Positions 1 through 64,000 of a stretch of DNA of 64,000 nucleotides are shown here, piece after piece (the first letter of the stretch is position 1; each line of letters begins with the position of its first letter). The position numbers and the translations under genes were made by a program. The stretch comes from Burkholderiales bacterium (lineage in GTDB: Bacteria; Pseudomonadota; Gammaproteobacteria; Burkholderiales; SG8-39). Under the pieces are notes generated by a model. That model was not told the DNA's origin. It saw only the letters and a list, made by a program, of their open reading frames with translations, and did not search any database. Location: assembly GCA_035702665.1 (NCBI GenBank), contig DASSQD010000030.1, positions 6,036-70,035 on the forward strand. The letters run 5' to 3'.

Positions 1-1
1 G

Positions 2-1201
2 TTCTCGGTCGAGGATCCGACGGCCGCCGATCCGAGGATTCCGGCGCCGGGCAAGGACGGCGTTCGCCCGAGCACGCCCGCGTACGACTCGGCCACCGGT
101 CTGCTCAAGACGCTGCCGAACTATCTGCTGTGGATGGTGTTCCTGTTCGTCTTCAGCTACATGGGGGCGAACATGCCGATCTGGCGCTTCGCCCAGCCGG
201 TGAACTACATCGGCTTCTGGATCACTTCGATCACCATTCTTTTATCCGCGCTGGGCATGGTGCTCGCGCCCCTCCTCGGAACAAAGGACGCGGCGGGCAA
301 TCTCATCGGCGCTTTCGCGCTGCCGGCGCTCAAGGACCTCGGCTTCACGATCGACGCGGCCAAGGCGTGGCAGCCGCTGTGGCCGATGCTCTTCGTGACC
401 ATCGCCTGCGGCGCAATCTCCGGCTGGCACGCGCTGGTCGGCTCGGTCGGCACCGCGCGGCAGCTCGAGTACGAGACCGACGGCCTGCCCGTAGGCGCGG
501 GCGGCATGTTCGGCGAGAACGCGCTGGCGCTGCTCTCGCTCACCGCGGTGTCGATCGCGGGAGCCGGCGGCGGCGGCGGACGCTTCGCTATCGGCGTCGG
601 CAAGCTCGTCTACGCCGGAACGTTCGGGCTGATTCCAGAGACCTTCGGCACCGCGCTCGGCTTCGCCACGTTCGTGATCATCGTGCTGACGGTCACGCAG
701 CTCGTCTTCCGCGTCATGCGCGTGACGCTCGCCGAGTGGGTGGGCGACGCGGTCCCGATCGCGAGGAACATGCACGTGGCGAGCCTGACGTCGATGGTCC
801 TCACCGCGGCGCTGGTTCTCACCGGGACGTGGGTCTACCTGTGGCAGATGTTCGGCGCCTCCAACCAGTTGATGGCCGCGCTCTCCATGCTCGTGGTCGC
901 GGTGTGGCTGAAGTCCGAGAAGCGCAACCCGGGCTTCGCGGTGGTACCGATGATCTTCATGTACGTCACTACGCTGGCGGCCACGATCGTCACGGCGCGC
1001 AACCTCTACGTGACCATTGCGGCGAACCCGAAGATGAGCGCCCTGCCCGTCGCGGGTGCGTGGGCGATGATCGCGGTGTCCGTGCTCCTCTTCATCGCGG
1101 CCATCCTCATCGGCTGGGACGGCTACAAGGCCTACCTGCGCCACGGTGCGACGCCATCGGCGCCGGTCCCAAAGGCGGCGGGAACCCCGCACCCGGCGTA
1201 G
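2..1201 (+). CDS. cstA: Carbon starvation protein CstA, C-terminal ~400 aa (5' end outside window)
   Basis: The frame of ORF 134..1201 stays open back to nt 2. Polytopic membrane protein with CstA-type motif LWQMFGASNQLMAALSML. Stop TAG 1199-1201. Confidence 0.8.
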   Translation, partial: FSVEDPTAADPRIPAPGKDGVRPSTPAYDSATGLLKTLPNYLLWMVFLFVFSYMGANMPIWRFAQPVNYIGFWITSITILLSALGMVLAPLLGTKDAAGNLIGAFALPALKDLGFTIDAAKAWQPLWPMLFVTIACGAISGWHALVGSVGTARQLEYETDGLPVGAGGMFGENALALLSLTAVSIAGAGGGGGRFAIGVGKLVYAGTFGLIPETFGTALGFATFVIIVLTVTQLVFRVMRVTLAEWVGDAVPIARNMHVASLTSMVLTAALVLTGTWVYLWQMFGASNQLMAALSMLVVAVWLKSEKRNPGFAVVPMIFMYVTTLAATIVTARNLYVTIAANPKMSALPVAGAWAMIAVSVLLFIAAILIGWDGYKAYLRHGATPSAPVPKAAGTPHPA

Positions 1202-1218
1202 AGGGAGAGCGGATCGTG

Positions 1219-1836
1219 TCAGTCGAGCGCGCGTTCAGCCAGCTTGTGCACGGCTTCGAAGAAGTCGCGCGCCGGCTGGCTGCGATCGGGGAGCCGGACG
1301 TGAAGCTGAAAATGAGGTTCGCTGCGGCGCACGGACAGCCGCCCCACTTTCATCCCCGCGTGCTGGGCGATCTTCAGGAGTGCGTCGGCTTGCGCGAGCG
1401 CGGCGGCATTTTCGTGATGCACGACGATGCTGCCCCCGCGCACCAGCCACTCCCGCGGGACGCGCGGGAGCGTGTCGCGGCCGGACCAGCTCGCGGGGTC
1501 GAGCGCCTCGAGCTCGCGCGCCGGAGGCCGGCGCAGCGCGCCGCGGACGATGAGCGTGTCGCGCCGGCCGCGCAGGCGGGAGAGCGGCCACCACGGCAGG
1601 TCGCGCGGCTCCAGGAATATGACCACTGCTGCCCGGGAGAACTCGGCTTTGCCCTGGTCTATAAGGAGCTCTACGGCGGTCGAGCCCAGCCAGCGCACGG
1701 TGGTGCGCTCGCCGATGACCGGCAACCCGCCCTGCATCCAGCGCATCGACTCGCGTCCCTTGCGGACGTTCCAGATCGTGCCGGCGGCGAACCAGGCGAC
1801 GATGGCGATCGCGGCGATGCCGATGAGCTCCGTCAT
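1219..1836 (-). CDS. Hypothetical membrane-anchored protein (single N-terminal TM helix)
   Basis: ORF 1219..1869 trimmed to ATG 1836 (MTELIGIAAIAIVAWFAAGTIW...). No family recognised. Divergent from the small-protein/ArsA-like genes. Confidence 0.5.
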   Translation of the reverse strand: MTELIGIAAIAIVAWFAAGTIWNVRKGRESMRWMQGGLPVIGERTTVRWLGSTAVELLIDQGKAEFSRAAVVIFLEPRDLPWWPLSRLRGRRDTLIVRGALRRPPARELEALDPASWSGRDTLPRVPREWLVRGGSIVVHHENAAALAQADALLKIAQHAGMKVGRLSVRRSEPHFQLHVRLPDRSQPARDFFEAVHKLAERALD

Positions 1837-1905
1837 GGCGGACTTCACGATAGCACGCCGCCTGCGCACGGGTGGAGGCGGACGCTGCGCGAGTTCCTCT
1901 ACGGG

Positions 1906-2133
1906 ATGTTCACCTACGAGATCGTGCAGGAAGTGCGGGAAATGCGCGGTTCGCTGGACAGGCTGTTCATGCTGGGACTATTCGGGGAAATGCTCGGCAT
2001 CCCCATCCTGCCGCCGTACTACGGGTTGCGCCTGCTGCCCTTCGTGGCGCCGCAGATCGGCACCTGGAAGCGCAGCATCCTGCGCGAGCGGCAGTTCGGC
2101 ACCGACCACGAACACCATCTGCACGGAGTATGA
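1906..2133 (+). CDS. Small tail-anchor-like protein, paralogue A (75 aa from ATG)
   Basis: Tail of shadow-extended ORF 130..2133; first ATG is at 1906. Shares the block GIPILPPYYxLRLLPxVxPQIxTWKR with the next gene. Similarity continues ~7 codons upstream of the ATG (LREFLYG vs IRETVYG). Only a CTG (1885, preceded by GGAGG) is available there, so the start is uncertain. Confidence 0.6.
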   Translation: MFTYEIVQEVREMRGSLDRLFMLGLFGEMLGIPILPPYYGLRLLPFVAPQIGTWKRSILRERQFGTDHEHHLHGV

Positions 2134-2144
2134 AGGAGACGATC

Positions 2145-2423
2145 ATGACCGACCCTGACAAGCAAGCGCCGAAGAAGAGCCTGTGGCAGAACATCCGCGA
2201 GACCGTCTACGGCATGGCGGCGCACGACATGAGCCGCGCGGCGCTGCGCACGCGCGCGTCGATGGAGCACCTGTTCATCCTCATCACCATGGGCGACCTG
2301 CTCGGCATCCCGATCCTGCCGCCGTACTACAGCCTGCGGCTCCTTCCTTACGTCGTGCCGCAGATCGCGACCTGGAAGCGGCGCATGCTGCGCGAGAAGG
2401 ACGTGGCCGATGCCATGTTCTGA
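2145..2423 (+). CDS. Small tail-anchor-like protein, paralogue B (92 aa)
   Basis: ATG 2145 lies 6 nt after AAGGAG (2133-2138). An alternative ATG 2130 overlaps the previous stop (ATGA). Polar N-terminal half, hydrophobic LFILITMGDLLGIPILPPYYSLRLLPYVVPQIATW, basic tail KRRMLREKD. Confidence 0.65.
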   Translation: MTDPDKQAPKKSLWQNIRETVYGMAAHDMSRAALRTRASMEHLFILITMGDLLGIPILPPYYSLRLLPYVVPQIATWKRRMLREKDVADAMF

Positions 2424-2445
2424 ATCGATGTTCTAGGGGGCGGCG

Positions 2446-3417
2446 ATGGGATTCAAGGACATCTTCCTGCAGCACCCCGAGCGCCGCTACATCATGTTCG
2501 GCGGCGGGGGCGGAGTGGGCAAGACCACGTTCTCCGCCGCGGCGGCGTACTGGCTCGCGACGCACGGCAAGAGGGTGCTCGTGTTCTCGGTCGACCCCCA
2601 GGCCTCGCTTACCGACATCTTCAAGAAGGACATCTTCGGCAAGGGGCCGGTGCAGATCATGCAGAACCTGTGGGCCCAGGAGATCGACGCCGACAAGCAC
2701 ATCAAGGCGTACCAGCAGGAGATCCGCCAGAAGATCCTCGACATGTACGGGATGCCCGCGGTGCCGGAGGAGATCGAGCACTACATCCAGGCGGCGAGCG
2801 CCGAGCCGGCGATGGAGGAGAGCGCGATGTTCGACGCCGTCGTGGACGTGGTCATGAAGGGCGACTACGACTACTACATCTACGACCTCGTGCCGCTCGG
2901 CCACGCGCTCTATTACCTGTCGATGGCCAAGGTCTACGACGAGTGGATCAACAAGGTCACCAAGCTCCGCGAGGACATGCGCGAGTACGAGGAGATGGTG
3001 AGCCGGCTCAAGCACGAGAAGATGAGCGAGCAGGACCAGATTCTCCAGGAGCTGCTCTACATCAAGAACCGCATCAACACCTCTGCCGGGATCCTCACCG
3101 ACAAGGCGAAGACGGCGTTCTTCTTCGTGCTGATCCCGGAGGCCGGGGTCATCAACGACACCCAGAAGGCGGCCAAGCTGTTCGCGCAGTTCGACGTGCC
3201 GCTCTCCGGGTACGTGGTGAACCGGGTCATACCGCACGAGCTGCTCGGCCAGAACATCCCCGAGTACCTGCGCCGCCGCATCGCCATGCAGGACCAGCAC
3301 CTGGGCGACGTGCGCACGGCCTTCGGCGACCGGGTGCTCGCGCGGGTTCCGGAGATGGAGCGCGACGTCACCGGCCTGCCGATGATCGAGAAGCTTGCCG
3401 CCGGAATGTTCGCCTAG
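2446..3417 (+). CDS. ArsA/GET3/TRC40-family P-loop ATPase, paralogue 1 (signature Lys of deviant Walker A replaced)
   Basis: ORF track. Motifs: FGGGGGVGKTT Walker A, VDPQASL (cf. DPAHSL), EPAMEESAMF, YDLVPLGH switch-II-like. Single ATPase domain of 323 aa. Starts 22 nt after the small gene. Confidence 0.85.
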   Translation: MGFKDIFLQHPERRYIMFGGGGGVGKTTFSAAAAYWLATHGKRVLVFSVDPQASLTDIFKKDIFGKGPVQIMQNLWAQEIDADKHIKAYQQEIRQKILDMYGMPAVPEEIEHYIQAASAEPAMEESAMFDAVVDVVMKGDYDYYIYDLVPLGHALYYLSMAKVYDEWINKVTKLREDMREYEEMVSRLKHEKMSEQDQILQELLYIKNRINTSAGILTDKAKTAFFFVLIPEAGVINDTQKAAKLFAQFDVPLSGYVVNRVIPHELLGQNIPEYLRRRIAMQDQHLGDVRTAFGDRVLARVPEMERDVTGLPMIEKLAAGMFA

Positions 3418-3429
3418 CGAGGGAGAGCC

Positions 3430-4461
3430 ATGCCGGAAATCACCCTGTCGATGTCCCAGTACCTGCGCGATCATCCCGCGCAGAAATACCTGTTCTTCGG
3501 CGGCAAGGGCGGGGTGGGCAAGACCGTCTTCGCCGCGGCGGCAGCCATCGGGCTGGCGCGCCAGGGCCGCCGCACGCTGCTCGCCTCCACGAACCCCGTG
3601 CACAGCCTGACGGCCCTGCTCGGCCAGGACGTGCTCGGCAAGCACGTCCCGGTCGCGGGCGTGCCGAACCTGTGGGCGTACGAGATCGAGACGAAGGATA
3701 CGATCGAGCGCAGCAAGCTGCAGATCCGCGAGAAGATCCGCTGGTTCCTCAAGTTCGCCGACATCACCACCAAGGCCGACGACTTCGTCGAGACGGCGAC
3801 GATGAACCCCGCGTTCGAGGAGTCGGCGATGTTCGAGAACATGATCGACCTCATGTTCAAGAACGAGTACGACGTCTACGTCTTCGATACGGCGCCCACC
3901 GCCAACGCGCGGCGCCTGCTCGGCATGTCGAAGGTGTACGCGCTGTGGGTCAACAAGATGATGAAGAGCCGCGAGGAAGCGAAGACGCTGCGCGAGCTGC
4001 TCTCCTTCACCAAGAAGAAGGAGGCCGACCCGCTGATGGAGTACCTGGTCTCCTTCCGCGACCGGATGGAGCACGCGCGCGTGCTGCTCACCGACCCCAA
4101 GCTCACGGCGTTCTACTTCGTCACCCTGGCCGAAGCCCTGCCGATCGCCGTGGTCACGCGCTTCATCCAGTGGTTCAAGGATTTCGGCATCCCCGTGGGC
4201 GGCGTGTTCGTGAACATGCTCATCGACCGCACATCGGTCGGCGCGGACGCGGCCGAGTTCGTCAGGAACCGGGTGGCGATGCAGCAGGAGCACATGCAGA
4301 CCATCTGGCGCGAGTTCGACGGCGCCGTGCGCGCCATCGTGCCGCTGTTCGAGACCGAGATCCGCGGCGTGCCGATGCTCCAGCGCCTGTGCGACGCGAT
4401 GTTCGCGGGCGACGGCGCGAAGCCGGCGGAGAAGAGCAAGATCGCCTCCCTGAAGGCGTGA
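3430..4461 (+). CDS. ArsA/GET3/TRC40-family P-loop ATPase, paralogue 2
   Basis: ORF track. Motifs: FGGKGGVGKTV Walker A, TNPVHSL, NPAFEESAMF, FDTAPTANARRLL. 343 aa. Starts 12 nt after paralogue 1. Confidence 0.85.
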   Translation: MPEITLSMSQYLRDHPAQKYLFFGGKGGVGKTVFAAAAAIGLARQGRRTLLASTNPVHSLTALLGQDVLGKHVPVAGVPNLWAYEIETKDTIERSKLQIREKIRWFLKFADITTKADDFVETATMNPAFEESAMFENMIDLMFKNEYDVYVFDTAPTANARRLLGMSKVYALWVNKMMKSREEAKTLRELLSFTKKKEADPLMEYLVSFRDRMEHARVLLTDPKLTAFYFVTLAEALPIAVVTRFIQWFKDFGIPVGGVFVNMLIDRTSVGADAAEFVRNRVAMQQEHMQTIWREFDGAVRAIVPLFETEIRGVPMLQRLCDAMFAGDGAKPAEKSKIASLKA

Positions 4462-4463
4462 AA

Positions 4464-4484
4464 CCGGCGGGCCGGGCCCGCCGG
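4464..4484. terminator. GC-rich palindromic hairpin between convergent genes (possible bidirectional terminator)
   Basis: CCGGCGGGCCgGGCCCGCCGG is a 21-nt near-perfect palindrome lying between the ArsA-like stop (4461) and the hsp20 stop (4510). There is no U-tract. Confidence 0.3.
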
Positions 4485-4509
4485 GGAGGAACGATCGAAC
4501 CCTGAAGCT

Positions 4510-4956
4510 TTACTGGACCTTGAGCTCCTTGCTCGAGCCGTTGGCCTTCTTCGGGAGCTTCAGATCGAGCACGCCGTCGGCGTACTTGGCTTCGGACTTG
4601 CCGGCGTCGATGTCGTGGCCGAGCGTGAAGCTGCGCGACTGCTTGCCGTAGTAGCGCTCGCTGCGGACGACCTTTTCGCCCTTCTTCTCTTCCTTTTCCT
4701 TCTTGAGCTCCGCCTCGATGAATACCTGGTTGCCCTCGATCGCGACGTGGATATCCTCTTTCCTCACGCCGGGGATCTCGGCCTTGACGGTGTAGGCGGC
4801 GTCGGCTTCGGCGACGTCCACCTTGATGCGCGGCTCGAAGTCGCCTTCGCCGGTCCAGGGACGCACGCGAAAGCCCTTGAAGAAATCGTCGAAGTTGGCC
4901 AGCGGCTGGAAGCGCGCCAGTTCTTCAAACGGATCGAAACGGGTGATGTTTGCCAT
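4510..4956 (-). CDS. Hsp20/alpha-crystallin family small heat-shock protein
   Basis: ORF 4510..5160 trimmed to ATG 4956, with AGGAGA 6 nt upstream on the minus strand. Alpha-crystallin domain (AYTVKAEIPGVRKEDIHVAIEGNQVFI...GVLDLKLPK). Confidence 0.9.
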   Translation of the reverse strand: MANITRFDPFEELARFQPLANFDDFFKGFRVRPWTGEGDFEPRIKVDVAEADAAYTVKAEIPGVRKEDIHVAIEGNQVFIEAELKKEKEEKKGEKVVRSERYYGKQSRSFTLGHDIDAGKSEAKYADGVLDLKLPKKANGSSKELKVQ

Positions 4957-5037
4957 GGTGGTTCTCCTGTCGGTTCGCTGATTGCTCCCCTTGAAAGGGG
5001 GACAACTCCAATCATCTTCCAGAGGTGCGCCGCCCGT

Positions 5038-5051
5038 TTGATCTGGATCAA
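5038..5051. promoter_or_regulatory. FNR/Anr box TTGATctggATCAA (perfect consensus)
   Basis: Exact match to TTGAT-N4-ATCAA in the hsp20 / CBS-groEL divergent region. On the minus strand an ATGATT -10-like hexamer (5015-5010) sits where a class II promoter (site at -41.5) would place it for hsp20. Confidence 0.75.
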
Positions 5052-5084
5052 GACCCTCGTGCATCGCCACGTTATCGTAGAGAT

Positions 5085-5278
5085 GTGCGCGCGGCTCTCC
5101 TCCACAAGGGGGGAGCGGGCGCGGAGTTGAGGTGGCCTGAAAGCAGGCCAAAGTTCGCAACGCCTTTCGGCGCGGCGATGGAAGGAGACGGCCTCAGACC
5201 GTTCGGCGAGCGAGCTTCAAGCGCCGACCCGGGGTCTCCGCCAAGGACCCGCCCTCACCAGACGGCGGGTTCTTTTTT
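5085..5278 (+). ncRNA. Candidate FNR-dependent small RNA (~190 nt), boundaries predicted
   Basis: FNR box centred at 5044.5, TATCGT at 5073-5078, predicted TSS ~5085. Internal hairpins at 5134-5149 (GGCCTG-AAAG-CAGGCC) and 5161-5172 (CGCC-TTTC-GGCG). Ends at an intrinsic terminator (5247-5278). No plus-strand CDS lies upstream that the terminator could serve. Confidence 0.3.
5247..5278 (+). terminator. Rho-independent terminator (plus strand)
   Basis: ACCCGCC-(10 nt loop)-GGCGGGT stem followed by TCTTTTTT. The T-tract orientation fits the plus strand only. Confidence 0.65.
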
Positions 5279-5302
5279 CGTGCTTTTGGGCGCCGTGTTT
5301 GC

Positions 5303-5316
5303 TTGACCTATCTCAA
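5303..5316. promoter_or_regulatory. FNR-like box TTGACctatCTCAA
   Basis: 12 of 14 positions fit TTGAY-N4-RTCAA. Centre lies 57.5 nt upstream of the CBS-gene ATG (5367). It follows the 5247-5278 terminator. Confidence 0.5.
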
Positions 5317-5366
5317 ATCGCGTGCGAGCCCGCCTTTGTAAGCTGAACTCGGGACCTGGAGATCTT

Positions 5367-5813
5367 ATGAACATCGAACGGATCTGCAACCGCGAAGTCA
5401 CGTTGGCCTACGAGAGCGAGCGCATCGACGAGATCGCAAAGCGGATGCGCGAACAGCACGTGGGGAGCGTGATCGTCATCCCGCGCGTCGGCGGCCGCGT
5501 ACCTGTCGGCATGCTCACGGACCGCGACATCGTCGTAGAGGTGCTCGCGGCAGGCCTCGATTACCGCACCGTGACCGTCGGCGAGGTGATGAGCCGGGAA
5601 CCGGCCACCGTGCGCGAGGACGACGACGTCGTCGATGCCCTCAGGGTCATGCGCACCTACGGCGTGCGCAGGCTCCCGGTGCTTTCGCGCACGGGCATCC
5701 TCGCCGGCATCGTGGCGATCGACGACGTGCTCGAGGTGTTCGCGGGGCAGGTCGAAGACATGGTCAAGGCGATCGGCAGGGAGCAGACGCAGGAAGCGCA
5801 GGCCAGAACCTAG
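5367..5813 (+). CDS. CBS-domain-pair protein (stand-alone, 148 aa)
   Basis: ORF 5322..5813 trimmed to ATG 5367, with GGAG 6 nt upstream. Two CBS repeats (VGSVIVI...GMLTDRDIV; GVRRLPVL...GIVAIDDVL). Confidence 0.8.
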   Translation: MNIERICNREVTLAYESERIDEIAKRMREQHVGSVIVIPRVGGRVPVGMLTDRDIVVEVLAAGLDYRTVTVGEVMSREPATVREDDDVVDALRVMRTYGVRRLPVLSRTGILAGIVAIDDVLEVFAGQVEDMVKAIGREQTQEAQART

Positions 5814-5825
5814 GGAGCCTCTCGA

Positions 5826-7445
5826 ATGTCCGCGAAACAGATCGTATTCGGCGAGCGCGCGCACGCGAAGATCATGGCAGGGGTGCGGATACTCGCCGAC
5901 GCCGTGCGCGGCACGCTCGGGCCTAAGGCCCGCACCGTCGTGCTGGAGAAGTCTTTCGGCGCGCCGACCATCATCAACTCCGGCGTCGTCGTGGCGAAGG
6001 AGATCGAGCTCGAGGATCGTTTCGAGAACATGGGCGCGCAGATGGTGAAGGAGGTCGCATCGAAGACCTCCGATGTCGCGGGAGACGGCACGACCACCGC
6101 AACCCTGCTCGCCGCCGGAATCGTGTTCGAGGGGATGAAATACGTCGCCGCGGGCATGAACCCCATGGACTTGAAGCGCGGCATCGATACGGGCGTCGTC
6201 GCCGTGGTCGAAGAGCTGAAGAAGCTCGCGAAGCCTTGCAGCACGAGCACCGAGATCGCTCAGGTGGCCACGATCTCGGCCAACTCCGATCCGGTGATCG
6301 GCGAAATCGTCGCCAACGCGATGGAAAAGGTCGGCAAGGAGGGCGTCATCACGGTGGAGGACGGTTCGGGACTCAAGAGCGAACTGGAGGTGGTGGAGGG
6401 CATGAAATTCGACCGCGGATTCCAGTCTCCCTATTTCATCAACAACGAGAAGCAGCGCTGCGTGCTCGAGGACGCCTACATCCTGATTCACGACCAGAAG
6501 ATCTCCTCGATTCAGAACCTGCTGCCGGTTCTCGAGCAGGTGGCAAAGACCTCCAAGCCCCTGCTCGTGATCGCCGAAGACGTCGAAGGCGAGGCGCTCG
6601 CGACACTCGTCGTCAACATGCTGCGCGGCGTGCTCAAGACCTGCGCGGTGAAGGCGCCCGGTTTCGGCGACCGCCGCAAGGCGATGCTCGAAGACATCGC
6701 CGTGCTCACCGGCGGTCAGGTGATCGCTGAAGAGGTGGGGCTCAAGCTCGACAAGGCGACGGTGGAACAGCTCGGGCGCGCGAAGCGCGTCGAGGTCGAC
6801 AAGGACGACAGCATCCTGATCGGCGGCGCTGGTGATGCGAAGAAGATCGCCGCCCGGGTCGCAGACCTGCGGGAGCAGCTCAAGGAGACGACCAGCGACT
6901 ACGACAAGGAGAAGCTCCAGGAAAGGATCGCGAAGCTCGCCGGCGGCGTCGCGGTGGTCAAGGTCGGCGCGGCGACCGAGACCGAGATGAAGGAAAGGAA
7001 GGCACGCGTCGAGGACGCATTGCACGCGACGCGCGCGGCGGTGGAAGAGGGCGTCCTCCCCGGCGGCGGCGTCGCCTTGCTGCGCGCGCGCTCGCGGCTG
7101 GGAAAGCTGCGCGGGGACAACCCGGATCAGGACGCCGGCATCAGGATCGTGCTGCGCGCGCTCGAGGAGCCGTTGCGCCAGATCGCGGCCAACGCGGGCG
7201 AGGAGCCTTCGGTCGTGGTCAACCGCGTGCAGGAGGGCCAGGGCAATTTCGGCTATAACGCTCTCACGGACGCGTACGGCGACATGGTGCAGATGGGCAT
7301 TCTCGACCCGTGCAAGGTGACGCGCACCGGGCTGCAGAACGCGGCCTCGATCGCGGGGCTGATCCTCACCACCGACTGCATGATCGCGCAGATTCCCGAG
7401 AAGCCGTCTGCGGCTCGGCCGTCGATGGGCGACATGGACATGTAG
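5826..7445 (+). CDS. groEL: Chaperonin GroEL (Cpn60) paralogue with no adjacent groES
   Basis: 539 aa with canonical GroEL sequence ([41 protein letters not shown]). C-terminus is PSMGDMDM rather than a GGM repeat. Starts 12 nt after the CBS gene stop. Confidence 0.95.
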
Positions 7446-7455
7446 GGGGCGAGTC

Positions 7456-7737
7456 ATGAAGCAAGTAATTCCAGAAACCTCGCCCGAGTTCGAGAGCACG
7501 CGCCTGACCGAGCGCCCGGACGGCTTCTACTGGCAGTCGAAGGACGGCCGGGAGGAGTTCGGGCCCTTCGCCACGCTGCTCCAGGCGGTGCAGGACATGC
7601 AGGCCCGCGACGAGGCCGCGATCGAGCCCGGCGAGACCGCGCAGGAAGCCGAAGCCGAGATCGGCATCGCCGACTGGGTGGATCCGGAGACGGGGGAGCC
7701 CGCCGAAGAGGGCGTGCCGAGGGTAGAGGAGCACTGA
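7456..7737 (+). CDS. Hypothetical small acidic protein (93 aa)
   Basis: ORF track. Starts 10 nt after the groEL stop with a G-rich SD. No family recognised. Confidence 0.5.
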   Translation: MKQVIPETSPEFESTRLTERPDGFYWQSKDGREEFGPFATLLQAVQDMQARDEAAIEPGETAQEAEAEIGIADWVDPETGEPAEEGVPRVEEH

Positions 7738-7769
7738 GCGTTCGCGCGTGGCGCGCGCCGTCCAATGAA

Positions 7770-8654
7770 ATGATCGCGGTCGTCGCATCGTCTTCCGAGA
7801 ACCTGCAGATCGCCGACAAGCTGCGCGAGGCCGCCGAGCTGCTGAGCGCCCAGGGCGCCAACCCCTACCGCGTCGGCGCGTACCGGAAGGCCGCCGACAC
7901 GCTGGCGCAGCTGCCGCGCAGCGTGCGCGAAATCTTCGATTCCGACGGCCTCAAAGGCCTCGACGCGCTGCCGGGCGTGGGGCAGGGCATCGCGTCGGCG
8001 ATCGCGGAGATCCTGATCACCACGCGCTGGAGCCAGCTCGAGCGGTTGCGCGGGACGACCGACCCGGCGCGCCTGTTTCGGTCGGTGCCGGGTATGGGGC
8101 CCGAGCTGGCGAAGCGCATCCACGACACACTCCACGTCGACACGCTCGAGGGGCTCGAGATCGCCGCCAACGACGGAACCCTGGAAGCCGTTCCCGGGGT
8201 CGGCCCGCGCCGCGCGGCAGGGTGGCGCGCGGCGCTCGAGCGCATGCTCGGCCGCGTGCGGGCGCGCCGCGGCCGCGCGCCCGGCGGAGCGGCCACGGAG
8301 CCCGGCGTCGGGCTCCTGCTCGACGTCGACCGCGAATACCGCGAAAGGGGAAAGGCAGGGACGCTGCCGACGATCGCGCCGCGGCGCTTCAACCCGGGGA
8401 AAGAGTCGTGGCTGCCGGTGCTGCACGCCGTGCGCGACGCCTGGCACTTCAGCGCGCTCTACTCCAACACCGCGCTCGCGCACAAGCTGAACCGGATGCG
8501 CGACTGGGTCGTCATCTACTTCTACGACGGCGACCACGTCGAGCGCCAGCGCACGGTCGTGACGGAAACGCACGGGTCGCTCCTGGGCAGGCGGGTCGTG
8601 CGCGGCCGCGAGGAAGAGTGCCGGGCGTATTACACCGAGAGACAGGCCGCCTAG
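7770..8654 (+). CDS. Helix-hairpin-helix protein resembling the PolX N-terminal (8 kDa/fingers) region, without a polymerase catalytic domain
   Basis: N-terminus NLQIADKLREAAELLSAQGANPYRVGAYRKAADTLAQLP...LPGVGQGIASAIAEIL...VPGMGPELAKRI resembles PolX-type HhH repeats. The C-terminal ~130 aa are unassigned. Confidence 0.6.
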   Translation: MIAVVASSSENLQIADKLREAAELLSAQGANPYRVGAYRKAADTLAQLPRSVREIFDSDGLKGLDALPGVGQGIASAIAEILITTRWSQLERLRGTTDPARLFRSVPGMGPELAKRIHDTLHVDTLEGLEIAANDGTLEAVPGVGPRRAAGWRAALERMLGRVRARRGRAPGGAATEPGVGLLLDVDREYRERGKAGTLPTIAPRRFNPGKESWLPVLHAVRDAWHFSALYSNTALAHKLNRMRDWVVIYFYDGDHVERQRTVVTETHGSLLGRRVVRGREEECRAYYTERQAA

Positions 8655-8677
8655 CGGCCTCGCGCCGGACCCGGCGC

Positions 8678-8691
8678 TTGACCTGGATCAA
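8678..8691. promoter_or_regulatory. FNR/Anr box TTGACctggATCAA
   Basis: Intergenic. Centre lies 40.5 nt upstream of the phaC ATG (8725). TAGCAT -10-like hexamer at 8713-8718. Confidence 0.7.
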
Positions 8692-8724
8692 ACCGCGCGC
8701 GCCTCGGACGGATAGCATCGATCC

Positions 8725-10524
8725 ATGGGTGCAATCGAAAAGTTGCGCGCGCCGGTGAAGAAGGATCCGCCTTCGGCGCCCGTGCCGGAAGACATCGACG
8801 CGGCCGCCGCGATGGCTTTCGGTGTCGACCGGGTGCTGCGCGCATACGCTTCGCGCGCGACGTTCGGAATCTCGCCCGGCGCGGTGGCGATCGCGTTCTT
8901 CGACTGGTGGCAGCACCTCGCCACTTCGCCCGGCAAGCAGCTCGAGCTCGGGCGAAAGGTATTCCGCAAGTGGCTGCGCTTCTCGGATTTTCTCGCACGC
9001 GCGGCGCGCGGGGAAAAGACCGCGCCATGCATCGAGCCGCTCGCAGGCGACTCGAGGTTCGCCGCAGAGGCCTGGAACGCCTGGCCCTTCGATGCGATGT
9101 ACCAGGGTTTTCTCCTGACGCAGCAGTGGTGGCACAACGCGACCACCGACGTGAAGGGCGTGGCGCCGCATCACGCCGCGCTGGTGAATTTCGTGACACG
9201 GCAGATGCTGGACATGTGGGCGCCTTCCAATCTCGCGTGGACGAATCCGGAAGTGCTCCGCGTTACCCGCGAGCAGGGCGGGAAGAACCTCGTTCGCGGC
9301 ATCTCGAATTTCATGGAGGACTGGAGGCGGATCGCGCTCGGGCAGCCGCCGGTCGGCGCAGAGGCCTTCCTCCCCGGAAAGCAGGTTGCGCGCACGCCGG
9401 GCAAGGTCGTGTTCCGCAACCGGCTGATGGAACTGATCCAGTACGCGCCCGCGACGGATACGGTGTTCGCCGAACCGCTGCTCGTCGTGCCGGCGTGGAT
9501 CATGAAGTACTACATCCTCGACCTGTCGCCGCATAACTCGCTCGTCGAGTACCTGGTCGAGCGCGGTCACAGCGTGTTCATGATCTCCTGGAAGAACCCG
9601 GGGCCGTCCGACCGCGACCTGTCGCTCGCCGACTACCGCCGTCTCGGCATCGAAGACGCGCTCGCCGCGATCGGGCGCATCGCTCCGGAGCGCCGCGTGC
9701 ACGCCGTCGGCTATTGCCTGGGCGGCACCCTGCTCGCGATCGCCGCGGCCGCGATGGCGCGCAACGGGGACGCGCGGCTCGCGACGGTGACCCTCCTCGC
9801 CTCGCAGGTGGACTTCGCCGAAGCCGGCGAGCTCGGACTCTTCATCGACGAGAGCGAGGTCGCCCTGCTCGAGGACATGATGGCCGAGCAGGGCTTTCTG
9901 GATCCCGGGCAGATGAGCGGCGCCTTCCAGCTGCTGCGCTCGAACGATCTCATCTGGTCGCAACGCATCACCGAATACCTCCTCGGCGAGCGGCCGCCGA
10001 TGACCGACTTGATGGCCTGGAACGCGGACGGCACGCGCATGCCGTGCCGCATGCACAGCGAGTACCTGCGGCGGCTGTACCTGCACAACGACCTGTCGGC
10101 CGGGAGGTATCACGTGGACGGGCGGCCCGTCGCGCTGCGCGACATCCGGGCTCCGCTCTTCGCGGTCGGCACCGAGAAGGACCACGTCGCGCCGTGGCGC
10201 TCGGTGTACAAGCTCAACCTGTATACGGACTCGGAAGTGACGTTTCTGCTCGCCTCGGGAGGACATAACGTGGGGATCGTGAGCGATCCGGCGTATGCGG
10301 GCAGCAGCTACCAGGTCGCGACCCGCGGACGCGACGAGCCGTACATCGACCCGGACGCCTGGGCGCGGCAGGCACCGCGCTCGCAAGGCTCGTGGTGGCC
10401 GGAATGGACGCGCTGGCTTGCGCAGCACTCGGGCGCGCGCACGGCGCCACCCGAGATGGGCTGCGCCGCGGCGGGCTACCCCGTGCTGGACGATGCGCCC
10501 GGCCAGTACGTGCACATGAAATAG
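8725..10524 (+). CDS. phaC: Class I poly(3-hydroxyalkanoate) synthase
   Basis: 599 aa with lipase-box GYCLGG and the typical PhaC N-terminal domain (FDWWQHLATSPGKQ). Confidence 0.9.
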   Translation: MGAIEKLRAPVKKDPPSAPVPEDIDAAAAMAFGVDRVLRAYASRATFGISPGAVAIAFFDWWQHLATSPGKQLELGRKVFRKWLRFSDFLARAARGEKTAPCIEPLAGDSRFAAEAWNAWPFDAMYQGFLLTQQWWHNATTDVKGVAPHHAALVNFVTRQMLDMWAPSNLAWTNPEVLRVTREQGGKNLVRGISNFMEDWRRIALGQPPVGAEAFLPGKQVARTPGKVVFRNRLMELIQYAPATDTVFAEPLLVVPAWIMKYYILDLSPHNSLVEYLVERGHSVFMISWKNPGPSDRDLSLADYRRLGIEDALAAIGRIAPERRVHAVGYCLGGTLLAIAAAAMARNGDARLATVTLLASQVDFAEAGELGLFIDESEVALLEDMMAEQGFLDPGQMSGAFQLLRSNDLIWSQRITEYLLGERPPMTDLMAWNADGTRMPCRMHSEYLRRLYLHNDLSAGRYHVDGRPVALRDIRAPLFAVGTEKDHVAPWRSVYKLNLYTDSEVTFLLASGGHNVGIVSDPAYAGSSYQVATRGRDEPYIDPDAWARQAPRSQGSWWPEWTRWLAQHSGARTAPPEMGCAAAGYPVLDDAPGQYVHMK

Positions 10525-10553
10525 CGAGGGCACAAACCCGACAGGAGACGATC

Positions 10554-11009
10554 ATGACGACTGCCACTGAAACAAAGACCACGGCGCCAGGCAAGGGATT
10601 GCCCGGTGGATTCCCGTTCGCGGCTCTCCTTCCCGGCAACAAGGACTGGGAGAACAGCTCGAAGCAGATGCTCCAGACTTGGAAGGAGCAGTTGGACACG
10701 AGCCTCAAGCTCATCGATGCCGCGGTGCAAGGCGCGCTCGAGATGCGCAGCTCGCAGCTCGCCGCGGCGATGGAGACGCATGCGCGCGATCTCGACGCGG
10801 AAAAGCTGGTGACGAGAGCCAAGTCGGCCTCGGACCTGCTCGCCATACAGCTCAACTGGATGACGGGCAACCTGGAGCGCTCCATGGCCTACTGGAACCA
10901 GATGTTCCAGGCTGCCTCGGACGCGAACACCAAGCTGCTCGAGCTGCTGCGCGAGCACTCCCCCGAAGCCGGCGGCGGGCGGGACAAGGCGCGTACCCCG
11001 ACGCCCTGA
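10554..11009 (+). CDS. Phasin-like PHA-granule protein
   Basis: ORF 10392..11009 trimmed to ATG 10554, with AGGAGA 6 nt upstream. Helical, Ala/Gln/Leu-rich, 151 aa. Lies immediately downstream of phaC. Confidence 0.6.
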   Translation: MTTATETKTTAPGKGLPGGFPFAALLPGNKDWENSSKQMLQTWKEQLDTSLKLIDAAVQGALEMRSSQLAAAMETHARDLDAEKLVTRAKSASDLLAIQLNWMTGNLERSMAYWNQMFQAASDANTKLLELLREHSPEAGGGRDKARTPTP

Positions 11010-11037
11010 GCCCGGGCGCCGATCCGGGGCCTTCGCC

Positions 11038-12570
11038 GTGAACCCCGGGTTCGATGCTGTCGTCATCGGTTCCGGCATGGGCGGGCTGGCGGCGGCGGCG
11101 GCGCTCGCCCGCAGCGGCCGCCGTGTGCTGGTGCTCGAGCAGCATTCGCAGCTCGGCGGCCTCACGCAGACCTTCCGCCGCGGCGACTACGTGTTCGCGC
11201 CCGGCGTGCACTACGTCGGCGGGGTGGGCGACGTGCCGGGTCCCGATGGTCAGTTCGGCCGGCTGCTGCGCCGCTTTGCCGGCGATGAGTTGCGCTTCGC
11301 TTCGGTCGGTTCGCCTTACGACATCATTCGCCTCCCTGGATTCGAGTTCCCCATCGAAGCGCCTCTCGCGGCGTATCGCGCGCGCCTCGAAGCCGTGTTT
11401 CCGGGCGAGGAGACGGTGATCGACACCTACTTCAGAGGCTGCTCGGATGCGCAACGCGCCAGCGTCGCGCTATTCGGAGCTGCGATGCTTCCCGCCCCTC
11501 TCGCCGCTCTGGTGCGGTGGCTCAACGCCGGACGGCTACGCCGCACGCTGGAGCCGTCCGCCGCGGAGATCGTCCGCCGGGCACGCGATCCGCGACTTGC
11601 CGCGGTGCTCACTTCGCGCTGGGCCGACTACGGACTGCCGCCCGAGCGCGCGCCGTTCGCCGTGCACGCGCTCGTGACGGCGAGCTACTATGCCGGGGCC
11701 TACTACCCGGTTGGCGGGCCGGCGAGGTTCGCGCAGGCCTTCGCGCGCTCGATCCGCGCGCACGGCGGCGAGCTGCGCACCGACGCGCGCGTCACCGCCA
11801 TTCGGCTCGAGGGTGGCCGGGCGGCCGGCGTGCGCCTGGAAGGAGGAGAGTCGATCGACGCGGCGAGCGTCGTCTCCGGCATGGGCGCGCACAATACGCT
11901 CGCCGCGCTGCCGGGCGACGCCGCCACCGCCTGGCGCGAATCGCTCGCGCGATTCGAGCCGGGCCTGTCGTACATCGGGCTCTATCTCGGTCTCCGAGGA
12001 GACATCCGCGCGGGCGGAGCGACCGCAGCGAACGTGTGGGTCTACGAGAGCGAGGACGTCGGCCGGGTGTGGGAACGGCCCGCCGACGAGGATGCGCCCT
12101 CGATCTTCGTGTCCTTCCCGTCGCTCAAGGACGCCGCGCACGACAATCCGCGGCGCCATACCGCGGAAGTCGTCGCCGCGTGCCGCTGGGATCCGTTTGC
12201 CGCCTGGGCCGGGACCACGCCCGGCCATCGCCCCGAGGAATACGAGGCGACGAAAGCATGGATCGCCGAGCGTCTGCTTGCGCAATTCAAGCGGCATTTC
12301 CCGAGACTCGGCCCTCTCGTCGATTTCCACGAGCTGTCGACGCCGCTCTCGCAGGCTTCTTACGTCGGGGCGGACCGCGGCGCAATGTACGGCATCGAGA
12401 TGTCGGCGGCGCGCCTGCGGAGCGGCGCCCTTCGGGCACGCACGCCCGTTCCGGGCCTGCTCCTTGCCGGCCAGGACGCGGCGAGCATGGGCGTCCAGGG
12501 CGCGTTCATGGGCGGACTGATGGCGGCCGCGGCGGTCGAGCCACGGCTATGGCTCGAGATGGGTTCGTAG
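11038..12570 (+). CDS. FAD-dependent oxidoreductase, phytoene-desaturase/retinol-saturase-like family
   Basis: GTG start. N-terminal dinucleotide fold DAVVIGSGMGGLAAAAALARSGRRVLVLEQ. 510 aa. Confidence 0.8.
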   Translation: MNPGFDAVVIGSGMGGLAAAAALARSGRRVLVLEQHSQLGGLTQTFRRGDYVFAPGVHYVGGVGDVPGPDGQFGRLLRRFAGDELRFASVGSPYDIIRLPGFEFPIEAPLAAYRARLEAVFPGEETVIDTYFRGCSDAQRASVALFGAAMLPAPLAALVRWLNAGRLRRTLEPSAAEIVRRARDPRLAAVLTSRWADYGLPPERAPFAVHALVTASYYAGAYYPVGGPARFAQAFARSIRAHGGELRTDARVTAIRLEGGRAAGVRLEGGESIDAASVVSGMGAHNTLAALPGDAATAWRESLARFEPGLSYIGLYLGLRGDIRAGGATAANVWVYESEDVGRVWERPADEDAPSIFVSFPSLKDAAHDNPRRHTAEVVAACRWDPFAAWAGTTPGHRPEEYEATKAWIAERLLAQFKRHFPRLGPLVDFHELSTPLSQASYVGADRGAMYGIEMSAARLRSGALRARTPVPGLLLAGQDAASMGVQGAFMGGLMAAAAVEPRLWLEMGS

Positions 12571-12647
12571 GCGCGAGCCCCGCGAAGGGAGTTCTGCGAG
12601 GAGGGCTACGGAACGTCCGGGCGCCGGTGAAGTAACGTCGCCCGGTC

Positions 12648-13031
12648 TCACCGACGCCGGGCGACGGTGCGGGCTCCGGCATCGGTCACGCCGCTGCCCC
12701 GGCAGCCGGCCGTCGGACACGGCAGGTCGTAGAAGACCGCGTTCAGGTAGGCGGCCACGTCGGCGACCTCCTCCTGGCTCCATCCCAGATCCGCGATCCT
12801 CTGCCAGCGCGTCACCTGGAAGAGCAGGTCGTCCCATGTTCGCACCAGGCGCTTCTCGCGCCAGTGCACCTGCGCGGTGTGGCAGGCGTTGCAGTTGTCG
12901 GCGTAGAGATTGCCGCCGCGATCCGGGCTGACCATGGCCGCCGACGGCTGCTTGGGCGGCAAGGCGCAGCCCGCGAGCAGGAAGACGCAGAGAAACAGCC
13001 AGCCGAATATGGAATATTTCATGCGATCCAT
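12648..13031 (-). CDS. Cytochrome c-type lipoprotein (single CxxCH)
   Basis: Lipobox LLAGC and heme motif CNACH. Alternative ATG at 13022. Confidence 0.7.
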   Translation of the reverse strand: MDRMKYSIFGWLFLCVFLLAGCALPPKQPSAAMVSPDRGGNLYADNCNACHTAQVHWREKRLVRTWDDLLFQVTRWQRIADLGWSQEEVADVAAYLNAVFYDLPCPTAGCRGSGVTDAGARTVARRR

Positions 13032-13056
13032 GATGACCTACGCAACGGTCCGCGGT

Positions 13057-13070
13057 TTGACCCAAATCAA
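13057..13070. promoter_or_regulatory. FNR/Anr box TTGACccaaATCAA
   Basis: Lies between the NnrS stop (13078) and the cytochrome c start. Centre is 41.5 nt from ATG 13022. Confidence 0.65.
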
Positions 13071-13077
13071 TTGCATG

Positions 13078-14241
13078 CTACCCCGGTTTGCCGTCCGCCC
13101 GCGGTAGCACGAGGATGGGCGTGTAGACGACTAGATAGACCGCAAACGCCGCCGTCCACAGCAGTCCGGAGGCGATGACAGTCCACAGGTAGTGCGAAGG
13201 CCACAGTGCGGGCGCGAAAACCCGCGTGACGACCCCAAGGGTGAGAAGAACGTACGCCGCCGCGATGCCGCGGCCGACCGTCAGGTCGCGGCCGGTGTGA
13301 CCCAGCGCCGCGCGCGTCATCACGGCGAGGATCATGGTGCCGAAAGCGCCCATGGTGAGCGCGTGCAGCCAGTGCGCCGCCCAGCCGGCGCCGGCGAGCA
13401 GCGACAGCGCCTTGAGCGCGAAGCCGAACGGGAGCCAGGCATAACCGAGGTGCAGCACCCACAGGATCGCTTCGCCGCGCGTGCGCAGGCTGCGCCATCC
13501 CGAGAGCCGCAGCGCTTGTGCCAGAGCGACCAGCGCGGCGAGCCCTCCCGCGATAGCGCCCTCGGGCCGCCAAAGGTCCACCACGACGACGGCGATCATC
13601 AGCGCCATCACCGTGCGCTCGAGCCAGGGCAGGCTGCGTATTTCCGGCCCCTCCCCGCGCCGCCGCAGGGCGTTCGCGGTGAACGAGGGAACGATGCGCC
13701 CGCCGATAAGCGTGACGACGACCAACATCAGGTCGATCGCGATGCGCAGGCCGCCGCTCGCGAGGCCGGGGTCACGCCGCGCCAGCCCCGCGAGAAACGT
13801 CGCGTCGGTGATCCACAACAGAGCGAGGACGAGGAGGAGCGCCGTGTTGCGGTTGCGCGAGCGCACGAGCGGGGGTGCGAGTAGCAGCGCCACGCCGGGC
13901 AGGAACGCGAGTTCGGCCGCGGCGAGCGCCCAGAAGGGCAGCGCGTTGGCGAATGCGAAGGCGAGCCGCCCGAGCAGCCACGCCGAAGCCACTGCGGCCA
14001 GCGGCCCGCCGCCGAAACCCTTCGCTCCGGTCCAGCTCGGCACCGCGGTCAGCAGAAACCCGGCGAGCGCGGCGCCGACGAAGCCGTAGAAAAGCTCGTG
14101 CGCGTGCCACAGCGGCGGAGGCAAGTCGCCGAGCGGCATCGACCCGTGCGCGAACATCAGGATCCACCCCGGAACCACGAGCACGGCGCAGAGGCCCGCC
14201 GCGAGGAAGAACGGCCGAAAGCCGTAGGCGAACAGGGTCAA
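13078..14241 (-). CDS. nnrS: NnrS family heme/copper membrane protein
   Basis: ORF 13078..14655 trimmed to TTG 14241, which overlaps the upstream stop as TTGA. ~387 aa, polytopic, typical NnrS N-terminus FAYGFRPFFLAAG. Confidence 0.8.
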   Translation of the reverse strand: MTLFAYGFRPFFLAAGLCAVLVVPGWILMFAHGSMPLGDLPPPLWHAHELFYGFVGAALAGFLLTAVPSWTGAKGFGGGPLAAVASAWLLGRLAFAFANALPFWALAAAELAFLPGVALLLAPPLVRSRNRNTALLLVLALLWITDATFLAGLARRDPGLASGGLRIAIDLMLVVVTLIGGRIVPSFTANALRRRGEGPEIRSLPWLERTVMALMIAVVVVDLWRPEGAIAGGLAALVALAQALRLSGWRSLRTRGEAILWVLHLGYAWLPFGFALKALSLLAGAGWAAHWLHALTMGAFGTMILAVMTRAALGHTGRDLTVGRGIAAAYVLLTLGVVTRVFAPALWPSHYLWTVIASGLLWTAAFAVYLVVYTPILVLPRADGKPG

Positions 14242-14615
14242 AGCGACACGCTCCGCGTAACCGCCACCGCGGCAATGTAGCCGAACACGACGAGCGCCGC
14301 CATCCAGGCCGCGACGCGTACCCGTTTCGGCCGCCCGGGCCGGAGCGCCAGCGCGCCGAGGCCGATGTAGACCGGAAGCGCGATGAGCTTCGCCCCCAGC
14401 CATGGCGTCGCCGCGGGCGAGAGCCGCAACTCGAAGGCGAGCCATATTCCGGCCGCGAGCAGCACGGTGTCGTTGACGTGCGGCACGACCCGCACCCAGC
14501 GGCCATCCAGACGCGCCGAATCGAGCATCATCCAGACGCCGCGAAGGAAGAAGAGGCCGAAGCTTACCGCGACCGCGACGGCGTGAACGTGCTTGATCGC
14601 GATGTAGGTCGTCAC
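14238..14615 (-). CDS. SirB2-like small membrane protein (4 TM)
   Basis: ORF track, GTG start. 125 aa. IKHVHAVAVAVSFGLFFLRG resembles the SirB2 family. Confidence 0.6.
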   Translation of the reverse strand: MTTYIAIKHVHAVAVAVSFGLFFLRGVWMMLDSARLDGRWVRVVPHVNDTVLLAAGIWLAFELRLSPAATPWLGAKLIALPVYIGLGALALRPGRPKRVRVAAWMAALVVFGYIAAVAVTRSVSL

Positions 14616-14742
14616 AGCCGCTCGGCCGCCGCGCGGAAGTGATGGCCGATGTCACGACGATGCGCGCCGATCTTCCTCTGAGTCGTTTTTCCCACGGCGA
14701 TCTGTCTCTCCTCGTATCTTCCCTGGGCGGGCCGGCGCGTTC

Positions 14743-14756
14743 TTGATCTGGCTCAA
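14743..14756. promoter_or_regulatory. FNR-like box TTGATctggCTCAA
   Basis: One mismatch in the right half-site. Lies between the ATPase stop (14764) and the SirB2-like start (14615). Confidence 0.5.
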
Positions 14757-14763
14757 ACGCTTC

Positions 14764-17364
14764 TCAATCGAATCCGAACCGCCGGATCAGCGCGGTCTTC
14801 ACCCACTGCGTGAGTATCAGGTAGCAAGACAGAATGGCGGCCAGTGCCAGGAAGTAGCGCGCGGGCAGCGGCGTCAATCCCAGCAGACCGGCGAAATCCG
14901 AGAACGGCAGCCACAGGGCAGCGGCGCAGACCGCGACCGTAGTGACGAGCAGGGGCGCCGCCGCCCGGCTTTCGAGGAAGGGCACGCCCGCGGTGCGGAT
15001 CACGTGCACGATCAGGGTCTGCGAGAGCACCGACTCGACGAACCATCCGGACTGGAACAGGGCCGGGTCGTGCCACGCCCGGAACGCGTACAACAGCGTG
15101 AAGAACGTGGCGTAGTCGAACAGCGAGCTGATCGGCCCGAACACGAGCATGTAGCGGCCGATATTGCCGATGTCCCACTTGCGCGGCCGCGCGAGGTAGG
15201 CGGCGTCGACGCTGTCGGTCGCGAGCGCGGTCTGGGAGACGTCGTACAGCAGGTTGTTCAGCAGCACCTGGACCGGCGCCATCGGCAGGAAGGGCAGGAA
15301 GGCGCTCGCCCCGACCACGGAGAACATGTTGCCGAAGGCGGAACTCGCGCCCATGCGGATGTATTTCACGACGTTCGCGAACACGCGCCGGCCTTCGATC
15401 ACCCCGTCCCTGAGCACGAGCAGGCTCTTCTCCAGGAGAATGATGTCGGCGGATTCCTTGGCGATGTCCGCCGCGCCGCTGACCGACACGCCGACGTCGG
15501 CGGCCCGCAGCGCGGGGCCGTCGTTGATGCCGTCGCCGAGGTAGCCGACCACGTGGCCGCCGCTCCGCAGCGCGGCGATGATGCGCGCCTTGTGCTCGGG
15601 CTCGAGCTTCGCGAACACCGCCGTTCGCGCGGCGAGCTGCGCCAGCGCCGCATCGTCCATCCGATCGAGCTCGCCGCCGAGCACGACCGTGCCGGGATCG
15701 ATTCCTACCATCGCGCAGATCTTCTTCGTCACGACTTCGTTGTCGCCGGTCAGGACCTTTACCCCCACGCCCTGCTCATGCAGCGCCCGCACGGCGCCGG
15801 CCGCGCTCTCCTTGGGCGGATCGAGAAACGCGATATAGCCGGCGAGCACCAGCCCCGATTCGTCGGCGCGGCTGCAGACGGTCTTCGCCGCGGGAATGTG
15901 CTTGTACGCCACCGCGATCACCCGAAACCCTTCCTCGTTCAGGCTGCGGATGAACGGAAGGAGGTCCGCGCGGTGCGCCGCGGTGAGAGGCACGACCTTG
16001 CCTTTTTCCTCGACGTGCGCGCACACCGCGATGGTCTCCTCCGGCGCGCCCTTGCAGATCAGGACATGGTGCGCCGGGTCGCGTGCGACCATCACCGACA
16101 TGCGCCGGCGCCGGAAGTCGAAAGGCACCTCGTCGATCTTGCGGTAGCTGCGCGGAATGTGGACGTGCTCGCGCATCTCGGCGTGCTCGAGGACGGCGAC
16201 GTCGAGCAAGTTCTTCAGTCCCGACTGGAAATGGCTGTTGAGGTAGGCGAGCTCGAGCACGTGCGCGCTCTCGGCGCCGAGGATATCCACGTGCTTCTCG
16301 AGAATTACCTTGTTCTGGGTCAGCGTTCCGGTCTTGTCCGTGCACAACACGTTCATCGCGCCCAGGTTCTGGATCGCGCTCAGGCGCTTGACGATCACCT
16401 TCTTGCGGGACATCGCGAGCGCGCCCTTGGCGAGGTTGATGGTCACCACCATGGGCAGCATCTCGGGCGTCAGGCCGACCGCGACCGCCACCGCGAACAG
16501 GAAGGCCTCGACCCAGTTGCCTTTCGACAGGCCGTTGATGAGGAAGACCAGCGGCACCATCACCAGCATGAAGCGCAGCATCAGCCCGATGAAGCGCTTC
16601 ACGCCCAGATCGAAGCTCGTCGGCTGGCCCTCGGCCGCGATCGACGCGGCGATCGAGCCGAAGCGGGTGCGCGCGCCCGTCCCCATCACGAGCGCGGTCG
16701 CGGTGCCGCTCACCACGTGCGTGCCGAGGAAGGCGACGTTGGGCAATTCCGCAGCCGACGCGGCGCCCGGAGGCACTGCGGCGTGTTTCTCCGCGGGCAT
16801 CGACTCGCCGGTGAGGGCGGACTGATCGACGAACAGGTCCTTCGATTCGAGCAGCCGGACGTCGGCCGGCACGAGATCGCCCGCCGCGAGCTGCACGACG
16901 TCCCCCGGGGCCAGCCGCGCGATGGGGATCTCGTGCGGGCGGCCTCCGTCCGCCGCGCGCTCGCGCCGCAGCACGGTCGCCGTGGTATGCACCATCGCCC
17001 GGAGGCGCTCGGCCGCTTTGCCTGACCGGACTTCCTGGAACCAGGAGAGCAGCACCGAGAGCACGACCATGACGGCGATGACCAGCGCGCCTCCCGCCTC
17101 GCCGCTCAGTTGCGCCAGTATGGCGAGCGCGAGAAGGAGCAGCGACAGGGGGCTCAAGAAGAGCTGCAGCAGGCGCCTGAGGGGCGCCAGGGGGCGCTCG
17201 CGCGCAACCGCGTTCGGGCCGAGGCGCGCGATGCGCGCGGCGGCTTCGCGCCGCGTCAGGCCGGCCGGCGATGCGCCGAAGCGGGCGAACAGGGTCTCGG
17301 GTTCGAGCCGCGCCGCTTCCTCGACGCCCGGTAGAGCGTGATCGGGACCCTTCTGAGTCTTCAA
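14764..17364 (-). CDS. mgtA: Magnesium-translocating (MgtA-type) P-type ATPase
   Basis: Motifs DKTGTLT, the MgtA-type TM4 motif LTPEMLPMVVT, and GDGINDGPAL. ORF 14764..17430 trimmed to TTG 17364, which overlaps the upstream stop (TTGA). Start uncertain. Confidence 0.85.
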   Translation of the reverse strand: MKTQKGPDHALPGVEEAARLEPETLFARFGASPAGLTRREAAARIARLGPNAVARERPLAPLRRLLQLFLSPLSLLLLALAILAQLSGEAGGALVIAVMVVLSVLLSWFQEVRSGKAAERLRAMVHTTATVLRRERAADGGRPHEIPIARLAPGDVVQLAAGDLVPADVRLLESKDLFVDQSALTGESMPAEKHAAVPPGAASAAELPNVAFLGTHVVSGTATALVMGTGARTRFGSIAASIAAEGQPTSFDLGVKRFIGLMLRFMLVMVPLVFLINGLSKGNWVEAFLFAVAVAVGLTPEMLPMVVTINLAKGALAMSRKKVIVKRLSAIQNLGAMNVLCTDKTGTLTQNKVILEKHVDILGAESAHVLELAYLNSHFQSGLKNLLDVAVLEHAEMREHVHIPRSYRKIDEVPFDFRRRRMSVMVARDPAHHVLICKGAPEETIAVCAHVEEKGKVVPLTAAHRADLLPFIRSLNEEGFRVIAVAYKHIPAAKTVCSRADESGLVLAGYIAFLDPPKESAAGAVRALHEQGVGVKVLTGDNEVVTKKICAMVGIDPGTVVLGGELDRMDDAALAQLAARTAVFAKLEPEHKARIIAALRSGGHVVGYLGDGINDGPALRAADVGVSVSGAADIAKESADIILLEKSLLVLRDGVIEGRRVFANVVKYIRMGASSAFGNMFSVVGASAFLPFLPMAPVQVLLNNLLYDVSQTALATDSVDAAYLARPRKWDIGNIGRYMLVFGPISSLFDYATFFTLLYAFRAWHDPALFQSGWFVESVLSQTLIVHVIRTAGVPFLESRAAAPLLVTTVAVCAAALWLPFSDFAGLLGLTPLPARYFLALAAILSCYLILTQWVKTALIRRFGFD

Positions 17365-17858
17365 CGCGTCCAGGTCGCCCGCACGAGGTTCTCTTCCTTG
17401 TTGTACTGCAGGGAGAGACTGCCCTTGCACGCGTCATGGACGCGCTCGGCGATGCGCCGTGCGAGGTGGGTGTCGGTCGTCGTGACCAGGACGCCGCCTT
17501 CGACGTCCTTGATTGCGATGAGCCTCTGCAGCGGATGCGTGGCCTTCTCCTCCGCTTCGCATTTCCGCACGATATTGAGGATCTCATCGCGGTGCGCCGC
17601 CAGGTACTCGCCGCCGAGGTTCACGTATCCGGACGGATAGTCGTCCCGGATGCGCTGGCAGGCCGGGCACATCTGCTCGTGCGCGCCCCCGCGCGGCACG
17701 CCGTTCCAGGTCCAGCGCCCCTTTTGGAACACGGCGCCGCACCCGGGGCAGCGCGTGGGGTCGGGCAGCTTGCCCTTGGCCTTGTAGCTGTCGTGCCTCG
17801 GGTCGTCTTGCAGCTGCTCGCGGCGCGTCGAGCGGGATTCGCCTCTTCCGGACTTCAT
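17361..17858 (-). CDS. Zinc-ribbon protein (CxxC...CxxC), BCAM0308-like family
   Basis: 165 aa containing CPGCGAVF...CPACQRI. ATG overlaps the HPF stop (ATGA). From memory it resembles a family named after a Burkholderia cenocepacia lxa-locus gene. Confidence 0.65.
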   Translation of the reverse strand: MKSGRGESRSTRREQLQDDPRHDSYKAKGKLPDPTRCPGCGAVFQKGRWTWNGVPRGGAHEQMCPACQRIRDDYPSGYVNLGGEYLAAHRDEILNIVRKCEAEEKATHPLQRLIAIKDVEGGVLVTTTDTHLARRIAERVHDACKGSLSLQYNKEENLVRATWTR

Positions 17859-18220
17859 GATGATTCTCCTTGCGCCGCACGCCGCGGCCTGACCGGGTGC
17901 TTCTTGACCTCGCCGCGCGCGACCCGCGTGGCGTCCTCGAGCTGCCGCCGGAGCGAGAGGAAGGATTCGCGCAGGGCGACATGGGCGTCCTTGGCGTGCC
18001 TGTGGTTCGACACGATCTCCTTGCCCGGAATGCGCAGGTCGACGCGCACGTGGAACAGACGGGCCGTGCTGCGGTGCCTGCGCAATTCCTCGATGCTGAC
18101 GCGGCAGCTCACGATTCGAGAGTGGATCTTCTCCAGCTTGTCCGCCATCTTCCGCACGCGCGCCTCGAGGGCGGCGGAGCGCGGCACGTTGAGTACGGTG
18201 ATCCGCAGGGGGATTGGCAT
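17855..18220 (-). CDS. HPF/RaiA-family ribosome-associated (hibernation) protein, short form
   Basis: 121 aa with the typical N-terminus MPIPLRITVLNVPRSAALEARVRKMADKLEK. GAGGGGG SD upstream. Confidence 0.8.
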   Translation of the reverse strand: MPIPLRITVLNVPRSAALEARVRKMADKLEKIHSRIVSCRVSIEELRRHRSTARLFHVRVDLRIPGKEIVSNHRHAKDAHVALRESFLSLRRQLEDATRVARGEVKKHPVRPRRAAQGESS

Positions 18221-18233
18221 GATGCGGCCCCCT

Positions 18234-18689
18234 CTAGCGGCGCCGCGCCGCGCGCACCAGCAGCACCGGCACGGGCGAGTTGCGCACGACCAGCTCGGCG
18301 TCGCTCCCGAGCATCAGGCGGTTGACGCCGCGCCGCCCGTGAGTTCCCATGACGATCAGATCGGCGCGCCAGCGCCTGGCGCGCGCGATCAGCACGTCGG
18401 CGACGCGGCTGGTCGCGTTCTCGAACAGCTCGGTCTCCGGCCGGACTCCCCGCGACGCCGCCTGTTTCGCGGCGCGTTCGAGAATGCGCTTGCCGCCGCT
18501 CTTCAGCGACTCTATCACCGGCTCGATGTTGAGCCCGCCCTCGGCCGAGCTGAAGATGGGCACTTCGTCCACGATGTGCACCAGCCGGACGCGCGCCTTC
18601 TGATTCTTGGCGAGGCGCAGCGCCTCGCTCAGCCCCGACATGGATGTGGGGCTGCCGTCCACCGGGACCAGAATTCTCTTGTAGACCAT
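18234..18689 (-). CDS. Universal stress protein (UspA family)
   Basis: ORF 18234..18731 trimmed to ATG 18689, with GGAGA 6 nt upstream. KRILVPVDGS...LIVMGTHGRRG...GSDAELVVRNSPVPVLLV. Confidence 0.85.
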   Translation of the reverse strand: MVYKRILVPVDGSPTSMSGLSEALRLAKNQKARVRLVHIVDEVPIFSSAEGGLNIEPVIESLKSGGKRILERAAKQAASRGVRPETELFENATSRVADVLIARARRWRADLIVMGTHGRRGVNRLMLGSDAELVVRNSPVPVLLVRAARRR

Positions 18690-18758
18690 TGTTGTCTCCC
18701 GATACCTGTCGATCGAATATATCCGCCACAAACGTACCCGCCGTGCCGCCTCCGACCG

Positions 18759-18772
18759 TTGATCTAAGTCAA
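18759..18772. promoter_or_regulatory. FNR/Anr box TTGATctaaGTCAA
   Basis: Lies in the divergent region between the USP operon (ATG 18689) and the acs/GNAT gene (ATG 18853). Confidence 0.65.
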
Positions 18773-18852
18773 CCCGGTCTACAATACTCCGACAAGATCC
18801 TCGAGGTGCGGTTCAGACCGGGCCCGCCGCCGATTCTCGCGAACAGACCTTG

Positions 18853-21564
18853 ATGAAAGACGTCTCGGGCCGACACTATCTCACGCCGCTGTTCGAGCCG
18901 CGCTCGGTCGCCATCGTCGGGGCGAGCGAGACGCCCGGCAAGGTCGGCACCGTGCTGCTCTCCAACATGCTGGCGGCCGGCTACCGCGGTCCGCTGTTCG
19001 CGGTCAACCCGAAGTATTCGGCGGTCGGCGGCGTGCCGTGCTACGCGTCGGTCGGCAAGATTCCCGCGGACGTCGATCTCGCGGTGATTGCGACGCCGGC
19101 GAGGACGGTGCCGCAGGTGATCGAGGAGTGCGGAAAGGCCGGGGTGCGCTCCGCGGTGGTGATCACGGCGGGCTTCTCCGAGGTCGGGGCGGCAGGCGCG
19201 AAGCTCGAGCGCGCGCTCCTCGAGAACGCGCGCCGCGGCGGCGTGCGGCTCGTCGGTCCCAACTGCCTCGGCATTGCGCGTCCCGCGCTCGGGCTCAACG
19301 CTACCTTCGCGCGCGGGGCCGCGCTTCCAGGGTCGCTCGGCCTCGTGTCGCAGTCGGGCGCGGTTTGCGCGGCGATGCTCGACTGGGCTACGCCGAACAA
19401 GGTCGGTTTCTCCAGCATCGTTTCGCTCGGCGGCTCGAGCGACATCGACTTCGGCGAGATCATCGACTACCTCGCGAACGACCAGGCGACCGAGCACATC
19501 CTGCTCTATATCGAGGGCATCCGCGACGCGCGCCGGTTCCTGTCCAGCCTGCGCGCGGCCGCGCGCGCCAAGCCGGTCATCGTCATGAAGGTCGGGCGAC
19601 ACCCGGCGGGCTCGCGCGCCGCGGTGTCGCATACCGGCGCGATCGTCGGCTCGGACGACGTGTTCGAAGCCGCGGTGGAGCGCGCGGGCGTGGTGCGCGT
19701 CGCGAGCGTCGGCCAGCTCGTCGCCGCAGCGCAGGCGCTCGCCTCCCACGTGCGCCCCAAGGGCGAGCAGCTCGCCGTGATAACCAACGGCGGAGGCCCG
19801 GGCGTCATGGCGGCGGACCGGCTCGCCGACCTCGGGCTCTCGCTCGCCGACCTGGCGCCGGCTACGGTGAAAGCCCTGCACGCCGCCCTGCCCGCGAACT
19901 GGTCGCACGGCAATCCCATCGATCTCATCGGCGATGCCGACAGCGCGCGCTACAAGGCGGCCGTCTCCGCGTGCCTCGCCGACGGCGGCATCGACGGCAT
20001 TCTCGTCATCCTCACGCCGCAGGCGATGACCGAGGCGGAGGCGACCGCGCGCGCGGTGATCGAGGCGGCCGCCGGAGCGTCCAAGCCGCTCATCGCCTGC
20101 TGGATGGGCGAAGCGAGCGCAGGTCCGGCGCGCAAGCTCCTCCACGACGCTTCGATCCCGGTGTTCCGCACCCCCGATCCCGCCGTCGAGATGTTCGCGC
20201 ACCTCGCCGCCTACTACCGCAACCAGCGCACGCTGCTCCAGGCCCCGGGACCGGTGGCGCATCTCGCCGCGCCCGACATCCCGGGCGCGCGGCTGGTGAT
20301 CGACAGCGCTCTCGCCGAGCGGCGCAAGCTGCTGTCCGAGACCGAATCCAAGGCCCTGCTGGCCGCCTTCCACATCCCGATCGCGCAGACCGTGCTCGCG
20401 CACTCGGCGCGCGACGCCATGCTGATGGCGCAGGAAATGGGCTTCCCCGTCGCCATGAAGATCGACTCGCCCGATATCGCGCACAAGAGCGACGTCGGCG
20501 GCGTCCGGCTCAACCTCGTCGACGCCGAGAGCGTGCGCTCGGGCTACCGCGAGATGCTCGACGAGGTCGCCGGCAAGCGCCCGGACGCGCGACTGAACGG
20601 CGTCACCGTCGAGCCGATGGTCGCGCGCCCGCACGGGAGAGAGCTCGTCGTCGGCGTCATCCGCGATTCGGTCTTCGGTCCCGCGATCACCGTCGGCATG
20701 GGGGGCAGGGCGGTCGAGGTGGTGCGCGACCGGGCCGTGGCGCTGCCGCCGCTCAACGCGTTCCTCGTGAAGGCGATGATCGGCCGCACCCGGGTTTCGC
20801 GGTTGCTCGGCGAGTTCCGCAGGATGCCCGCGGCCGACATGCAGGCGCTCGAGTCGGTCCTCCTCCGTGTCTCGGAGATGGTCTGCGAGCTGCCGCAGAT
20901 CGAGGAATTCGAGATCAACCCGCTCATCGCCGACGAGACGGGCGCCGTCGCGGTGGACGCGCGCGCGGTGGTGCGCGACCCGCAGCCGATGCGCGGCCGC
21001 TACGCGCACATGGCGATCCATCCGTATCCCAGCGACCTGGTGGCGAGCTGGGTGCTCCCGGAGGGCAGCGTCGTCCAGACCCGGCCGATCCGCCCCGAGG
21101 ACGCCGAGATGGAGCAGGAGTTCGTCAGAAATCTCTCGGACAAGAGCCGCTACTTCCGCTTCATGAACTCGGTCCGCGAGCTGACGCCGTCGATGCTCAC
21201 GCGCTTCACCCAGATCGACTACGACAGGGAGATGGCGTTCGTATGCGTGCGCAGCGAGCAGGGCCGGGAGGAGGAAATCGCGGTGGGGCGCTACGTCACC
21301 AATCCCGACGGGCGGACCTGCGAGTTCGCCGTGGTCGTCGCCGACGCCTGGCAGCAGAAGGGCCTCGGCCGGCGCCTGCTGGAGACTCTGATCAGCGTGG
21401 CGCGTTCGCGCGGGCTCGAGGTGATGGTGGGGCACATTCTCGCGGCGAACGAGCCGATGCTGAGCCTGTGCACCAAGCTGGGGTTCCGGATATCCGACCA
21501 TCCGGAGGACTCGACCGTAAGGCGCGCAATCCTCGACCTCGCGTCGCCGCGAAGCATCGCATAG
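18853..21564 (+). CDS. ADP-forming acetyl-CoA synthetase-like / GNAT acetyltransferase fusion (Pat/YfiQ-type)
   Basis: ~903 aa. CoA-binding N-terminus (SVAIVGASETPGKVG), succinyl-CoA-synthetase-like and ATP-grasp regions, C-terminal GNAT (AVVVADAWQQKGLGRRLL). A TTG at 18850 is also possible. Confidence 0.85.
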   Translation: MKDVSGRHYLTPLFEPRSVAIVGASETPGKVGTVLLSNMLAAGYRGPLFAVNPKYSAVGGVPCYASVGKIPADVDLAVIATPARTVPQVIEECGKAGVRSAVVITAGFSEVGAAGAKLERALLENARRGGVRLVGPNCLGIARPALGLNATFARGAALPGSLGLVSQSGAVCAAMLDWATPNKVGFSSIVSLGGSSDIDFGEIIDYLANDQATEHILLYIEGIRDARRFLSSLRAAARAKPVIVMKVGRHPAGSRAAVSHTGAIVGSDDVFEAAVERAGVVRVASVGQLVAAAQALASHVRPKGEQLAVITNGGGPGVMAADRLADLGLSLADLAPATVKALHAALPANWSHGNPIDLIGDADSARYKAAVSACLADGGIDGILVILTPQAMTEAEATARAVIEAAAGASKPLIACWMGEASAGPARKLLHDASIPVFRTPDPAVEMFAHLAAYYRNQRTLLQAPGPVAHLAAPDIPGARLVIDSALAERRKLLSETESKALLAAFHIPIAQTVLAHSARDAMLMAQEMGFPVAMKIDSPDIAHKSDVGGVRLNLVDAESVRSGYREMLDEVAGKRPDARLNGVTVEPMVARPHGRELVVGVIRDSVFGPAITVGMGGRAVEVVRDRAVALPPLNAFLVKAMIGRTRVSRLLGEFRRMPAADMQALESVLLRVSEMVCELPQIEEFEINPLIADETGAVAVDARAVVRDPQPMRGRYAHMAIHPYPSDLVASWVLPEGSVVQTRPIRPEDAEMEQEFVRNLSDKSRYFRFMNSVRELTPSMLTRFTQIDYDREMAFVCVRSEQGREEEIAVGRYVTNPDGRTCEFAVVVADAWQQKGLGRRLLETLISVARSRGLEVMVGHILAANEPMLSLCTKLGFRISDHPEDSTVRRAILDLASPRSIA

Positions 21565-21584
21565 ACCGCCTCGGATCGGTCCGG

Positions 21585-21598
21585 TTGATCCAGGTCAA
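21585..21598. promoter_or_regulatory. FNR/Anr box TTGATccagGTCAA
   Basis: Centre lies 40.5 nt upstream of ATG 21632. TACTAT hexamer at 21620-21625. Confidence 0.7.
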
Positions 21599-21631
21599 TT
21601 GCGGCGACGGAGCGTCTTCTACTATCTTGGC

Positions 21632-22864
21632 ATGTCGATAGGAGCGATCGTAAGGCACCCTGGATGGATCGCGCTTGCTCTGGTGGCGGCAGGCGCGGCC
21701 GTATTCTTCTCTCGCGACGTGGTCCTCGGGAAGCCGGTCGAGGCCTACCAGGCGATCCGCGGCGATCTCGTGCAGACGGTGGTGGCGAGCGGACGCATCA
21801 TCACGCCGCAGCGCCTGTCGGTGGGAGCGGTGGTCACGGAGCACGTGGTGCGCATTCCGGTCAACGAGGGTCAGAAGGTCCGCAAGGGCGACGTGCTCAT
21901 CGAGCTGGACGACAGGGACGAGCGCGCCGCGCTCGAGCAGGCCAGGGCCAGCGTGGCGCAGGCGGAAGCGAAGGTGCGGCAACTGCGCGAAGTAGGGCTG
22001 CCGGCGGCCGAGCAGACTCTGGTACAGGCGGAGGCCACCGCGCTCAACGCGCGGCAGCAGTTCGAGCGCACGAAGACCTTGCGCGAGCGCGGCTTCGTCG
22101 TGCAGTCGCAGCTGGACGACGCTCAGCGGGCACGCGACATCGCCGAGGCCCAGCTGCGCGCCGCGCGCCTGCAGGTCGAGACCAACAAGCCCACGGGCAG
22201 CGACTTCGCTCTGGCGCAGACCGCGCTCGAGCAGGCCCGCGCGAGCCTGCGCGCCGCGCAGGTGAAGCTAGAGCAGACCGTGATCAAGGCGCCGGTGGAC
22301 GGCATTCTGATCGCGCGCAACGTCGAAGTCGGAGACGTGGTGCAGCCCGGAAAGGAATTGATGGGGCTGGCCCCGGCCGGCGAGACGCAGGTGGACGTGA
22401 TGATCGACGAGCGGCAGCTCTCGCGGCTCGCGCTCGGACAGAAGGCGCTCGGCTCGGCCGATGCCTTTTCCGACCAGCGCTTTGCGGCGGAGCTCGTGTA
22501 CATCAACCCTGCGGTCGACCCGTTGCGGGGCTCGGTCGAGGTCAAGCTGAAGGTGCCGGATCCGCCCTCGTATCTGGTGCAGGACATGACCGCGTCGGTC
22601 GACATCGAGGTGGCGCGCAAGGCGGACACGGTCTACGTTCCGACCGAAACCGTGCGCGACGCAAACGGGGCGCAGCCCTGGGTGCTCGCGATCCGGGGGT
22701 TTCGCGCCATGCGCCAGCCGGTGAAGCTCGGCCTGCGCGGCGACAGGCGGATCGAGATCCTCGACGGCATCGAAGCCGGCGACGAGCTGATCCCCGCGAC
22801 CAACGGGGTCGTGAAGGCCGGGCAGCGCGTGCGCGCGGTCGCGCCGCAGAGCGCTTCCCGATGA
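21632..22864 (+). CDS. HlyD/MacA-type periplasmic adaptor subunit
   Basis: ORF 21599..22864 trimmed to ATG 21632. N-terminal TM helix, coiled-coil region, beta-barrel region. Confidence 0.8.
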
Positions 22865-24084
22865 ACCGCTTCACTCCCTTCGAATGGATCGCTGCAACGC
22901 GCTTCATGCGCGAGGGGCTGGTGCAGACGCTGCTCATCGTCGTAGGGGTCGCTCTGGGCGTTGCGGTCATCGTGTTCATGTCCGCGACGCTCTCCGGTCT
23001 GCAGGCGAATATCATCCGCCGCACGCTCAACTACATGGCGCCCATCGTCGTCATCCCGCCGCAGCAGGTCGCTCGGCCGCTGCGGGAGAACGGGAAAGGC
23101 TCGGCCGTCCTGGTGCAGCCCAGATCGCAGCAGCTGCGCTCGATCGATCAGTGGCAGAAGGTGCGCGCGCAGATCGAGCGGCTCCCCGATGTGATCGCGG
23201 TGACTCCGGTGGTCTCGGGTCCGGGCTTCGCGCTGCGCGGCGATGCCAACAAGGCCGTGAATATCACGGGCATCGAGCCCGACAGCTACCTCGACGTCAT
23301 TTCCCTCGCCGACAAGATCGTCGACGGGAAGCTGAGCGTCGCGAGCTCCGACATCATCATCGGCACCGAGCTCGCGCAGGACCTCGGCGCCGGCGTAGGC
23401 GACAAGCTGCGGCTTACGACCGCGACGGGCGCCTCCACGACACTCAACGTAACCGGCATTTTCGATTTCGGGAACAAGCGGATAAACGAGGCCAACGTCT
23501 ACATCAGCCTGCATGTCGCTCAGAACCTGCTCAACCTCGTCGGCGGCGTCTCGAGCGTCGAGCTGAAGGTGCGCGATCCGTTCGACGCGGAAACCATCGC
23601 GCAGGTCATCCAGGACGAAACCGGACAGGAGGCGGACAGCTGGATCAAGACCAACGCGCAGTTCTTCACCGCCATGCTGGCCCAGACGCTCACCAACAGG
23701 CTCATCCGCTTCTTCGTGGGCCTGACCGCCGCGCTCGGGATCGCGAGCGTGCTGGTTGTCTCGGTCGTGCAGAAGTCCAAGGAGATCGGCATCCTGCGCG
23801 CCATGGGTACCTCGAGCGGGCAGGTGCTGCGCGTGTTCCTGCTGCAGGGGGCCGTCATGGCGCTCGCCGGCTCGATCCTCGGCTCGGGCCTGTCGTTCGT
23901 GTTTCTCGCCTTCTTTCGCAGCATCGCCAGGAATCCGGACGGCACGGTGATGTTCGTGATCGAGATCGATGCGACGCTGCTCGCGATAACGGCGATCGGC
24001 GCGACGCTGGTCGGGCTTCTCGCCGCGGCGTTGCCGGCGCGGCTCGCGGCGCGGCTCGATCCGGCGGTGGCCATCCGGGGATGA
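22861..24084 (+). CDS. ABC transporter permease, FtsX/MacB/LolCE type
   Basis: ATG 22861 overlaps the previous stop (ATGA). 407 aa with a large periplasmic loop and a C-terminal FtsX domain. Confidence 0.8.
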
Positions 24085-24851
24085 GCATGGCTGGAACCGC
24101 TGCCGCGGAAACCTTGCGCCTCGACGGCGTGCGCAAGTCCTACGGGGTCGGGACGCCGGTGGAGACCGAGGTGCTGCACGGGATCGATCTCCACATCGGG
24201 GGCGGCGAGTTCACCGCGCTGATCGGACCGTCGGGGGGCGGCAAGAGCACGCTGCTGAACCTCATCGGCCTGCTCGACCAGCCCACTCGCGGGAAGGTGT
24301 GGATACAGGGGGTCGAAACGGAAGAACTGGGCGACGCGGAGCGCACCCGCCTGCGCGGCCGCTCGATCGGCTTCGTGTTCCAGTATCACTACCTCCTGCC
24401 GGCGTTCACCGCGCTCGAGAACGTGATGATGCCCATGCTCGCCGTCAGGGGGTTCCCGAACGACGCGATGCGCGAGCGCGCGGCGATGCTGCTCGACCGG
24501 GTAGGCCTCACGCCCTGGAAGGACCACAAGACGAACGACATTTCCGGCGGCCAGCAGCAGCGGGTCGCGGTGGCGCGCTCGCTCGCCATGGAGCCCGCGC
24601 TGGTGCTCGCCGACGAGCCCACGGGGAACCTCGACACCAACTCGGCCGACGGCGTGTTCGACGTGCTACGCTCGGTCAATGAAACGAGCGGAACGACCTT
24701 TCTCATCGTGACTCACGACCCGCGCCTCGCGCAGCGCTGCGACCGCATCATCGAGCTGGTCGACGGCCGCCTGGTCGCGGACCGGCTCAACGCGAACGTG
24801 ATCCGGCGCAGCGGGGCGGCGTTCTCGGAGAGCGCGCGGCGCGCTCCGTGA
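24081..24851 (+). CDS. ABC transporter ATP-binding protein (MacB/LolD type)
   Basis: ATG 24081 overlaps the previous stop (ATGA). [32 protein letters not shown]. Confidence 0.85.
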
Positions 24852-24891
24852 CGCCATCGCTGGAACCAAGATACGCTCTGGAGGGATTCAA

Positions 24892-25194
24892 ATGACCAAG
24901 GGTTCGAAGCAGGCTCCGCAGGAGATCGATTTCGAGGAGGTCAGCAAGCTCGTCCACGCGCTCGAGAGCGACCTGGCTCAGGTGCGCAAGGGCTCGCGCG
25001 ACGTGCAGCTCCTGCGCGACGAGGTCGAGACGCTGAAGAACGTGCTCAGCTCGCCGATCCGCCGGCATCACTGGGTGAGGGAAGGCCTGCACGCCCTGCG
25101 CAAGGCGGCCGAGAACGGCCTCGAGACGGCGCTTGCCGACGGCCTGAAGGCGAGTCAGTACATCGCCGAGATCGGCAGAATCCTCGGGATGTAG
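24892..25194 (+). CDS. Hypothetical small helical protein (100 aa)
   Basis: ORF track with GGAGGG SD upstream. Possibly DUF4404-like, from memory and unverified. Confidence 0.45.
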   Translation: MTKGSKQAPQEIDFEEVSKLVHALESDLAQVRKGSRDVQLLRDEVETLKNVLSSPIRRHHWVREGLHALRKAAENGLETALADGLKASQYIAEIGRILGM

Positions 25195-25203
25195 GCTGCG
25201 TCT

Positions 25204-25989
25204 CTAGCGCGAGCCCTGACCCATGACCCTGCGCAGCCCCTCCGGGTCGACAATGTGGATCTCTTTCAGCTGCACGCTGATCAGCCCTTCCTCGTGGAAG
25301 CGGGAGAAGGCGCGGCTGACGGTCTCGAGCTTCAGACCGAGGTGGCTGCCGATCTCCTCGCGCGTCATGCGCAGGCTGAATTGCGAGGGCGAGTAGCCGC
25401 GCGCGGCGAACCGCTGCGACAGGTTGAGCAGGAACGTGGCGAGGCGCTCCTCGGCCCGCATCGTGCCCAGCAGCAGCATCACGCCGTGCTCGCGCACGAT
25501 CTCGCGGCTCATGACCTTGTGGAACTGGTGCCGGAACTCGTGCATTTCCTCGCTCAGGCTCTCCAGCCGGGAGTACGGGATGACGCACACCTCGCTGTCC
25601 TCCAGCGCGGTCGCGTTGAGGATGTGCAGGTCCGGCCCGATTCCGTCCATCCCCATGAGCTCGCCCGCCATCTGGAATCCGGTGACCTGCTCGCGCCCGT
25701 CCTCGAGCGTCTGCACGGTCTTGAAGAATCCGCTGCGGATCGCGTACAACGAGATGAACTTGTCCCCGGCCCGGTACAGGCACTCCCCGCGCTTCACGCG
25801 CCGGCGCGTGTAGACCAGCTCGTCGACCCGGTCGGCGGCCCGGCCGAGGAGGCCGCAGGGCAGGCATACCTCGCGCAGGCCGCAGCTCGAACAGCGGGTC
25901 GAGACCTTGGCGACCTTGGCGTATGCCGGCTCGCGCAGCGCAATGGCGGGCCTGGCAATCGAGATGGAAGCGGTTGCGGCGGTTGTCAT
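25204..25989 (-). CDS. fnr: FNR/Anr-type oxygen-sensing CRP-family transcription regulator
   Basis: N-terminal Cys cluster CSSCGLREVCLPC (C-x2-C-x5-C) plus a central Cys (SEVCVIPY). Recognition helix is ETVSRAFSRF (the E--SR motif that reads TTGAT). Confidence 0.9.
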   Translation of the reverse strand: MTTAATASISIARPAIALREPAYAKVAKVSTRCSSCGLREVCLPCGLLGRAADRVDELVYTRRRVKRGECLYRAGDKFISLYAIRSGFFKTVQTLEDGREQVTGFQMAGELMGMDGIGPDLHILNATALEDSEVCVIPYSRLESLSEEMHEFRHQFHKVMSREIVREHGVMLLLGTMRAEERLATFLLNLSQRFAARGYSPSQFSLRMTREEIGSHLGLKLETVSRAFSRFHEEGLISVQLKEIHIVDPEGLRRVMGQGSR

Positions 25990-26013
25990 GGTATGCCCTC
26001 GTTGTGGTCTGGA

Positions 26014-26409
26014 TCAGTGACGGGTTGCCCCGAGTCCGGCGATGACTTCCCGGACCTTGGCAATCTCGTGGCTCTTGTCGAAGAAGTACGCGGCGCCGGC
26101 TTCCATGCAGGCGCGGCGGTACTGCGCATTCGGGTGATTGGTGAGGACGATGAACACCGTGTCCGGCGTCTGCGGATGGGCCCGGCGCAGGACGTCGAGG
26201 CCGCTGCCGCCGACGAGGTGCAGGTCGAGCACCACCGAGTCGGGCCGCGTGCGCAGGATCCCCTCGACGGCTTCACGCGGGGTCTCGGCTTCGCCGACGA
26301 CGGTCACGCCCTCCATGTCCCCGAGCATGCCGGCGAGGCGCTGGCGGATCGACTCGGAGTCCTCGACGATGAAGACGTGGGTGCGGGGCTCGGACGCGGC
26401 GACTTGCAT
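26014..26409 (-). CDS. Single-domain response regulator (CheY-like receiver)
   Basis: 131 aa. FIVEDSESIR...VVLDLHLVGGSG. Lies 24 nt upstream of fnr on the same strand. Confidence 0.8.
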   Translation of the reverse strand: MQVAASEPRTHVFIVEDSESIRQRLAGMLGDMEGVTVVGEAETPREAVEGILRTRPDSVVLDLHLVGGSGLDVLRRAHPQTPDTVFIVLTNHPNAQYRRACMEAGAAYFFDKSHEIAKVREVIAGLGATRH

Positions 26410-26537
26410 GCCGCCAGTATGCGAAGACGGGCCGCGGCGGCCTATCGGCGGCGCCTTATTCTTCCGGTCGGAAACCGCCGAGCAGCGGGGTCGGAATCGT
26501 CCTACAAGCCCCGTTTATGACGGCATCATGACGCCAA

Positions 26538-27191
26538 TCAGGGGCTTCCGGCGTCCGGATCGTCGACCAGCCGGTGATGGATGGCGTAGCGGATGAGCTC
26601 GGCGGGGTTGCTCATGCTCATCTTCTCCATGATGCGCGACTTATGGGTGCTCACGGTCTTCACCGAGAGGTTGAGCTCCGCGGCGATGTCCGACACCGCC
26701 TTGCCGGAGGCGAGCTCGCGGAACACCTGGAACTCTCGGTCCGAGAGCGCGGTGTGCGGCAGGCCCTCGGCCCGCGGCATCGCGCCGAGGGCGAGCTGCT
26801 GCGCCACGGCCTCGGTGATGAAGGCGCCTCCGCCGGCGACCTTGCGGATCGCCGAGACGAGCTGGGCCGAGGCGCTGTCCTTGGTGAGGTAGCCCGCCGC
26901 GCCGGCCCGGATCGCGCGTACCGCGTACTGCTGCTCCTCGTGCATGCTCAGCACGAGGATGCGCAGCCTGGGCTTTTCCGCGTGCACCTGCTTGATGAGC
27001 TCGATGCCGCTCTTCCCCGGCATCGACATGTCGAGCAGCAGCACCTCGAAATCGAGGGCGCGCACGCGCTCCAGCACCTCGTGTCCGTTCTGCGCCTCGC
27101 CGACCACGGACAGATCGCTTGCCGCGGAGAGGAGCTGCTTGAGCCCCTCGCGGACGATGGTGTGGTCGTCGGCAATGACGATGCGGATCAC
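26538..27191 (-). CDS. NarL/FixJ (LuxR-type HTH) response regulator
   Basis: GTG 27191 overlaps the kinase stop (GTGA). IVIADDHTIVREGL...LLLDMSMPGKSG, with C-terminal LSDREFQVFRELASGKAVSDIAAELNLSVKTVSTHKSRI. Confidence 0.85.
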   Translation of the reverse strand: MIRIVIADDHTIVREGLKQLLSAASDLSVVGEAQNGHEVLERVRALDFEVLLLDMSMPGKSGIELIKQVHAEKPRLRILVLSMHEEQQYAVRAIRAGAAGYLTKDSASAQLVSAIRKVAGGGAFITEAVAQQLALGAMPRAEGLPHTALSDREFQVFRELASGKAVSDIAAELNLSVKTVSTHKSRIMEKMSMSNPAELIRYAIHHRLVDDPDAGSP

Positions 27192-28504
27192 GGGTTCGTG
27201 GTCTCCGGCTGCAACGGCAGCCGTACGTTGATGGTCGTTCCGCGGCCCGGCTCGCTCGCGATGCCCGCCTCGCCGCCGAGCAGCATCGTGCGCTCGCGCA
27301 GGCCGAGCAGCCCGTAGGTCTTGTGAGCGCGCGCCTCGGCCGGGCTGAATCCACGCCCGTCGTCCCGCACCGAGAGCGTCACCGCGCCGTCGGCCTTCTC
27401 GAGGGCGACATCGACGCGGGTGGCCCCGGCGTGCCGTGCGACGTTGGTGAGCGACTCCTGAAGAATGCGGTACAGGGCGCTCGCGTGCGGCTCCGCGAGC
27501 TCGATGTCCGCCGGCTGGATGTGGAGCCGGCACGGGATGCCCGTCCGCTCGCTGAAGTTCTGGGCGAGCCACTCGGCGGCGGGGACGAGGCCGAGGTCGT
27601 CGAGCATCATGGGCCGGAGGTCGGCCGAGATGCGGCGCGTTGCCGTGACGGTGGCGTCAAGCTGGGCCAGCATCGCCTTCAGCTTCTCGGCCAGCGGGGG
27701 CGGGCCCTGCGACAGGTTGCCCAGCATCCAGGCCGCGTCCATCTTGAGCGCGGTGAGGGACTGCCCCAGCTCGTCGTGGATCTCGCGCGCGACGCGGCGC
27801 TGCTCCTGCTCCCGGATCGTGTGCGCGGCGGCCGACAGCTCGCGCAGTTCTTCCCTGGAGCGCCGCAGCTCATTGTCGACCAGGACGCGCTCGGTCACGT
27901 CGCGCAGGATGACGGTGAGGATCTTGCGGCCGTTCTCGACGTGCTGGGAGATCGAGGCCTCGATGGGAAACTCGTCGCCGTTCGCCCGCAACCCGCTCAG
28001 CACGCCCGGGCCGGCCATGCGCCGCGAGGTGACGCCGGTGCGGCCGAACTCGGCCACGTGCGCCTGGTGCGCCCGCCGGAAGCGTTCCGGGACCAGCGTG
28101 TCGAGCGGTTGCCCGAGGACGGCGGCGCGCGGCCAGCCGAACATCTTCTCGGCGGCGGGGTTGTACAGGACGATTCGCTGCGACTCGTCGACGGAAACGA
28201 TGGCATCCATCGCCGAGTCCACGATGTCGCCGACCTGCGCCTGGGCGCTCTGCAGCGCGGTGTCGGAGGCCCTGCGCTCGTCCGTCTGCCGGTAGAAGAG
28301 CACGACGGCGAGCAGCATCACCAGGGCTCCGCCGACGACGGCGATCGCGTACATCTCGTACCGGTAGAACCCGAACAGGCCCGCGACCAGGGCGAGCAGG
28401 ACGGTGAAGACGCCGAGCGCGAGCACCGGCCCGAAAATAATCAGCAGCTTGCCCGCCTCGAACCGGCCGGTGCTGTTGTGCGGCGCGTTGGCCTGCATTC
28501 TCAT
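27188..28504 (-). CDS. PAS-domain sensor histidine kinase (HisKA_3/NarX-DegS type)
   Basis: ORF 27188..28636 trimmed to ATG 28504. Two TM helices, PAS (IVSVDESQRIVLYNPAAEKMFGW), H-box REIHDELGQSL, HATPase (DDGRGF). Confidence 0.8.
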   Translation of the reverse strand: MRMQANAPHNSTGRFEAGKLLIIFGPVLALGVFTVLLALVAGLFGFYRYEMYAIAVVGGALVMLLAVVLFYRQTDERRASDTALQSAQAQVGDIVDSAMDAIVSVDESQRIVLYNPAAEKMFGWPRAAVLGQPLDTLVPERFRRAHQAHVAEFGRTGVTSRRMAGPGVLSGLRANGDEFPIEASISQHVENGRKILTVILRDVTERVLVDNELRRSREELRELSAAAHTIREQEQRRVAREIHDELGQSLTALKMDAAWMLGNLSQGPPPLAEKLKAMLAQLDATVTATRRISADLRPMMLDDLGLVPAAEWLAQNFSERTGIPCRLHIQPADIELAEPHASALYRILQESLTNVARHAGATRVDVALEKADGAVTLSVRDDGRGFSPAEARAHKTYGLLGLRERTMLLGGEAGIASEPGRGTTINVRLPLQPETTNP

Positions 28505-28510
28505 CGGGAA

Positions 28511-28524
28511 TTGACCCACGTCAA
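28511..28524. promoter_or_regulatory. FNR/Anr box TTGACccacGTCAA
   Basis: Lies in the 52-nt kinase/hemN divergent spacer. Centre is 39.5 nt upstream of the hemN ATG. CATAGT hexamer at 28546-28551. Confidence 0.7.
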
Positions 28525-28556
28525 AGGATCCTTCTTCGCCGGTTCCATAGTGGCGC

Positions 28557-29981
28557 ATGGTCGCAACAACCATCCGGCCGGAGGCGGAGCGGTCCAAGCC
28601 GTCCGATCTCGTCGTCGACCCGGACCTGATCCGCAAGTACGGCGGGAGCGGGCCGCGCTATACGTCGTATCCGACTGCGGACCGGTTCGTCGAGGCCTTC
28701 AACGCCGAGGCGTACGGACATTGGCTGGAGAACCGCAATGTCGGGGGGGTGGTCAGACCGCTCGCATTATACGTACACCTGCCTTTCTGCGACACGATCT
28801 GCTACTACTGCGCCTGCAACAAGATCATCACCAAGGACCACGGGCGCTCGGCCAAGTACCTGAAGCACCTGGGGCGGGAGATCCGTCTGGTGGCCCGAGC
28901 GCTGGGCGAGGACCGCGCCGTGGCGCAGATGCACTGGGGAGGCGGTTCCCCGACGTTCCTGAGCGAAGCGGAGCTCGCCGAGCTGATGGGCATGATCCGC
29001 TCCGAGTTCAGGCTGGCCCCGTCGGGCGAGTACGCGATCGAGGTCGATCCGCGCAAGGTCGGCGCCGCGAAGATCGCCCTGCTCGCGCAACTCGGCTTCA
29101 ACCGCCTGAGCCTGGGCGTGCAGGACGTCGACCCCGAGGTCCAGAAGGCCGTCCACCGCATCCAGTCGATCGACGAGACCCGCGCGGTGATCCTCGCGGC
29201 GAGGGAGAACGGGTTCACGTCCATCAACGTCGATTTGATTTACGGATTGCCCAAGCAAAGCGTGGAAAGCTTCTCACGCACGCTCGACACGGTGCTCGAA
29301 TGCGATCCCGACCGGATCGCCCTCTACTCGTACGCGCATCTGCCCGCGGTGTTCAAGCCCCAGCGCCGCATCGCGGACGCCGACCTGCCCGTGCCCGAGA
29401 CGAAGCTCGCGATCCTGACCCGATCGATCGAAAGATTGCAGGCCGCGGGCTATGTCTACATCGGCATGGACCATTTCGCGAAGCCCGGAGACGATCTCGC
29501 GGTGGCGCAGAGGCAGGGGCGGCTGACACGCAACTTCCAGGGATATTCCGCCTCGGGGGACAGCGACATTGTCGCCCTGGGCGTGTCGGCGATCAGCAAG
29601 GTCGGACCGGTCTACGCGCAGAACGTGAAGACGCTCGACGAGTACTACGGCCGCCTGGAAGCCGGCGAGATTCCCGTGATGCGCGGGATCGAGCTGACGC
29701 CGGACGATCTGGTGCGGCGCGCGGTGATCCAGGCGCTGGCCTGCCATTTCGCAGTGTCGAAGGAAGCGGTCTCGATCGCGCACCTGATCGACTTCGACAG
29801 CTACTTCGCCGTCGAGCTGGGCGAGCTGAAGGAGATGGAGAGGGAGTCGCTGGTCGCGCTCGACGACGAATGGATCACGGTGACGCCGCACGGGCGGCTG
29901 CTGGTGCGCGCGGTGTGCGCGGTGTTCGACCGCTGCCTCCGGTCCGATCGCGACCGCGCCCGCTACTCGAAGATCATATGA
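28557..29981 (+). CDS. hemN: Oxygen-independent coproporphyrinogen III oxidase (radical SAM)
   Basis: 474 aa. LIRKYGGSGPRYTSYPTA, radical-SAM CDTICYYC, GGGSPTFL. Confidence 0.9.
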   Translation: MVATTIRPEAERSKPSDLVVDPDLIRKYGGSGPRYTSYPTADRFVEAFNAEAYGHWLENRNVGGVVRPLALYVHLPFCDTICYYCACNKIITKDHGRSAKYLKHLGREIRLVARALGEDRAVAQMHWGGGSPTFLSEAELAELMGMIRSEFRLAPSGEYAIEVDPRKVGAAKIALLAQLGFNRLSLGVQDVDPEVQKAVHRIQSIDETRAVILAARENGFTSINVDLIYGLPKQSVESFSRTLDTVLECDPDRIALYSYAHLPAVFKPQRRIADADLPVPETKLAILTRSIERLQAAGYVYIGMDHFAKPGDDLAVAQRQGRLTRNFQGYSASGDSDIVALGVSAISKVGPVYAQNVKTLDEYYGRLEAGEIPVMRGIELTPDDLVRRAVIQALACHFAVSKEAVSIAHLIDFDSYFAVELGELKEMERESLVALDDEWITVTPHGRLLVRAVCAVFDRCLRSDRDRARYSKII

Positions 29982-30694
29982 GCGCCGCGGCGCTGACCGC
30001 GGTGTTCCTCGTCGGACTCCTCGGGGGCGGGCACTGCCTCGGCATGTGCGGCGGCATCGTGACCGCGCTCACCGTGCGCCTGCCGCGCGACCGGCCGCGC
30101 TGGTCGCTGCACCTCGCCTATCACGCCGGGCGGATCACGACGTACGCCGCGGCGGGCGCGCTCGCGGGCGGGCTGGGCTCGGCGGCGCTGCTCCTCGGCG
30201 CGGCCCTCCCGATCCAGGTCGTGCTCTACGTCGTGGCGCAGCTGGTGCTCGTCGCCCTGGGGCTGTACCTGGTCGGCGTGCCGCGCTATCTCGACGTGTT
30301 CGAGCGCGCCGGAAAAGTCCTGTGGCAGCGGATCCAGCCCGCGGCGTCCGCGCTATTCCCGGTCCGCACTCCCGCGCGCGGCTACGCGGTGGGGCTGCTG
30401 TGGGGACTGCTGCCCTGCGGCCTCGTCTACAGCGTGCTTGTGACGGCGCTCGTCTCGGGCAGCGCGAAGTTCGGCGCCCTGACGATGCTCGCCTTCGGCG
30501 CCGGAACCCTGCCCAGCCTGCTCGCCGCGGGAACGGTCTTTCCGGCGCTCGCGCGGACCCGCGGCGGCGGAGCGGCGCGCCGCATCGCCGGCGGCATCGT
30601 CATCGCTTTCGGACTCGTCGGACTGGCGTACGCGGGCGACCTCGAGCGTCTAGCCCGGAATCCGTATTTCTGCTGGACCGCGCCGGGAAGTTGA
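29978..30694 (+). CDS. DsbD_2/TauE-like membrane protein (HCxxMCGG motif)
   Basis: ATG 29978 overlaps the hemN stop (ATGA). GGGHCLGMCGG and LLPCGLVY motifs. ~6 TM helices. Confidence 0.7.
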   Translation: MSAAALTAVFLVGLLGGGHCLGMCGGIVTALTVRLPRDRPRWSLHLAYHAGRITTYAAAGALAGGLGSAALLLGAALPIQVVLYVVAQLVLVALGLYLVGVPRYLDVFERAGKVLWQRIQPAASALFPVRTPARGYAVGLLWGLLPCGLVYSVLVTALVSGSAKFGALTMLAFGAGTLPSLLAAGTVFPALARTRGGGAARRIAGGIVIAFGLVGLAYAGDLERLARNPYFCWTAPGS

Positions 30695-30704
30695 TCTGGG
30701 TCAA
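30691..30704. promoter_or_regulatory. FNR/Anr box TTGATctggGTCAA
   Basis: Overlaps the preceding stop codon (30692-30694). Centre is 40.5 nt upstream of the hemerythrin ATG (30738). Confidence 0.65.
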
Positions 30705-30737
30705 ACCGACCTGCGGGGCCCGTGAGAGGATTGCGCA

Positions 30738-31322
30738 ATGGCGATCGCGCTGAACATCATCCGGGACGAACACCGCTCCATCGCGGCGGTGCTGCACGGC
30801 ATGCAGGAGCTGATCCGCCAGATCCGCGTGCGCGGGGCGAAGATCGATCCGAGGGTATTCCGCGCCATGCTCTACTACCTCGACACGTTCTCCGAGCGCA
30901 TGCACCACCCCAAGGAAGACCAGTACCTGTTCGCGCCGCTGCGGCAGCGCGGGGCGGGAGAGGACGCGCTCATCGCCGAGCTCGAGAAGGAGCACGCGCA
31001 GGGGGGCAGCGCGCTGCGGCGCGTTGAGCAATGCCTGATCCGCTACGAGGAAGGCGGGGAGAAGGAGTTTCCGGAGTTTGCGCGCGAGATCGAGCGCTTC
31101 GTCGAAGGCTACTGGGAACACATGCGCAAGGAAGAGGAGCGCATATTCCCGCTCGCCGACAAGCTGTTCACGCCCGCGGACTGGGAGGCGATCGACCGCG
31201 CCTTCAAGGCGCACGCCGATCCGCTCGCGGGCGACCGCAACGAAAGGGATTTCCGCAAGCTGTTCTCGCGGATCGTCGGCCTCGCCCCGCCGCCGGTCGG
31301 CGTCGGGCCGGCGTCGAGCTAG
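30738..31322 (+). CDS. Hemerythrin-domain protein
   Basis: 194 aa with His/Glu ligand pattern (DEHRSI, HHPKEDQYLF, EKEHAQG, YWEHMRKEEERIFPLA). Confidence 0.8.
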   Translation: MAIALNIIRDEHRSIAAVLHGMQELIRQIRVRGAKIDPRVFRAMLYYLDTFSERMHHPKEDQYLFAPLRQRGAGEDALIAELEKEHAQGGSALRRVEQCLIRYEEGGEKEFPEFAREIERFVEGYWEHMRKEEERIFPLADKLFTPADWEAIDRAFKAHADPLAGDRNERDFRKLFSRIVGLAPPPVGVGPASS

Positions 31323-32233
31323 GCGCTCGCGAGCAGCGCCCGCGCGGTCGCGCGGACGATCTGCGCGTTGGTCCAGCGCGGCCGCCAGCCCAGCGCCAGG
31401 CTTTCCTTCACGTCGAGCACTTGGCCGTGGCGCAGAAGCAGCAACTGCTCCGCGGCGAGCAGCCGGTAGCCGCTCGCGGCCGAGATCCACTCGACAGGCG
31501 CGAGGGGCAGCCGGAGCCGGCGGACGCGCTTCACTCCGAGCTCCTCGGCGATCGCGTCGGCCCACTGTACGATCGAGAGCGGCTCCGGGCCGGCCGCGTT
31601 GAACACGCCCGCCGCTCCGCGCGCGACGATGCGCACGAGCAGGCCTGCGGCGTCCTCGACGTGCACCATGTGCGTGGGCCGCGAGCCCTCGCCCGGGAAG
31701 ACGACGGCGCCGAAGCGCGCGATCGATCGCGCAAACGGCCCGAACAGCCCGCCGCGCCCCGGCCCGGCGATGATGCAGGGGACCATGAGCGCCGTCGGGT
31801 TGGGAAGGGCGCGGGCCTTTTCCCAGGCGGCGAGTTTCGAGGCCGAGTACACGCCCTGGCCGAGCATCGGGGTCTTCGACGAGCTGATTGCCTCGCCTAC
31901 GCGGTACATCATGCTGGTGCCGACATAGGTGAAGTGCGCCTTCGTGCCCGAGTAGCGCCGCGCGAGATTCCCGGTCGCCCGGACGTTGTTCCGCTCGAAG
32001 TAGGCGGGCCGCGAGAAAAGCGGCAGATCGGGCGAGAGGTACTGCACGCCGGCGTTGTGCACGACCGCGTCGACGTCGGGCAGGGTCGCGCAGAATTCCG
32101 GATCGGAGAGATCGCCCCGAAGATCGACCTCGCCGGCCCGGTCGGTCGACACGGTGTCGATGCCCTCGGCGCGCAGCTGGCGGAGGCACTCGCGGCCGAG
32201 GAAGCCCGCGCCGCCGGTGACCAGCGCCCTCAC
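31319..32233 (-). CDS. NAD-dependent epimerase/dehydratase (SDR) family protein
   Basis: GTG 32233 overlaps the UbiD stop (GTGA). VTGGAGFLG Rossmann motif and YSASK catalytic motif. Confidence 0.75.
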   Translation of the reverse strand: MRALVTGGAGFLGRECLRQLRAEGIDTVSTDRAGEVDLRGDLSDPEFCATLPDVDAVVHNAGVQYLSPDLPLFSRPAYFERNNVRATGNLARRYSGTKAHFTYVGTSMMYRVGEAISSSKTPMLGQGVYSASKLAAWEKARALPNPTALMVPCIIAGPGRGGLFGPFARSIARFGAVVFPGEGSRPTHMVHVEDAAGLLVRIVARGAAGVFNAAGPEPLSIVQWADAIAEELGVKRVRRLRLPLAPVEWISAASGYRLLAAEQLLLLRHGQVLDVKESLALGWRPRWTNAQIVRATARALLASA

Positions 32234-33870
32234 TCGGGCCGGAACTTCGTCTCGGGCTTCACGCCTTTCTTCTTCTGCTTCTCGCTGATCTCGCCGTTTT
32301 CGAGATAGCGCCCTTCGACCGCCCGCTGTGCGGCCTCGTCCCAGGCCGGCAGCCAGTCGCCCAGGGAATACCCGAACCAGGGCGACTGCGGCCGCAGCTT
32401 GGGCAGCCCCAGCTCCTCCCAGAGCTTCCTCGCGCGCTCCATGTACTCCTTCTTCGGCAGCGCGAGCGGCGGCATGTCGCCTTTCATGGTCGCGTCGATG
32501 AGCAGCGTCGAGTCTTCCTCGTTGCCGTGCTCGCGCTTGGGACCGTGTCCCTGGCCGCGGTGCGGCAGCGTCTGCACGTCCTCGACCGGGTTCATGCGGT
32601 AGGCCATGGACCACAGCAGCGCGTCGCCCGAATCGGGGTCGATGTCGTCGGAGACGGCGATGGTGATCTTGCCCATGTCGCCCTTGAAGAACGCGGCGCC
32701 GCGCAGCGCGCGCCACACCTCGGTGCGCGGCATGCCCTTCCCGCAGCACAGCACCGTGACGCGCAGCAGTCCCGTGAGCGGCTCGTGAAGCGACACTCTC
32801 TTTATGCCGCGGATGCCGAGCGCCTCGCGCAGGTGCGACAGGAACAGCGGCTCGTAGGCGACGCGCTTGATCACGCTCGACTCCGAGGGCGCGACTTGGC
32901 TGATGTACGAGGGGATGACGGGCTTCTTCCGGTGCGTGATCGCGGTGACGCGCATCGGCATGTTGTATTCCTCGAGCGCGACGTGGCCGTGCGATTCGCC
33001 GAACGGCGCCTCGGGCTCGCACCACTCGGTGTCGATCAGGCCCTCGATCACGATCTCGCTCTCGGCCGGAACGAGGAGGTCGACGGTCTTCGCACGTACG
33101 ACGTTGATGGGCGAGCCGGCGAGGCCCCCGGCGACGGTGAACTCGTCGACGCCGACCGGCAGCTTCTGCGGCCCCATGAAGGCGACGTAGGGCGGGCAGC
33201 CCAGCACGATGGCGCAGGGCATGGTCTTCTTCCCGAGCTTCTGGTACTTCACGTAGTGCAGGTAGCCGCCCGCGCCGCCGACGCGCGTCGCCATGCGCAC
33301 CACCAGCCGGTCGGGCGACTTGAGCGCCGCGCGGTACGTACCCATGTTCTGCACGCCGGTCTCGGGGTCGCGCGTGATGACGTTGGTCGCGGTGAGCGTG
33401 GGTGCCGAGTCGAACCCGGGCGTTGAGATCGGGATCGGCAGGCGGTCGAGCCCCTTGCCTTCGCCGAGCAGGTCCTTGCCTTGATGTACGACCTCGTGGC
33501 ACGCCGCGTCCCGCACCTCGCGCGGCGGGATCGGATGCGCGATGGCGCGGTCCCACTTGCCCTGGATCTCAGAGAGCGGCGCGCCCATGCCGACCGAGTA
33601 GATCGCGCGGTTCGCGGCGATCGCGCCGACCACCACCGGGATGTCGTACTTGCGCCCGCGGCCGTCGACGATGTTCGTGAAGAGGAAGGCCTTGCGCTCG
33701 GCCTCGTCCATGCCGCCGACGAACTGCCAGCGCACCAGCGGATGCAGCTCCGCGTCCTTGTCGACCGCGCGCGAGATCTCGAGGAGCAGCCCGCGCTTCC
33801 TCAGCTCCGCGAGGTGCTCGTGCAAGTCGGGGTAGCCGCGCGCCGCGACCGGCTTCTCCGGGGCGTTCAT
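32230..33870 (-). CDS. UbiD-family (prenyl-FMN-dependent) decarboxylase
   Basis: ORF 32230..34860 trimmed to ATG 33870 (ATGA overlap). 546 aa with typical UbiD sequence (VITRDPETGVQNMGTYR...APFGESHGH). Confidence 0.85.
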   Translation of the reverse strand: MNAPEKPVAARGYPDLHEHLAELRKRGLLLEISRAVDKDAELHPLVRWQFVGGMDEAERKAFLFTNIVDGRGRKYDIPVVVGAIAANRAIYSVGMGAPLSEIQGKWDRAIAHPIPPREVRDAACHEVVHQGKDLLGEGKGLDRLPIPISTPGFDSAPTLTATNVITRDPETGVQNMGTYRAALKSPDRLVVRMATRVGGAGGYLHYVKYQKLGKKTMPCAIVLGCPPYVAFMGPQKLPVGVDEFTVAGGLAGSPINVVRAKTVDLLVPAESEIVIEGLIDTEWCEPEAPFGESHGHVALEEYNMPMRVTAITHRKKPVIPSYISQVAPSESSVIKRVAYEPLFLSHLREALGIRGIKRVSLHEPLTGLLRVTVLCCGKGMPRTEVWRALRGAAFFKGDMGKITIAVSDDIDPDSGDALLWSMAYRMNPVEDVQTLPHRGQGHGPKREHGNEEDSTLLIDATMKGDMPPLALPKKEYMERARKLWEELGLPKLRPQSPWFGYSLGDWLPAWDEAAQRAVEGRYLENGEISEKQKKKGVKPETKFRPE

Positions 33871-34838
33871 TGCTTCGGGATCTTCGCGGCTTCGATCACT
33901 TTCTTCCACTTGGCGGTCTCGGACAAGAGCAGGGCGTGCAGCGCCTCGGGCGTGCTGCCCTTCGCGTCGACGCCGAGGTCCTGCAGCCGTTGCTTCACCT
34001 CGGGGGCCTCGACCGCGACGTTGATCTCGCGGTTCAGGCGATCGACGACGGGCTTCGGCGTCTTGAGCGGTGCGGCCACCCCATTCCAGGCGGATGCCTC
34101 GTAACCCGCCACCCCGGCCTCGGCGAGCGTGGGTATGTCCGGCAGGCCCGCGAAGCGGTGGTCGAAGGTCACGGCGAGCGCGCGCAGGTTGCCGCTCCTG
34201 ATGTGCGGAATCATGGGCGCGAGGATCTCGACCATCGCCTGCAGGTCGCCGCCCTTGAGCGAGGTGATGATGAGCGGGGTGGTCTTGAACGGTATCGTCT
34301 GGAAATCGATCCCGGCCATGGACTTGAAGAGCTCGGCCGCGATGTGTTGCGTGCCGCCAGGGCTGGTCGTGCCGACGTTGAGCTTGCCCGGGTTCGCCTT
34401 CGCCGCCGCGATGAGATCCTTCACGGAAGTGTAGGGAGACTTCGAGTCGACGAGCAGCGCCATGCCGAAGAAGCCCACCGTCGAGATCGGAAGGAAATCC
34501 TTCGCGGGATCGTAGGGCAGGGAGTTGAAGAGGGACGCGCTCACGGCGTGCCCCTGGTTGAACCAGAGCAGTGTGTAGCCGTCCGGCGCCGCGTTCTTCA
34601 CGGCCTCGGTCGCGACGATCTGGCCCGCGCTCGGCCGGTTCTCGATGAGCACCTGCTGCCCGAGCTGCTGCGACAGCTTCTGCGCGACCACGCGCGCGCT
34701 GATGTCGGCGACGCCGCCCGCGCCGTAGGGCAGCAGGATCTTGACCGGCTGGCTCGGCCAGCCCTGTGCGAAAGCGGCGCCGCAAACGAGCCCGAGCACC
34801 GTCCCCAGTATCCTGTGCATGCCATCCCTTCCCTTCAT
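33867..34838 (-). CDS. Bug/TctC-family tripartite tricarboxylate transporter substrate-binding protein
   Basis: ATG 34838 overlaps the upstream stop (ATGA); alternative ATG at 34820. Signal peptide followed by WPSQPVKILLPYGAGGVADISAR. Confidence 0.8.
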   Translation of the reverse strand: MKGRDGMHRILGTVLGLVCGAAFAQGWPSQPVKILLPYGAGGVADISARVVAQKLSQQLGQQVLIENRPSAGQIVATEAVKNAAPDGYTLLWFNQGHAVSASLFNSLPYDPAKDFLPISTVGFFGMALLVDSKSPYTSVKDLIAAAKANPGKLNVGTTSPGGTQHIAAELFKSMAGIDFQTIPFKTTPLIITSLKGGDLQAMVEILAPMIPHIRSGNLRALAVTFDHRFAGLPDIPTLAEAGVAGYEASAWNGVAAPLKTPKPVVDRLNREINVAVEAPEVKQRLQDLGVDAKGSTPEALHALLLSETAKWKKVIEAAKIPKQ

Positions 34839-35845
34839 CTCGGGCTCCAGCAGTCCGCACGGATGCGGAACACGCTCTGCGCCGTTTCGCCGAGTATGCC
34901 CTTTTTCAGCGCGTCGTTGAAATACGCGCCCTCGAGCGCCTTCGTGGGCTCCGGATCGCCGATCGGGAAGGGCTGGTCGGAGCCGAGCATGACGCGCCCG
35001 GGCCCGGCCTTCCTCGCGAGGTACTCGAGCGAGTCCGCGTCGAAGACGCAGGAGTCGAAGAACATCGCTTCGAAGCCCTTGCGCGGGTCGGCGTACTTGC
35101 CTCCGGAGATCTTGTGGTTGCGCGCGAGCCGCCCGAGCGCGTAAGGCAGGGCGCCGCCGCCGTGCGAGATCACGAGCTTCATGCCCGGGAATTTCAGCAG
35201 GTGCCCCGAGAAGAGCAGGCGCGACACCGCGATCGAGGTGTCGGCGAGGCGCCCGATGGCGTTCACCAGGTCGTAGTCCGCGACCCGCGGCTCGCCGCAC
35301 AGGAACATCGGGTGCAGGAACACAGCGGCCTCGAGATCGGACGCGGCCTGCCAGAACGGATCGAGCGAAGGGTCGTCCAGGTTGCCCGCGTTGCCCTTGG
35401 GCAGCGTTCCGATCATCGCGCCGCCGAAGCCGCGCTCGAGCACTTCGGCCAGCACCTCGGCGGCGAGCCCGCCGTGCTGCAGCGGCACGGTGGCGAGCGG
35501 CGTGAAGCGCGTCTCCCCGGCGAGCTCCTCCTCGAGGCAGTCGTTGTAGAAGCGGCTCCAGGCGAGCCCTTCCCCCGCCGGCAGCTCGTAGCCGAAGCTG
35601 TCGAGCCAGCCGCCGACGAGCTGGTGGTCGATGCCGTTCCTGTCCATCCACGCGCGGCGATCGGCGAGGTCGGAAAGCTTGGCAGCGATCGGCCGCGTCG
35701 GCTGGCCGCCCGGGAATTGCATGCGCACGCCTTTGTCGTCACGGAGCAGCTTCACGCCGGGAAACTTCGCCGAGCCGGCATCGAAGCCCTCGTAGAGCAG
35801 CTTCGGAATGAAATGGGCGTGGACGTCGATGACGAGGGTTTTCAT
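34835..35845 (-). CDS. Amidohydrolase_2 (ACMSD/LigW-type) metal-dependent decarboxylase/hydrolase
   Basis: 336 aa. VIDVHAHF N-terminus and the typical family layout. Confidence 0.8.
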   Translation of the reverse strand: MKTLVIDVHAHFIPKLLYEGFDAGSAKFPGVKLLRDDKGVRMQFPGGQPTRPIAAKLSDLADRRAWMDRNGIDHQLVGGWLDSFGYELPAGEGLAWSRFYNDCLEEELAGETRFTPLATVPLQHGGLAAEVLAEVLERGFGGAMIGTLPKGNAGNLDDPSLDPFWQAASDLEAAVFLHPMFLCGEPRVADYDLVNAIGRLADTSIAVSRLLFSGHLLKFPGMKLVISHGGGALPYALGRLARNHKISGGKYADPRKGFEAMFFDSCVFDADSLEYLARKAGPGRVMLGSDQPFPIGDPEPTKALEGAYFNDALKKGILGETAQSVFRIRADCWSPR

Positions 35846-35866
35846 TTTGGCGATCTCGCGGAAGTT

Positions 35867-35943
35867 GTCATCCTGAGCGAAGCGAAGGATCTCACGGCAT
35901 CAGGACCCCGCCGAAGGAGATCCCTCGCTGCGCTCGGGATGAC
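35867..35943. repeat. 77-nt palindromic (REP/MITE-like) element, copy 1
   Basis: Arms are GTCATCCTGAGCGAAGCGAAGGATCTC (35867-35893) and GAGATCCCTCGCTGCGCTCGGGATGAC (35917-35943), complementary at 24/27 positions. A second copy is at 38335-38409. Confidence 0.85.
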
Positions 35944-38320
35944 GGGACAAGTGGATGGCCTTCCAAATGGCGAGGTGCGACATCGGCAGCGTGTCGACCG
36001 CGGAGCCGAGCGGAGCGAGCGCGTCGTTGACCGCGCTCGCGATCGCCGCCGGCGCGCCCAGGTAGCCGGCCTCGCCCGATCCCTTCTGCCCGAACGTGGT
36101 GAGGGGCGAGGGCGTGCAGTGGTCGACGATCGCGAGCGCCGGGACTTCCATCGATGACGGAAGCAGATAGTCCATGAAGGTGCCGCTCGCGAGCTGTCCG
36201 TCTTCCGTATACGAGAACTTCTCGTACAGGGCGGCTCCGATGCCGTGCGCGATGCCCCCGTAGGTCATGCCGTGGACGATGTCGGGGTTGATCATCACGC
36301 CGCAATCGTGACCGCAGACGTAGCGCCCGAGCGACGGCTTGCCCGTGTCCGGGTCGATCTCGACGTAGACGAGGTGCGTCTCGAAGGAATAGCAGGGGTA
36401 GATCTGCACGCGCCCCTCGGCGTCGGGCAGGCCGCCGCCGGTGGGAACCTCCCAGACGAACTTGGCCTGAAGCCCCGGCTCGACGCCCGGCGGCATCCGG
36501 TGGAATTTCCGGTGCGCGATCTCGACCAGCTGGTCCCAGCCGAGCTTCTTTTCGGGCGCGCCCTTCAGGCTCACGTCGCCGCCCCGGTATTCGAGGTCCT
36601 CGGGCGAGCATTCGAAGTTGTGCGCCGCGATGGCGACCAGCGTCTCGCGGATATGCTTCGCCGCGCCCGCCGCCGCACCGCCGAGCATGATCGCCATGCG
36701 GCTGCCGACCGGGCTGTTCGAGGGCAGGGCGCTGAGGGAATCGGCGCGCACCACGCGCACCGTCCCCGGGTCGCGCTCGAGCACCTCGCCGATGACGGTC
36801 GACACGAGCGACTCGTGGCCCTGGCCCGAGCTCGAGGTGTTCATCACGCCGGTGATGCTGCCGGCGAGATCAACGCGCACCAGGCACGAGTCCATCCAGG
36901 TGGTCGTCTCGTTCTTGGGGTTGAGCAGGACCTCGAACGCCGAGTTGCCGCCCGAGGGCTCGAGGCAGGTGGAGATGCCGATGCCGGCGAGCTTGCCGCT
37001 CTTGCGCGCGGCCTCTCGCCTGGCAACGAGCGCGGGATAGTCGATCGCGGCGAGCGCCTTGTCGAGCACGGCGTGGTAGTCGCCCGAGTCGTAGGTCGAG
37101 CCGCTCGGGATGGTGTAGGGGAACTGGTCGCTGCGGATGAGGTTCTTTCTTCGGAGCTCGATCCTGTCCATCTTCAGGAAGGCCGCGACGCGGTCGATCG
37201 TACGCTCCATTGCGAAGTTCGTCGGCGACTGGCCGAAGCCGCGCACCGCTTCCTGCGGCGTCTTGTGGGTCAGCACCGAGGTCGCGTCGTACTCGACCGC
37301 CGGGATCCGGTACGGGCCGCAGATCGCCGTGATCGGCTTGCCGAGCTGGAAGGGCGCGCGGCCGGCGTAGGCGCCGACGTCGTCCACCGCGCGGATCTTC
37401 CACGCGCGGATCGTGCCGTCGGAGTCGAACGCGACCTGCATGTCGAAGAAACGGTCCGGACCCTGCATGTCGCCGCCGCGCAGGTTCTCCAGGCGGTCCT
37501 CGATGAAGCGCACCGGTACCTTGAGCTTCTTCGCGAGATAGCCGGCGAGGACCGTGTGCTTGAGGCCGCGCTTCACCCCGTAGCTCCCGCCGACGTCGAC
37601 GTCGTAGTGCACGCGTACGCCGTTGCCGGGAAGGCGCAGAGCGCGGGCGACCTGGTCGGGGTACTTGGGCATCTGGATCGAGGCCCAGACGTCGAGGATC
37701 TCGGTGCCGGGGTCCCATTGCGCAGCGACGCCGAAGGTCTCGATCGGCACGGTGCTCGAGCGCCCCCAGGTTGCGCGGAAGGCGAGCGTGTGCTTTGCCT
37801 TGGCGAAAGCTTCGTCGACCGACCCCCACACGAACTTCTTGTGCAGGATCACGTTGGAGCCGTGCGCGGGATGCACGAGCGGCGCCCCGGGCCGCATCGC
37901 GCGCTCGGCGTCGATGACGTGCGGCAGCGGCTCGTATTCGACTTCGACGACCTCCGCGGCGTCTTCGGCGAGCGCCCGCGTGTCGGCGACGACTGCAGCG
38001 ACCCATTCGCCCGCGTAGCGCACCACGCCGTTCGCGAGCGCGAAGCGCGTCAGCTTTGGCGCGTCGACGCCGGTCGCGAGCGAATCGGTGGCGGCGCAGA
38101 ACTCTTCGCCGGTGAGGACGTAGAGCACGCCCGGCAGCGCGAGCGCCGGCTTCGCATCGATGGAGACGATGCGCGCCGACGCATGCGGCGAGGCGACGAG
38201 CGCCACGTGCTTCATGCCGGGCAGCGCGATGTCGGCAACGTAGCGGCCGCGGCCGGAGACGAAGCGCGGGTCTTCCTTGGTGCGGCGCTTCTTGCCGATG
38301 TATTTGAAAGGCTCGGTCAT
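35900..38320 (-). CDS. Xanthine dehydrogenase/CoxL-family molybdopterin-binding large subunit
   Basis: 806 aa with the typical N-terminus IGKKRRTKEDPRFVSGRGRYVADI. The last ~16 aa (SRHPERSEGSPSAGS) are encoded by repeat copy 1. Confidence 0.85.
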   Translation of the reverse strand: MTEPFKYIGKKRRTKEDPRFVSGRGRYVADIALPGMKHVALVASPHASARIVSIDAKPALALPGVLYVLTGEEFCAATDSLATGVDAPKLTRFALANGVVRYAGEWVAAVVADTRALAEDAAEVVEVEYEPLPHVIDAERAMRPGAPLVHPAHGSNVILHKKFVWGSVDEAFAKAKHTLAFRATWGRSSTVPIETFGVAAQWDPGTEILDVWASIQMPKYPDQVARALRLPGNGVRVHYDVDVGGSYGVKRGLKHTVLAGYLAKKLKVPVRFIEDRLENLRGGDMQGPDRFFDMQVAFDSDGTIRAWKIRAVDDVGAYAGRAPFQLGKPITAICGPYRIPAVEYDATSVLTHKTPQEAVRGFGQSPTNFAMERTIDRVAAFLKMDRIELRRKNLIRSDQFPYTIPSGSTYDSGDYHAVLDKALAAIDYPALVARREAARKSGKLAGIGISTCLEPSGGNSAFEVLLNPKNETTTWMDSCLVRVDLAGSITGVMNTSSSGQGHESLVSTVIGEVLERDPGTVRVVRADSLSALPSNSPVGSRMAIMLGGAAAGAAKHIRETLVAIAAHNFECSPEDLEYRGGDVSLKGAPEKKLGWDQLVEIAHRKFHRMPPGVEPGLQAKFVWEVPTGGGLPDAEGRVQIYPCYSFETHLVYVEIDPDTGKPSLGRYVCGHDCGVMINPDIVHGMTYGGIAHGIGAALYEKFSYTEDGQLASGTFMDYLLPSSMEVPALAIVDHCTPSPLTTFGQKGSGEAGYLGAPAAIASAVNDALAPLGSAVDTLPMSHLAIWKAIHLSRHPERSEGSPSAGS

Positions 38321-38334
38321 CTTGGGCTGTGCCT

Positions 38335-38409
38335 GTCATCCCGAGCGCAGCGAGGGATCTCCGCCGGTGCGTTGTGCCGACTGAGATCCTTCGCTTCGCT
38401 CAGGATGAC
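38335..38409. repeat. 75-nt palindromic (REP/MITE-like) element, copy 2 (arms swapped relative to copy 1)
   Basis: Arms are GTCATCCCGAGCGCAGCGAGGGATCTC (38335-38361) and GAGATCCTTCGCTTCGCTCAGGATGAC (38383-38409). It fills most of the 97-nt spacer between the small and large subunit genes. Confidence 0.85.
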
Positions 38410-38417
38410 GATCATCG

Positions 38418-38900
38418 TCATTCCTTCATCCGCTCCGCCGCGAGGCGCACGGCCTCGACGATCTGCTGATAGCCGGTGCAGCGGCAGAGATTCCCTCCGA
38501 TGGCGTCGCGGATCTGCTCCTCCGTCGGATCCGGAATGCGGTTCAGCAGGTCCTGCGCGGCGATCAGCATGCCGCTCGTGCAGTAGCCGCACTGCAGGCC
38601 GTGGGTCTCGCAAAAGGCGTCCTGCAGCGCGCTCAACGAGCCGTCCGGCTTTGCGAGGCCCTCGACGGTGGTGATCCTGTGGCCGTTCGCCTGGACGGCG
38701 TACATCAGGCAGGATCGCACCGGCTCGCCGTCCAGCATCACCGAGCAGGCGCCGCAGATGCCGTGCTCGCAGCCGACGTGCGTCCCCGTGAGCCGCAGCT
38801 CGTCGCGCAGCCAGTCGACGAGCGACAGCCGCGCGGGCACGTGGGCCTCGCGGCGCCGGCCGTTCACCTCGACCACGACGGGGTGCAGCGCTTCGCTCAT
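38418..38900 (-). CDS. [2Fe-2S]-binding small subunit of molybdenum hydroxylase (CoxS-like)
   Basis: ATG 38900 overlaps the upstream stop (ATGA). CEHGICGACSV and CGYCTSG...CRCTGY motifs. Confidence 0.85.
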   Translation of the reverse strand: MSEALHPVVVEVNGRRREAHVPARLSLVDWLRDELRLTGTHVGCEHGICGACSVMLDGEPVRSCLMYAVQANGHRITTVEGLAKPDGSLSALQDAFCETHGLQCGYCTSGMLIAAQDLLNRIPDPTEEQIRDAIGGNLCRCTGYQQIVEAVRLAAERMKE

Positions 38901-39772
38901 TGTCTTACCGCGCGATCGCGCGCCTCGCGCAGCGCCCGCGCTGCAAGCACGCGCGCGAGATGCCTGCGGTATTCCTTCGTCGCGTGCAGGTCGCTGCCCG
39001 GATCGGTTTCGGCCGCGGCGTCGTCGGCGGCGGCGTCGATCGCCTTGTCCTCGAGCTTCGTTCCGACGAGGCGCACCGCGATCTCTGGAAAGGCGAGGGG
39101 CGTTCCACTTGCGCCGCCGAGACCGAAAGCGGCGCGCGTGCAGCGGTCGCTCGAGTCGAGCGCGACCTGCGCGGCGGCGGCAACCATCGCAAAGTCGCCG
39201 TGGCGGATGGCGATCTCGGTGAAAGCCGAGCCGGTGCGGTTCCCGTTCCAGACGGGCCAGTGGATTTCCTCGAGACACTCGTCCGGTCGCACCAAAGTGG
39301 ACATGGGGCCCGTGAAGAATTGCTCGGCGTCCAGCGTTCGCGCGCCTTTCGACGAGCGCAGCGTCATCTTTGCTCCGAGCACCCGCGCCGCGAGCGGCAG
39401 CTCGGCCGAAGGGTCGGCGTGCGCGAGACTGCCGCCGACCGTGCCGCGGTTGCGCGTCTGCGCGTGCCCCACCCAGGCGAGCGCCTGGCGCAGCAGCGGC
39501 ACGCGTGCGCCGAGCCAGTCGTTGCGCTCGATCGTCATCTGACGCGTGCATGCGCCGATACGGCAGAAGTCCGTCTCGATGACGACGAATTTCAGCTCAT
39601 CGATCTCGTTGATGTCGACGAGGAACGCGGGTCGCACCAGCCGCATCGCCATCATCGGCACCAGGCTCTGTCCGCCCGCGAGAACCTTCGAATCGCCGCC
39701 GTAGCGCGCGAGCAGGTCGCACGCCTCGGCAAGCGATGCGGCGCGGGCGTATTCGAAAGGAGCGGACTTCAA
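38897..39772 (-). CDS. FAD-binding medium subunit of molybdenum hydroxylase (CoxM-like)
   Basis: ORF 38897..39862 trimmed to TTG 39772 (LKSAPFEYARAAS, a typical CoxM N-terminus). AGGQSLVPMM motif. Start uncertain. Confidence 0.75.
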   Translation of the reverse strand: MKSAPFEYARAASLAEACDLLARYGGDSKVLAGGQSLVPMMAMRLVRPAFLVDINEIDELKFVVIETDFCRIGACTRQMTIERNDWLGARVPLLRQALAWVGHAQTRNRGTVGGSLAHADPSAELPLAARVLGAKMTLRSSKGARTLDAEQFFTGPMSTLVRPDECLEEIHWPVWNGNRTGSAFTEIAIRHGDFAMVAAAAQVALDSSDRCTRAAFGLGGASGTPLAFPEIAVRLVGTKLEDKAIDAAADDAAAETDPGSDLHATKEYRRHLARVLAARALREARDRAVRQ

Positions 39773-39880
39773 GGGCGGTCCCGGAGTGAGGCCGTATGAT
39801 AAGGCAAGAAACCCCCGGGTCCGGCAAAGAGGTAGAGTGTCGGGACGCTCCAACTGAAGCATTCACGTAGGGAGGCAGGA

Positions 39881-40849
39881 ATGTCGTCGAAGCTCGTCAA
39901 AACGATCGCCGCGCTCGCCTTGTGCGCGGTCCACGCTGCCGCGCACGCGCAGGCCTGGCCCACGAAGCCGATCCGCATCATCGTCCCCTTCACCCCGGGG
40001 AGCGGCACCGACATCATCGCGCGCACGGTGAGCGAGAGGCTCTCGCCCCAGCTCGGCCAGCCGATCGTCATCGAGAACCGCCCCGGCGCGGGCGGCACGA
40101 TCGGCGGGGCGATCGTCGCGAAGTCCGACCCCGACGGCTACACGCTGTTCGTGCATTCGTCGTCGTATACGGTGACGCCGTCGACCTACAAGGACCTGCC
40201 GTACGACACGCTGCGCGACCTCACCGGCGTCGTTCCGCTCGGGCTGCTGCCGAACGTGCTGGTGATGGCGCCCTCGAAGGGCATCCATTCGGTGAAGGAG
40301 CTGGTCGCCGCGGCGAAGGCGAGGCCGGGAGCGATGAACTCCGCCTCGGTCGGCGTCGGCAGCGCGACGCACCTCAACGCCGAGCGCTTCCGCCTCGGCG
40401 CGGGCATCGACACGGTGAACGTCCCGTTCAAGGGCTCGCCGGAGGCGCTCACCGAGATCGTCACCGGGCGCGTCGACTTCTATTTCTGCCCGGTCAACGC
40501 GGTGCTGCCGCTGCTGAAGGACGGCAAGCTCGTCGCGCTCGCCGTCGGCAGCACCAAGCGTTCGCTTGCGCTCCCGGACCTGCCGACGACCCTCGAGGCC
40601 GGGGTGCCGAACTCCGATTACAACTTCTGGGTCGGGATGTTCGCGCCCTCGAAGACGCCGCACCAGACGATCGACCGCCTGTACCAGGAAACCGCGAAGG
40701 CGCTGCACTCGGCGGAAGTGCGCGATAAGCTCGCGCGCCTGGGCGCCGAGCCCATGGAGTACTCGCCGGAAGCTTTCAACGCCTACATCCGCCGGGAGAT
40801 CGCCGCCAACGCGGCGCTGGTCAAGGCCGCGGGCATCAAGCTCGAGTAG
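39881..40849 (+). CDS. Bug/TctC-family substrate-binding protein
   Basis: 322 aa. Signal peptide followed by WPTKPIRIIVPFTPGSGTDIIAR. Confidence 0.85.
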   Translation: MSSKLVKTIAALALCAVHAAAHAQAWPTKPIRIIVPFTPGSGTDIIARTVSERLSPQLGQPIVIENRPGAGGTIGGAIVAKSDPDGYTLFVHSSSYTVTPSTYKDLPYDTLRDLTGVVPLGLLPNVLVMAPSKGIHSVKELVAAAKARPGAMNSASVGVGSATHLNAERFRLGAGIDTVNVPFKGSPEALTEIVTGRVDFYFCPVNAVLPLLKDGKLVALAVGSTKRSLALPDLPTTLEAGVPNSDYNFWVGMFAPSKTPHQTIDRLYQETAKALHSAEVRDKLARLGAEPMEYSPEAFNAYIRREIAANAALVKAAGIKLE

Positions 40850-40851
40850 CC

Positions 40852-42021
<1,170 letters not shown>

Positions 42022-42023
42022 GG

Positions 42024-42740
42024 CTAGAACCCGATCTTCTCGCGCAGCCCGCGCAGCCAGGTCTCGCGCTGCTTGGCCGACATGCCGACCTTGCCCATCG
42101 TGGCGTCGAGCACCTTCTGGTGGCCGCCGGTGGCCGCGCGCGCCCCGATCCCGGCCCCGACGAGCACGGCGGTGGCCGCGATCCCGGCCGCGATCAGCCG
42201 CCTCTGCCTGCGCCCCGCGGCGCCCTTGTCGGGGTAGAAAAGCTCGTGCGTGCGCAGCCCCGCGTCGGTGAACACCCCTGCGGGCGACAGGCCGGCGTCG
42301 AGGGCCGGCGCCGCCTCCGCGAGCGCGTCGCGGAAAGAGCGCGACAGCAGCACGCGGATCGATGCGGCGAATTCGGCGACGCTCGCCGCGACCGAGATCC
42401 CGTCGCCGGTCATTCCGTCGGGGCCGCGGCTGCCCGAGGTCACCTGCACCGCGCCGTGATTGACGCCGATGCACAGCGGCAGCCCGGCCGAGACCGCGGT
42501 GAGCGAGCGCTGGGCCAGGCGCAGCGCTCCCACGGGGTCGGCGAGCACGGCGATCGCGACGCCGTCGGCCGCGTCCAGGGCGATCCAGCCGGCGTGGGCG
42601 AGGTCCACGGTGGTGACGGCGACGACGGCCTCGAGCTGCGCGCGCAGCCGCGCCTGCTCCTGCGCCGGTCTGCGCGCGAACTCCTGGATCTTGAGAAAGA
42701 CGACGCTGGCGAGAGTCGCAGCGGCGTTCGGGGAGCTCAT
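42024..42740 (-). CDS. Hypothetical protein, possibly a degenerate class III cyclase-homology fold plus C-terminal TM helix
   Basis: 238 aa. ASVVFLKIQEFA / LCIGVNHGAV resemble the cyclase fold, but a Lys sits where the metal-binding Asp is expected. Functional call is weak. Confidence 0.4.
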   Translation of the reverse strand: MSSPNAAATLASVVFLKIQEFARRPAQEQARLRAQLEAVVAVTTVDLAHAGWIALDAADGVAIAVLADPVGALRLAQRSLTAVSAGLPLCIGVNHGAVQVTSGSRGPDGMTGDGISVAASVAEFAASIRVLLSRSFRDALAEAAPALDAGLSPAGVFTDAGLRTHELFYPDKGAAGRRQRRLIAAGIAATAVLVGAGIGARAATGGHQKVLDATMGKVGMSAKQRETWLRGLREKIGF

Positions 42741-42819
42741 CTGGGAGGCACGAAAAGTTCCGCGATCTTACCTCTTGTTCAACCCTTGCGCTTACAATCT
42801 CCCGACACGGAGGTTATCC

Positions 42820-43335
42820 ATGGCGGAACTCAAGTCGGTCAGCCTCAAGGAAGTTTCCGACGGCATCGCGAAGAGCGTCAAGCCGGTGAGCATCCTGTGG
42901 CAGGCGGCCGACACCATCGCCTTCGTCGCGCGCGGCCGCGCCGGGAGAAGCGAATTCCACTCCGACCCGAGCGACGAGGTGATGTACATGATCAAGGGCG
43001 ACATGAGCCTGCATTACCTCGACGGCGCCGGCGCGGAGAAGGTGGCGGTCATCCGCGAGGGCGAGATCATCTACTGTCCTGCGGGAACGCCGCACTCGCC
43101 GCGCTTTGCGCGCGACGCCTACGTGCTCGTGCTCGAAAGGAAGCGCCGCGCCGGCGAGCGGGACAAGTTCTCGTGGTACTGCGAGAAATGCCGCGAGCCG
43201 CTGTTCGAGTCGGTGAAGGTCGTGTCCGACTACCGAGAAGACCCGGTGTCGCGGGTCTACGAGGAGTTCTATTCGGAGGAGAAGCACCGCACCTGCGGCA
43301 AGTGCGGGCACGTGACGGCGAGGCCGGCGAGCTAG
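42820..43335 (+). CDS. 3-hydroxyanthranilate 3,4-dioxygenase (cupin) with C-terminal rubredoxin-like Cys4 site
   Basis: ATG 42820, with GGAGG 6 nt upstream. [16 protein letters not shown]...PAGTPHSP cupin motifs. CEKC...CGKC. Confidence 0.8.
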
Positions 43336-43511
43336 CCTGCTCTTAGCTGCTCAGGTCCTTCGTCGTCGGGGCGGTTATCTCCCGCCTCCGCCAGCGGTCG
43401 CTCGAGGACCTTCGGGCCGAGGGTCGCCTTGACGGCGTCGGCAAGCATGTTGACGCCGGCGAACATCTTATATCGCGCGAGTTCGTGAAAACGGATGGAT
43501 TTCGCAGACAT
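43332..43511 (-). pseudogene. groEL N-terminal remnant
   Basis: [35 protein letters not shown] matches the first ~35 aa of GroEL (compare [35 protein letters not shown] at 5826). It then diverges and stops after 59 codons. Confidence 0.45.
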
Positions 43512-43701
43512 GTTTCGCCCGTGAGAATGGGTGGAAGCCGCTCTGTTCGAGCGGCCAGGGAAGAACGGCGGCGCCGATGGCGCGGTCATCGTTCGTCTGG
43601 AATGCCGCTGGTCTGCGGAACTGGCCACTACGTACTACGGTGCGAGTGCTATGATACTGACCGGTAACTCTCATGTCAATCGGAGACTGCACGTGACCCA
43701 A

Positions 43702-44331
43702 ATGTCAGGAGCCAACGGGCGATCGCGCCCCCTGTCTTCCCGGAAGCGGGACACGAACCGGCCGAGCGCTCGCAAGCGCATCTTCGACACGGCGTCGGAG
43801 CTCTTCTACGCTAGGGGGATTCGCGCGGTCGGAGTGGAGACGATCGCGGCAGAGGCCGACACGACGAAGATGAGCCTCTACAGGAACTTTCCCTCCAAGG
43901 ACGAGCTGGTCGCCGAATGGCTGCGCGAGCACGACGCGAGGTTCTGGAAGAGGTGGGAAGCGATGGCGAGCCGCTATCCCAGTGATCCCCGCAGGCAGAT
44001 CCACGCCGCGTTCGGCCTGCTCGCCAAGCATGTCGCCGACCCCGCGGCCCGAGGCTGTCCCATGGCGAACGCTGCGGTGGAGATCACCGAGAGGGATCAC
44101 CCCGCGAGAAAAGTGATCGAGGCGCACAAGGCGAAGCTGCGCAGCCGGCTTGTCCAGATTTGCATTCGCATAGGCGTCGCCGAGCCGCGGCTCCTGGCGG
44201 ATCAGCTGTTTCTCCTGATGGAAGGGGCGCAGGTCACCACGCAGACGCTGGGCGTGCACGGACCGGCTAGAAACATCGCCCGCTCCGCGAAGGTGCTGAT
44301 CGATCTGCACTTGCGGGCCCGTCATCGCTAG
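43702..44331 (+). CDS. TetR/AcrR-family transcriptional regulator
   Basis: ORF 43531..44331 trimmed to ATG 43702. HTH IFDTASELFYARGIRAVGVETIAAEADTTKMSLYRNFPSKDEL. Confidence 0.8.
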   Translation: MSGANGRSRPLSSRKRDTNRPSARKRIFDTASELFYARGIRAVGVETIAAEADTTKMSLYRNFPSKDELVAEWLREHDARFWKRWEAMASRYPSDPRRQIHAAFGLLAKHVADPAARGCPMANAAVEITERDHPARKVIEAHKAKLRSRLVQICIRIGVAEPRLLADQLFLLMEGAQVTTQTLGVHGPARNIARSAKVLIDLHLRARHR

Positions 44332-44358
44332 CTGGATCCCTATTCGGAGGAGCATCGA

Positions 44359-44700
44359 ATGAATGCCAAGCACCCCGTGCCCGAAGTGACCGACGCACTT
44401 GCGAGCATAGAGACGCAGCGCCTGGGAAGAGAAAAGCGCCTCGGTGTGCCGGCCTCGTGCGGCTGGGCGCTGCGCGAACTGTACGGGCTCCTCGGCAGCG
44501 GTGAGGGAGTTCCGGAGACGGCTGTCGAAAGCGCCGCGCACGCGGCGAACGTCGCGGCCGCAATCGGTGCGATCGAGAGGCTGAGAAGCCTCGCCCGGAT
44601 GGCAGGCCAGCGCGTGATGCTGCAGGGCAAACGAAAAGCGCGGCTGCGAAGGTTCTGGCGCGACGCGCGATCCTCTCCGTCTTCGAGGTCCTGCACGTGA
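44359..44700 (+). CDS. Hypothetical protein (113 aa)
   Basis: ORF track with strong SD GGAGGAG 7 nt upstream. No family recognised. Competing antisense ORFs exist. Confidence 0.4.
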   Translation: MNAKHPVPEVTDALASIETQRLGREKRLGVPASCGWALRELYGLLGSGEGVPETAVESAAHAANVAAAIGAIERLRSLARMAGQRVMLQGKRKARLRRFWRDARSSPSSRSCT

Positions 44701-44742
44701 AGCCCCTCCGCACCGGGTTCTTTCTCGCTGACGGGCGCGCGT

Positions 44743-45717
44743 CTACATCTTCAGGATGCGCTCCGCGTTGCCGTGCGCGATCTTCTCGCGGTCGGCGTCG
44801 CTGATCGAGAGCTTCCTCAGGAATTCGATTCCCGTGGTATTGGCCTCGTAGGGCCAGTCGACCGCGAAGAGGATGCTGTCCGCGCCGAGCGCGAGCAGCG
44901 TGCATAGGAACGCGGGCTCGTACCAGTTGCCGCTGGTGGTGACGAGCAGATTGTCGCGCAGGTAGTCGATTGGCTGCCGCTTCAGGCCCCGCCTCGCGGC
45001 GGCGCGCGCGGTGTGGTCGTTCAGGCGGTGCATGGCGAAGGGCAGGCCCTCGCCCAGGTGCCCGAGGATGAATTTCAGCCTCGGGTAGGCGTCGAACACG
45101 CCGGCGAAGACGATACGCAGGAAATGGCAGCTCGTGTCGATCGCGAACCCCCAGCCGGCGCGCGCGAGCTCCTCGCAGCCCTTGAAATAGGAGTTCATGG
45201 CATCCGGATGCGCGAGCGTCGGGTGCAGGTAGATCGGTACGTCGAGCGCCTGCGCGGATTCGAAGATCGGCCAGTATTTCCTGTCGTCGAGGAAGCTCCC
45301 TTGCGTGTGGCCGTGGATCATTGCGCCCTTGAAGCCGAGTTTCGAGACGCAACGCTCGAGCTCCGCCGCCGAAGCTTCGGGGTCCGCGGTGGGAAGCGCC
45401 GCGAAGGCGGCGAAGCGGTCGGGACGGGCCTTGACCGCCGCGTGCGCGCGGTCGTTCGCGTCCCTGGCCATCGGGATCGCCACGTCGGCGCCGAATCCTT
45501 GAGGCCCGGGCGAGCCGAAGGAGAGAACCTGCATGTCGACGCCGGCCGCGTCCATGTGCGCGAGCCGGCTCGCGCCGAGGTCGGAATTCTCCGCGACGAT
45601 GTCGTGGCCGATCTGCTCGCTGCGCGAAGTGAGATAGAAGTTGCGGAACTCGTTCGCCGCGACCTTCTCGCGGTACATCGGAGTGATAAAGTGCTCCTCG
45701 ATGGCGATCGTCTTCAT
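44743..45717 (-). CDS. Amidohydrolase_2 (ACMSD-type) family protein
   Basis: 324 aa. IAIEEHF N-terminus and the typical family layout. Confidence 0.8.
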   Translation of the reverse strand: MKTIAIEEHFITPMYREKVAANEFRNFYLTSRSEQIGHDIVAENSDLGASRLAHMDAAGVDMQVLSFGSPGPQGFGADVAIPMARDANDRAHAAVKARPDRFAAFAALPTADPEASAAELERCVSKLGFKGAMIHGHTQGSFLDDRKYWPIFESAQALDVPIYLHPTLAHPDAMNSYFKGCEELARAGWGFAIDTSCHFLRIVFAGVFDAYPRLKFILGHLGEGLPFAMHRLNDHTARAAARRGLKRQPIDYLRDNLLVTTSGNWYEPAFLCTLLALGADSILFAVDWPYEANTTGIEFLRKLSISDADREKIAHGNAERILKM

Positions 45718-46949
45718 GGCTGCTTCCCTTTCGGCAATCTGTCAGCTCCGCGCTCATAGCGGCCGATCGCGGCCGCGCTCGCCAAGCCTACGGCGGCGCA
45801 GCCGAGCATCACCCACAGCGCTGCGTCCCAGGAGCCGCCGTAGGTGACGCTCGCGGCGACGAGCGGCGGCCCGAAGAATATCCCGATATGCGTGACGTTG
45901 ACGATCAGCCCCTGGATCGAGCCGAACTCGGCGGGGGAGCGCGCGTAGCGCATCCCGGCGGAGAGCGCGGCGGCGGGCACCATCCCGGTGATAAAGCTGT
46001 AGAACACCGCGAGCGCGTAGCGCAGGGCATCGGGCAGGCCTGATGAGAAGATGCCGACGAAGGCGAGGCTCGTCACTGCGAAGGTCGCGGCGATGATGCG
46101 TCCGCGCGGGATGTCGTGCTGGATCAGCCAGCCGCCGAGGACGTTGCCGAAGCAGTTGGCGAACACGGCGAGCGCGGTGAGGAGGGCCGCCACGGCGCCC
46201 GCCAGTCCGCGCGTGTCGAGGAGGTAGGTCGGCAGCCACACGATCAGCGCCATGTGCTGGATGGCATACGCCGCAAAGGCGAGGCCGAGGAGCCAGGGCA
46301 CGGGCTGCGCGAGCGATTGTCGGAGGCTCGCGAGCGACCTGTGGCCGCCCGCCGATCCCGCGTAAGAGCGCGACTGCGAAAGGAGCAGCGCTGCGCACGC
46401 GGCAGCGGCGATCCCGACCAGAACCCACACACCGCGCCAGCCGAACCCCGGGAGAAGGAGCGGGCTCGAGGCGACCACCAGGCTCACTCCCAACGGCAGG
46501 TAGGTCGACCACAGTCCGAAAGCGACTCCGCGGCGATCCGGCGCAGTCGCTGCCGCTATCAGGCCCGGAGCGGACACGACCACTGCGAGAAATCCCAGGC
46601 CTTCGACGAGGCGCGAGGCGATCAGCCACCCGGCTCCGTGGACGAAAGCGCCGAGCGCGCTAGCCGCGCCGATGGCGAGCACGCCCGCGACGCAGAAGCG
46701 CAGCGCGCCGATCCGGTCGGCGAACACGCCGAAGGCAATGGCACCGGTCGCGGCGATCGCGTTGAAGGACGACACCAGCCACCCCGACTGGATCAGCGTG
46801 AGGCCGAACTCCTCCTTCAGCAGCGGCAGCGCCGGCGACATCTTGCCGAAGGCGCAAGCGCCGACGACTCCGGCGAAAATCGCCGCGAACACCGCGGGCC
46901 AGCGCGTCGCCGCGCGTGCGGCCGTCGACACGCCTTGGGAGATATCCAT
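45714..46949 (-). CDS. MFS transporter
   Basis: ORF 45714..47309 trimmed to ATG 46949. 12 predicted TM segments by eye. Stop overlaps the downstream ATG (ATGA). Confidence 0.8.
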   Translation of the reverse strand: MDISQGVSTAARAATRWPAVFAAIFAGVVGACAFGKMSPALPLLKEEFGLTLIQSGWLVSSFNAIAATGAIAFGVFADRIGALRFCVAGVLAIGAASALGAFVHGAGWLIASRLVEGLGFLAVVVSAPGLIAAATAPDRRGVAFGLWSTYLPLGVSLVVASSPLLLPGFGWRGVWVLVGIAAAACAALLLSQSRSYAGSAGGHRSLASLRQSLAQPVPWLLGLAFAAYAIQHMALIVWLPTYLLDTRGLAGAVAALLTALAVFANCFGNVLGGWLIQHDIPRGRIIAATFAVTSLAFVGIFSSGLPDALRYALAVFYSFITGMVPAAALSAGMRYARSPAEFGSIQGLIVNVTHIGIFFGPPLVAASVTYGGSWDAALWVMLGCAAVGLASAAAIGRYERGADRLPKGKQP

Positions 46950-47055
46950 GGGGACTCGAAGATCGCGGGCAAGCTTACACGAAACCCGCGCGCGCTCCGC
47001 GAGAGCGCTTGCGCGTCGATCGGAGTTGGGCAATAGTGGCGGCACAGGGGGAACC

Positions 47056-47892
47056 ATGAGAAGAGCATTGCTCGCTGCCGCGGCGGCTTTGTTTTCCGTC
47101 TCTCCTGCGCGCGCGCAGACCGACGTTCTGATCGAGATCGACAGAGGGCGGACCGAGGGCGTCTTCTCGAAATCGCCGGTGTTCCAGCGGGCGATCATGA
47201 CAAAGCCGGCCAAGCCCACCGATACGGCGCTCCTCTTCTTCCGGGGCTTCCCGGGCATCGCGCGAATCCAGTCCGTGGGAGACAAGCAGCGCAACCTGCA
47301 GCCCTTCATGAGGATGAATCAGCGGGTCTTCGCGGACGAAGGCATCGCCCTGGTGATCATGGATTGCCCGACCGACCAGTGGAGCATGGCCGGGGACCGC
47401 CCGACCGGCTGCCTCGACGGCTATCGCTCGTCGAAAGAGCACGCCGACGACGTGAGAAGCGTGATTGCCAAGCTCAGGGACGAGCACGGCTACTCGAAGA
47501 TCTACGTGATGGGACACAGCTTCGGAACCATCAGCTCGAGGTGGCTGGCGAAGAACCTCGGTCGCGAGATCAGCGGCAGCATTCATTCCGCGTCGATGAA
47601 CGGGCCGAATCGGCAAGGGTGGGCTACGTCGCTTTACGGCTTTGCCTACGAATCCATCGCCGCCCCGGTCCTCCACGTTCACAACGAGGGCGACGCCTGT
47701 CCGGGCACGCCGTACTCGGTCGTAAAGGCGTATGCCGGCGACAACCTGGTGACCGTGCGCGGCGGCGTGCCGGGTGGCGATCCCTGCGGCGGCACGCACC
47801 TGCACTCCTATCAGGGGCGAGAGGAAGTCACCGTCAGGGCGATCATCTCCTGGATCAAGACCGGGAAGGTCGACCGGCTCGTCGGGGAATGA
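47056..47892 (+). CDS. Secreted alpha/beta-hydrolase-fold protein
   Basis: ORF 46672..47892 trimmed to ATG 47056 (GGGGGA SD). Signal peptide ending ARAQ. GHSFG nucleophile elbow. Confidence 0.6.
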   Translation: MRRALLAAAAALFSVSPARAQTDVLIEIDRGRTEGVFSKSPVFQRAIMTKPAKPTDTALLFFRGFPGIARIQSVGDKQRNLQPFMRMNQRVFADEGIALVIMDCPTDQWSMAGDRPTGCLDGYRSSKEHADDVRSVIAKLRDEHGYSKIYVMGHSFGTISSRWLAKNLGREISGSIHSASMNGPNRQGWATSLYGFAYESIAAPVLHVHNEGDACPGTPYSVVKAYAGDNLVTVRGGVPGGDPCGGTHLHSYQGREEVTVRAIISWIKTGKVDRLVGE

Positions 47893-47983
47893 GAGCGCAG
47901 GTGGCGGGCCCGAGGGCGGATTTCACGGCCGGGCACCCATGACATTTGCATGACGGGGTGGAGACCCCTAACATGGCCGCGCC

Positions 47984-48562
47984 ATGCTGAGCAAACGGGA
48001 CCTGAAGCGCGCGGTAAGGCACGGCGAGCGCGACCTGCGCGCCGCCGGCGGAGACATGCTGAGCCAGCTGAGCCCGCACAACATCGTGCGCGACGCGCGC
48101 GACCTGGCGCTCAAGTTCGCGCGCGACGAGGTGCTGCACTCGTATATCGGCCCGCGCATCTGGGCGGTGATCGGCGTGGTGCTGGTCTTCGTCCTCGTCT
48201 CCTCGGTGTGCGCGATCGACGTCATGATCAAGACGGGACGCTTCGTGCCCGGCATCGTCGCGCTGCTCCTCGGGGCGGCCGCCTGGGCCGGCGGCGTGGT
48301 CGGCCAGATCTACGTGTTCGCGATCTGGCTGGAGGGGCGGGCCGTGCAGAGGGATCGCGGCGAGCGGGGCATCGACATGCGGATGCCCGCCGGGTTCCTG
48401 GCCTACCTCAAGTACAGCCGGGCGCTGGTTCCCTGGATACTGGTCACCGTGTGCGTCGCGCTGCCGCTCCTGGCGATGGCGCTGCGCGTCCCGGTGGTCG
48501 CCCTGCTGCTTCTCGCCGCGTCGGCGCTCGCTCCGTTCCTCTTCAGGAAATTCGCCGACTGA
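47984..48562 (+). CDS. Hypothetical membrane protein (about 4 TM)
   Basis: ORF track. No family recognised. Confidence 0.5.
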   Translation: MLSKRDLKRAVRHGERDLRAAGGDMLSQLSPHNIVRDARDLALKFARDEVLHSYIGPRIWAVIGVVLVFVLVSSVCAIDVMIKTGRFVPGIVALLLGAAAWAGGVVGQIYVFAIWLEGRAVQRDRGERGIDMRMPAGFLAYLKYSRALVPWILVTVCVALPLLAMALRVPVVALLLLAASALAPFLFRKFAD

Positions 48563-48578
48563 GGCCGCGCGCGGCCCG

Positions 48579-50501
48579 TTAGGGCAAGGCGCGCGCCGCC
48601 TTCAGCCCGCCCGACCGGTACGCGCGGCTCGCCTCCTCGTAGTAGCTGATCGCTTCGTCGAGCAGCTGGGCGGAGCGCGCGTCCTCCTTGCGCGGCCGGC
48701 CGGTCGCGGCGTCGACGACGCGGTAGCGTCCCTTCGGCTTCAGCTCGATGACGATTCCATCCCGGTAGTAGCCCACGGTCTGGTAGTTGGCGAAGAGCGC
48801 GCGCTGGTGCTTCACGCCATCGCGGAGGACATCGTGCCCGAAGAAGCGGGAGCGGTAGCTGAAGTCGAGCATGCCGAGCAGCGTCGGGCCGACGTCGATC
48901 TGCGATGCGACGGCGTCGACTCGGCCGGGCGGCACGTGCCCCGGCGAGTACACGATCAGCGGGATGTGGTAGTTCTCGGGCGGCAGCTCGGTGCGGCCGC
49001 GGCCCTTGTGGGTGTGGTCGGCGACGATCGCGAACAGGGTGTGCGCGAACCACGGCCGCGCGCGCGCGCGGTCGATGAACTGGCCGATCGCGAAGTCGGT
49101 GTACTTCACCGCGCCCTCGCGCGTTCCCGGCGGGATGTCGATGCGTCCGGCGGGGTAGGCGAAGGGACGGTGGTTGGACACCGTCATGATGTGGGCGAAG
49201 AAGGGCCGGTGCGCGGCCCAGCGCTTGTCGAGCTCGGAGACCGCGAGCTTGAATAGATCCTCGTCCGCGACGCCCCAGATGTTCTCGTACGAGATGTCCT
49301 CGCTCCTGATCGAGGTGCGGTCGATCACGGTGTAGCCGTTGCCCGAGAAGAACGCCTCCATGTTGTCGAAGTAGGCGTAGCCGCCGTAGAAGTACAGCGG
49401 CTCGTAGCCCTTCTCCTTGAAGACCTCGCCCAGGCTGAAGAGCCCCTCGTTGTCGGGGCGCTTGACGATCGAGTAGCCCGGCGTCGGGGGAAACGACAGC
49501 GTCAGCGCCTCCAGCCCCCGCGCCGTGCGCGTGCCCGTCGCGTACAGGCGCGTGAACAGCAACCCCCCGCGCGCGATCGCGTCGAGCCTCGGCGTCAGCC
49601 CCTCGCGGTTGCCGAACGCGGCCATGAAATCCGCGCTCAGGGCCTCGACGGAAATCAGAACCACGTTCAGCCGCTTCTCGGGGCCGCGGCCGGCGACCTC
49701 GCGCGCGAAGGGCGCCTGCCCGGCCGCGCCGCCGAGCTCGCCCGCGAGCACGCCCGCCGCGCGGTCCGCGGGCAGGGTGCGGTAGAACCGCTCGTAGTCG
49801 ATCTCGTTGGCGCGGTAGGCGTGGAAGAAATCGAAGTAGCCGTCTCCGGCGAGCTCGTTCAGCTGGGCGTCGCCGGAGAACTCCTTGTAGCGGGCGTCGA
49901 GTGCGCCGAACGCGAGGAAAGGCGCGAGCAGCCACAGCGCCGCCGCGCGCGAGCGCGCACCCAGGGGCGCCGGCGGCGCCGACACCAGCGGCGCGACCCT
50001 GCGGAAGACCGCCCACCACAGCAGGAGGGCGACGACGCCGACGAGCGAGAGCAACAGGGGCATGTTGTACGACTCGCGGATGTTGCCGATCACCTCGTTG
50101 GTGTAGACCAGGTAGTCGACCGCGATGAAGTTGAAGCGCGAGGCGAACTCGTTCCAGAAGACCAGCTCGGACGCGGCGACGAACGCCAGGACCCCGGAGA
50201 ACACGAGGAGCGTCGGCGCGAGGACCGCCTTCAGCGCGCCGGGCCGGCGCTGCGGCCACCACGCGAGGAGCGCCGCGAGCAGCGGCACGGCGAAAGTCGC
50301 CGCGCCGAGATCGAACACGGCGCCGATCGCCATTGCCGGCAGCAGGCGCCACGGCAGGAAGAACGACGGCTCGCCGTTGTAGGCCGTGAGCGCGAGGCGC
50401 GCGAGCGCGTTGAACGCGAGGAAGACGAGGAGCAGATCCCGCAGGATCGCCAGACGGGAGGGGAACAGGACCGAGTCGATCGAGCGGAGCAGGCGGCGCA
50501 T
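48579..50501 (-). CDS. LTA-synthase/phosphoglycerol-transferase (sulfatase superfamily) membrane protein
   Basis: 640 aa. N-terminal polytopic domain plus a sulfatase domain (NVVLISVEALSADF, HTHKGRG). Confidence 0.8.
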   Translation of the reverse strand: MRRLLRSIDSVLFPSRLAILRDLLLVFLAFNALARLALTAYNGEPSFFLPWRLLPAMAIGAVFDLGAATFAVPLLAALLAWWPQRRPGALKAVLAPTLLVFSGVLAFVAASELVFWNEFASRFNFIAVDYLVYTNEVIGNIRESYNMPLLLSLVGVVALLLWWAVFRRVAPLVSAPPAPLGARSRAAALWLLAPFLAFGALDARYKEFSGDAQLNELAGDGYFDFFHAYRANEIDYERFYRTLPADRAAGVLAGELGGAAGQAPFAREVAGRGPEKRLNVVLISVEALSADFMAAFGNREGLTPRLDAIARGGLLFTRLYATGTRTARGLEALTLSFPPTPGYSIVKRPDNEGLFSLGEVFKEKGYEPLYFYGGYAYFDNMEAFFSGNGYTVIDRTSIRSEDISYENIWGVADEDLFKLAVSELDKRWAAHRPFFAHIMTVSNHRPFAYPAGRIDIPPGTREGAVKYTDFAIGQFIDRARARPWFAHTLFAIVADHTHKGRGRTELPPENYHIPLIVYSPGHVPPGRVDAVASQIDVGPTLLGMLDFSYRSRFFGHDVLRDGVKHQRALFANYQTVGYYRDGIVIELKPKGRYRVVDAATGRPRKEDARSAQLLDEAISYYEEASRAYRSGGLKAARALP

Positions 50502-50604
50502 GCAGCGCGCTATTGTTGCACCGCGCCCCGGCCTCTGTCAGCAAATCTTCAGGATTCGTCGGACGCGCTATCATGGTCCGGCCGTGCGATCAGGGGAGTG
50601 TTGG

Positions 50605-51345
50605 GTGCGTCTAGCAAAAGCCGGACTGCTGCTGCTCGTCCTCGCGGCCTGGCAGCTCGCCTCGCTCCGCGGGCTGCCGAGCTACATCCTCGCTCCCGCC
50701 GAAATCCTGCGGGACTTTGCCGCCGCGCTCGGCTCGGCCGAGATCTACCAGCACATCGGCGCGAGCCTCGCGCGCGCCCTTCCCGGCTTCGCGCTCGGCG
50801 CCGCCGCCGGCGCCGCCCTCGGCCTCGCGGCCGGCGTCGCGCGCTGGTTCGACCGGATGCTCAGCCCCGCGGTCTTCCTTTCCTACCCGGTGCCCAAGAT
50901 CGTCATGCTGCCGATCTTCATGCTGTGGTTCGGCATCGGCGACCTGTCGAAGATCCTGATCATCGCGCTCGCCTGCTTCTATCCCGTGTTCATCAACGCC
51001 TACACGGGCGCGCGGCAGACGCGCACCATTCTCGTGTGGTCCGCGCTCAACATGGGCGCCGGGCGGGCGCGCATCTTCCGCTCGGTGGTGCTGCCGAGCG
51101 CCGCCCCGATGATCTTCGCGGGCATGCGCGTGTCGCTCGCGCTGTCGTTCGTGGTGATGTTCGCCGCCGAGATGATCAACGCGCGCTCCGGCCTCGGTTA
51201 CCTGATCCGCGTCGCCGAGAATTCGCTGCGCTTCGACCTGATGTGGGTGTCGCTGCTCTCGATCGCCGTCCTCGGCTATGCCGGCGACCGGCTGCTGCGG
51301 TCGGCGCGCGCCCGGATGCTCGCCTGGCAGGGTGAAGAGCGATGA
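50605..51345 (+). CDS. ABC transporter permease (NitT/TauT/SsuC type)
   Basis: ORF 50386..51345 trimmed to GTG 50605, with GGGGAG 6 nt upstream. Start uncertain. Confidence 0.75.
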   Translation: MRLAKAGLLLLVLAAWQLASLRGLPSYILAPAEILRDFAAALGSAEIYQHIGASLARALPGFALGAAAGAALGLAAGVARWFDRMLSPAVFLSYPVPKIVMLPIFMLWFGIGDLSKILIIALACFYPVFINAYTGARQTRTILVWSALNMGAGRARIFRSVVLPSAAPMIFAGMRVSLALSFVVMFAAEMINARSGLGYLIRVAENSLRFDLMWVSLLSIAVLGYAGDRLLRSARARMLAWQGEER

Positions 51346-52088
51346 GGTTCGTCCTCGTCGCCGCAGCGCTCATCGCCTGGGAAGCCGCGGCGCGCAGCGG
51401 CCTGTGGAGCCCGCTCCTTTTCCCGTCGCTCGTCACCATCGCCTCCGAGCTGGGCGGGTTCCTGGCGAGCGGCGATTCGCTGCTCGAGGCCTGGGTGTCG
51501 CTCGAGCGCGCGCTCGGCGGCTTCGCGCTCGCCGCGGCCTGCGGCGTGCTGCTCGGCGTGCTGATGGGGCGCTCGGCCTTCGTCGCGGGGCTTCTCGATC
51601 CCCTGTTCTCGGGCACCTACGCCGTGCCGAAGCTCGCCCTTTTCCCGATCTTCGTCTTCGTGTTCGGCATCGGCAGCCTGTCGAAGATCGCGCTGGTGTT
51701 CCTCGAGTGCCTGTACCCGATCGTCATCGTGACCTACCATGGCGCGCGCGACGTCAACCGCACGCTGCTGTGGGCGGCGCAGAACATGGGCGCCTCGCGC
51801 GCCGCGATCCTGCGGCGCGTGGTGATTCCGGCCACTGCGCCTTTCGTCTTCGCCGGCTTCCGCGTCGCGGTGCCGGTGGCGATGATCGTGGTGGTGATCA
51901 CCGAGATGGTGAGCTCGGCGGACGGGCTGGGCTACCTCGTGATCTACGCGCTCTCCTCGCTGAAGACCGCCCGCATGCTGGCCGTGGTGGCGGTCATCGC
52001 CGCGCTCGGCTATGCGCTGGACCGCGCGGTCGTGCTGCTGCGCGACAGGTTGATATACTGGGAGAGGCTCGACACCTATTTCGTATGA
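51342..52088 (+). CDS. ABC transporter permease (NitT/TauT/SsuC type), second copy
   Basis: ORF track. ATG overlaps the previous stop (ATGA). Paralogous to the preceding permease. Confidence 0.8.
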   Translation: MRFVLVAAALIAWEAAARSGLWSPLLFPSLVTIASELGGFLASGDSLLEAWVSLERALGGFALAAACGVLLGVLMGRSAFVAGLLDPLFSGTYAVPKLALFPIFVFVFGIGSLSKIALVFLECLYPIVIVTYHGARDVNRTLLWAAQNMGASRAAILRRVVIPATAPFVFAGFRVAVPVAMIVVVITEMVSSADGLGYLVIYALSSLKTARMLAVVAVIAALGYALDRAVVLLRDRLIYWERLDTYFV

Positions 52089-52098
52089 AGAGGACCCC

Positions 52099-53064
52099 GT
52101 GAGATCCCTTCTTGCAATGCTCGCATTCGCATTCGCCGCCAACGCCGCGGCGCAGAGCGCCCCGCTCATCCGCCTCGGCCGCGGCTTCGCCGCCGAGGAG
52201 CAGCTGTGGCTGATGAGCGCGCGCCCCGATCTCACCCCCGGTCAGGGCAAGGCCTACCAGCTCAAGCAGATTCTCTTTCAGGCGAACCCCGAGCGCTTCC
52301 AGGCCTTCCTCGCCGGCGAGATCGACGCCGGCACCGCGCCGGGCCTCGCGGTCATCTTCGCGCGCGCCCAGGGGCTCGACATGAAGATCGTCGCCAGCGT
52401 GTCGCTCGAGGCCACAGGAAAGCAGTGGTTCAGCACGACCTACATGGTCAAGGACGACGGGCCGATCAAGACGGTCAAGGACCTGAAGGGCGGGACGATC
52501 GCGATCGTCGGCATCAAGACCGCCACCGACCTGTGGGCGCGCGCCGGCCTGATCAACGCCGGCCTCGTTCCGGACCGCGATACCAAGGTCGTGCCGATGG
52601 GCTTCCCGGCGATCGGCGAGGCGGTGCGCAGCGGGAAGGTGAGCGCCGGAACCTTCGTCGAGCCCTTCTATTCGGCCGAGGTGGCCAAGGGTGGGCTGCG
52701 CAAGCTCTTCACCGCGACCGAGGCGGTGGGCTACGACCACGAGCTGCTCGATATCTGGTTCGGCGAGAAATTCTTGAAAGCCCACCCGGACGCGGTGCGC
52801 GCCTTTCTCGCCGACTACGTCGCGGTCACGAAGTACTACCTCGCCAACATCGAGCAGGCCAAGCGTGACCTCCACAAGGCAGGCTTCGTGCGCACGCCGC
52901 TCGAGATCTATCTGAAGAACGCCGACTGGAAGCGCACGCCGGACGGGCGCGTCGACGTCGAGAGCCTGAGGAAGCTCTCGGCCTTCATGCTCGACAAGCT
53001 CCAGTGGCTCGACAAGCCCGTCAGCGTGGACTCGATGGTCGATCAGAGCTACTTGCCACGCTGA
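52099..53064 (+). CDS. ABC transporter substrate-binding protein (NMT1/SsuA-like)
   Basis: ORF track, GTG start. Signal peptide ...ANAAAQS. Confidence 0.75.
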   Translation: MRSLLAMLAFAFAANAAAQSAPLIRLGRGFAAEEQLWLMSARPDLTPGQGKAYQLKQILFQANPERFQAFLAGEIDAGTAPGLAVIFARAQGLDMKIVASVSLEATGKQWFSTTYMVKDDGPIKTVKDLKGGTIAIVGIKTATDLWARAGLINAGLVPDRDTKVVPMGFPAIGEAVRSGKVSAGTFVEPFYSAEVAKGGLRKLFTATEAVGYDHELLDIWFGEKFLKAHPDAVRAFLADYVAVTKYYLANIEQAKRDLHKAGFVRTPLEIYLKNADWKRTPDGRVDVESLRKLSAFMLDKLQWLDKPVSVDSMVDQSYLPR

Positions 53065-53072
53065 ATCTCAAC

Positions 53073-53103
53073 GTCGGCTTACGGCCAAAAGCCGACTTAT
53101 CTT
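53073..53103 (+). terminator. Probable intrinsic terminator after the binding-protein gene
   Basis: GTCGGCTT-(8 nt)-AAGCCGAC stem (53073-53096) followed by TTATCTT. Confidence 0.45.
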
Positions 53104-53153
53104 GAGGCGCGTCGGCTCCTGCTAGGTATGAGCCGCAGGCTCTCAGACCGGAC

Positions 53154-53420
53154 TTAGCTTGGGCGAGGGCACCTGTCTTGCAGCTGGTTCCACCTTCGCT
53201 CTACCTCCTCGGCACTAAGCCTAGGAAGCGAACAATCCTTTTCTTTCTGTAGAGCCTTGCACATCGCAGCCCAATCCCTATCGTAGTTCAGCCGCGCGTT
53301 GCGTAAGCACCCTTCGTACTTGGCGCGGATATCTGGTAGAAACACGACGTAGTGATAAAAAACGCCGCCTCCCGCTAGGAGCACGCCCACCGCGATTGCA
53401 AATTGTAGAAACTTATTCAT
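53154..53420 (-). CDS. Orphan small membrane-anchored Cys-containing protein in a low-G+C insert
   Basis: ORF track, 88 aa, one N-terminal TM helix. The local sequence is visibly AT-richer than its flanks. No family recognised. Confidence 0.45.
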   Translation of the reverse strand: MNKFLQFAIAVGVLLAGGGVFYHYVVFLPDIRAKYEGCLRNARLNYDRDWAAMCKALQKEKDCSLPRLSAEEVERRWNQLQDRCPRPS

Positions 53421-53480
53421 CGGCTCTCGCTTACTCTACTCCCCCAGCTCGCGCTGGTGTCCGCTTCGGGTCGAAAGCAG

Positions 53481-54244
<764 letters not shown>

Positions 54245-54269
<25 letters not shown>

Positions 54270-54676
54270 CCGTGCCCCGAGAGGTCGAATTTCACCCCGG
54301 CGAGCTGGAGCTTCTTCTCGAAGAAGAGCCGGCCGCCGAGCTTCGAGAGATCGACGGGCGGCGGCGGCTGCGGCGTCGCCCCCGCGTCCCTGGCGCGCGA
54401 CTCGGCGCGCTCCAGATCGTCCACCTGCACGCCGAAATGATCGAGCCCGTAGCCCTCCGGGTACGGATTCGGGGTTTCCTTCGTGCGCTTCCAGCACACG
54501 ATCGCCAGGTTGATGTAGCCGTCGGTGAGGTAGACCTCGCGTGCGAGCTCGCTGTCGCCGCGGCCGATCTCCGCGAGGCCCAGCGCCTTCTTGAAGAGCT
54601 CCGCGGTGACGAAGGGGTCCTCCGCGGTGATCGCTATGTGCCGTATCCTCGACATGGTCTCATCCCGAAAACTCAT
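54245..54676 (-). CDS. VOC (glyoxalase/extradiol-dioxygenase fold) family protein
   Basis: ORF 54245..55162 trimmed to ATG 54676 (ATGA overlap with the upstream stop). ATG 54655 (MSRIRHIAIT) is an equally plausible start. Confidence 0.7.
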
Positions 54677-55788
54677 CCTGAAAAAGCCAGCAGCCGCTCG
54701 AGGTCGGCCTGCGCCTTCGCCGCGTCGCGCCCGTCGCGGCGCACGCGCCGGTTCCGCAGCCAGCAGGCGAGAGCCCCCGAGCGCTGGCCGTCCTCGCCCA
54801 CCTCGCGCGAGATGCGCATCACCGTCTCCACGCGAGCCTTGCGCCGACGAACGTAATTCGCCAGAGCATGATCGATTTCCGCCGCGCCCGCCACCTCCTC
54901 GGCGAGCACGGCGGCGTCCTCCATCGCCATGCCCGCCCCCTGGCCGATGTTGGGCGTCATCGCGTGGACCGCGTCGCCGAGGAGCGCCGCGCGGCCCCGG
55001 GTCCAGCGCTCCGGAGCGAGCTCCTCGATCTCCGTGACGATGATCTCCGCGGCCTCCGGAAGCGCGGCGAGCACGCGCCGCACGGCCGCCGCGCCGAACT
55101 GCGCGAACACGTCTCGCGGATCGGGCAGGGCCGCATCGAGCGGTGAGTTGAACGTGGTCCATACGTACAGGCGGGTTTCGGAGATCGGCACGAGCCCGAT
55201 GCGCGCGCCGCGGCCGAGGTATTCGGTGAAGCAGCGGACGCCGGCGACGTTGTCCATCACGAGGCGATGGGACCGGTAGCCCATGTAGCGCGGAGCGATC
55301 TCGCCGAAGAGCTCGCGCCGGACTTGCGAACGGATGCCGTCGGCGCCCACCACGAGGGCGCCCTCGGGGATCTCGAGGCGCTTCATTCCGACGCCGAAGC
55401 GCACCGTTCCTTCGGGCAGGCTGCGGTAGAGCACGTCGAGCAGATGCGCGCGGTGCACGAGCGCGCCGCGCGCCAGCCTGCCGCCGTCGTAGAGCGGCCG
55501 GTAGTCGCGGGTCGCGAGCAGCCGGCCGTCCCGGTCGCGCGTCTCGCGGGTGAGGTAGGGCCAGGATTCGCGGCGCACGGCTTCGGCCAAGCCGTTCTTC
55601 TCGAGCACCGCCATCGCGTTGGGATTCATGATGATTCCCGCGCCGACCGGGTTGAGCTGCGGCGCGCGCTCCAGCACCGTCGCGGGCAGCCCGCGCAGCG
55701 CGAGCTCTCTCGCGAGCGAGAGACCTCCGATGCCGCCGCCGACGATCAGTGTCGGGATGCGCATAAGGGAGATATTATTTGAAATCAT
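54673..55788 (-). CDS. FAD-dependent aromatic monooxygenase (salicylate/3-hydroxybenzoate hydroxylase-like)
   Basis: LIVGGGIGGLSLARELALRG dinucleotide fold and GDAVHAMTPNIGQGAGMAMED motif. Start is 55788 or 55764. Confidence 0.8.
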   Translation of the reverse strand: MISNNISLMRIPTLIVGGGIGGLSLARELALRGLPATVLERAPQLNPVGAGIIMNPNAMAVLEKNGLAEAVRRESWPYLTRETRDRDGRLLATRDYRPLYDGGRLARGALVHRAHLLDVLYRSLPEGTVRFGVGMKRLEIPEGALVVGADGIRSQVRRELFGEIAPRYMGYRSHRLVMDNVAGVRCFTEYLGRGARIGLVPISETRLYVWTTFNSPLDAALPDPRDVFAQFGAAAVRRVLAALPEAAEIIVTEIEELAPERWTRGRAALLGDAVHAMTPNIGQGAGMAMEDAAVLAEEVAGAAEIDHALANYVRRRKARVETVMRISREVGEDGQRSGALACWLRNRRVRRDGRDAAKAQADLERLLAFSG

Positions 55789-57097
55789 GGGAGCCTTCGA
55801 ACGGCGGAGCCTGACGGCGCTCGTTCAGCCCGACCGCGTGCACCGCTCGGTGTACGCCGACCCGGCGCTGTTCGAGCTGGAGATGGAACGGCTCTTCGGC
55901 CGTGCCTGGCTGGTGCTCGGCCACGAAAGCCAAGTCAGATCCCCGGGCGATTACTTCACCACGCGCATGGGGCGCGAGCCGGTGATCGTCGTGAGGACGG
56001 GCGCGGACGAGATCGCAGTCCTCGTCAACCGCTGCATGCACCGCGGGACGATGGTCTGTCCCGAGGGCCGGGGCAACGCCGAGCGCTTCGTCTGTCCCTA
56101 CCACGGCTGGAGCTACGACCGCGGGGGCATTCTCCAGGCCGTGCCGTTCGCCGACGGCTACGACAAGGCAAAGCTTCCCCGCGGCCTGAAGCCCGTGCCG
56201 CGCGTCGCGGTCTACCGCGGATTCATCTTCGCTTCGCTCGCCGCTTCGGGCGAATCGCTCGAGAGCTTTCTCGGGCCCGCGAAGGCGTCGTTCGACGACT
56301 TCGTCGACCGCGCGCCCGGCGGCGAGCTGGAGGTCGCGGGCGGCGTGTTCAAGCACGCGTACCACGGCAACTGGAAGCTGATGCTGGAGAACCACCTCGA
56401 CGGCGCGCATCCCGCCTGGGTGCATGCCTCGTCGGTGGCAGTCGCGCGCGCGGCGCCGGAGCCCGGCAAGCCCGGGGAAGAGCATTACTTCGACATCGCC
56501 GTGAGGCAGATGCGCCAGAACGGCGCGCCCGACGCCGTGTGGGAAGGCACGGGCATGCGCGCCACGCCGCGCGGGCACGGCATCATGGGCGACTACCACG
56601 ACGACAGCCGCCTCGTCGCCGGCATGGGCAATCCCGCGTTCGACGAGTACCGCAAGGCGCTCGCGGAGAAGGTCGGTCAGAAGGAGGCCGACCGCATCCT
56701 CCGCGTCACGCTGTGGAACACGGTCATCTACCCCAGCTGCTCGTTCATGAGCCAGTTCCGCCAGCTGCGCATCCTGCAGCCGCTCGCCGTCGACCGCACC
56801 GCGGTCCACACCTATTCCTTCCGCATGCCGCAGGCGCCGGCGCGCATGTTCCGCGACACCATCGCGTTCTCCAACGTCGTGAACGGCACCGGCTCGTGGG
56901 TGCTGACCGACGACCTCGAGGTCTACGAGCGCATCCAGCGCGGCTTCGCGAGCGGCGCGGTGGAGTGGGCGCAGATCGGACGCGGACTCGGAGGCGACGC
57001 CGCCGAGCCCGGCGGCGCATCGCGCGGCGCCACCGGCACGAGCGAGGTCTACATCCGCGCGCAGATGCGCGCCTGGCTGGACTACATGGCCGAATGA
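55787..57097 (+). CDS. Rieske non-heme iron ring-hydroxylating oxygenase, alpha subunit
   Basis: ORF 55619..57097 trimmed to ATG 55787. Rieske CMHRG...CPYHGW. Mononuclear iron site NHLDGAHPAWVH. Confidence 0.85.
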   Translation: MGAFERRSLTALVQPDRVHRSVYADPALFELEMERLFGRAWLVLGHESQVRSPGDYFTTRMGREPVIVVRTGADEIAVLVNRCMHRGTMVCPEGRGNAERFVCPYHGWSYDRGGILQAVPFADGYDKAKLPRGLKPVPRVAVYRGFIFASLAASGESLESFLGPAKASFDDFVDRAPGGELEVAGGVFKHAYHGNWKLMLENHLDGAHPAWVHASSVAVARAAPEPGKPGEEHYFDIAVRQMRQNGAPDAVWEGTGMRATPRGHGIMGDYHDDSRLVAGMGNPAFDEYRKALAEKVGQKEADRILRVTLWNTVIYPSCSFMSQFRQLRILQPLAVDRTAVHTYSFRMPQAPARMFRDTIAFSNVVNGTGSWVLTDDLEVYERIQRGFASGAVEWAQIGRGLGGDAAEPGGASRGATGTSEVYIRAQMRAWLDYMAE

Positions 57098-57552
57098 CGC
57101 TCGAGGAGTTCCTGTACCGCGAGGCGAGGCTGCTCGACACGCAGCAGCTCGAGGCCTGGCTGGACCTCTTCACCGACGACGCGACCTACTGGGTGCCCTT
57201 GGAGCGCGCGCAGCGGGAAGCGCTCGAGACCAGCTCGATCATCCACGACGACCGCACGCTGCTCGAGCTGCGCGTGAAGCAGGCGCGCCACCCGCGCGCG
57301 CACGCGCGCGCGCCGCTCGCGCGCACCGTGCACCAGGTCGGCAACGTGATGGTGCTCTCCGAGGAGAACGGGGAGATCCGGGTCGCGTCGACGCTGACGC
57401 TGGTCGAGTTCCGGGCCGAGCGCCAGCGGGTCTGGGGCGCGCTGGTCGAGCACCGGCTGCGGCGCGAGGGCGAGAGCTTCCGCATCGCGCACAAACGCGT
57501 CGAGCTGGTCAATTCCGAGGGCGAGATCGACGGGGTCGCGATTCTCTTTTGA
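57094..57552 (+). CDS. Ring-hydroxylating dioxygenase beta subunit (SnoaL-like fold)
   Basis: ATG 57094 overlaps the alpha-subunit stop (ATGA). 152 aa. Confidence 0.8.
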   Translation: MTLEEFLYREARLLDTQQLEAWLDLFTDDATYWVPLERAQREALETSSIIHDDRTLLELRVKQARHPRAHARAPLARTVHQVGNVMVLSEENGEIRVASTLTLVEFRAERQRVWGALVEHRLRREGESFRIAHKRVELVNSEGEIDGVAILF

Positions 57553-58340
57553 AGGTCTTCCGCGACTACACTCAAGGCGAGCTCGACCGGCAGTACGAGC
57601 AGCGCAGCTTCGCACCCAACGCCGACGAGATCATCAAGCGGTACGGCGCGGCGAGCGATGCGGTGAGGGCGAGGTTCGGCGAGCCCGAGACGCTGGCGTA
57701 CGGACCGAGCGCCGTGGAGGTTCTCGATGTCTATGGTGGACGCCGTGATCGCATCGTCGCCTTCGTGCACGGCGGCGCCTGGGCGCGCATGGGCAAGCGC
57801 CCCAGCGCCTTCGCTGCGGGGACCTTCCTCGGCGCCGGCGCGACTTACGTGGCGCTCGGCTTCGGCCTGCTTCCCTCGATCACGCTGCCCGAAATGGTGG
57901 ACCAGGTCTGTCGCGCGCTCGAATTCCTTCGCGAAAAACTCAAGCCAAAGAGCCTCGTGCTGATCGGACATTCCTCCGGCGCGCACCTGTCCGCGTGCGC
58001 TTTGACGAGGGTGTCGTTCCTAGACGCGGCGTTGCTCATCTCCGGTGTGTACGACCTCGAGCCGGTGCGGCTATCCTCCCGGAATGCCTACGTGAGGCTC
58101 GACGAGCGGCTGGAGCGCGAATACTCGCCGATCCGCCACGCTTCGCGCATCGTCTGCCCCGTCACCGTGGCCTGCGGCGGGAAGGAGGGCCCCGAGTTCT
58201 TCCGCCAGTCGAAGGAGCTTGCCGAGAAGCTGCCGACGCCGCTGCTCGTCGGCGAGGGCCTCAACCACTTCGAGATGGTCGAGACGCTGGCCGACGGAGG
58301 CTCGGCGCTCGGCCGCAAGGCGCTCGAACTGCTCACCTAG
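57549..58340 (+). CDS. Alpha/beta hydrolase (arylformamidase/esterase-like)
   Basis: TTG 57549 overlaps the previous stop (TTGA). HGGAW oxyanion motif and GHSSGAH nucleophile elbow. Confidence 0.7.
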   Translation: MKVFRDYTQGELDRQYEQRSFAPNADEIIKRYGAASDAVRARFGEPETLAYGPSAVEVLDVYGGRRDRIVAFVHGGAWARMGKRPSAFAAGTFLGAGATYVALGFGLLPSITLPEMVDQVCRALEFLREKLKPKSLVLIGHSSGAHLSACALTRVSFLDAALLISGVYDLEPVRLSSRNAYVRLDERLEREYSPIRHASRIVCPVTVACGGKEGPEFFRQSKELAEKLPTPLLVGEGLNHFEMVETLADGGSALGRKALELLT

Positions 58341-60706
58341 GCGGCCTTCTTTCCGGGACCGTCGCTTTTCTCGTCACCGAGCGCGGGCTCGTCCTTCGCC
58401 TCGTGGCTCGGCGGCCGCGTGGCGATTCGGCCGGCCGTCCATTCGGCGCGTTCGGTCGTCGCGAGGCGGTACGCCTGGTCGCGGCCCGGCCAGTAGGGCC
58501 GGGGCCAGAACTGGCCGGTGTGCTGGTACCACGCGGCCGCGTGCAGCGTGAAATAGGGATCGGACAGGTGCGTGCGCGCGAGCGCGACGAGGTCGGCGCG
58601 GCCCGACACGACGATGGTGTTCACCTGGTCGGCGCTGGTGATGTTGCCCACCGCCATGGTCGCGAGGCCGAGCTCGTTCCTGATCTTGTCGGCGTAGGGC
58701 GTCTGGTACATGCGCCCGTAGATCGGCTTCTGGTTCGGCACCACCTGCCCGGTCGAGACGTCGATCAGATCGACGCCGGCGTCCTTGAAAGCGCGCGCCA
58801 GGGCGAGCAGGTCTGCCTCCGACAGGCCGCCCGGCGCCCAGTCGGTCGCCGAGATGCGGATCGACATCGGCTTCTCCTCCGGCCAGACCGCGCGCACCGC
58901 GCGGAACAGCTCGAGCGGCCACCGCAGGCGGTTCGCGATCGGCCCGCCGTATTCGTCCTCGCGCCGGTTCGTGAGCGGCGAGATGAACGACGAGAGCAGG
59001 TAGCCGTGCGCCATGTGCAGCTCGAGCATGTCGAACCCCGCCTGGTCGGCGTACCTCGCCGAGCGGACGAAGTCCTCGCCGATCCTGTCCATGTCGGCGC
59101 GCGCCATCTCGCGCGGCGCCTGCGATTGCGGTCCGTAGGGCAGGGGCGAGGGCGCGACGAGCGGCCAGTTGCCCGAATCGAGCGGGTGGTCGGAGCGCTC
59201 CCAGCCGAGCTGGGTCGAGCCCTTGCGCCCCGAGTGGCCGAGCTGCATGCACAGCTTCGCCGCCGACTGCGCGTGGCAGAAATCGACGATGCGCCGGAAC
59301 GCGTCGCGCTGGGTCTCGTTCCACAGCCCCGTGCATCCGGGCGAGATGCGCGCCTCGGGCGAAGTGCAGGTCATCTCGACGAACACCAGGCCCGCGCCGC
59401 CGACCGCGCGGCTGCCCAGATGCACCAGGTGCCAGTCGTTCGGCACGCCGTCGGCCGCCATGTACTGGTCCATGGGCGACACCACCACGCGATTCTCGAC
59501 GCGCATGCCGCGCAGGGTGAACGGCGTGAACATCGGCGGCGGCGGGTTGCGCACCGCCACCTCGAACCCCGGCGGGATGAACTTGTCCGCGAACCAGCGC
59601 GAGACGGTCTCGAGGAACCTCGGGTCGCGCAGGCGCACGTTCTCGTAGGTGATCTGCTTGGAGCGCGACATGAGCCCGAAGGCGAACTGCGGCGGGTCCA
59701 TGTTCCAGTAGCGGCGCATGTTCTCGAACCAGGCGAGCGACACGTCGGCGGCGTGCTGCGTGCGCTCGACGCCCTCGCGGCGCTGCGAGTCGTAGCGCGC
59801 CAGCGCCGCCTTGACGCCGCCCTCGCTGCGCAGCGACTCGTACAGCGCGATCGCGTCCTCCATCGCGAGCTTGGTGCCCGAGCCGATGGAGAAATGCGCG
59901 GTCGCCTTGGCGTCGCCCACCAGCACCACCTTGTCCATCACCCAGGTGGCGTTGCGGATGTTCGGGAAGTTGCGCCACTGCGAGCGGTTGGCGACGAGCT
60001 TGTGGCCCGCCAGCTCCTCGGCGAACAGCCCTTCGAGCGCGCGCAGCGTCTGGGGCTCGTCCATCTTGCCGAAGCCCGAGCGCTCCCAGGTGTCGGCGTT
60101 GGTCTCGATGATCCAGGTGCTCGCGCCCTTCTCGTACTGGTAGGTGTGCGCGAGCAGGATGCCGTGCTCGCTCTCCTTGAAGAAGTACTTGAAGGCGTCG
60201 AGCGGGCGGGCCGACCCCAGCCAGACGAACTTGTTCGGCCGCAGGTCGACCGAGGGCTTGAAGTGGTCGCGGTAGGTCTCGCGCGTGCGCGAGTTGATGC
60301 CGTCCGCGGCGACCACGAGGTCGCTGTCCCTGAAATCCGCGACGGACACCTCGCTCTGGAAGCGCATCGCGACGCCGAGCTCCCGGCAGCGCTGCTGCAG
60401 GAGCTTCAGCAGCGTCACGCGCGAGCAGCCGCAGAAGCCGTTGCCCGCGCAGCGCAGCGCGTGCCCCTTGTAGACGACCTCGACGTCGTCCCAGTAGGCG
60501 AAGCTCCGCCGGATCGATTCGTACGAGGGCGCGTCGTAGTCCTGGAAGGTCCCGAGCGTCGCGTCGGAGAACACGACGCCGAAGCCGAAGGTGTCGTCGG
60601 CGCGGTTGCGCTCGTGCAGCTCGACGTCCCAGCGCGGCCAGCGCTTCTTCGCGAGCAGCGCGAAGTACAGCCCGCCCGGTCCGCCGCCGACGATGCTGAT
60701 CTTCAC
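58337..60706 (-). CDS. Bifunctional aryl-CoA hydroxylase (FAD monooxygenase) / old-yellow-enzyme reductase (salicylyl-CoA 5-hydroxylase or 2-aminobenzoyl-CoA monooxygenase/reductase type)
   Basis: 789 aa, GTG start. N-terminal IVGGGPGGLYFA FAD domain. C-terminal OYE/NADH:flavin oxidoreductase domain (FDMLELHMAHGYLLSSFISPLTN). Confidence 0.85.
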   Translation of the reverse strand: MKISIVGGGPGGLYFALLAKKRWPRWDVELHERNRADDTFGFGVVFSDATLGTFQDYDAPSYESIRRSFAYWDDVEVVYKGHALRCAGNGFCGCSRVTLLKLLQQRCRELGVAMRFQSEVSVADFRDSDLVVAADGINSRTRETYRDHFKPSVDLRPNKFVWLGSARPLDAFKYFFKESEHGILLAHTYQYEKGASTWIIETNADTWERSGFGKMDEPQTLRALEGLFAEELAGHKLVANRSQWRNFPNIRNATWVMDKVVLVGDAKATAHFSIGSGTKLAMEDAIALYESLRSEGGVKAALARYDSQRREGVERTQHAADVSLAWFENMRRYWNMDPPQFAFGLMSRSKQITYENVRLRDPRFLETVSRWFADKFIPPGFEVAVRNPPPPMFTPFTLRGMRVENRVVVSPMDQYMAADGVPNDWHLVHLGSRAVGGAGLVFVEMTCTSPEARISPGCTGLWNETQRDAFRRIVDFCHAQSAAKLCMQLGHSGRKGSTQLGWERSDHPLDSGNWPLVAPSPLPYGPQSQAPREMARADMDRIGEDFVRSARYADQAGFDMLELHMAHGYLLSSFISPLTNRREDEYGGPIANRLRWPLELFRAVRAVWPEEKPMSIRISATDWAPGGLSEADLLALARAFKDAGVDLIDVSTGQVVPNQKPIYGRMYQTPYADKIRNELGLATMAVGNITSADQVNTIVVSGRADLVALARTHLSDPYFTLHAAAWYQHTGQFWPRPYWPGRDQAYRLATTERAEWTAGRIATRPPSHEAKDEPALGDEKSDGPGKKAA

Positions 60707-60716
60707 CGGCCCCGCC

Positions 60717-61109
60717 TCAGTCGGGAATCACCGCGGTCGCCTCGATCTCGAGGCGCGCCCGGGATTCGACCAGCGCGCCCACCTGCACCACGCTCATCGT
60801 CGGGTAGTGCCTGCCCATCAGCTCGCGGTAGGCCTCGCCGACCGCCTTGAGCGAGGCGAGATATTCGTCGCGGTCGACCACGTACCAGGTGAGCCGCACG
60901 AGGTGCTCGGGCTTGCCTTTCGCCTGGGCGAGCGCTTCGAGAACGTTCTTCAGAGCCTGGCGGAACTGGCCGGCGAAGTCCTTCGCCTCCCAGGCGCCGT
61001 CCTTCCATCCGACCTGGCCGGCGATGTAGACGGTGGTGCCGCCCTTCACGGCGATGGCGTTGGAATAGCCGCGCGGCTTCGACCACGACGGCGGTTGCAG
61101 GATGTTCAC
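60717..61109 (-). CDS. RidA/YjgF family protein
   Basis: GTG 61109 overlaps the upstream stop (GTGA). 130 aa. [11 protein letters not shown]...RLEIEATAV. Confidence 0.8.
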
Positions 61110-62254
61110 GATGGCTCCTTGAGCAGTTCGCGCGCGATGATCAGCTTCTGCACCTCGGTCGCGCCCTCGTAGATGCGCAGCGCGCGCACTTCCCGGTAGA
61201 GGCGCTCCACCGGGTGGCCGCGCTTCACGCCGAGGCCGCCGCAGATCTGCACCGCGGCGTCGACCACGCCTTGCGCGGTCTCGGTCGCGTGCATCTTGGC
61301 CATCGCCGCCTCGCGGGTCACGCGCCGCTCCTTCACGTCGCGCGTCCACGCGGCGCGGTAGGCGAGGAGGGCGGCGGCCTCGATCCCGGTCGCCATGTCG
61401 GCGAGCTTGCCCTGGGTCGTCTGGAAGTCGGCGAGCGGCTGGCCGAACATCTTCCGCTCCCTCGCGCGCGACAGCGCCTCGGCGAGCGCGCGCCGCGCGA
61501 AGCCCAGCGCCGCGGCCGCGACGCCGGTGCGGAAGATGTCGAGCGTTCGCATCGCGAGCTTGAATCCCTCGCCCTCCCCGCCCAGCAGGTTCGCCGCCGG
61601 CACGCGGCAGCCGGAGAAGCGCAGGCTCGCCATCGGATGCGGCGCGACGATCTCGATGCGCTCGGCGATCGAGAGCCCGGGCGCGTCGGCGTCGACGACG
61701 AAGGCCGAGATGCCCTTCGTTCCGGGGTCGCTCCCGGTGCGCGCGAACACGACGTAGAAATCCGCGATGCCGCCGTTCGAGATCCAGGTCTTGGCGCCGT
61801 CGAGCACGTAGTGCGCGCCGTCGCGCCTCGCGCGCGTCGACAGCGCGGCGGCGTCCGACCCCGCGTCGGGCTCGGACAGGGCGAAGGCCGCGATCGCCTC
61901 TCCCTTCGCCGCGCGCGCCACGTAGCGGCGCTTCTGCGACTCGCTCCCGGCGAGCGCGACCGGTCCGCTGCCCAGGCCCTGCATGGTGAGCGCGAAATCG
62001 GCGAGGCCCGAGTGGAAGGCGAACACCTCGCGGAGGAGCGCGAGCGAGCGCACGTCGAAGCGCGAGTCCTCGGGCGCGCAGTGCGCGAGGAAGCCCGCGG
62101 CGCCGAGGTCCGTCACCAGGCGCCGGCACACCGCGTCTTCATCGCCGTCGTGCGCGTAGGCGAGATGCGCGGCGGCCCATTCCTCCGCCTTGCGCGCGAG
62201 CGCGGCGTGCCGCGGCTCGAAAAACGGCCACTCGAGGTGCGCGAAGCGGTCCAT
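61106..62254 (-). CDS. Acyl-CoA dehydrogenase
   Basis: ORF 61106..63166 trimmed to ATG 62254. [28 protein letters not shown]. Confidence 0.85.
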
Positions 62255-62262
62255 GCGAGGCG

Positions 62263-63081
62263 CTAATCTCCCTCGAAAACCGGCTTCTTCTTCGCCGCGA
62301 ACGCCTCGTAGGCGCGGTGGAAGTCCTTCGTCCGCATGCAGTGCGCCTGCGCCTCGGCCTCCATGTCGACCGCGCGGTCGAGGTCGACCGCCCATTCCTC
62401 GTGGAGCATCTTCTTGGTCATCGCGTGCGCGAGGGTCGGCCCGGAGGCGAGCTGCTGCGCCGCGCCGAGCGCCTGTGCCAGCACCCGGTCGGGCTCGGCG
62501 AGCGCGTTGAAGAAGCCCCACGCGAGGCCTTCCTCTCCCGACATCGCCCTCCCCGTATACAGGAGCTCGGCCGCGCGCCCCTGGCCGATCACGCGCGGCA
62601 ACATGGCGCAGGCGCCCATGTCGCAGCCGGCGAGGCCGACGCGCGTGAACAGGAACGCGACCTTCGCTCCGCGCGTGCCGTAGCGCAGGTCGGAGAAGAG
62701 CGCGAGGATCGCGCCGGCCCCGGCGCACACGCCGTCGACCGCGGCGACGACCGGCTGCGGGCAGGCGCGCATCGCCTTGACGAGGTCGCCGGTCATGCGC
62801 GTGAACTCGAGCAGCTGCGCAGGCTTCATCCGGGTCAGCGGCCCGATGATCTCGTGCACGTCGCCGCCGGAGCAGAAATTGCCGCCCGCGCCGGTGATGA
62901 CCACGGCCCGGACGTCGCGCGCGGCGGCCAGGGCGCGGAACAGGTCGCGCAGCTCGGCGTACGAATCGAAGGTGAGCGGATTCTTCTTCTCCGGCCGGTC
63001 GAGCGTGATCAGGCCGACCCGCTCCTCGGCGCGCCAGCGGAAGTGCGCGGGCCGGTAGCCGGCCAGATCGGCTTTGCTCAT
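62263..63081 (-). CDS. Enoyl-CoA hydratase/isomerase (crotonase) family protein
   Basis: ORF track, 272 aa. [15 protein letters not shown] oxyanion-hole motif. Confidence 0.85.
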
Positions 63082-63198
63082 CGCGTCCCCTTTCCTCGTG
63101 GAGCGTAGGCTTCCGTACCGGCATTATCCACTGCCCGCGCCGGCTTGACTTCTCCTTTCCGCGCACATAAGGTCTGCCTTTCCGCCGGAGGGGAAATC

Positions 63199-64000
63199 AT
63201 GAAAAAACCTTTGCTCGCCCTAGCGCTCGTCGTCATCTCCGCCGTCGCCATCCCCTCGCTCGCGGCCGACAAGGTCAAGATCGGCTTCATCAGCACGCTC
63301 TCGGGGCCGAGCGCGGCGCTGGGCGTCGACATCCGCGACGCATTCATGCTCGCGGTGAAGCTGAACGGCGGCAAGCTGGGCGGCCTTCCCGCCGAGGTGC
63401 TGATCGGCGACGACCAGTTCAAGCCCGACGTCGGCCGCCAGCTCGCCGAAAAGGACGTGAAGCTCGACAAGGTTAACTTCCTCACCGGCTTCGTGTTCTC
63501 GAACATCATGCTCGCGTCGGTGCCGGTCGCGTTCGAGAACAAGGTCATCTACGTGAGCCCGAACGCCGCGCCTTCGCCGCTCGCGGGCAAGCAGTGCAAC
63601 CCGTATTTCTTCGTCGCGTCCTGGCCCAACGATGCCTACCACGAGGCCGCCGGCCAGCACGCGACCGACAAGGGCTACAAGTCCGTCTATATGATCGCGC
63701 CGAACTACCAGGCGGGGAAGGACTCGCTCGAAGGCTTCAAGCGCTTCTACAAAGGGCGCGTGGTGGGCGAGGTGTATACCCAGCTCGGGCAGCTCGACTA
63801 CTCGGCGGAGCTCGCGCAGGTGCGCGCGGCCGGGCCCGAGGCCATGTACATCTTCCTGCCCGGCGGGATGGGGATCAATTTCATCAAGCAGTTCGTCGCC
63901 GCGGGCCTGTCGAAGGACATCCAGCTCATCACCCCCGGATTCTCCTCCGACCAGGACATCATCCGCGCGGTGGGCGATCCCATGCTCGGCACCTTCGACG
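63199..64000 (+). CDS. ABC substrate-binding protein, LivK/branched-chain amino-acid type (3' end outside window)
   Basis: ATG 63199 with GGAGGGG SD upstream. Signal peptide followed by KVKIGFISTLSGPSAALG. The frame stays open to the window end. Confidence 0.8.
   Translation, partial: MKKPLLALALVVISAVAIPSLAADKVKIGFISTLSGPSAALGVDIRDAFMLAVKLNGGKLGGLPAEVLIGDDQFKPDVGRQLAEKDVKLDKVNFLTGFVFSNIMLASVPVAFENKVIYVSPNAAPSPLAGKQCNPYFFVASWPNDAYHEAAGQHATDKGYKSVYMIAPNYQAGKDSLEGFKRFYKGRVVGEVYTQLGQLDYSAELAQVRAAGPEAMYIFLPGGMGINFIKQFVAAGLSKDIQLITPGFSSDQDIIRAVGDPMLGTFD

Follow-up and report, generated by a model that had tools for sequence, protein, structure and literature searches.

A CstA-family permease gene cluster with paired ArsA/Get3-type ATPases and paralogous small proteins in a Burkholderiales genome

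Gene clusters of the type cstA-cstX-(cstY)-arsA homologue were reported in 26 genomes by Castillo & Saier (2010, Int J Microbiol 2010:187373; PMC2963123) in a purely comparative work without a residue-level mechanism. In that study, the trees of CstA, CstX and the ArsA homologues were found to co-evolve, cstA-type clusters never contained ars genes, CstY was reported in only five archaea, and it was proposed that the ArsA homologues energise CstA, with CstX linking CstA to the ATPase (PMC2963123). The gene association was thus already noted and named in 2010. The window analysed here, a stretch of 64,000 nucleotides from a Burkholderiales bacterium (contig DASSQD010000030.1), carries a comparable module at its left end (Table 1). 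Shared with the clusters of Castillo & Saier are a CstA-family permease in a setting free of ars genes, small proteins of ~90 aa with one predicted hydrophobic segment, sometimes present as two paralogues, a single-TM protein of about 210 aa, and single-domain ArsA homologues of ~330 aa, which form adjacent pairs in some genomes. The small proteins fit CstX and the single-TM "orphan" fits CstY, the equation being made by matching descriptions.

Table 1. Features of the module and its right-hand neighbour in the window
Feature	Position	Strand	Remarks
CstA-family permease, 3' part (~400 codons)	2..1201	+	PF02554 CstA, E=1.7e-44; 5' end beyond the window
Orphan, 205 aa, CstY-like core component	1219..1836	-	N-terminal TM helix; 72/72 loci
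Shine-Dalgarno GGAGG	1874..1878	+	6 nt before CTG 1885; read directly, compared with relatives
sp1, position-1 DUF7990/CstX-like	1885..2133	+	82 aa from CTG 1885; annotated as 75 aa from ATG 1906
sp2, position-2 DUF7990/CstX-like, 92 aa	2145..2423	+	homologues carry PF25952; tail ...REKDV(A/S)DAMF
ATPase A, 323 aa, ArsA/Get3-family single domain	2446..3417	+	switch I SVDPQAS; switch II DLVPLGH
ATPase B, 343 aa, ArsA/Get3-family single domain	3430..4461	+	switch I STNPVHS; switch II DTAPTAN
hsp20	4510-4956	-	convergent with the module, 48 bp away

As read from the sequence, two paralogous small proteins (sp1 and sp2) precede two single-domain ArsA/Get3-family ATPases (A and B), and these genes form the right-hand two thirds of a six-gene module with the conserved order cstA / orphan (opposite strand) / sp1 / sp2 / ATPase A / ATPase B. 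The preliminary description, built around the small proteins and the ATPases, had the genes right and overlooked their conserved partners, the permease and the orphan. The left-edge gene, whose frame is open from position 2 and whose product aligns to residues ~243-641 of a full-length 641-aa orthologue (L002), codes for the last ~400 residues of a CstA-family permease and is part of the module. Synteny was compared over 80 related loci, drawn from at least four phyla, with counts taken from loci with enough flank: cstA lies upstream of the small genes in 72/72 loci, the orphan and a second DUF7990 gene are each retained in 72/72, and both ATPases are found in 67/67, so that the small proteins form a distinct family which, as had been suspected, co-occurs strictly with the ATPase pair. 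The six families travel together in Proteobacteria, Acidobacteriota, Chloroflexota and Myxococcota; distant clusters (L083, L087 and L168-170) hold the same families in other gene orders, and in two Dehalococcoidia loci the orphan is shifted downstream, yet retained. The ATPases and the small proteins are each duplicated, with a fixed order within the module, and here cstA shares no transcript with the sp-ATPase operon, since the oppositely oriented orphan separates the two. The module is centred on a CstA-family membrane transporter and is probably not a heat-shock or tail-anchor targeting unit.

The preliminary description had also stressed the adjacent hsp20 and CBS-groEL genes, and a stress holdase acting with Hsp20 and GroEL in hypoxic stasis could be imagined from this convergent arrangement, from CBS-groEL adjoining hsp20, from a perfect FNR box at 5038 between hsp20 and CBS-groEL, and from the holdase activity known for yeast Get3. 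The neighbourhood is present in the window but is not conserved: hsp20 occurs within 8 kb in only 2/80 related loci, at positions differing from that in the window, groEL and CBS in 3/80 each, and in L001, the closest long relative, a lipase-like gene occupies the place of hsp20. A search of the orphan-sp1 intergenic region revealed no FNR box. These stress genes do not travel with the module, and since the synteny is not conserved, the holdase reading is largely refuted and very improbable. The low-oxygen link drawn in the same context retains some support, in that the window is enriched in FNR-type boxes and such boxes precede cstA in 16/68 loci, nearly all proteobacterial, against a background of about 0.06 boxes per kb. 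These predicted boxes at cstA of proteobacterial relatives are new here; an FNR/Crp-family regulator probably controls cstA in Proteobacteria, and the gene would thus be induced at low oxygen.

The orphan, correctly described before as a divergent, membrane-anchored flanking gene, has its TM helix at residues 4-22 (KD19 = 2.15), followed by R/K-rich sequence and a ~170-aa alpha/beta domain that is probably cytoplasmic. It has no match in Pfam or NCBIfam, none of its 1324 homologues carries a name, and its AF2 model (pLDDT 61) gave no significant PDB fold match; its counterpart in the distant cluster L083 was recovered by hhalign at 99.6%.

The small proteins are paralogous and about half identical (51% over 65 aa, E=3e-25), with the common block GIPILPPYY.LRLLP..PQI.TWKR, in agreement with what had been seen by eye. 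The start of sp1 is very likely CTG 1885 and not ATG 1906, because the Shine-Dalgarno sequence precedes this codon, the family-conserved "LREFLYG" lies before ATG 1906, relatives have ATG, GTG or TTG at the CTG position, and in one of them (L004) the 1906 position lacks an ATG. The C-terminal tails are specific to position and are kept across phyla, the sp1 tail being His-rich (...HEHHLHGV), and sp2 is the most conserved protein of the module, with 77-97% identity across phyla (median 84%). G50, D51, G54, P56 and P68 are invariant and PPYY.LRLLP...WKR is near-invariant. The sequences show the layout noted earlier, a polar N-terminal half, a hydrophobic segment and then basic residues, and the AF2 model of sp2 (pLDDT 61) shows a long helix (9-52) joined by a Pro-rich turn at 53-59 to helices spanning 60-91; the lack of an autonomous fold is as expected if the subunit folds on its partners. 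The sp1/sp2 family is Pfam DUF7990 (PF25952), to which homologues of both proteins belong and which has no assigned function. The same motif is retained in a sister DUF7990 subfamily (35-50% identity to sp2), which has CstA or ArsA-like neighbours in 0/80 loci; therefore, the partner of the motif need not be CstA or the ATPase.

The layout of the small proteins, together with an always-present single-TM protein with a conserved cytoplasmic domain, could speak for GET-like targeting, in which an A/B heterodimer would use a Get3-type groove to capture the hydrophobic C-terminal half of each small protein and deliver it to the membrane, the orphan would serve as a Get1/Get2-like receptor, and the small proteins would then serve CstA without the ATPase. 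However, the segment is borderline as a TM helix (Kyte-Doolittle 19-residue maximum 1.4-1.8, against 2.8 in a control TA protein), contains 4-5 Pro besides an invariant Asp, and shows residue-by-residue conservation between phyla. Anchors of TA proteins require hydrophobicity only, and because of these features the region appears to fit a protein interface better than a lipid-facing anchor. Furthermore, the segment has basic residues on either side, which suggests a hairpin whose two ends lie in the cytoplasm, and the sister subfamily is without any adjacent ATPase. Judged from their sequences, sp1 and sp2 look like sequence-specific adaptor subunits rather than tail-anchored clients, one of the roles suggested for them earlier.

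Both ATPases, which follow after gaps of 22 nt (sp2 to A) and 12 nt (A to B) as first described, are single-domain PF02374/TIGR00345 proteins with 37% identity to each other (E=5e-64). A strong PF02374 match and the JGI/IMG label "arsenite-transporting ATPase" on cluster members could suggest a split arsenite-pump ArsA with ars genes beyond the window. As previously proposed, the proteins do not belong there: they score 93-128 bits against ArsA equivalog cut-offs of 650-800, A has no cysteine and B a single one (residue 321), which leaves no metalloid-binding triad, and the partner in 72/72 loci is CstA, not ArsB or Acr3, in line with the absence of ars genes from cstA-type clusters (PMC2963123). 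An arsenite pump is refuted for practical purposes, with a negligible residual probability. The closest PDB structures by sequence are archaeal Get3 (3zq6 and 3ug6, E about 1e-50 to 1e-55), and Met makes up 6.4% of the helical subdomain in A and 5.8% in B, a richness similar to that of Get3; both points favour GET-like targeting. On the other hand, the archaeal Get3 CxxC is replaced by A-E-F-V, M. jannaschii Get3 has a lid region longer by 7 residues, it would be unusual for two genes to encode a chaperone that serves two private clients, and one subunit appears constitutively hydrolysis-impaired; we regard GET-like targeting as unlikely.

This predicted impairment concerns ATPase B. In alignment with solved archaeal Get3, the switch-I Asn of B falls on the catalytic Asp (position D57 of Get3); D57N in yeast Get3 is hydrolysis-dead. 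Every true B orthologue has STNPVHS and DTAPTAN, nearly every A orthologue has SVDPQAS and DLVPLGH, and the Asp/Asn asymmetry extends to distant clusters. In these alignments, the Asn of B is universal while A keeps the Asp, a feature newly found here; therefore, an asymmetric heterodimer with one competent site is predicted. In deviant Walker A dimers, the signature Lys works in trans. The P-loop of B is intact (GGKGGVGKT), whereas that of A in this lineage (GGGGGVGKT) has lost the signature Lys, a loss limited to 15/72 orthologues.

Somewhat better than evenly supported, on the basis of synteny plus analogy, is a six-gene CstA module in which an A/B heterodimer would be coupled through the small proteins to the permease. 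A and B may form a Get3/ArsA-type heterodimer with one hydrolysis-competent site, in which ATP would be held in A and completed in trans by the signature Lys of B, and one degenerate site in B, for which the trans Lys from A would also be lost in this lineage. The two small proteins could be permanent adaptor subunits, one per ATPase subunit, whose Pro/Tyr-rich hydrophobic hairpin would sit in or on the membrane beside CstA and whose amphipathic helices and class-specific C-terminal tails would contact the Met-rich helical subdomains. Driven by ATP, the dimer would close and open, and this movement may then be passed to the permease to energise or gate transport, analogous to ArsA on ArsB, with the TM-anchored orphan as a membrane docking or auxiliary subunit. 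We know of no precedent for ATP-driven uptake via a CstA-type carrier. Alternatively, the ATPase pair, the small proteins and the orphan might aid the folding or assembly of CstA (about 640 aa) and not its transport cycle, since Get3-family proteins are known chaperones and co-occurrence with cstA is strict, yet cstA lies in a separate transcription unit. To our knowledge, however, most CstA-family proteins, such as those of E. coli, manage without such a factor, and the co-evolving trees of CstA, CstX and the ArsA homologues (PMC2963123) suggest lasting contact, which makes such a biogenesis role rather improbable.

Compared with the ArsAB pump (E. coli R773 ArsA/ArsB), the module has in common the ATPase superfamily and fold, the proposed docking of a soluble ATPase to a permease of the carrier type, and two non-equivalent nucleotide sites in a (pseudo)dimer. 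In contrast, A1 and A2 of ArsA are fused in a single polypeptide, both halves of which carry DTAPTGH and whose metalloid site is Cys113/Cys172/Cys422, whereas the module has two separate ATPase genes with altered switch II motifs, a permease of another family and additional small subunits. Get3/TRC40, including the archaeal proteins that are the best PDB sequence matches, shares the single-domain size, the Met-rich helical subdomain and partners with a C-terminal hydrophobic region; unlike Get3, the module ATPases lack the zinc motif, have a shorter lid and are predicted to form an obligate heterodimer with one naturally "D57N-like" subunit, and they have two dedicated, highly conserved partners in place of a broad TA clientele and a fixed linkage to a permease gene. 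BagA/BagB of Mycobacterium tuberculosis (Rv3679/Rv3680, PDB 6bs3) are likewise a heterodimer from two adjacent, diverged Get3-like ATPase genes, but they are distant (E about 1e-7 to the PDB chains; 38-53 bits against NCBIfam cut-offs of 400-521), and we know of no CstA linkage for them. The NCBIfam "cory-CC-star protein" (NF041419) matches both small proteins weakly over 55-58 residues, with scores of 29-36 bits that stay below the cut-off of 80, and neither sp1 nor sp2 has Cys-Cys at its end. The proposal of Castillo & Saier follows the same logic as ours, an ATPase coupled to CstA through a small protein; CstY was confined there to five archaea, whereas a CstY-like protein is universal in the bacterial clusters examined here, and what goes beyond that work is the Asp/Asn asymmetry, the sorting of the small proteins into position-specific classes, the near-identity across phyla and the FNR-type boxes.

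Comparison across genomes points to a CstA-family permease and a membrane-anchored orphan protein, rather than hsp20, as the functional partner of the two ArsA/Get3-like ATPases (ATPase A and ATPase B) and of the two small proteins (sp1 and sp2) encoded upstream of them. In a scan of one genome per species, at least 599 stretches matched and at least 590 were confirmed as relatives. The window proteins were compared by tblastn with the best 80 of these at least 590 loci, which cover Beta-, Alpha- and Gammaproteobacteria, Acidobacteriota (Thermoanaerobaculia), Chloroflexota (Anaerolineales, Caldilineales, Dehalococcoidia) and Myxococcota. Among those of the 80 with enough flanking sequence, cstA was found upstream in 72 of 72, a second gene of the small-protein family (DUF7990) upstream of sp2 in 72 of 72, and both ATPase genes downstream in 67 of 67, as expected if the small genes travel with paired ATPases. 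The orphan gene was likewise present in 72/72 loci, between cstA and sp1 in 70 and downstream in two loci from Dehalococcoidia. The link with hsp20, CBS and groEL drawn in the preliminary description did not extend to the relatives, in which hsp20 lies within 8 kb, at other positions, in 2 of 80 loci, and groEL and CBS in 3 of 80 each. Median identity to the window was 84% for sp2, 81% for ATPase B, 79% for both ATPase A and CstA, 64% for sp1 and 49% for the orphan protein. DUF7990 members approximately 40% identical to sp2 occur in similar clusters with other gene orders, namely cstA-DUF7990-x-DUF7990-ArsA-ArsA-x-orphan homologue (L083; hhalign probability 99.6% for the orphan homologue), DUF7990-cstA-DUF7990-ArsA (L087) and cstA-(N-terminal domain + DUF7990)-DUF7990-ArsA-ArsA (L168-170). 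Because the content is constant while the gene order varies, the arrangement bears the signature of functionally linked genes.

The genes of the module are listed below together with hsp20 and the FNR-type boxes; the convergent hsp20 and the divergent orphan gene were already recognized in the preliminary description.

Features of the window: module genes, hsp20 and FNR-type boxes
Feature	Position	Strand	Remarks
CstA-family permease, C-terminal ~400 residues	2-1201	+	open frame from position 2; PF02554
Orphan, 205 aa, N-terminal TM helix	1219-1836	-	divergent to sp1
sp1 as annotated, 75 aa	1906-2133	+	ATG start
sp2, 92 aa	2145-2423	+	AAGGAGA precedes start
ATPase A, 323 aa	2446-3417	+	one PF02374 domain
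ATPase B, 343 aa	3430-4461	+	one PF02374 domain
hsp20	4510-4956	-	convergent with module
FNR box	5038-5051		between hsp20 and CBS-groEL; perfect
FNR box	8678-8691		before phaC
FNR box	13057-13070		beside nnrS
FNR box	14743-14756		other place
FNR box	18759-18772		other place
FNR box	21585-21598		other place
FNR box	30691-30704		before hemerythrin gene, which comes after hemN

The window derives from a Burkholderiales metagenome-assembled genome (locus tags from VFK92_03910 on). L002, the closest relative among the matches listed, has an intact CstA orthologue of 641 aa, to whose residues ~243-641 the CstA fragment of the window aligns. The module region has a GC content of 0.64-0.69, and because of this high GC content long spurious ORFs overlap the real genes in other frames or on the other strand. 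One of 667 aa (130-2133, +) runs through cstA and the orphan gene into sp1, and two "long" DUF7990 database proteins (P0179 and P0393) are over-extensions or read-throughs of the same kind. At NCBI, sp1, sp2 and the orphan protein are named "hypothetical" and the ATPases "TRC40/GET3/ArsA family transport-energizing ATPase" and "ArsA family ATPase"; relatives carry the label "arsenite-transporting ATPase" at JGI. No Rfam families were found in the window, no sigma-70-like promoters in 1100-5400, and no plasmid copies of sp2 in the search. In L001 (1.36 Mb, ENA), the closest long-contig relative among the matches listed, sp1, ATPase A and cstA appear frameshifted (region 9700-11250), for which errors in the long-read assembly are a more probable cause than true pseudogenes.

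The assignment of both ATPases as single-domain ArsA/Get3-type proteins was borne out by their PF02374 matches (E=3e-66 and 1e-61) and by the TRC40/GET3/ArsA family model TIGR00345, which both pass (212 and 208 bits against a cut-off of 135). The two are 37% identical to each other (E=5e-64). Both fall far below the equivalog cut-offs of ArsA, NosAFP, BagA and BagB, with 93-105 bits against 650 (TIGR04291) and 119-128 against 800 (NF041417) for ArsA, and 38-53 bits against 400-521 for the NCBIfam equivalogs of BagA/BagB from M. tuberculosis. These ArsA scores, and the finding of no ars genes among the conserved neighbours of the best 80 loci, agree with the earlier view that the system is not an arsenic pump. 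Likewise, neither the Cys triad nor CxxC is present: ATPase A has no cysteine and ATPase B only one, close to the C-terminus, and the archaeal Get3 motifs CDFC and CEFC align with AEFV in ATPase B. The helical subdomain, which in Get3 forms the groove for clients and in ArsA the site for metalloids, contains 6.4% Met in ATPase A and 5.8% in ATPase B, against about 3.6-3.7% in the rest of each protein; in composition only, this compares with 4.9% and 8.2% in the corresponding subdomains of yeast and M. jannaschii Get3, respectively. The lid region of ATPase B is 7 residues shorter than that of M. jannaschii Get3.

The switch regions suggest that the two ATPases are not equivalent. Switch I of ATPase A (SVDPQAS) keeps the Asp and is identical in 71 of 72 orthologues, the other one differing only in the following residue, and switch I of ATPase B (STNPVHS) has Asn in place of Asp in all 69 true orthologues. 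Switch II is DLVPLGH in ATPase A (72/72) and DTAPTAN in ATPase B (69/69). The same Asp/Asn split is also seen in the distant clusters L083 and L168. In a HMMER alignment, the Asn of ATPase B is matched to the Asp of STDPAHSL in solved archaeal Get3 proteins. This is the catalytic Asp, and its replacement in yeast Get3 (D57N) abolishes hydrolysis. In dimers of the deviant Walker A type, each site is completed by the signature Lys of the partner subunit. This Lys is kept in ATPase B and has been lost from ATPase A in the lineage of the window (GGGGGVGKT, 15 of 72 orthologues; GGKGGLGKT in the rest), so that the trans Lys would be gone from the site of ATPase B, the same site that is struck by the Asn replacement. 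Because both changes strike one site, an obligate A/B heterodimer could be proposed, in which a single competent site would be formed by ATP in ATPase A and Lys from ATPase B, and the second site, in ATPase B, would be degenerate and probably binding-only.

The paralogy of the small proteins, noted previously by eye, is evident from 51% identity over 65 residues (E=3e-25) and the common block GIPILPPYY.LRLLP..PQI.TWKR. A large protein collection contains 5604 homologues of sp2 (396 representatives at 50% clustering), and PF25952 (DUF7990) is precomputed on all 120 homologues listed; its carriers include proteins 99% identical to sp2 and the sp1 orthologue in L001. The "cory-CC-star protein" model NF041419 gave weak, sub-threshold matches to sp1 and sp2 (29 and 36 bits against a cut-off of 80), and the C-terminal Cys-Cys expected for that family is absent, the tails being ...HLHGV and ...DAMF. 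The hydrophobic region of sp2 (residues 43-77) is borderline as a TM helix; the KD19 maximum is 1.42 in sp1 and 1.61-1.77 in sp2, against 2.80 in a control tail-anchored protein. The region possesses an invariant Gly-Asp, Gly and Pro, the near-invariant PPYY.LRLLP...WKR and several Pro. In the low-confidence AF2 model of sp2 (pLDDT 61), helix 9-52 is followed by a Pro-rich turn (53-59), which falls mid-way in the hydrophobic segment, and by helices within 60-91. Since basic residues flank the hydrophobic region on both sides, a tail anchor is no more likely than a cytoplasm-in, cytoplasm-out hairpin.

The first and second small genes form distinct orthologous classes, each with its own conserved C-terminal tail, ...HEHHLHG[LVI] at position 1 and ...REKDV(S/A)DAMF at position 2. 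In 16 of 66 loci with enough flank, a third DUF7990 gene lies just after ATPase B, a place taken by hsp20 in the window. The loci identified with it belong to Chloroflexota, where its tail reads ...RERDLMDAIF; they include L023, L025, L028, L040, L045, L047, L049, L057 and L060. The residue-level conservation of approximately 80% between phyla, the position-specific tails and the duplication in parallel with the ATPases point to specific protein-protein contacts, in which the small proteins may serve as subunits or adaptors rather than clients. Of the earlier proposal of clients, receptors or co-factors of a Get3-like heterodimer, the co-factor role is retained, and the tail-anchored client fits poorly with the appearance of a fixed adaptor. 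The sp1 C-terminus (2095-2130) and those of position-1 orthologues (L002-L081) are rich in His and acidic residues (D.HEHHLHG[LVI] or DEHDYHLEGL), and this tail might bind a metal or serve as a docking peptide; the zinc CxxC of Get3 is missing from the ATPases.

The start of sp1 most likely lies upstream of the annotated ATG, at CTG 1885, giving a protein of 82 aa. The family-wide N-terminal motif W..LREFLYGM sits 5' of ATG 1906, CTG 1885 is the sole start-like in-frame codon upstream of it and is preceded by GGAGG at 6 nt, and the matching codon in relatives is ATG (L008), TTG (L009) or GTG (L020 and L027). L004 possesses neither an ATG at the position of 1906 nor a canonical start upstream.

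Several DUF7990 proteins depart from this layout. In the variant cluster at L168, where cstA is not separated from the small genes by an orphan gene, the first DUF7990 protein (6001-6675, P0232) carries an N-terminal extension of ~140 aa with a Cys pair, as do P0187 and P0131. No Pfam match was found for these extensions, and the idea that they are orphan-like domains was rejected for P0232 and P0187 (hhalign probability <1%). In P0162 (213 aa, partial), DUF7990 continues in frame from the final ~90 residues of a CstA-family permease, an arrangement that could reflect either a natural fusion or an error of assembly. A sister subfamily (metagenome contigs L088-L167; L085 7001-7324), 35-50% identical to sp2 and ending in ...TDL...DL (...TDLxxxDL), was found beside CstA, orphan or strong ArsA homologues in none of 80 metagenome loci, and an NCBI genome locus likewise showed none of them. 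The DUF7990 motif therefore also occurs where no ATPase gene is adjacent, which weakens the case for a role solely as ATPase-CstA coupler. Full-length feoB lies directly upstream of the sister gene in 21 of 43 loci with enough flank; the gene there occupies the "feoC position" and often has a MoCF_biosynth-domain gene after it. This was not adopted as a second association with an NTPase-linked transporter, because the FeoB proteins are 72-100% identical and the arrangement may be the synteny of one clade.

The orphan protein starts with a TM helix (KD 2.15), after which come N.R.G..L.WMQ.GLP and a ~170-aa domain in which Arg, Asp and Trp residues are invariant; this domain would be cytoplasmic because positive charges come after the helix. 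The protein may act as a docking site, a regulator or a receptor. Its 1324 homologues are all "hypothetical", and no family was found in Pfam or NCBIfam searches. AF2 predicted an alpha/beta fold (pLDDT 61, from a 51-sequence but shallow alignment), for which Foldseek found no PDB match below E=0.2; the rank-2 match, a chain of 7tm3 (a multipass translocon entry; prob 0.92, TM 0.35), was not significant and was set aside.

The window contains seven FNR/Crp-family boxes (TTGAT-N4-ATCAA, allowing one mismatch), where 0.4 would be expected, with genes for a P-type ATPase and a MacB/FtsX-type permease also beside them, and judged by these boxes and genes it looks like a low-oxygen/NO-response gene island. 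No box was found in the 48-bp orphan-sp1 spacer. Among the related loci, in which the overall density is ~0.06 boxes per kb, 16 of 68 have one within 300 bp upstream of cstA, nearly all of them proteobacterial, and L002 has two, at 5005 and 5039. None was found upstream of cstA in Chloroflexota loci and, in Acidobacteriota, only L051 has one; the upstream region of cstA in the window itself lies outside the window. FNR-type input to cstA is likely, and the low-oxygen idea advanced earlier gains indirect support for cstA, with hsp20 removed as its basis.

In Get3, an ATP-driven open/closed cycle holds and releases tail anchors. A tentative and rather doubtful model for the module is that a Get3-type heterodimer is permanently tethered to the carrier-type permease by two "frozen client" hairpins, and that the open/closed cycle powers or gates CstA. 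If true, the tethered heterodimer would be a living intermediate between the pump-energizing ArsA and the targeting Get3, and some archaeal proteins now called Get3 would be transporter subunits. Should the ATPase indeed drive or gate a CstA-type carrier, the ArsAB principle would have a second case, on an unrelated permease, and there would be consequences for views on the evolution of tail-anchor targeting. Otherwise, the small proteins still represent an uncharacterized family with ~80% identity between phyla. Many bacteria and archaea possess single-domain ArsA/Get3 homologues, mostly without known function and routinely misnamed "arsenite-transporting ATPase", and the module, with a confirmed small-protein match in at least 590 species-level genomes, offers a compact and very widely conserved system for asking what they do.

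The Met-rich helical subdomain is common to Get3/TRC40 and to ATPases A and B. In contrast, the full Get3 set of signature Lys, switch-I Asp and DTAPTGH is complete in neither ATPase, and the CxxC motif of the zinc-mediated Get3 homodimer is missing from both. ArsA pumps are distinguished by the fused A1-A2 architecture and the Cys triad, whereas ATPases A and B are single-domain proteins with 0 and 1 Cys. The closest counterpart is a kind of system already described in 2010, to which the present locus adds. In SEED, a single-domain ArsA homologue (~330 aa) was found with cstA in 26 bacterial and archaeal clusters, in 24 of which CstX, a ~90-aa single-TMS protein, lies beside cstA and the ATPase gene; CstY, a ~210-aa single-TMS protein, was found in five archaea, and adjacent ArsA pairs and paralogous CstX pairs in two organisms each (Castillo & Saier 2010, PMC2963123). 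The trees of CstA, CstX and ArsA matched, ars genes were absent from the clusters, and it was proposed that the ATPase energizes CstA with CstX as a linker (PMC2963123). No later paper on the system was found, nor anything relevant on DUF7990/PF25952, cory-CC-star or Get3 with CstA, and the BagAB papers found concern matters other than the cstA module. The module shares with those clusters the CstA permease and the ~330-aa single-domain ArsA homologues without ars genes. Matched by published descriptions, DUF7990 may correspond to CstX, since sp1 and sp2 (82 and 92 aa) are alike in hydrophobic segment and linkage, and the orphan protein may correspond to CstY, being alike in size (205 aa) and in its one N-terminal TM helix. 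To that system, the present locus adds a prediction, at the level of single residues, that the ATPase is asymmetric, together with a corrected sp1 start, a CstY-like component in bacteria and a likely input of FNR type.

Follow-up and report, generated by a model that had tools for sequence, protein, structure and literature searches.

A probable low-oxygen regulon cluster organized by nine intergenic FNR boxes in a soil Burkholderiales bacterium

What could coordinate the stress, storage and haem genes that lie side by side in a block of approximately 27 kb (about 4.5–31.3 kb; Table 1) within the 64-kb stretch of DNA analysed here (the window)? The window comes from an uncultured soil Burkholderiales bacterium. 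A preliminary description proposed an FNR/Anr regulon island, a reading that is supported by the box placement, promoter layout and conservation reported below. From these sequence features, we judge that the block is very probably a low-oxygen regulon cluster.

Boxes and their placement

Exact matches to TTGAYNNNNRTCAA occur seven times (at 5038, 8678, 13057, 18759, 21585, 28511 and 30691), compared with 0.01 expected in shuffled sequence, and two further boxes with one mismatch (5303, TTGACCTATCTCAA; 14743, TTGATCTGGCTCAA) each carry CTCAA in one half-site. These nine TTGAY-N4-RTCAA boxes are where the preliminary description had placed them, and the CTGG/CCAG spacer that it pointed out is common to five (5038, 8678, 14743, 21585 and 30691). 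As it had also claimed, all nine fall outside genes, although our own gene calls make 91% of the window coding and leave only 9% non-coding; box 30691 shares 4 nt with a TGA stop codon. Another one-mismatch match, at 29214, lies within the hemN coding sequence (TTCAC...) and was rightly left uncounted when coding DNA was said to hold no further full match.

We derived a weight matrix from the nine boxes and scored it across the 64-kb window. The scores of the boxes and of all other positions are bimodal: the boxes reach 21.4–27.0 bits, and the best remaining position, which is coding, reaches 12.2 bits. The same scan found no boxes in the remaining 33 kb, from 31 to 64 kb. Because the G+C content of the island (0.682) equals that of its flanks (0.685), the island is a regulatory cluster and not a compositional one.

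Table 1 Boxes, genes and transcription units of the island (window coordinates)
Feature	Position	Strand	Basis or predicted role
hsp20, alpha-crystallin small heat-shock protein	4510..4956	-	Pfam HSP20
FNR box TTGATCTGGATCAA	5038..5051	both	hsp20 (minus) and candidate small RNA (plus); in-register -10s GATGAT 5016-5011 (minus), TATCGT 5073-5078 (plus)
Candidate FNR-dependent non-coding RNA, ~190 nt	5085..5278	+	intrinsic terminator 5246-5278
FNR box TTGACCTATCTCAA, imperfect CTCAA half-site	5303..5316	+	promoter of CBS-groEL-orf93-HHH operon
CBS-groEL-orf93-HHH operon	5367..8654	+	Pfam
CBS-domain protein	5367-5813	+	Pfam
GroEL paralogue	5826-7445	+	Pfam
Conserved 93-aa ORF	7456-7737	+	
Helix-hairpin-helix PolX-like protein	7770-8654	+	Pfam
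FNR box TTGACCTGGATCAA	8678..8691	+	promoter of phaC-phasin-FAD oxidoreductase; -10 TAGCAT 8713-8718
phaC-phasin-FAD oxidoreductase unit	8725..12570	+	Pfam
phaC, class I PHA synthase	8725-10524	+	Pfam
Phasin	within 10392-11009	+	Pfam
FAD amine-oxidase-like oxidoreductase	11038-12570	+	Pfam
Cytochrome c with lipoprotein signal (MKYSIFGWLFLCVFLLAGC)	12648..13022	-	Pfam Cytochrome_CBB3, weak
FNR box TTGACCCAAATCAA	13057..13070	-	cytochrome c lipoprotein promoter; -10 CATCAT 13035-13030
Small membrane ORF and nnrS unit	13078..14615	-	GC3 frame switch, translations
nnrS	~13078-14240	-	Pfam NnrS match limited to residues 141-519 of the long ORF
Small membrane ORF	14238-14615	-	frame differs from nnrS
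FNR box TTGATCTGGCTCAA, one mismatch	14743..14756	-	promoter of small membrane-protein gene, then nnrS; -10 GAAGAT 14721-14716
usp-hpf-NMD3-like-P-type ATPase operon	14764..18689	-	Pfam; one strand, overlaps or short gaps
Cation P-type ATPase	14764-17430	-	Pfam
NMD3-like protein	17361-17858	-	Pfam
Ribosome hibernation factor (hpf)	17855-18220	-	Pfam
Universal stress protein	18234-18689	-	Pfam
FNR box TTGATCTAAGTCAA	18759..18772	both	usp-hpf-NMD3-like-P-type ATPase (minus), -10 TACGTT 18736-18731; acetyl-CoA synthetase/GNAT gene (plus), -10 CAAGAT 18793-18798
ADP-forming acetyl-CoA synthetase fused to GNAT acetyltransferase, Pat-like	18853..21564	+	Pfam, NCBIfam
FNR box TTGATCCAGGTCAA	21585..21598	+	promoter of hlyD-macB-ABC ATPase operon, possibly including orf100; -10 TACTAT 21620-21625
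hlyD-macB-ABC ATPase-orf100	21632..25194	+	Pfam; synteny in L001, L002, L004
HlyD-family adaptor	21632-22864	+	Pfam
MacB/FtsX permease	22861-24084	+	Pfam
ABC ATPase	24081-24851	+	Pfam
Conserved 100-aa ORF	24892-25194	+	
fnr, [4Fe-4S]-type FNR regulator	25204..25989	-	Pfam cNMP_binding and HTH_Crp_2; NCBIfam Fnr
Single-domain response regulator	26014-26409	-	Pfam Response_reg
Box-less promoter element CATACT-N6-ATG	26421-26407	-	directly upstream of single-domain regulator gene
Sensor kinase and response regulator	26538..28504	-	Pfam
NarL/FixJ-type response regulator	26538-27191	-	Pfam
Sensor kinase: two transmembrane segments, FixL/DosP-like PAS, HisKA_3 core	27188-28504	-	Pfam
FNR box TTGACCCACGTCAA	28511..28524	+	hemN-dsbD2 promoter; -10 CATAGT 28546-28551
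hemN-dsbD2 unit	28557..30694	+	
hemN, oxygen-independent coproporphyrinogen III oxidase	28557-29981	+	NCBIfam TIGR00538, 557 bits versus cut-off 325
DsbD_2-family membrane protein (dsbD2)	29978-30694	+	Pfam DsbD_2
FNR box TTGATCTGGGTCAA	30691..30704	+	hemerythrin gene promoter; -10 GAGGAT 30726-30731; overlaps dsbD2 stop
Hemerythrin-domain protein, final island gene	30738..31322	+	Pfam Hemerythrin

Promoter register and conservation

At 21±1 nt past the box (hexamer start 21–23 nt after it), all 11 gene-facing sides have an nAnnnT -10 hexamer, whereas none of the seven other sides has one in register (background frequency, 7.2%). The hexamers are weak, with only the A at position 2 and the T at position 6 constant. 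Because the boxes lie in this fixed register to the -10, which is that of a class II activator, FNR would be expected to act as one, and boxes 5038 and 18759 are predicted to be bidirectional. Of the 12 transcription units from 4510 to 31322, 11 have a promoter of this type; the only one without an activating box is the regulatory operon, which comprises the kinase, the NarL-type regulator, the single-domain regulator and fnr. This coverage and the conserved boxes and spacing support the earlier proposal that most units of the island are under FNR control, and Pfam or NCBIfam confirmed the identities that it gave to hsp20, hemN and the hemerythrin gene. The cytochrome c gene product scores 21.2 bits against Pfam Cytochrome_CBB3, under the cut-off of 27.

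Gene order, boxes and spacing are shared with related contigs (L001, L002, L004, L080–L082 and L160–L176). Box 5038 is invariant across ten of the related contigs, and hsp20, which has a predicted leader of approximately 48 nt and the ribosome-binding site AGGAGA, has orthologues with the same box in L080, L081, L160 and L163. Box 28511 is conserved in L001, L002 and L065, and the hemerythrin gene box is kept in L001 and L002. L004 has an orthologous counterpart of box 21585 and no box ahead of its acetyl-CoA synthetase gene; its hemerythrin gene has a strong GGAGGA ribosome-binding site instead of a box. Among the fetched loci, 71 of 73 hemN genes are preceded, within 260 nt, by a box that carries no more than one mismatch.

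Predicted leaderless starts

At five genes (phaC, hlyD, hemN, the hemerythrin gene and the cytochrome c gene), the ATG lies 39.5–41.5 bp from the box axis: 40.5 bp for phaC (ATG 8725, box 8678), with the same spacing in L081, L160 and L163, 39.5 bp for hemN (ATG 28557, box 28511) and 41.5 bp for the cytochrome c gene (ATG 13022, box 13057). The RACE-mapped start of nosR in B. diazoefficiens is 40.5 bp from the axis of its FixK2 box (PMC5582078). For hlyD and the hemerythrin gene, the predicted start site is the ATG itself (21632 and 30738, respectively). Because the ATG falls at the predicted transcription start, these five units are predicted to produce leaderless mRNAs, with either no leader or a 1-nt leader for cytochrome c.

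Alternatively, the boxes at these five genes might not be activator sites, with transcription starting further upstream and FNR acting as a roadblock or repressor, or the start codons might lie further downstream. Some E. coli promoters are repressed by FNR, which fits a repressor, and box 28511 is clearly not placed to activate the kinase gene at its opposite end, where the ATG is only 6 nt away and no -10 is in register. We nevertheless consider this alternative very improbable. hemN is a classic FNR/Anr-activated gene, every gene-facing side has its -10 in register, and phaC, hlyD and hemN lack a Shine–Dalgarno sequence. At phaC, an in-frame TAG lies four codons 5′ of the ATG, and amino-acid conservation starts at the ATG, with the N terminus MGAIEKL conserved through synonymous changes. 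Many diverged loci also show this box-to-ATG spacing, at hemN, fnr and lonC-like genes.

The leaderless geometry does not hold everywhere: hemN in L004 has a leader of approximately 5 nt, and hlyD in L004 and hemN in L005 have long leaders. The hemerythrin gene in the window also has a GAGAGGA that could serve read-through transcripts as a ribosome-binding site. Leaderless starts may be a habit of the lineage rather than specific to FNR, because the box-less promoter of the single-domain regulator gene shares the -10-N6-ATG layout.

A candidate small RNA

Besides hsp20, box 5038 is predicted to drive a conserved, terminated RNA of approximately 190 nt. The promoter, core hairpins (GGCCUGAAAGCAGGCC, GCCUUUCGGC and GGAGAC...GUCUCC) and terminator of this element are kept in eight distinct contigs, among which the terminator and inner helices show compensatory changes. 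Its fold has a z-score of -2.1, it contains no conserved reading frame and an Rfam search of the element returned no match, riboswitches included; the candidate small RNA is undescribed.

The element might instead act in cis, as a leader or attenuator for the CBS-groEL operon, rather than as an independent trans-acting small RNA: it always lies directly 5′ of the CBS gene and on its strand, and attenuators and riboswitches likewise place a terminator right ahead of an operon. We regard this as doubtful. In all contigs a second full promoter follows the small RNA terminator, and its CTCAA variant of box 5303, TAAGCT-type -10 (5339-5344) and ribosome-binding site are kept in 10 of 10 related contigs. 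The operon, which is syntenic in L081, L160, L163, L166, L169, L171, L173 and L175, is retained where the element is absent (L081) or truncated (L166), and the lack of an Rfam riboswitch match also argues against the cis-acting reading.

The FNR protein and its operon

The product of fnr is, as first described, a CRP/FNR protein with four cysteines (C33-x2-C36-x5-C42 and C135) and the recognition helix ETVSR; the equivalents of Cys20/23/29/122 and ETVSR align with the A. fischeri FNR structure (PDB 5cvr/5e44). Its NCBIfam Fnr score is 233.2 bits versus a cut-off of 228, a margin of only 5 bits.

Another CRP/FNR-family regulator encoded elsewhere (of FixK, Dnr or NnrR type, or a second Fnr paralogue) might be the main reader of the boxes, with the local FNR one of several or minor. 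As the preliminary description had cautioned, a different family member encoded elsewhere, such as a second FNR-family paralogue, could share these sites. Several paralogues are common in Burkholderiales: Herbaspirillum has three Fnr proteins with overlapping regulons (PMC5934665), and B. cenocepacia has three Anr-like genes (PMC3721108). L004 has two fnr genes within the same island, the extended sequence is common to FixK2 boxes (the napE box is TTGATCCAGATCAA) and nnrS is typical of NO-responsive NnrR/Dnr regulons. We find a main reader encoded elsewhere unlikely, however. The helix of the local FNR is exactly ETVSR and its cluster cysteines are complete, and the window ORFs that were called and run against Pfam included no second CRP-family gene. 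Synteny between fnr and the boxes is also kept in L001, L002 and L004, whose contigs are those that extend over the fnr side of the island.

fnr, which lies behind the FixL-like kinase operon, seems to be served by a separate promoter that is box-less and of leaderless type, and the single-domain regulator is probably co-transcribed with it. The CATACT-GGCGGC-ATG block is conserved in the window, L001, L002 and L004, and conserved CCGAC/CCGAT blocks lie upstream. This layout, just before the single-domain regulator gene and fnr, would suit a FixLJ-FixK-like cascade in which the kinase and NarL-type regulator are the master switch and FNR is an amplifier, its amount more than its Fe–S state setting expression. 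The kinase, both regulators and fnr are all on one strand, and the top PDB matches of the kinase PAS domain are the FixL and DosP haem domains, with the proximal His aligned. By contrast, the kinase does not conserve the distal Arg residues of FixL and has a HisKA_3 core, the regulator scores 95 bits versus the FixJ equivalog cut-off of 255, and the local FNR retains the oxygen-sensing cysteines that classical FixK proteins lack. We therefore hold the cascade to be a tentative possibility; it is compatible with the FNR model, and the two are not mutually exclusive.

Proposed mechanism

When oxygen is scarce, the island-encoded FNR would gain its [4Fe-4S] cluster, dimerize and bind the nine boxes. 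With a weak nAnnnT -10 following each box at a distance of one helical position, bound FNR would contact RNA polymerase and turn on 11 promoters, two of the boxes serving both directions. The units activated would be hsp20, the small RNA, CBS-groEL, phaC-phasin, cytochrome c, nnrS, usp-hpf-P-type ATPase, the acetyl-CoA synthetase/acetyltransferase, the HlyD-MacB-ABC exporter, hemN and the hemerythrin gene, and the five leaderless mRNAs would be translated without a Shine–Dalgarno sequence. fnr itself is probably expressed from the conserved box-less promoter 5′ of the single-domain regulator gene, which may be controlled by the neighbouring two-component system.

Relation to known loci

Together with lxa of B. 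cenocepacia, the island belongs to a type of locus that has already been described. lxa contains 17 intergenic TGA-N6-TCA motifs, embeds an Anr-like regulator alongside a response regulator and a kinase, and responds to low oxygen with induction of genes for a small heat-shock protein, universal stress proteins, PHA synthase, cytochrome c, an ABC transporter and a P-type ATPase (PMC3721108). In Herbaspirillum, the ChIP-seq targets of Fnr1 include hemN2 and phaC, and Fnr1 acts together with Fnr3 in activating usp and cytochrome c genes (PMC5934665). What sets the present island apart from the known lxa type is its several apparently leaderless genes and an undescribed candidate small RNA that would be driven by one of the boxes.

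FNR boxes and gene content of the island

The part of the window between about 4.5 and 31.3 kb (hereafter the island) carries seven exact matches to the FNR box TTGAYNNNNRTCAA, against 0.01 expected from dinucleotide-preserving shuffles of the window, and allowing one mismatch adds two further sites as well as a match within the hemN coding sequence (table). The preliminary description had proposed nine intergenic boxes and an FNR gene as the basis of a regulon island of ~26 kb. Its box coordinates and mismatches are borne out, as are the five boxes with a CTGG/CCAG spacer, the 4 nt by which box 30691 (boxes are named by their start) runs into a stop codon and the intergenic placement of all nine sites, in a window that is 91% coding by the gene calls made here. 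With a weight matrix derived from them, the nine sites score 21.4–27.0 bits; the next position in the window, which is coding, reaches 12.2 bits. No box lies beyond 30.7 kb and the matrix finds no FNR-type site above 12 bits in 31323-64000; nine boxes in 26 kb stand against none in the remaining 37 kb. We rejected a chance or repeat-element origin of the boxes, the flanks of which share only the 14-mer and a −10 hexamer at fixed spacing.

Because the window is 68% G+C, genes were called from third-position G+C content and then named with Pfam and NCBIfam, and the identities claimed earlier for hsp20, hemN and the hemerythrin gene hold. We recognize 12 transcription units in the island (table). 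A single 525-aa nnrS ORF (13078-14655, −) was rejected because the third-position G+C signal changes frame near 14240; a small membrane ORF in another frame is followed by nnrS proper, which puts box 14743 ~94 nt ahead of the first start codon in this unit. Two conserved ORFs, of 93 and 100 aa, match nothing in Pfam or NCBIfam. In relatives the former accompanies groEL/phaC and the latter adjoins fnr; in L002, one of the related loci fetched for comparison, the 100-aa ORF comes with an FNR box of its own.

The genes upstream of hsp20 have no FNR box. The tandem ArsA-like ATPase pair found there also occurs in the related contigs L163, L169 and L175, the last of which keeps the whole neighbourhood, with two DUF7990 genes ahead of the ATPases. 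The other 33 kb (31323-64000) encodes mainly oxygen-dependent catabolism (a Rieske dioxygenase, flavin monooxygenases, a 3-hydroxyanthranilate-dioxygenase-like (3-HAO-like) protein and the xanthine-dehydrogenase family), together with amidohydrolases, a Ser/Thr kinase, a TetR regulator and transporters. The G+C content of the island equals that of its flanks; a compositional island is rejected on this ground and the island is therefore a regulatory cluster.

Features of the island and its upstream flank, in window positions
Feature	Position	Strand	Remarks
Upstream flank	134-4461		CstA, hypothetical protein, tandem ArsA-like ATPase pair
Unit: hsp20
FNR box	5038		exact; bidirectional
Unit: non-coding RNA	5085-5278	+	candidate small RNA
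FNR box	5303		CTCAA in one half-site
Unit: CBS protein, GroEL paralogue, 93-aa ORF, helix-hairpin-helix protein		+
93-aa ORF	7456-7737	+
Helix-hairpin-helix gene	7770-8654	+	PolX-like N-terminal domains
FNR box	8678		exact
Unit: phaC, phasin, FAD oxidoreductase
First possible ATGs of phaC, cytochrome c, hlyD, hemN and hemerythrin genes	8725, 13022, 21632, 28557, 30738		in this order
Unit: cytochrome c lipoprotein
FNR box	13057		exact
Unit: small membrane ORF, nnrS		−
Small membrane ORF	14238-14615	−
nnrS	from ~14240	−
FNR box	14743		CTCAA in one half-site
Unit: usp, hibernation factor, NMD3-like protein, P-type ATPase
FNR box	18759		exact; bidirectional
Unit: ADP-forming acetyl-CoA synthetase fused to GNAT domain
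FNR box	21585		exact
Unit: hlyD, macB, ABC ATPase, 100-aa ORF
100-aa ORF	24892-25194	+
Unit: PAS kinase, NarL-type regulator, single-domain regulator, fnr		−	regulatory operon
fnr	25204-25989	−
Single-domain regulator	26014-26409	−
Likely box-less promoter region	26407-26545	−	CATACT-N6-ATG
Kinase PAS domain	27860-28258	−
Sigma-70-like match	28497-28524	−	TTGACG, 16 nt, GAGAAT
FNR box	28511		exact
Unit: hemN, DsbD_2-family protein
One-mismatch match	29214		within hemN coding sequence
FNR box	30691		exact
Unit: hemerythrin-domain protein

Promoter geometry

On both sides of each box we searched for a −10 hexamer of the form nAnnnT that starts 21–23 nt past the box. Every one of the 11 sides facing a gene or the RNA has such a hexamer (TATCGT, GATGAT, TAAGCT, TAGCAT, CATCAT, GAAGAT, CAAGAT, TACGTT, TACTAT, CATAGT and GAGGAT), against a background frequency of 7.2% in the genome, and none of the seven non-gene sides has one, the kinase side of box 28511 included. 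This arrangement of box and −10 is the class II FNR/CRP promoter layout, and it is the strongest internal evidence in the analysis. All operons but one have a readable promoter. The predicted start lies ~40.5 bp downstream of the box axis (the centre of the palindrome); for Bradyrhizobium nosR, the RACE-mapped start is 40.5 bp from the FixK2 box axis (PMC5582078).

The FNR regulator and its operon

The island FNR protein has 261 aa, with Pfam cNMP_binding (6e-16) and C-terminal HTH_Crp_2 (3e-20) domains. It exceeds the cut-off of the NCBIfam model NF008365 Fnr by a narrow margin (233.2 bits against 228) and scores far under the cut-offs of the FixK and FnrL equivalogs. An E--SR recognition helix reads TTGAT. 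The alignment with the solved Aliivibrio fischeri FNR (5cvr/5e44) spans 229 residues, in which C33, C36, C42 and C135 (C-x2-C-x5-C plus a central Cys) align with Cys20/23/29/122 and the recognition helix ETVSR aligns with ETISR; the position and motifs described previously for this gene hold. None of the ORFs called in the window matches a second CRP-family regulator. An exact-protein look-up returned no identical FNR on record, and the nearest proteins (74–81% identity) come from soil and groundwater Burkholderiales MAGs among genome representatives, the best of them (81%) from a soil MAG. One related locus, L004, has two fnr paralogues in a single island (4949-5674 and 10055-10783), which is relevant to whether the boxes are read by a single FNR protein or by more than one.

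Box 28511 and the kinase ATG of the regulatory operon are 6 nt apart, and no −10 stands in register on the kinase side of the box; the box therefore cannot activate the kinase operon, a role that we rejected, and might hinder it. A sigma-70-like match at this position uses one FNR half-site as −35, and its start would fall downstream of both candidate kinase ATGs. The top PDB matches of the kinase PAS domain are the haem-PAS domains of FixL and DosP (E ~5e-14), with the proximal His aligned and the distal FixL residues Arg206 and Arg220 not conserved. FixL carries a HisKA domain, whereas the island kinase has a HisKA_3 core and reaches 66 bits with the FixL equivalog against a cut-off of 850; the NarL-type regulator scores far under the FixJ equivalog cut-off.

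Between the NarL-type and single-domain regulator genes, a CATACT-N6-ATG arrangement is common to the window and the related loci L001, L002 and L004, as are conserved CCGAC/CCGAT blocks upstream of it (TCCGAC / CTCCGACCG / CGCCGATA). Together they point to a likely separate, box-less promoter for the single-domain regulator and fnr. The promoter is perhaps under the neighbouring NarL-type regulator, for which the blocks would be a possible binding site. We go no further than to hypothesize a FixLJ–FixK-like cascade, in which the NarL-type regulator would act on this promoter.

Conservation in relatives

Loci L001, L002 and L004 have in common the gene order ubiD, epimerase, hemerythrin gene, dsbD2, hemN, kinase, NarL-type regulator, single-domain regulator, fnr, orf100, ABC ATPase, macB, hlyD and acetyl-CoA synthetase gene. 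The metagenome contigs L080-L082 and L160-L176 cover the half that runs from hsp20 to the FAD oxidoreductase gene, with modular differences. Boxes are kept at orthologous positions and their flanks have diverged; all 10 contigs keep both the imperfect half-site (CTCAA) of box 5303 and the TAAnnT −10 that goes with this box. In the fetched loci, 71 of 73 hemN genes have a box within 260 nt upstream; the automated survey of hemN start codons is noisy, the first in-frame TTG/GTG often not being the true start, and served for box presence and clear ATG cases only. The acetyl-CoA synthetase gene of L004 has no upstream box even with one mismatch allowed. The supporting evidence for the FNR-regulon interpretation is the promoter register, the features of the regulator and this conservation of boxes, and we consider it very likely that the island is an FNR regulon.

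Several differences among the relatives concern whole genes. An operon for a LonC-like protease, with its ATG 34 nt past a box, lies between hsp20 and the RNA in L160 (6656-9692) and L163 (4893-7944). The same two contigs have narK-narG, with an FNR box ahead, after the FAD oxidoreductase gene (at 17194 and 15471, respectively), where the window has cytochrome c and nnrS. The helix-hairpin-helix gene inside the CBS–groEL operon is found in L160 and L163 and is absent from L080-L082, L169, L171 and L175; being present in some relatives and absent from others, it marks the island as modular. Plasmid records contain no near-identical DNA, only 73–74% matches to Ralstonia megaplasmids (groEL and phaC).

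Promoters predicted to start at the AUG

The distance from box to first possible ATG is 34 nt for phaC, hlyD and the hemerythrin gene, 33 nt for hemN and 35 nt for the cytochrome c gene. The five ATGs lie 39.5–41.5 bp from the box axis and 5–7 nt past the −10 hexamer, and no Shine–Dalgarno sequence was found before phaC, hlyD or hemN. In phaC, an in-frame TAG is located four codons upstream of the ATG, inside the −10 hexamer, and amino-acid conservation (MGAIEKL) begins at the ATG, where four lineages differ by synonymous changes. Judged from this geometry, the transcripts of phaC, hlyD, hemN, the hemerythrin gene and the cytochrome c gene are probably leaderless.

The lonC-like gene of relatives has the same spacing, as does hemN in nine or more diverged loci, and fnr itself shows it in some ten loci of Rhodocyclales and Burkholderiales; loci with this spacing include L001, L002, L008, L009, L026, L037, L065, L081, L160 and L163. 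The hemerythrin gene of L004 is without a box and has instead a strong GGAGGA ribosome-binding site. Exceptions are the hemN leader of L004 (~5 nt) and the long leaders of hlyD in L004 and hemN in L005. The box-less promoter ahead of the single-domain regulator has the same −10-N6-ATG layout, and starting at the ATG may therefore be a property of the lineage, not specifically of FNR. Among the papers listed by searches of one literature library, none ties FNR/Anr promoters to leaderless mRNAs.

A candidate small RNA

On the plus side of box 5038, the in-register TATCGT predicts a start at ~5085, and the module of box, −10, RNA (~190 nt), terminator and second box is conserved in eight distinct contigs. 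Within it the box does not vary and the core hairpins are kept; the TAnnnT hexamers hold their position but not their sequence, and the 5′ hairpin is variable or absent. The main alternative to a separate RNA is that the 190-nt element is a cis-acting leader of the CBS–groEL operon, upstream of which it has so far exclusively been found in this Burkholderiales lineage. A strong intrinsic terminator, GACCCGCC...GGCGGGUUCUUUUUU, ends the element just ahead of box 5303; the terminator sequence varies among contigs and its pairing is kept, with double changes in five pairs. In L080 the RNA module lies 3 kb from hsp20 with its own box, in L081 the RNA is absent and a single box serves hsp20 and the CBS gene, and L166 has a truncated version. 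With moderate confidence, we favour a candidate small RNA that would be transcribed independently and depend on FNR.

No reading frame is conserved in the RNA. We rejected a protein-coding reading of 5085-5306: the ORF would cross the terminator, the indels of relatives are not multiples of three and relatives also differ by loss of the whole 5′ hairpin. Rfam, the FnrS model included, gave nothing at gathering score for the whole window and nothing at E ≤ 1 over 5030-5400. Known FNR-activated small RNAs, such as FnrS in E. coli and AniS in Neisseria, are short terminated transcripts, each driven by one FNR box in class II register. The candidate RNA is alike in these respects, but it is longer and matches no Rfam family, FnrS included, in sequence or structure.

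Comparison with known systems

By functional comparison, the island comes closest, among described systems, to the lxa locus of B. cenocepacia J2315. This locus (Sass et al. 2013, PMC3721108) comprises 50 genes (BCAM0275a-BCAM0323) with 17 intergenic TGA-N6-TCA motifs. BCAM0287-0289 encode an Anr-like regulator, a response regulator and a kinase, and the genes induced at low oxygen include those for sHsp, USP, PHA synthase, cytochrome c, ABC transporter and P-type ATPase proteins. Loci of the lxa type are also marked by strong low-oxygen induction and by helping cells to survive anoxia. The island is likewise a Burkholderiales cluster of tens of kilobases with many intergenic palindromes (nine TTGAY-N4-RTCAA against 17 TGA-N6-TCA), and its embedded Anr-like regulator adjoins a response regulator and sensor kinase arranged like BCAM0287-0289. 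Compared by function with Table 4 of PMC3721108, the two share a small heat-shock protein, a universal stress protein, a class I PHA synthase, cytochrome c, a cation P-type ATPase and an ABC/HlyD exporter. The island is about half the size of lxa and has one USP against six; it differs in including hemN, the hemerythrin gene, nnrS, the GroEL paralogue, the CBS protein, the hibernation factor and the acetyl-CoA synthetase/GNAT fusion, and in lacking the ribonucleotide reductase, alcohol dehydrogenase, acetate kinase and phospholipid-binding genes of lxa. As far as the 2013 paper was searched, it describes no leaderless promoters or small RNA for lxa. Given its resemblance to lxa, the island belongs to a known kind of locus: the finding is ordinary in kind, and unusually complete and readable. 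What we did not find described before is how widespread start-at-AUG promoters appear to be, and the candidate small RNA.

In the Anr regulon of P. aeruginosa and the FNR regulon of E. coli, an Fe–S FNR with an E--SR helix recognizes the palindrome TTGAT-N4-ATCAA and activates from some four helical turns ahead of the transcription start. The island shares with Anr/FNR class II promoters the palindrome, a predicted Fe–S FNR with this helix, the predicted activation distance and hemN/usp targets. Whereas those regulons are scattered over the chromosome, the island packs 11 promoters into 27 kb; its 21-nt gap between box and −10 predicts −40.5 for the axis, where −41.5 is canonical, and five of its units, unlike Anr/FNR class II promoters, are predicted to have no 5′ UTR at all. 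Genes for hemN and usp are classic Anr/FNR targets (Trunk et al. 2010, as cited in PMC3721108). In Herbaspirillum, the Fnr1 ChIP-seq targets include hemN2 and phaC, and Fnr1 and Fnr3 co-activate usp and cytochrome c genes (PMC5934665).

FixLJ–FixK2 of Bradyrhizobium resembles the island in setting a haem-PAS-like kinase and a LuxR/GerE-type response regulator beside a CRP/FNR-family activator, and the FixK2 napE box TTGATCCAGATCAA is the same sequence as the island boxes (PMC5582078). The island activator keeps the four-cysteine FNR cluster, which FixK2 is without, and the island, unlike FixLJ–FixK2, has an extra single-domain regulator between the NarL-type regulator gene and fnr.

A similar cluster, compared with the island by tblastn, lies within 27 kb on a megaplasmid of the cultured plant pathogen Ralstonia solanacearum (L177; NZ_CP051176.1, 211242-243231). 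Identities to the island are 50% for fnr, 48% for the kinase, 49% for the NarL-type regulator, 58% for the P-type ATPase, 56% for phaC and 45% for the acetyl-CoA synthetase/GNAT fusion; usp, hsp20, CBS protein and ABC/HlyD genes are also present. FNR-type boxes precede phaC and the acetyl-CoA synthetase gene, but the gene order is different and boxes are fewer (one exact and three one-mismatch in 32 kb).

Implications

As an lxa-type hypoxia/dormancy regulon from an uncultured soil lineage, the island is a clean and almost complete specimen, and its readable promoters make it a good template with which to annotate lxa-type loci in metagenomes. The candidate RNA, if real, would be a betaproteobacterial counterpart of FnrS. 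We put forward, tentatively, a joint reading in which the FNR class II promoters of this lineage, along with those of hemN and fnr across many Burkholderiales and Rhodocyclales, would start exactly at the AUG (box, 21 nt, −10, 6 nt, ATG) and lead to leaderless, Shine–Dalgarno-free translation, with a conserved FNR-dependent small RNA of ~190 nt, new to the literature, in the regulon. If this is true, the hypoxia response would be coupled to a leaderless mode of translation, together with a co-induced ribosome hibernation factor. Should the starts be the AUGs of phaC, hemN, hlyD and the hemerythrin gene, part of that response would bypass Shine–Dalgarno-dependent initiation while the hibernation factor is induced.

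Follow-up and report, generated by a model that had tools for sequence, protein, structure and literature searches.

In the genome of a Burkholderiales bacterium, we have identified what is very probably a real, conserved gene for a structured RNA, which is equipped with a class II promoter of the CRP/FNR type and a terminator of its own. The window analyzed here is the whole 64,000-nt stretch of DNA around this gene, and it is part of contig C30 in a 155-contig MAG. The RNA represents a previously undescribed structured family, with about 45 copies in stress islands of Burkholderiales. As the best overall explanation of the locus, and with somewhat better than even confidence, we propose an FNR-driven RNA gene that acts in trans as a riboregulator. 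The features of the intergenic region between hsp20 and CBS-groEL and of the related genes are listed in Table 1.

Table 1. Positions of the RNA gene, its structural elements, the flanking promoters and the related protein genes in the window.
Feature	Position	Strand	Remarks
FNR box 1, TTGATCTGGATCAA	5038-5051	both (palindrome)	perfect match to TTGAT-N4-ATCAA
-10 hexamer TATCGT, RNA promoter	5073-5078	+	21 nt 3' of FNR box 1
-10-like GATGAT, putative hsp20 promoter	5011-5016	-	21 nt from box 1; assigned from geometry
RNA gene, about 193 nt	5086-5278	+	covariance-model matches of 154.9-157.2 bits; covariation
SL1	5087-5122	+	outer 5087-5090/5119-5122, inner 5097-5101/5108-5112; sequence variable; 9/9 pairs compensatory
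Linker motif UUGAGGU	5127-5133	+	core UGAGG at 5128-5132 nearly invariant; complementary to 5191-5197
SL2, GGCCUG-AAAG-CAGGCC	5134-5149	+	5/6 pairs compensatory family-wide
SL3	5155-5178	+	tip hairpin CGCC/GGCG at 5161-5172; 9/9 pairs compensatory
SL4	5180-5242	+	base helix GGAGAC/GUCUCC; variable tip
SL4 internal loop CCUCAGACCG	5192-5201	+	nearly invariant
Intrinsic terminator	5245-5278	+	core ACCCGCC at 5247-5253 with GGCGGGT at 5264-5270; stem reaches 5245-5272
Terminator U-tract TCTTTTTT	5271-5278	+	directly 3' of the core stem
FNR box 2, TTGACCTATCTCAA	5303-5316	.	CBS-groEL promoter; FNR-like; kept in 6/6 orthologous loci
-10 hexamer TAAGCT, CBS-groEL promoter	5339-5344	+	22 nt 3' of box 2
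CBS-pair protein gene, 148 aa	5367-5813	+	ATG at 5367; Pfam CBS, E = 1.1e-21
GroES-less GroEL paralogue	5826-7445	+	NCBIfam GroEL
hsp20 gene	4510-4956	-	divergent from the RNA gene; from family search
FNR orthologue	25204-25989	-	NCBIfam NF008365, 233.2 bits against a cut-off of 228

An identical succession of elements, namely box 1, the -10 hexamer, about 190 nt, the terminator and box 2, is present in five other species of the window's genus, where box 2 is followed by CBS-groEL or directly by groEL. The spacing between box and hexamer is 21 nt in all six aligned copies of the genus. To search more widely, covariance models were made from the RNA part alone, starting at the predicted +1, and the promoter was left out. 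With these models, the RNA was found in 9 of the 31 genomes of the window's genus, in another genus of the same family, in a Hydrogenophaga-like genome with two copies, and in four further genera of the Hydrogenophaga (Comamonadaceae-type) family, while 150 sampled genomes from elsewhere in the class yielded no convincing match. A loose gapped pattern applied to 185,579 species produced at least 120 loci, mostly in unrelated phyla; among the matches listed, the covariance model kept three new loci, all betaproteobacterial, and none of the approximately 110 chance matches from other phyla passed it. On metagenome contigs, a 23-nt degenerate pattern gave 23 loci (21 full-length and two cut by the contig end), every one of which matches the model, with 27-172 bits. 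Since three of the listed pattern loci were accepted and all of the metagenome loci match, the family comprises about 45 copies and the covariance model is specific for it. Within the samples searched, the RNA appears to be restricted to Burkholderiales. The carriers are related and not independent, so that copy counts overstate the number of evolutionary events; nonetheless, the compensatory changes span separate lineages, including the window's genus, Hydrogenophaga and other genera. Several candidates were rejected during these searches. A 17-mer scan of genome contigs gave mostly chance matches, the real ones being only the four loci already known. Among weak model matches of 25-40 bits, those at L084, L088-L091, L093, L104 and L105 are terminators only, with no box, and those at L106, L107 and L263 were set aside on score alone.

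The RNA folds into four stem-loops and a terminator hairpin, which together make five covarying helices. In set A3, consisting of 23 genome sequences, 92.4% of the cells are paired, compared with 42-49% in slid controls, whose 3' partners are displaced by 1-3 columns; compensatory changes are present in 42 of the 54 pairs, and none of 500 shuffles reaches any of the five covariation measures. Set A5, consisting of 21 distinct metagenome sequences, behaves in the same way (91.2% of cells paired, 40-48% when slid, 40 of 54 pairs compensatory), and the real alignment is equaled by none of 500 shuffles. Because both alignments had been fitted to the covariance model, we added a model-free control, in which 19 sequences were aligned by MAFFT alone and hence blind to structure. 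In this alignment, swaps between AU and GC (10:9, 14:5 and 11:8) are still seen in the base helix of SL4, and covariation of the terminator is evident as well. The initial annotation of this region had placed a plus-strand intrinsic terminator at 5247-5270, and this hairpin was both read in the sequence and found conserved, with 7-8 of its 12 pairs compensatory in sets A3 and A5. It had been missed in a simple terminator scan because its loop of 10 nt exceeds the maximum of 8 nt allowed there. The two GC-rich hairpins that had been noted inside the RNA are likewise present at 5134-5149 and 5161-5172, but they are more than GC-rich segments, since they correspond to SL2 and the tip of SL3. Conservation and covariation, which had been put forward as a check on the unit, are evident across the approximately 45 copies.

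Two unpaired motifs are nearly invariant, namely UGAGG in the linker between SL1 and SL2 and CCUCAGACCG in the internal loop of SL4. Complementarity of UGAGG with CCUCA would allow at least 5 bp in 20 of 23 copies and reaches 6-7 bp in the window, L101 and L103. Compensatory variants of linker and loop occur in L083 (UGGGGGC:GCCCCCA) and L087 (UGAGC:GCUCA), three metagenome copies with a UGGGG linker are still G-U-compatible with the loop, and the G006 copy has lost UGAGG and CCUCA jointly. A column-wise covariation test of this pairing gave one compensatory cell, which is reached by 77 of 500 shuffles and is not significant. For this reason, we treat a UGAGG:CCUCA pseudoknot, or self-masking of the loop, as one possibility suggested by the sequences. 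Such a pseudoknot would add to the five-helix fold, and the resulting structure would be more elaborate than that of a typical sRNA consisting of a seed plus a terminator. As an observation in its own right, five covarying helices and a possible pseudoknot exceed what a typical base-pairing sRNA needs, and this counts against a trans-pairing view.

Class II FNR promoters carry TTGAT-N4-ATCAA about 41.5 bp upstream of the start, together with a -10 hexamer and no good -35 element. The initial annotation had reported a perfect FNR box and a TATCGT hexamer from which a plus-strand start near 5085 and an RNA of about 190 nt were expected. Both elements were found, and the box, the -10 and the spacing at 5038-5078 agree with a class II arrangement; its geometry gives a predicted start at about 5085-5086, a box centre at about -41.5 and a length of about 193 nt, in agreement with the expectation. 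Among the copies that reach far enough upstream, nearly all have a CRP/FNR-type palindrome that ends 31-36 nt before the model start, and in relatives the distance from the box to a TAnnnT or CAnACT hexamer is 21-22 nt. Since the covariance models exclude the promoter, these upstream boxes are independent evidence. Outliers in the box distance mostly reflect a shifted model start, as in L081, where SL1 is deleted; within 110 nt, no clear box was found for L177 (5 of 10 positions, gap of 56) and L282 (5 of 10 positions). The arrangement of box, RNA and terminator is more than chance, because the boxes are far above expectation and the unit is conserved with covariation in its many copies.

The expectation for such boxes is low. 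The genome contains 46 TTGAY-N4-RTCAA boxes, compared with about 2 expected by base composition, and nine of them are located on this 74-kb contig. In other lineages, 86 kb around the RNA contain 45 relaxed boxes, compared with 1.3 in shuffles. The FNR orthologue at 25204-25989 carries the Cys cluster CSSCGLREVC as well as a central Cys, its recognition motif is ETVSR, and it is the likely activator of the RNA. We consider it probable that the RNA is activated by FNR at low oxygen in this genome. The half-sites of the box are TTGAT/ATCAA in the window's genus, TTGAGC/GCTCAA in Hydrogenophaga and TTGCG/CGCAA elsewhere. Because of these differences, the activator in other lineages may be a different member of the CRP/FNR family, and the signal there is perhaps other than oxygen; CRP/FNR-family regulators are encoded beside the RNA in other lineages. 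Box 1 had been suggested to serve both the RNA and hsp20. This suggestion agrees with a minus-strand hexamer, GATGAT or GATCAT, which lies 21 nt from the box and is kept in three genomes, being conserved in G006 and G020, both of which have hsp20 and the box. The conservation of this hexamer supports a putative use of the palindrome in both directions.

The genes around the RNA point to a common setting. The recurrent neighbours are GroES-less GroEL, CBS, BON and Hsp20, always in box-rich islands, and the islands contain Hsp20/alpha-crystallin, USP, CBS, BON, PHA synthase, HPF and extra GroEL genes together with FNR-type boxes. In the window's genus, an orthologue of the GroES-less groEL (groEL2, at least 85% identity) was found only in G000, G006, G007, G012, G021 and G022, with the RNA upstream of each. 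Accordingly, the presence of the RNA equals the presence of groEL2 in all six assessable genomes of the genus; in a seventh carrier, G010, the contig end falls inside groEL. The genome of the window additionally encodes canonical groES-groEL operons at two other places, one each on contigs C107 and C19. A GroES remnant 5' of the paralogue was considered and rejected, as the translation of the 93-aa ORF in this position is unlike GroES on inspection. Absence of the region from relatives that keep the flanking genes had been named in the initial annotation as a refutation, and this is partly the case, as G020 shows an 'empty' arrangement of hsp20, box and CBS with no RNA between them. The unit does recur in other relatives, and the arrangement in G020 marks the RNA unit as a discrete accessory module, not as an unconserved one.

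We propose that a class II FNR-dependent promoter, with the box at about -41.5 and the -10 hexamer 21 nt downstream of it, would drive the RNA, and that its induction at low oxygen would be due to FNR, whose gene is 20 kb distant within the window. Transcription of the RNA would stop at its own intrinsic terminator, and a second FNR promoter would then start CBS-groEL. The RNA may act in trans on the surrounding low-oxygen/stress regulon of Hsp20, CBS, BON, orphan GroEL, USP and HPF. In this case, SD-like sequences would probably pair with the C-rich CCUCAGACC loop, and the UGAGG linker would perhaps mask this loop within the same molecule. As in base-pairing sRNAs, the RNA is a stand-alone, non-coding unit, with about 45 homologues. 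We lean modestly towards a trans-acting riboregulator, a role in hypoxia being the most likely one and perhaps analogous to those of FnrS and AniS.

A scan of this genome for complements of the loop gave no enrichment, and none of the matches is located at a ribosome-binding site. An AhpD-like match on C20 was discarded because it is inside the coding sequence. In the longest match centred on the loop, 5187-5206 can form 20 uninterrupted pairs with C3:12374-12393, a segment of the rho leader located 22-41 nt ahead of the start codon. This match is the second longest in the genome and one of about six comparable ones genome-wide. Its 13-mer is kept once per genome in 19 of the 31 genomes of the genus, many of them without the RNA, and in four carriers outside the genus the rho leader lacks the match. 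We consider the rho leader as a possible target to be a low-confidence lead.

Readings in which the RNA is not an ordinary antisense sRNA also have to be weighed. It is conceivable, though we judge it unlikely, that the RNA is a pseudoknotted sensor or particle coupled to the module of GroES-less GroEL, CBS, BON and Hsp20. One option within this alternative is an orphan riboswitch-like leader for a hypoxia or energy signal, and the other is an RNA partner of the chaperone and dormancy proteins. If one of these options were true, betaproteobacterial low-oxygen dormancy islands would have a structured RNA among their core components. To a related reading we assign a similarly low probability, namely that the RNA belongs to the dormancy/chaperone module as a structured RNA that binds a protein or ligand, instead of being a base-pairing regulator. 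Such an RNA would be a folded particle that, for example, sequesters or scaffolds an island protein, in the way proposed for 6S, Y and raiA-motif RNAs. The five covarying helices, with invariant nucleotides clustered in the linkers and the internal loop, would suit this role, and the linkage to GroES-less GroEL, CBS, BON and Hsp20 is repeated in two distant lineages; however, this linkage is equally explained by one shared regulon island. In the same way, the complementarity of linker and loop, with its compensatory and G-U-compatible variants and its joint loss in G006, speaks for a folded particle, but the column-wise test gives the pseudoknot no statistical support. The loop-complement scan of this genome, which yielded no mRNA target, also favours a binding RNA, against which it counts that no partner protein can be named.

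On the other hand, the RNA could act in cis on the downstream stress gene, as its structured 5' leader or as an attenuator, possibly in the manner of a riboswitch. In this case, a regulated or leaky terminator would set the mRNA level of BON-CBS or groEL, and the short RNA would be a by-product. The initial annotation had regarded the unit as autonomous, with a separate FNR-like promoter for CBS-groEL. In the window's genus, this is correct, as the unit has its own class II FNR-type promoter and terminator, and in each of the six orthologous loci the terminator is separated from the gene by a full second FNR promoter, consisting of box 2 and its -10, which argues against a leader. Autonomy does not extend to the whole family, because in Hydrogenophaga the next gene is too near the terminator to have its own promoter. 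In these Hydrogenophaga-type copies, the BON start is located 28-39 nt past the terminator with no box, -10 or other promoter between them, CBS follows BON, and a GroES-less groEL lies just 5' of the RNA. Their terminators are weaker, with interrupted U-tracts (CCAUCUUGU or CCAUCUUUU), and the RNA in these copies is, judging from this layout, physically a leader. Similarly, the model end in G023 is 13 nt from the start of a DsrE-like gene, behind which groEL is located. Because BON and DsrE-like genes closely follow the RNA outside the window's genus, a leaky-leader role remains a real rival. The exact co-occurrence with groEL2 in the genus would also be expected of a leader, and the conserved nucleotides of the internal loop and the possible pseudoknot are reminiscent of a riboswitch; however, the helices stand in series, with no closing P1 helix around the fold, SL4 ends 2-5 nt before the terminator, and inspection of the alignment revealed no conserved anti-terminator pairing. 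In addition, the downstream genes are heterogeneous and functionally mixed. Elsewhere in the family, they include a MoxR-type AAA ATPase, a DUF302-like gene, a cytochrome c gene with its own perfect box, or genes on the opposite strand; some are 190-270 nt away and several have their own box. Taking both sides together, we regard a cis-acting leader as rather improbable.

The unit had also been taken to be non-coding, and no conserved reading frame was found across the copies, in which the start, frame and length of the ORFs (12 to 94 aa) all vary. Every ORF among the copies runs through the terminator hairpin and U-tract; for the 93-aa ORF that covers the unit in the window (5025-5306), this had already been pointed out and was borne out from the translated ORFs. 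Some copies share a frame M-[EK]-[TA]-[AT]-S-D-R, but its AUG is lost in others, being AAG in the window and AAG or ACG in L080, L101, L162, L087 and L102. Indels between close relatives are 6, 7, 10 and 13 nt long and are not all multiples of 3. Accordingly, a small protein gene, either ORF 5025-5306 or a shorter internal one, with the terminator belonging to a peptide gene, is extremely improbable: the 93-aa ORF and the recurring frame speak for it, but the inconsistent ORFs that cross the terminator, the start codon lost in the window and five other copies, the non-triplet indels and the substitutions, which are compensatory over the helices and without codon periodicity, speak against it.

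The preferred reading, an FNR-driven riboregulator, can be compared with known systems. In Rfam 15, no family reached the gathering score anywhere in the window, a search of the region with E up to 10 yielded nothing relevant, and neither did searches with five divergent members at E up to 1. In the literature, we found no description of the RNA family or of an sRNA in lxa-type loci or Hydrogenophaga, and text searches gave nothing on FNR-dependent sRNAs in betaproteobacteria. FnrS is an FNR-activated, Hfq-dependent sRNA of Enterobacteriaceae, which is about 120 nt long, has a single-stranded seed and is represented in Rfam. Like FnrS, the RNA described here is small, stand-alone and intergenic, ends in an intrinsic terminator, is preceded by an FNR box with class II spacing, and is predicted to be induced at low oxygen. 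However, it does not match the FnrS covariance model and shares no homology in sequence or structure, being about 190 nt long, with five covarying helices, and found only in Burkholderiales. AniS of Neisseria is an FNR-activated sRNA of a betaproteobacterial lineage. Its regulatory logic is the same, and in GTDB its host falls into the same broad order, but the RNA described here is larger, more structured and tied to islands of GroEL, CBS, BON and Hsp20, and no Neisseria-like genome in the 150-genome sample of the order gave a match to it. Therefore, the RNA resembles FnrS and AniS by regulatory logic and is a member of neither, and its context is that of low-oxygen 'dormancy' islands.

Such islands are exemplified by the lxa (low-oxygen-activated) locus of Burkholderia cenocepacia and by 'dormancy' regulons of the FNR/Anr/DosR type. 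The gene content around the RNA is similar and also lies behind FNR-type boxes, and the RNA would add to these regulons a structured RNA component, of which a text search found no description. The raiA-motif RNA is an orphan structured ncRNA in Rfam. The two are alike in having multiple helices, a length of about 200 nt and a location near stress and hibernation genes; they differ in that the raiA motif occurs in other phyla, whereas the RNA described here has no Rfam match and has a defined CRP/FNR-type promoter. Finally, the Burkholderiales-1 RNA motif is a multicopy repeat of about 55 nt, with up to 33 copies per genome (Weinberg et al. 2010, PMC2864571). This motif comes from the same order and is likewise not in Rfam, and we rejected it as the same element because it has a different sequence and fold (GCACCCGUGGAACUGGCUUCGCCAGG...) and no U-tract.

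To our knowledge, few lineages have yielded FNR-activated small RNAs so far, for example enterobacteria with FnrS and Neisseria with AniS. Such sRNAs explain how an activator can indirectly repress aerobic functions. The RNA family described here would be an independent and far more structured example of an FNR-activated sRNA in environmental Burkholderiales. Because of its clean promoter and terminator, approximately 45 homologues and strong covariation, it could be deposited as an RNA family straight away. Additionally, the RNA marks a conserved low-oxygen/stress island, with orphan GroEL, CBS, BON, Hsp20, USP and HPF, whose regulation is poorly understood. Since cultured Hydrogenophaga strains, for example sp. 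Root209 and ZJX-1, carry the RNA, its expression, its targets and its role in hypoxic or stationary survival are directly testable.

The RNA unit is not a fixed part of the hsp20-CBS locus within the genus. In genus member G020 (locus L007 on G020:C256, reverse complement, in the part matching window 4942-5400), the RNA unit is absent between hsp20 and CBS, and the order is hsp20, TTGATCTGAGTCAA, TAAGCT and CBS. No groEL2 orthologue was found in G020. This arrangement is the 'empty site' form of the locus. A reduced RNA was observed in G006, where the copy L081 retains the box, the -10 element, SL2, SL3 and the terminator, while SL1 and the UGAGG linker are gone and the loop reads CCCUCACCUG in place of CCUCAGACCG. 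The hsp20 gene of G006 lies about 3 kb from this copy and has its own box.

In G021, a partial second copy (L085) is located 9 kb away from the full copy. It retains the FNR box, SL1 and AAGAUGAGG and, of SL2, the 5' half; this stretch runs directly into a lipoprotein-like gene at its SD and start. Here a duplication covers the promoter together with the initial ~75 nt of the RNA, and the duplicated segment now acts as the 5' leader of that gene. Regarding public labels, contigs L011 and L065 of this Burkholderiales genus are deposited as 'Gammaproteobacteria bacterium' and 'uncultured Enterobacteriaceae bacterium'; the latter label is almost certainly a mislabel.

Coordinates of features in and outside the window (G000, the genome of the window; C30, its contig)
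Feature	Location	Strand or context
Hairpin in hsp20 5' leader	window 4975-5005	minus-strand mRNA of hsp20
Further TTGAY-N4-RTCAA boxes inside window	8678, 13057, 18759, 21585, 28511, 30691	
Further TTGAY-N4-RTCAA boxes just before window	C30:5205 and 5240	
Complement to window 5187-5206	G000 C3:12374-12393, outside window	rho 5' leader
Canonical groES-groEL operon	G000 C107:4096-5679	
Canonical groES-groEL operon	G000 C19:29378-30967	
Partial RNA copy L085	G021:C18:184936-188010, RNA-like part at 1501-1575	minus
RNA copy L081	G006:C19:77391-77558	

The leader hairpin of hsp20 (CUCCCCUUGAAAGGGGGA on the plus strand) is placed immediately 5' of the SD. It is conserved, being also present in G006 and G020, possibly with a thermometer-like or stabilising role. 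The complement in the rho leader matches the RNA over 20 contiguous bp, G-U pairs included; it lies 22-41 nt upstream of the rho start codon, in a small hairpin whose loop and stem it occupies. The 13-mer ACGGTCTGAGGTC of this leader is present once per genome in 19 of the 31 genus genomes and is therefore conserved as a rho-leader element of its own.

The GroEL of the window has a PSMGDMDM tail and no GroES partner. Besides the two canonical operons, contig C77 of G000 carries an additional partial groEL; the window copy is the third or fourth paralogue of the genome.

The Hydrogenophaga islands around the RNA (L120 of Hydrogenophaga sp. ZJX-1; L098/L096) contain numerous TTGAGC-N2-GCTCAA boxes and encode one to two CRP/FNR-family regulators, together with a Host_attach/baeRF family 12 protein, a nitroreductase and, from two tandem genes, Hsp20. 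In G000, contig C30 has eight additional TTGAY-N4-RTCAA boxes; it represents 2% of the DNA of the genome but 20% of its 46 such boxes. The window forms the core of a regulon island of FNR, and the gene for FNR itself also lies there.
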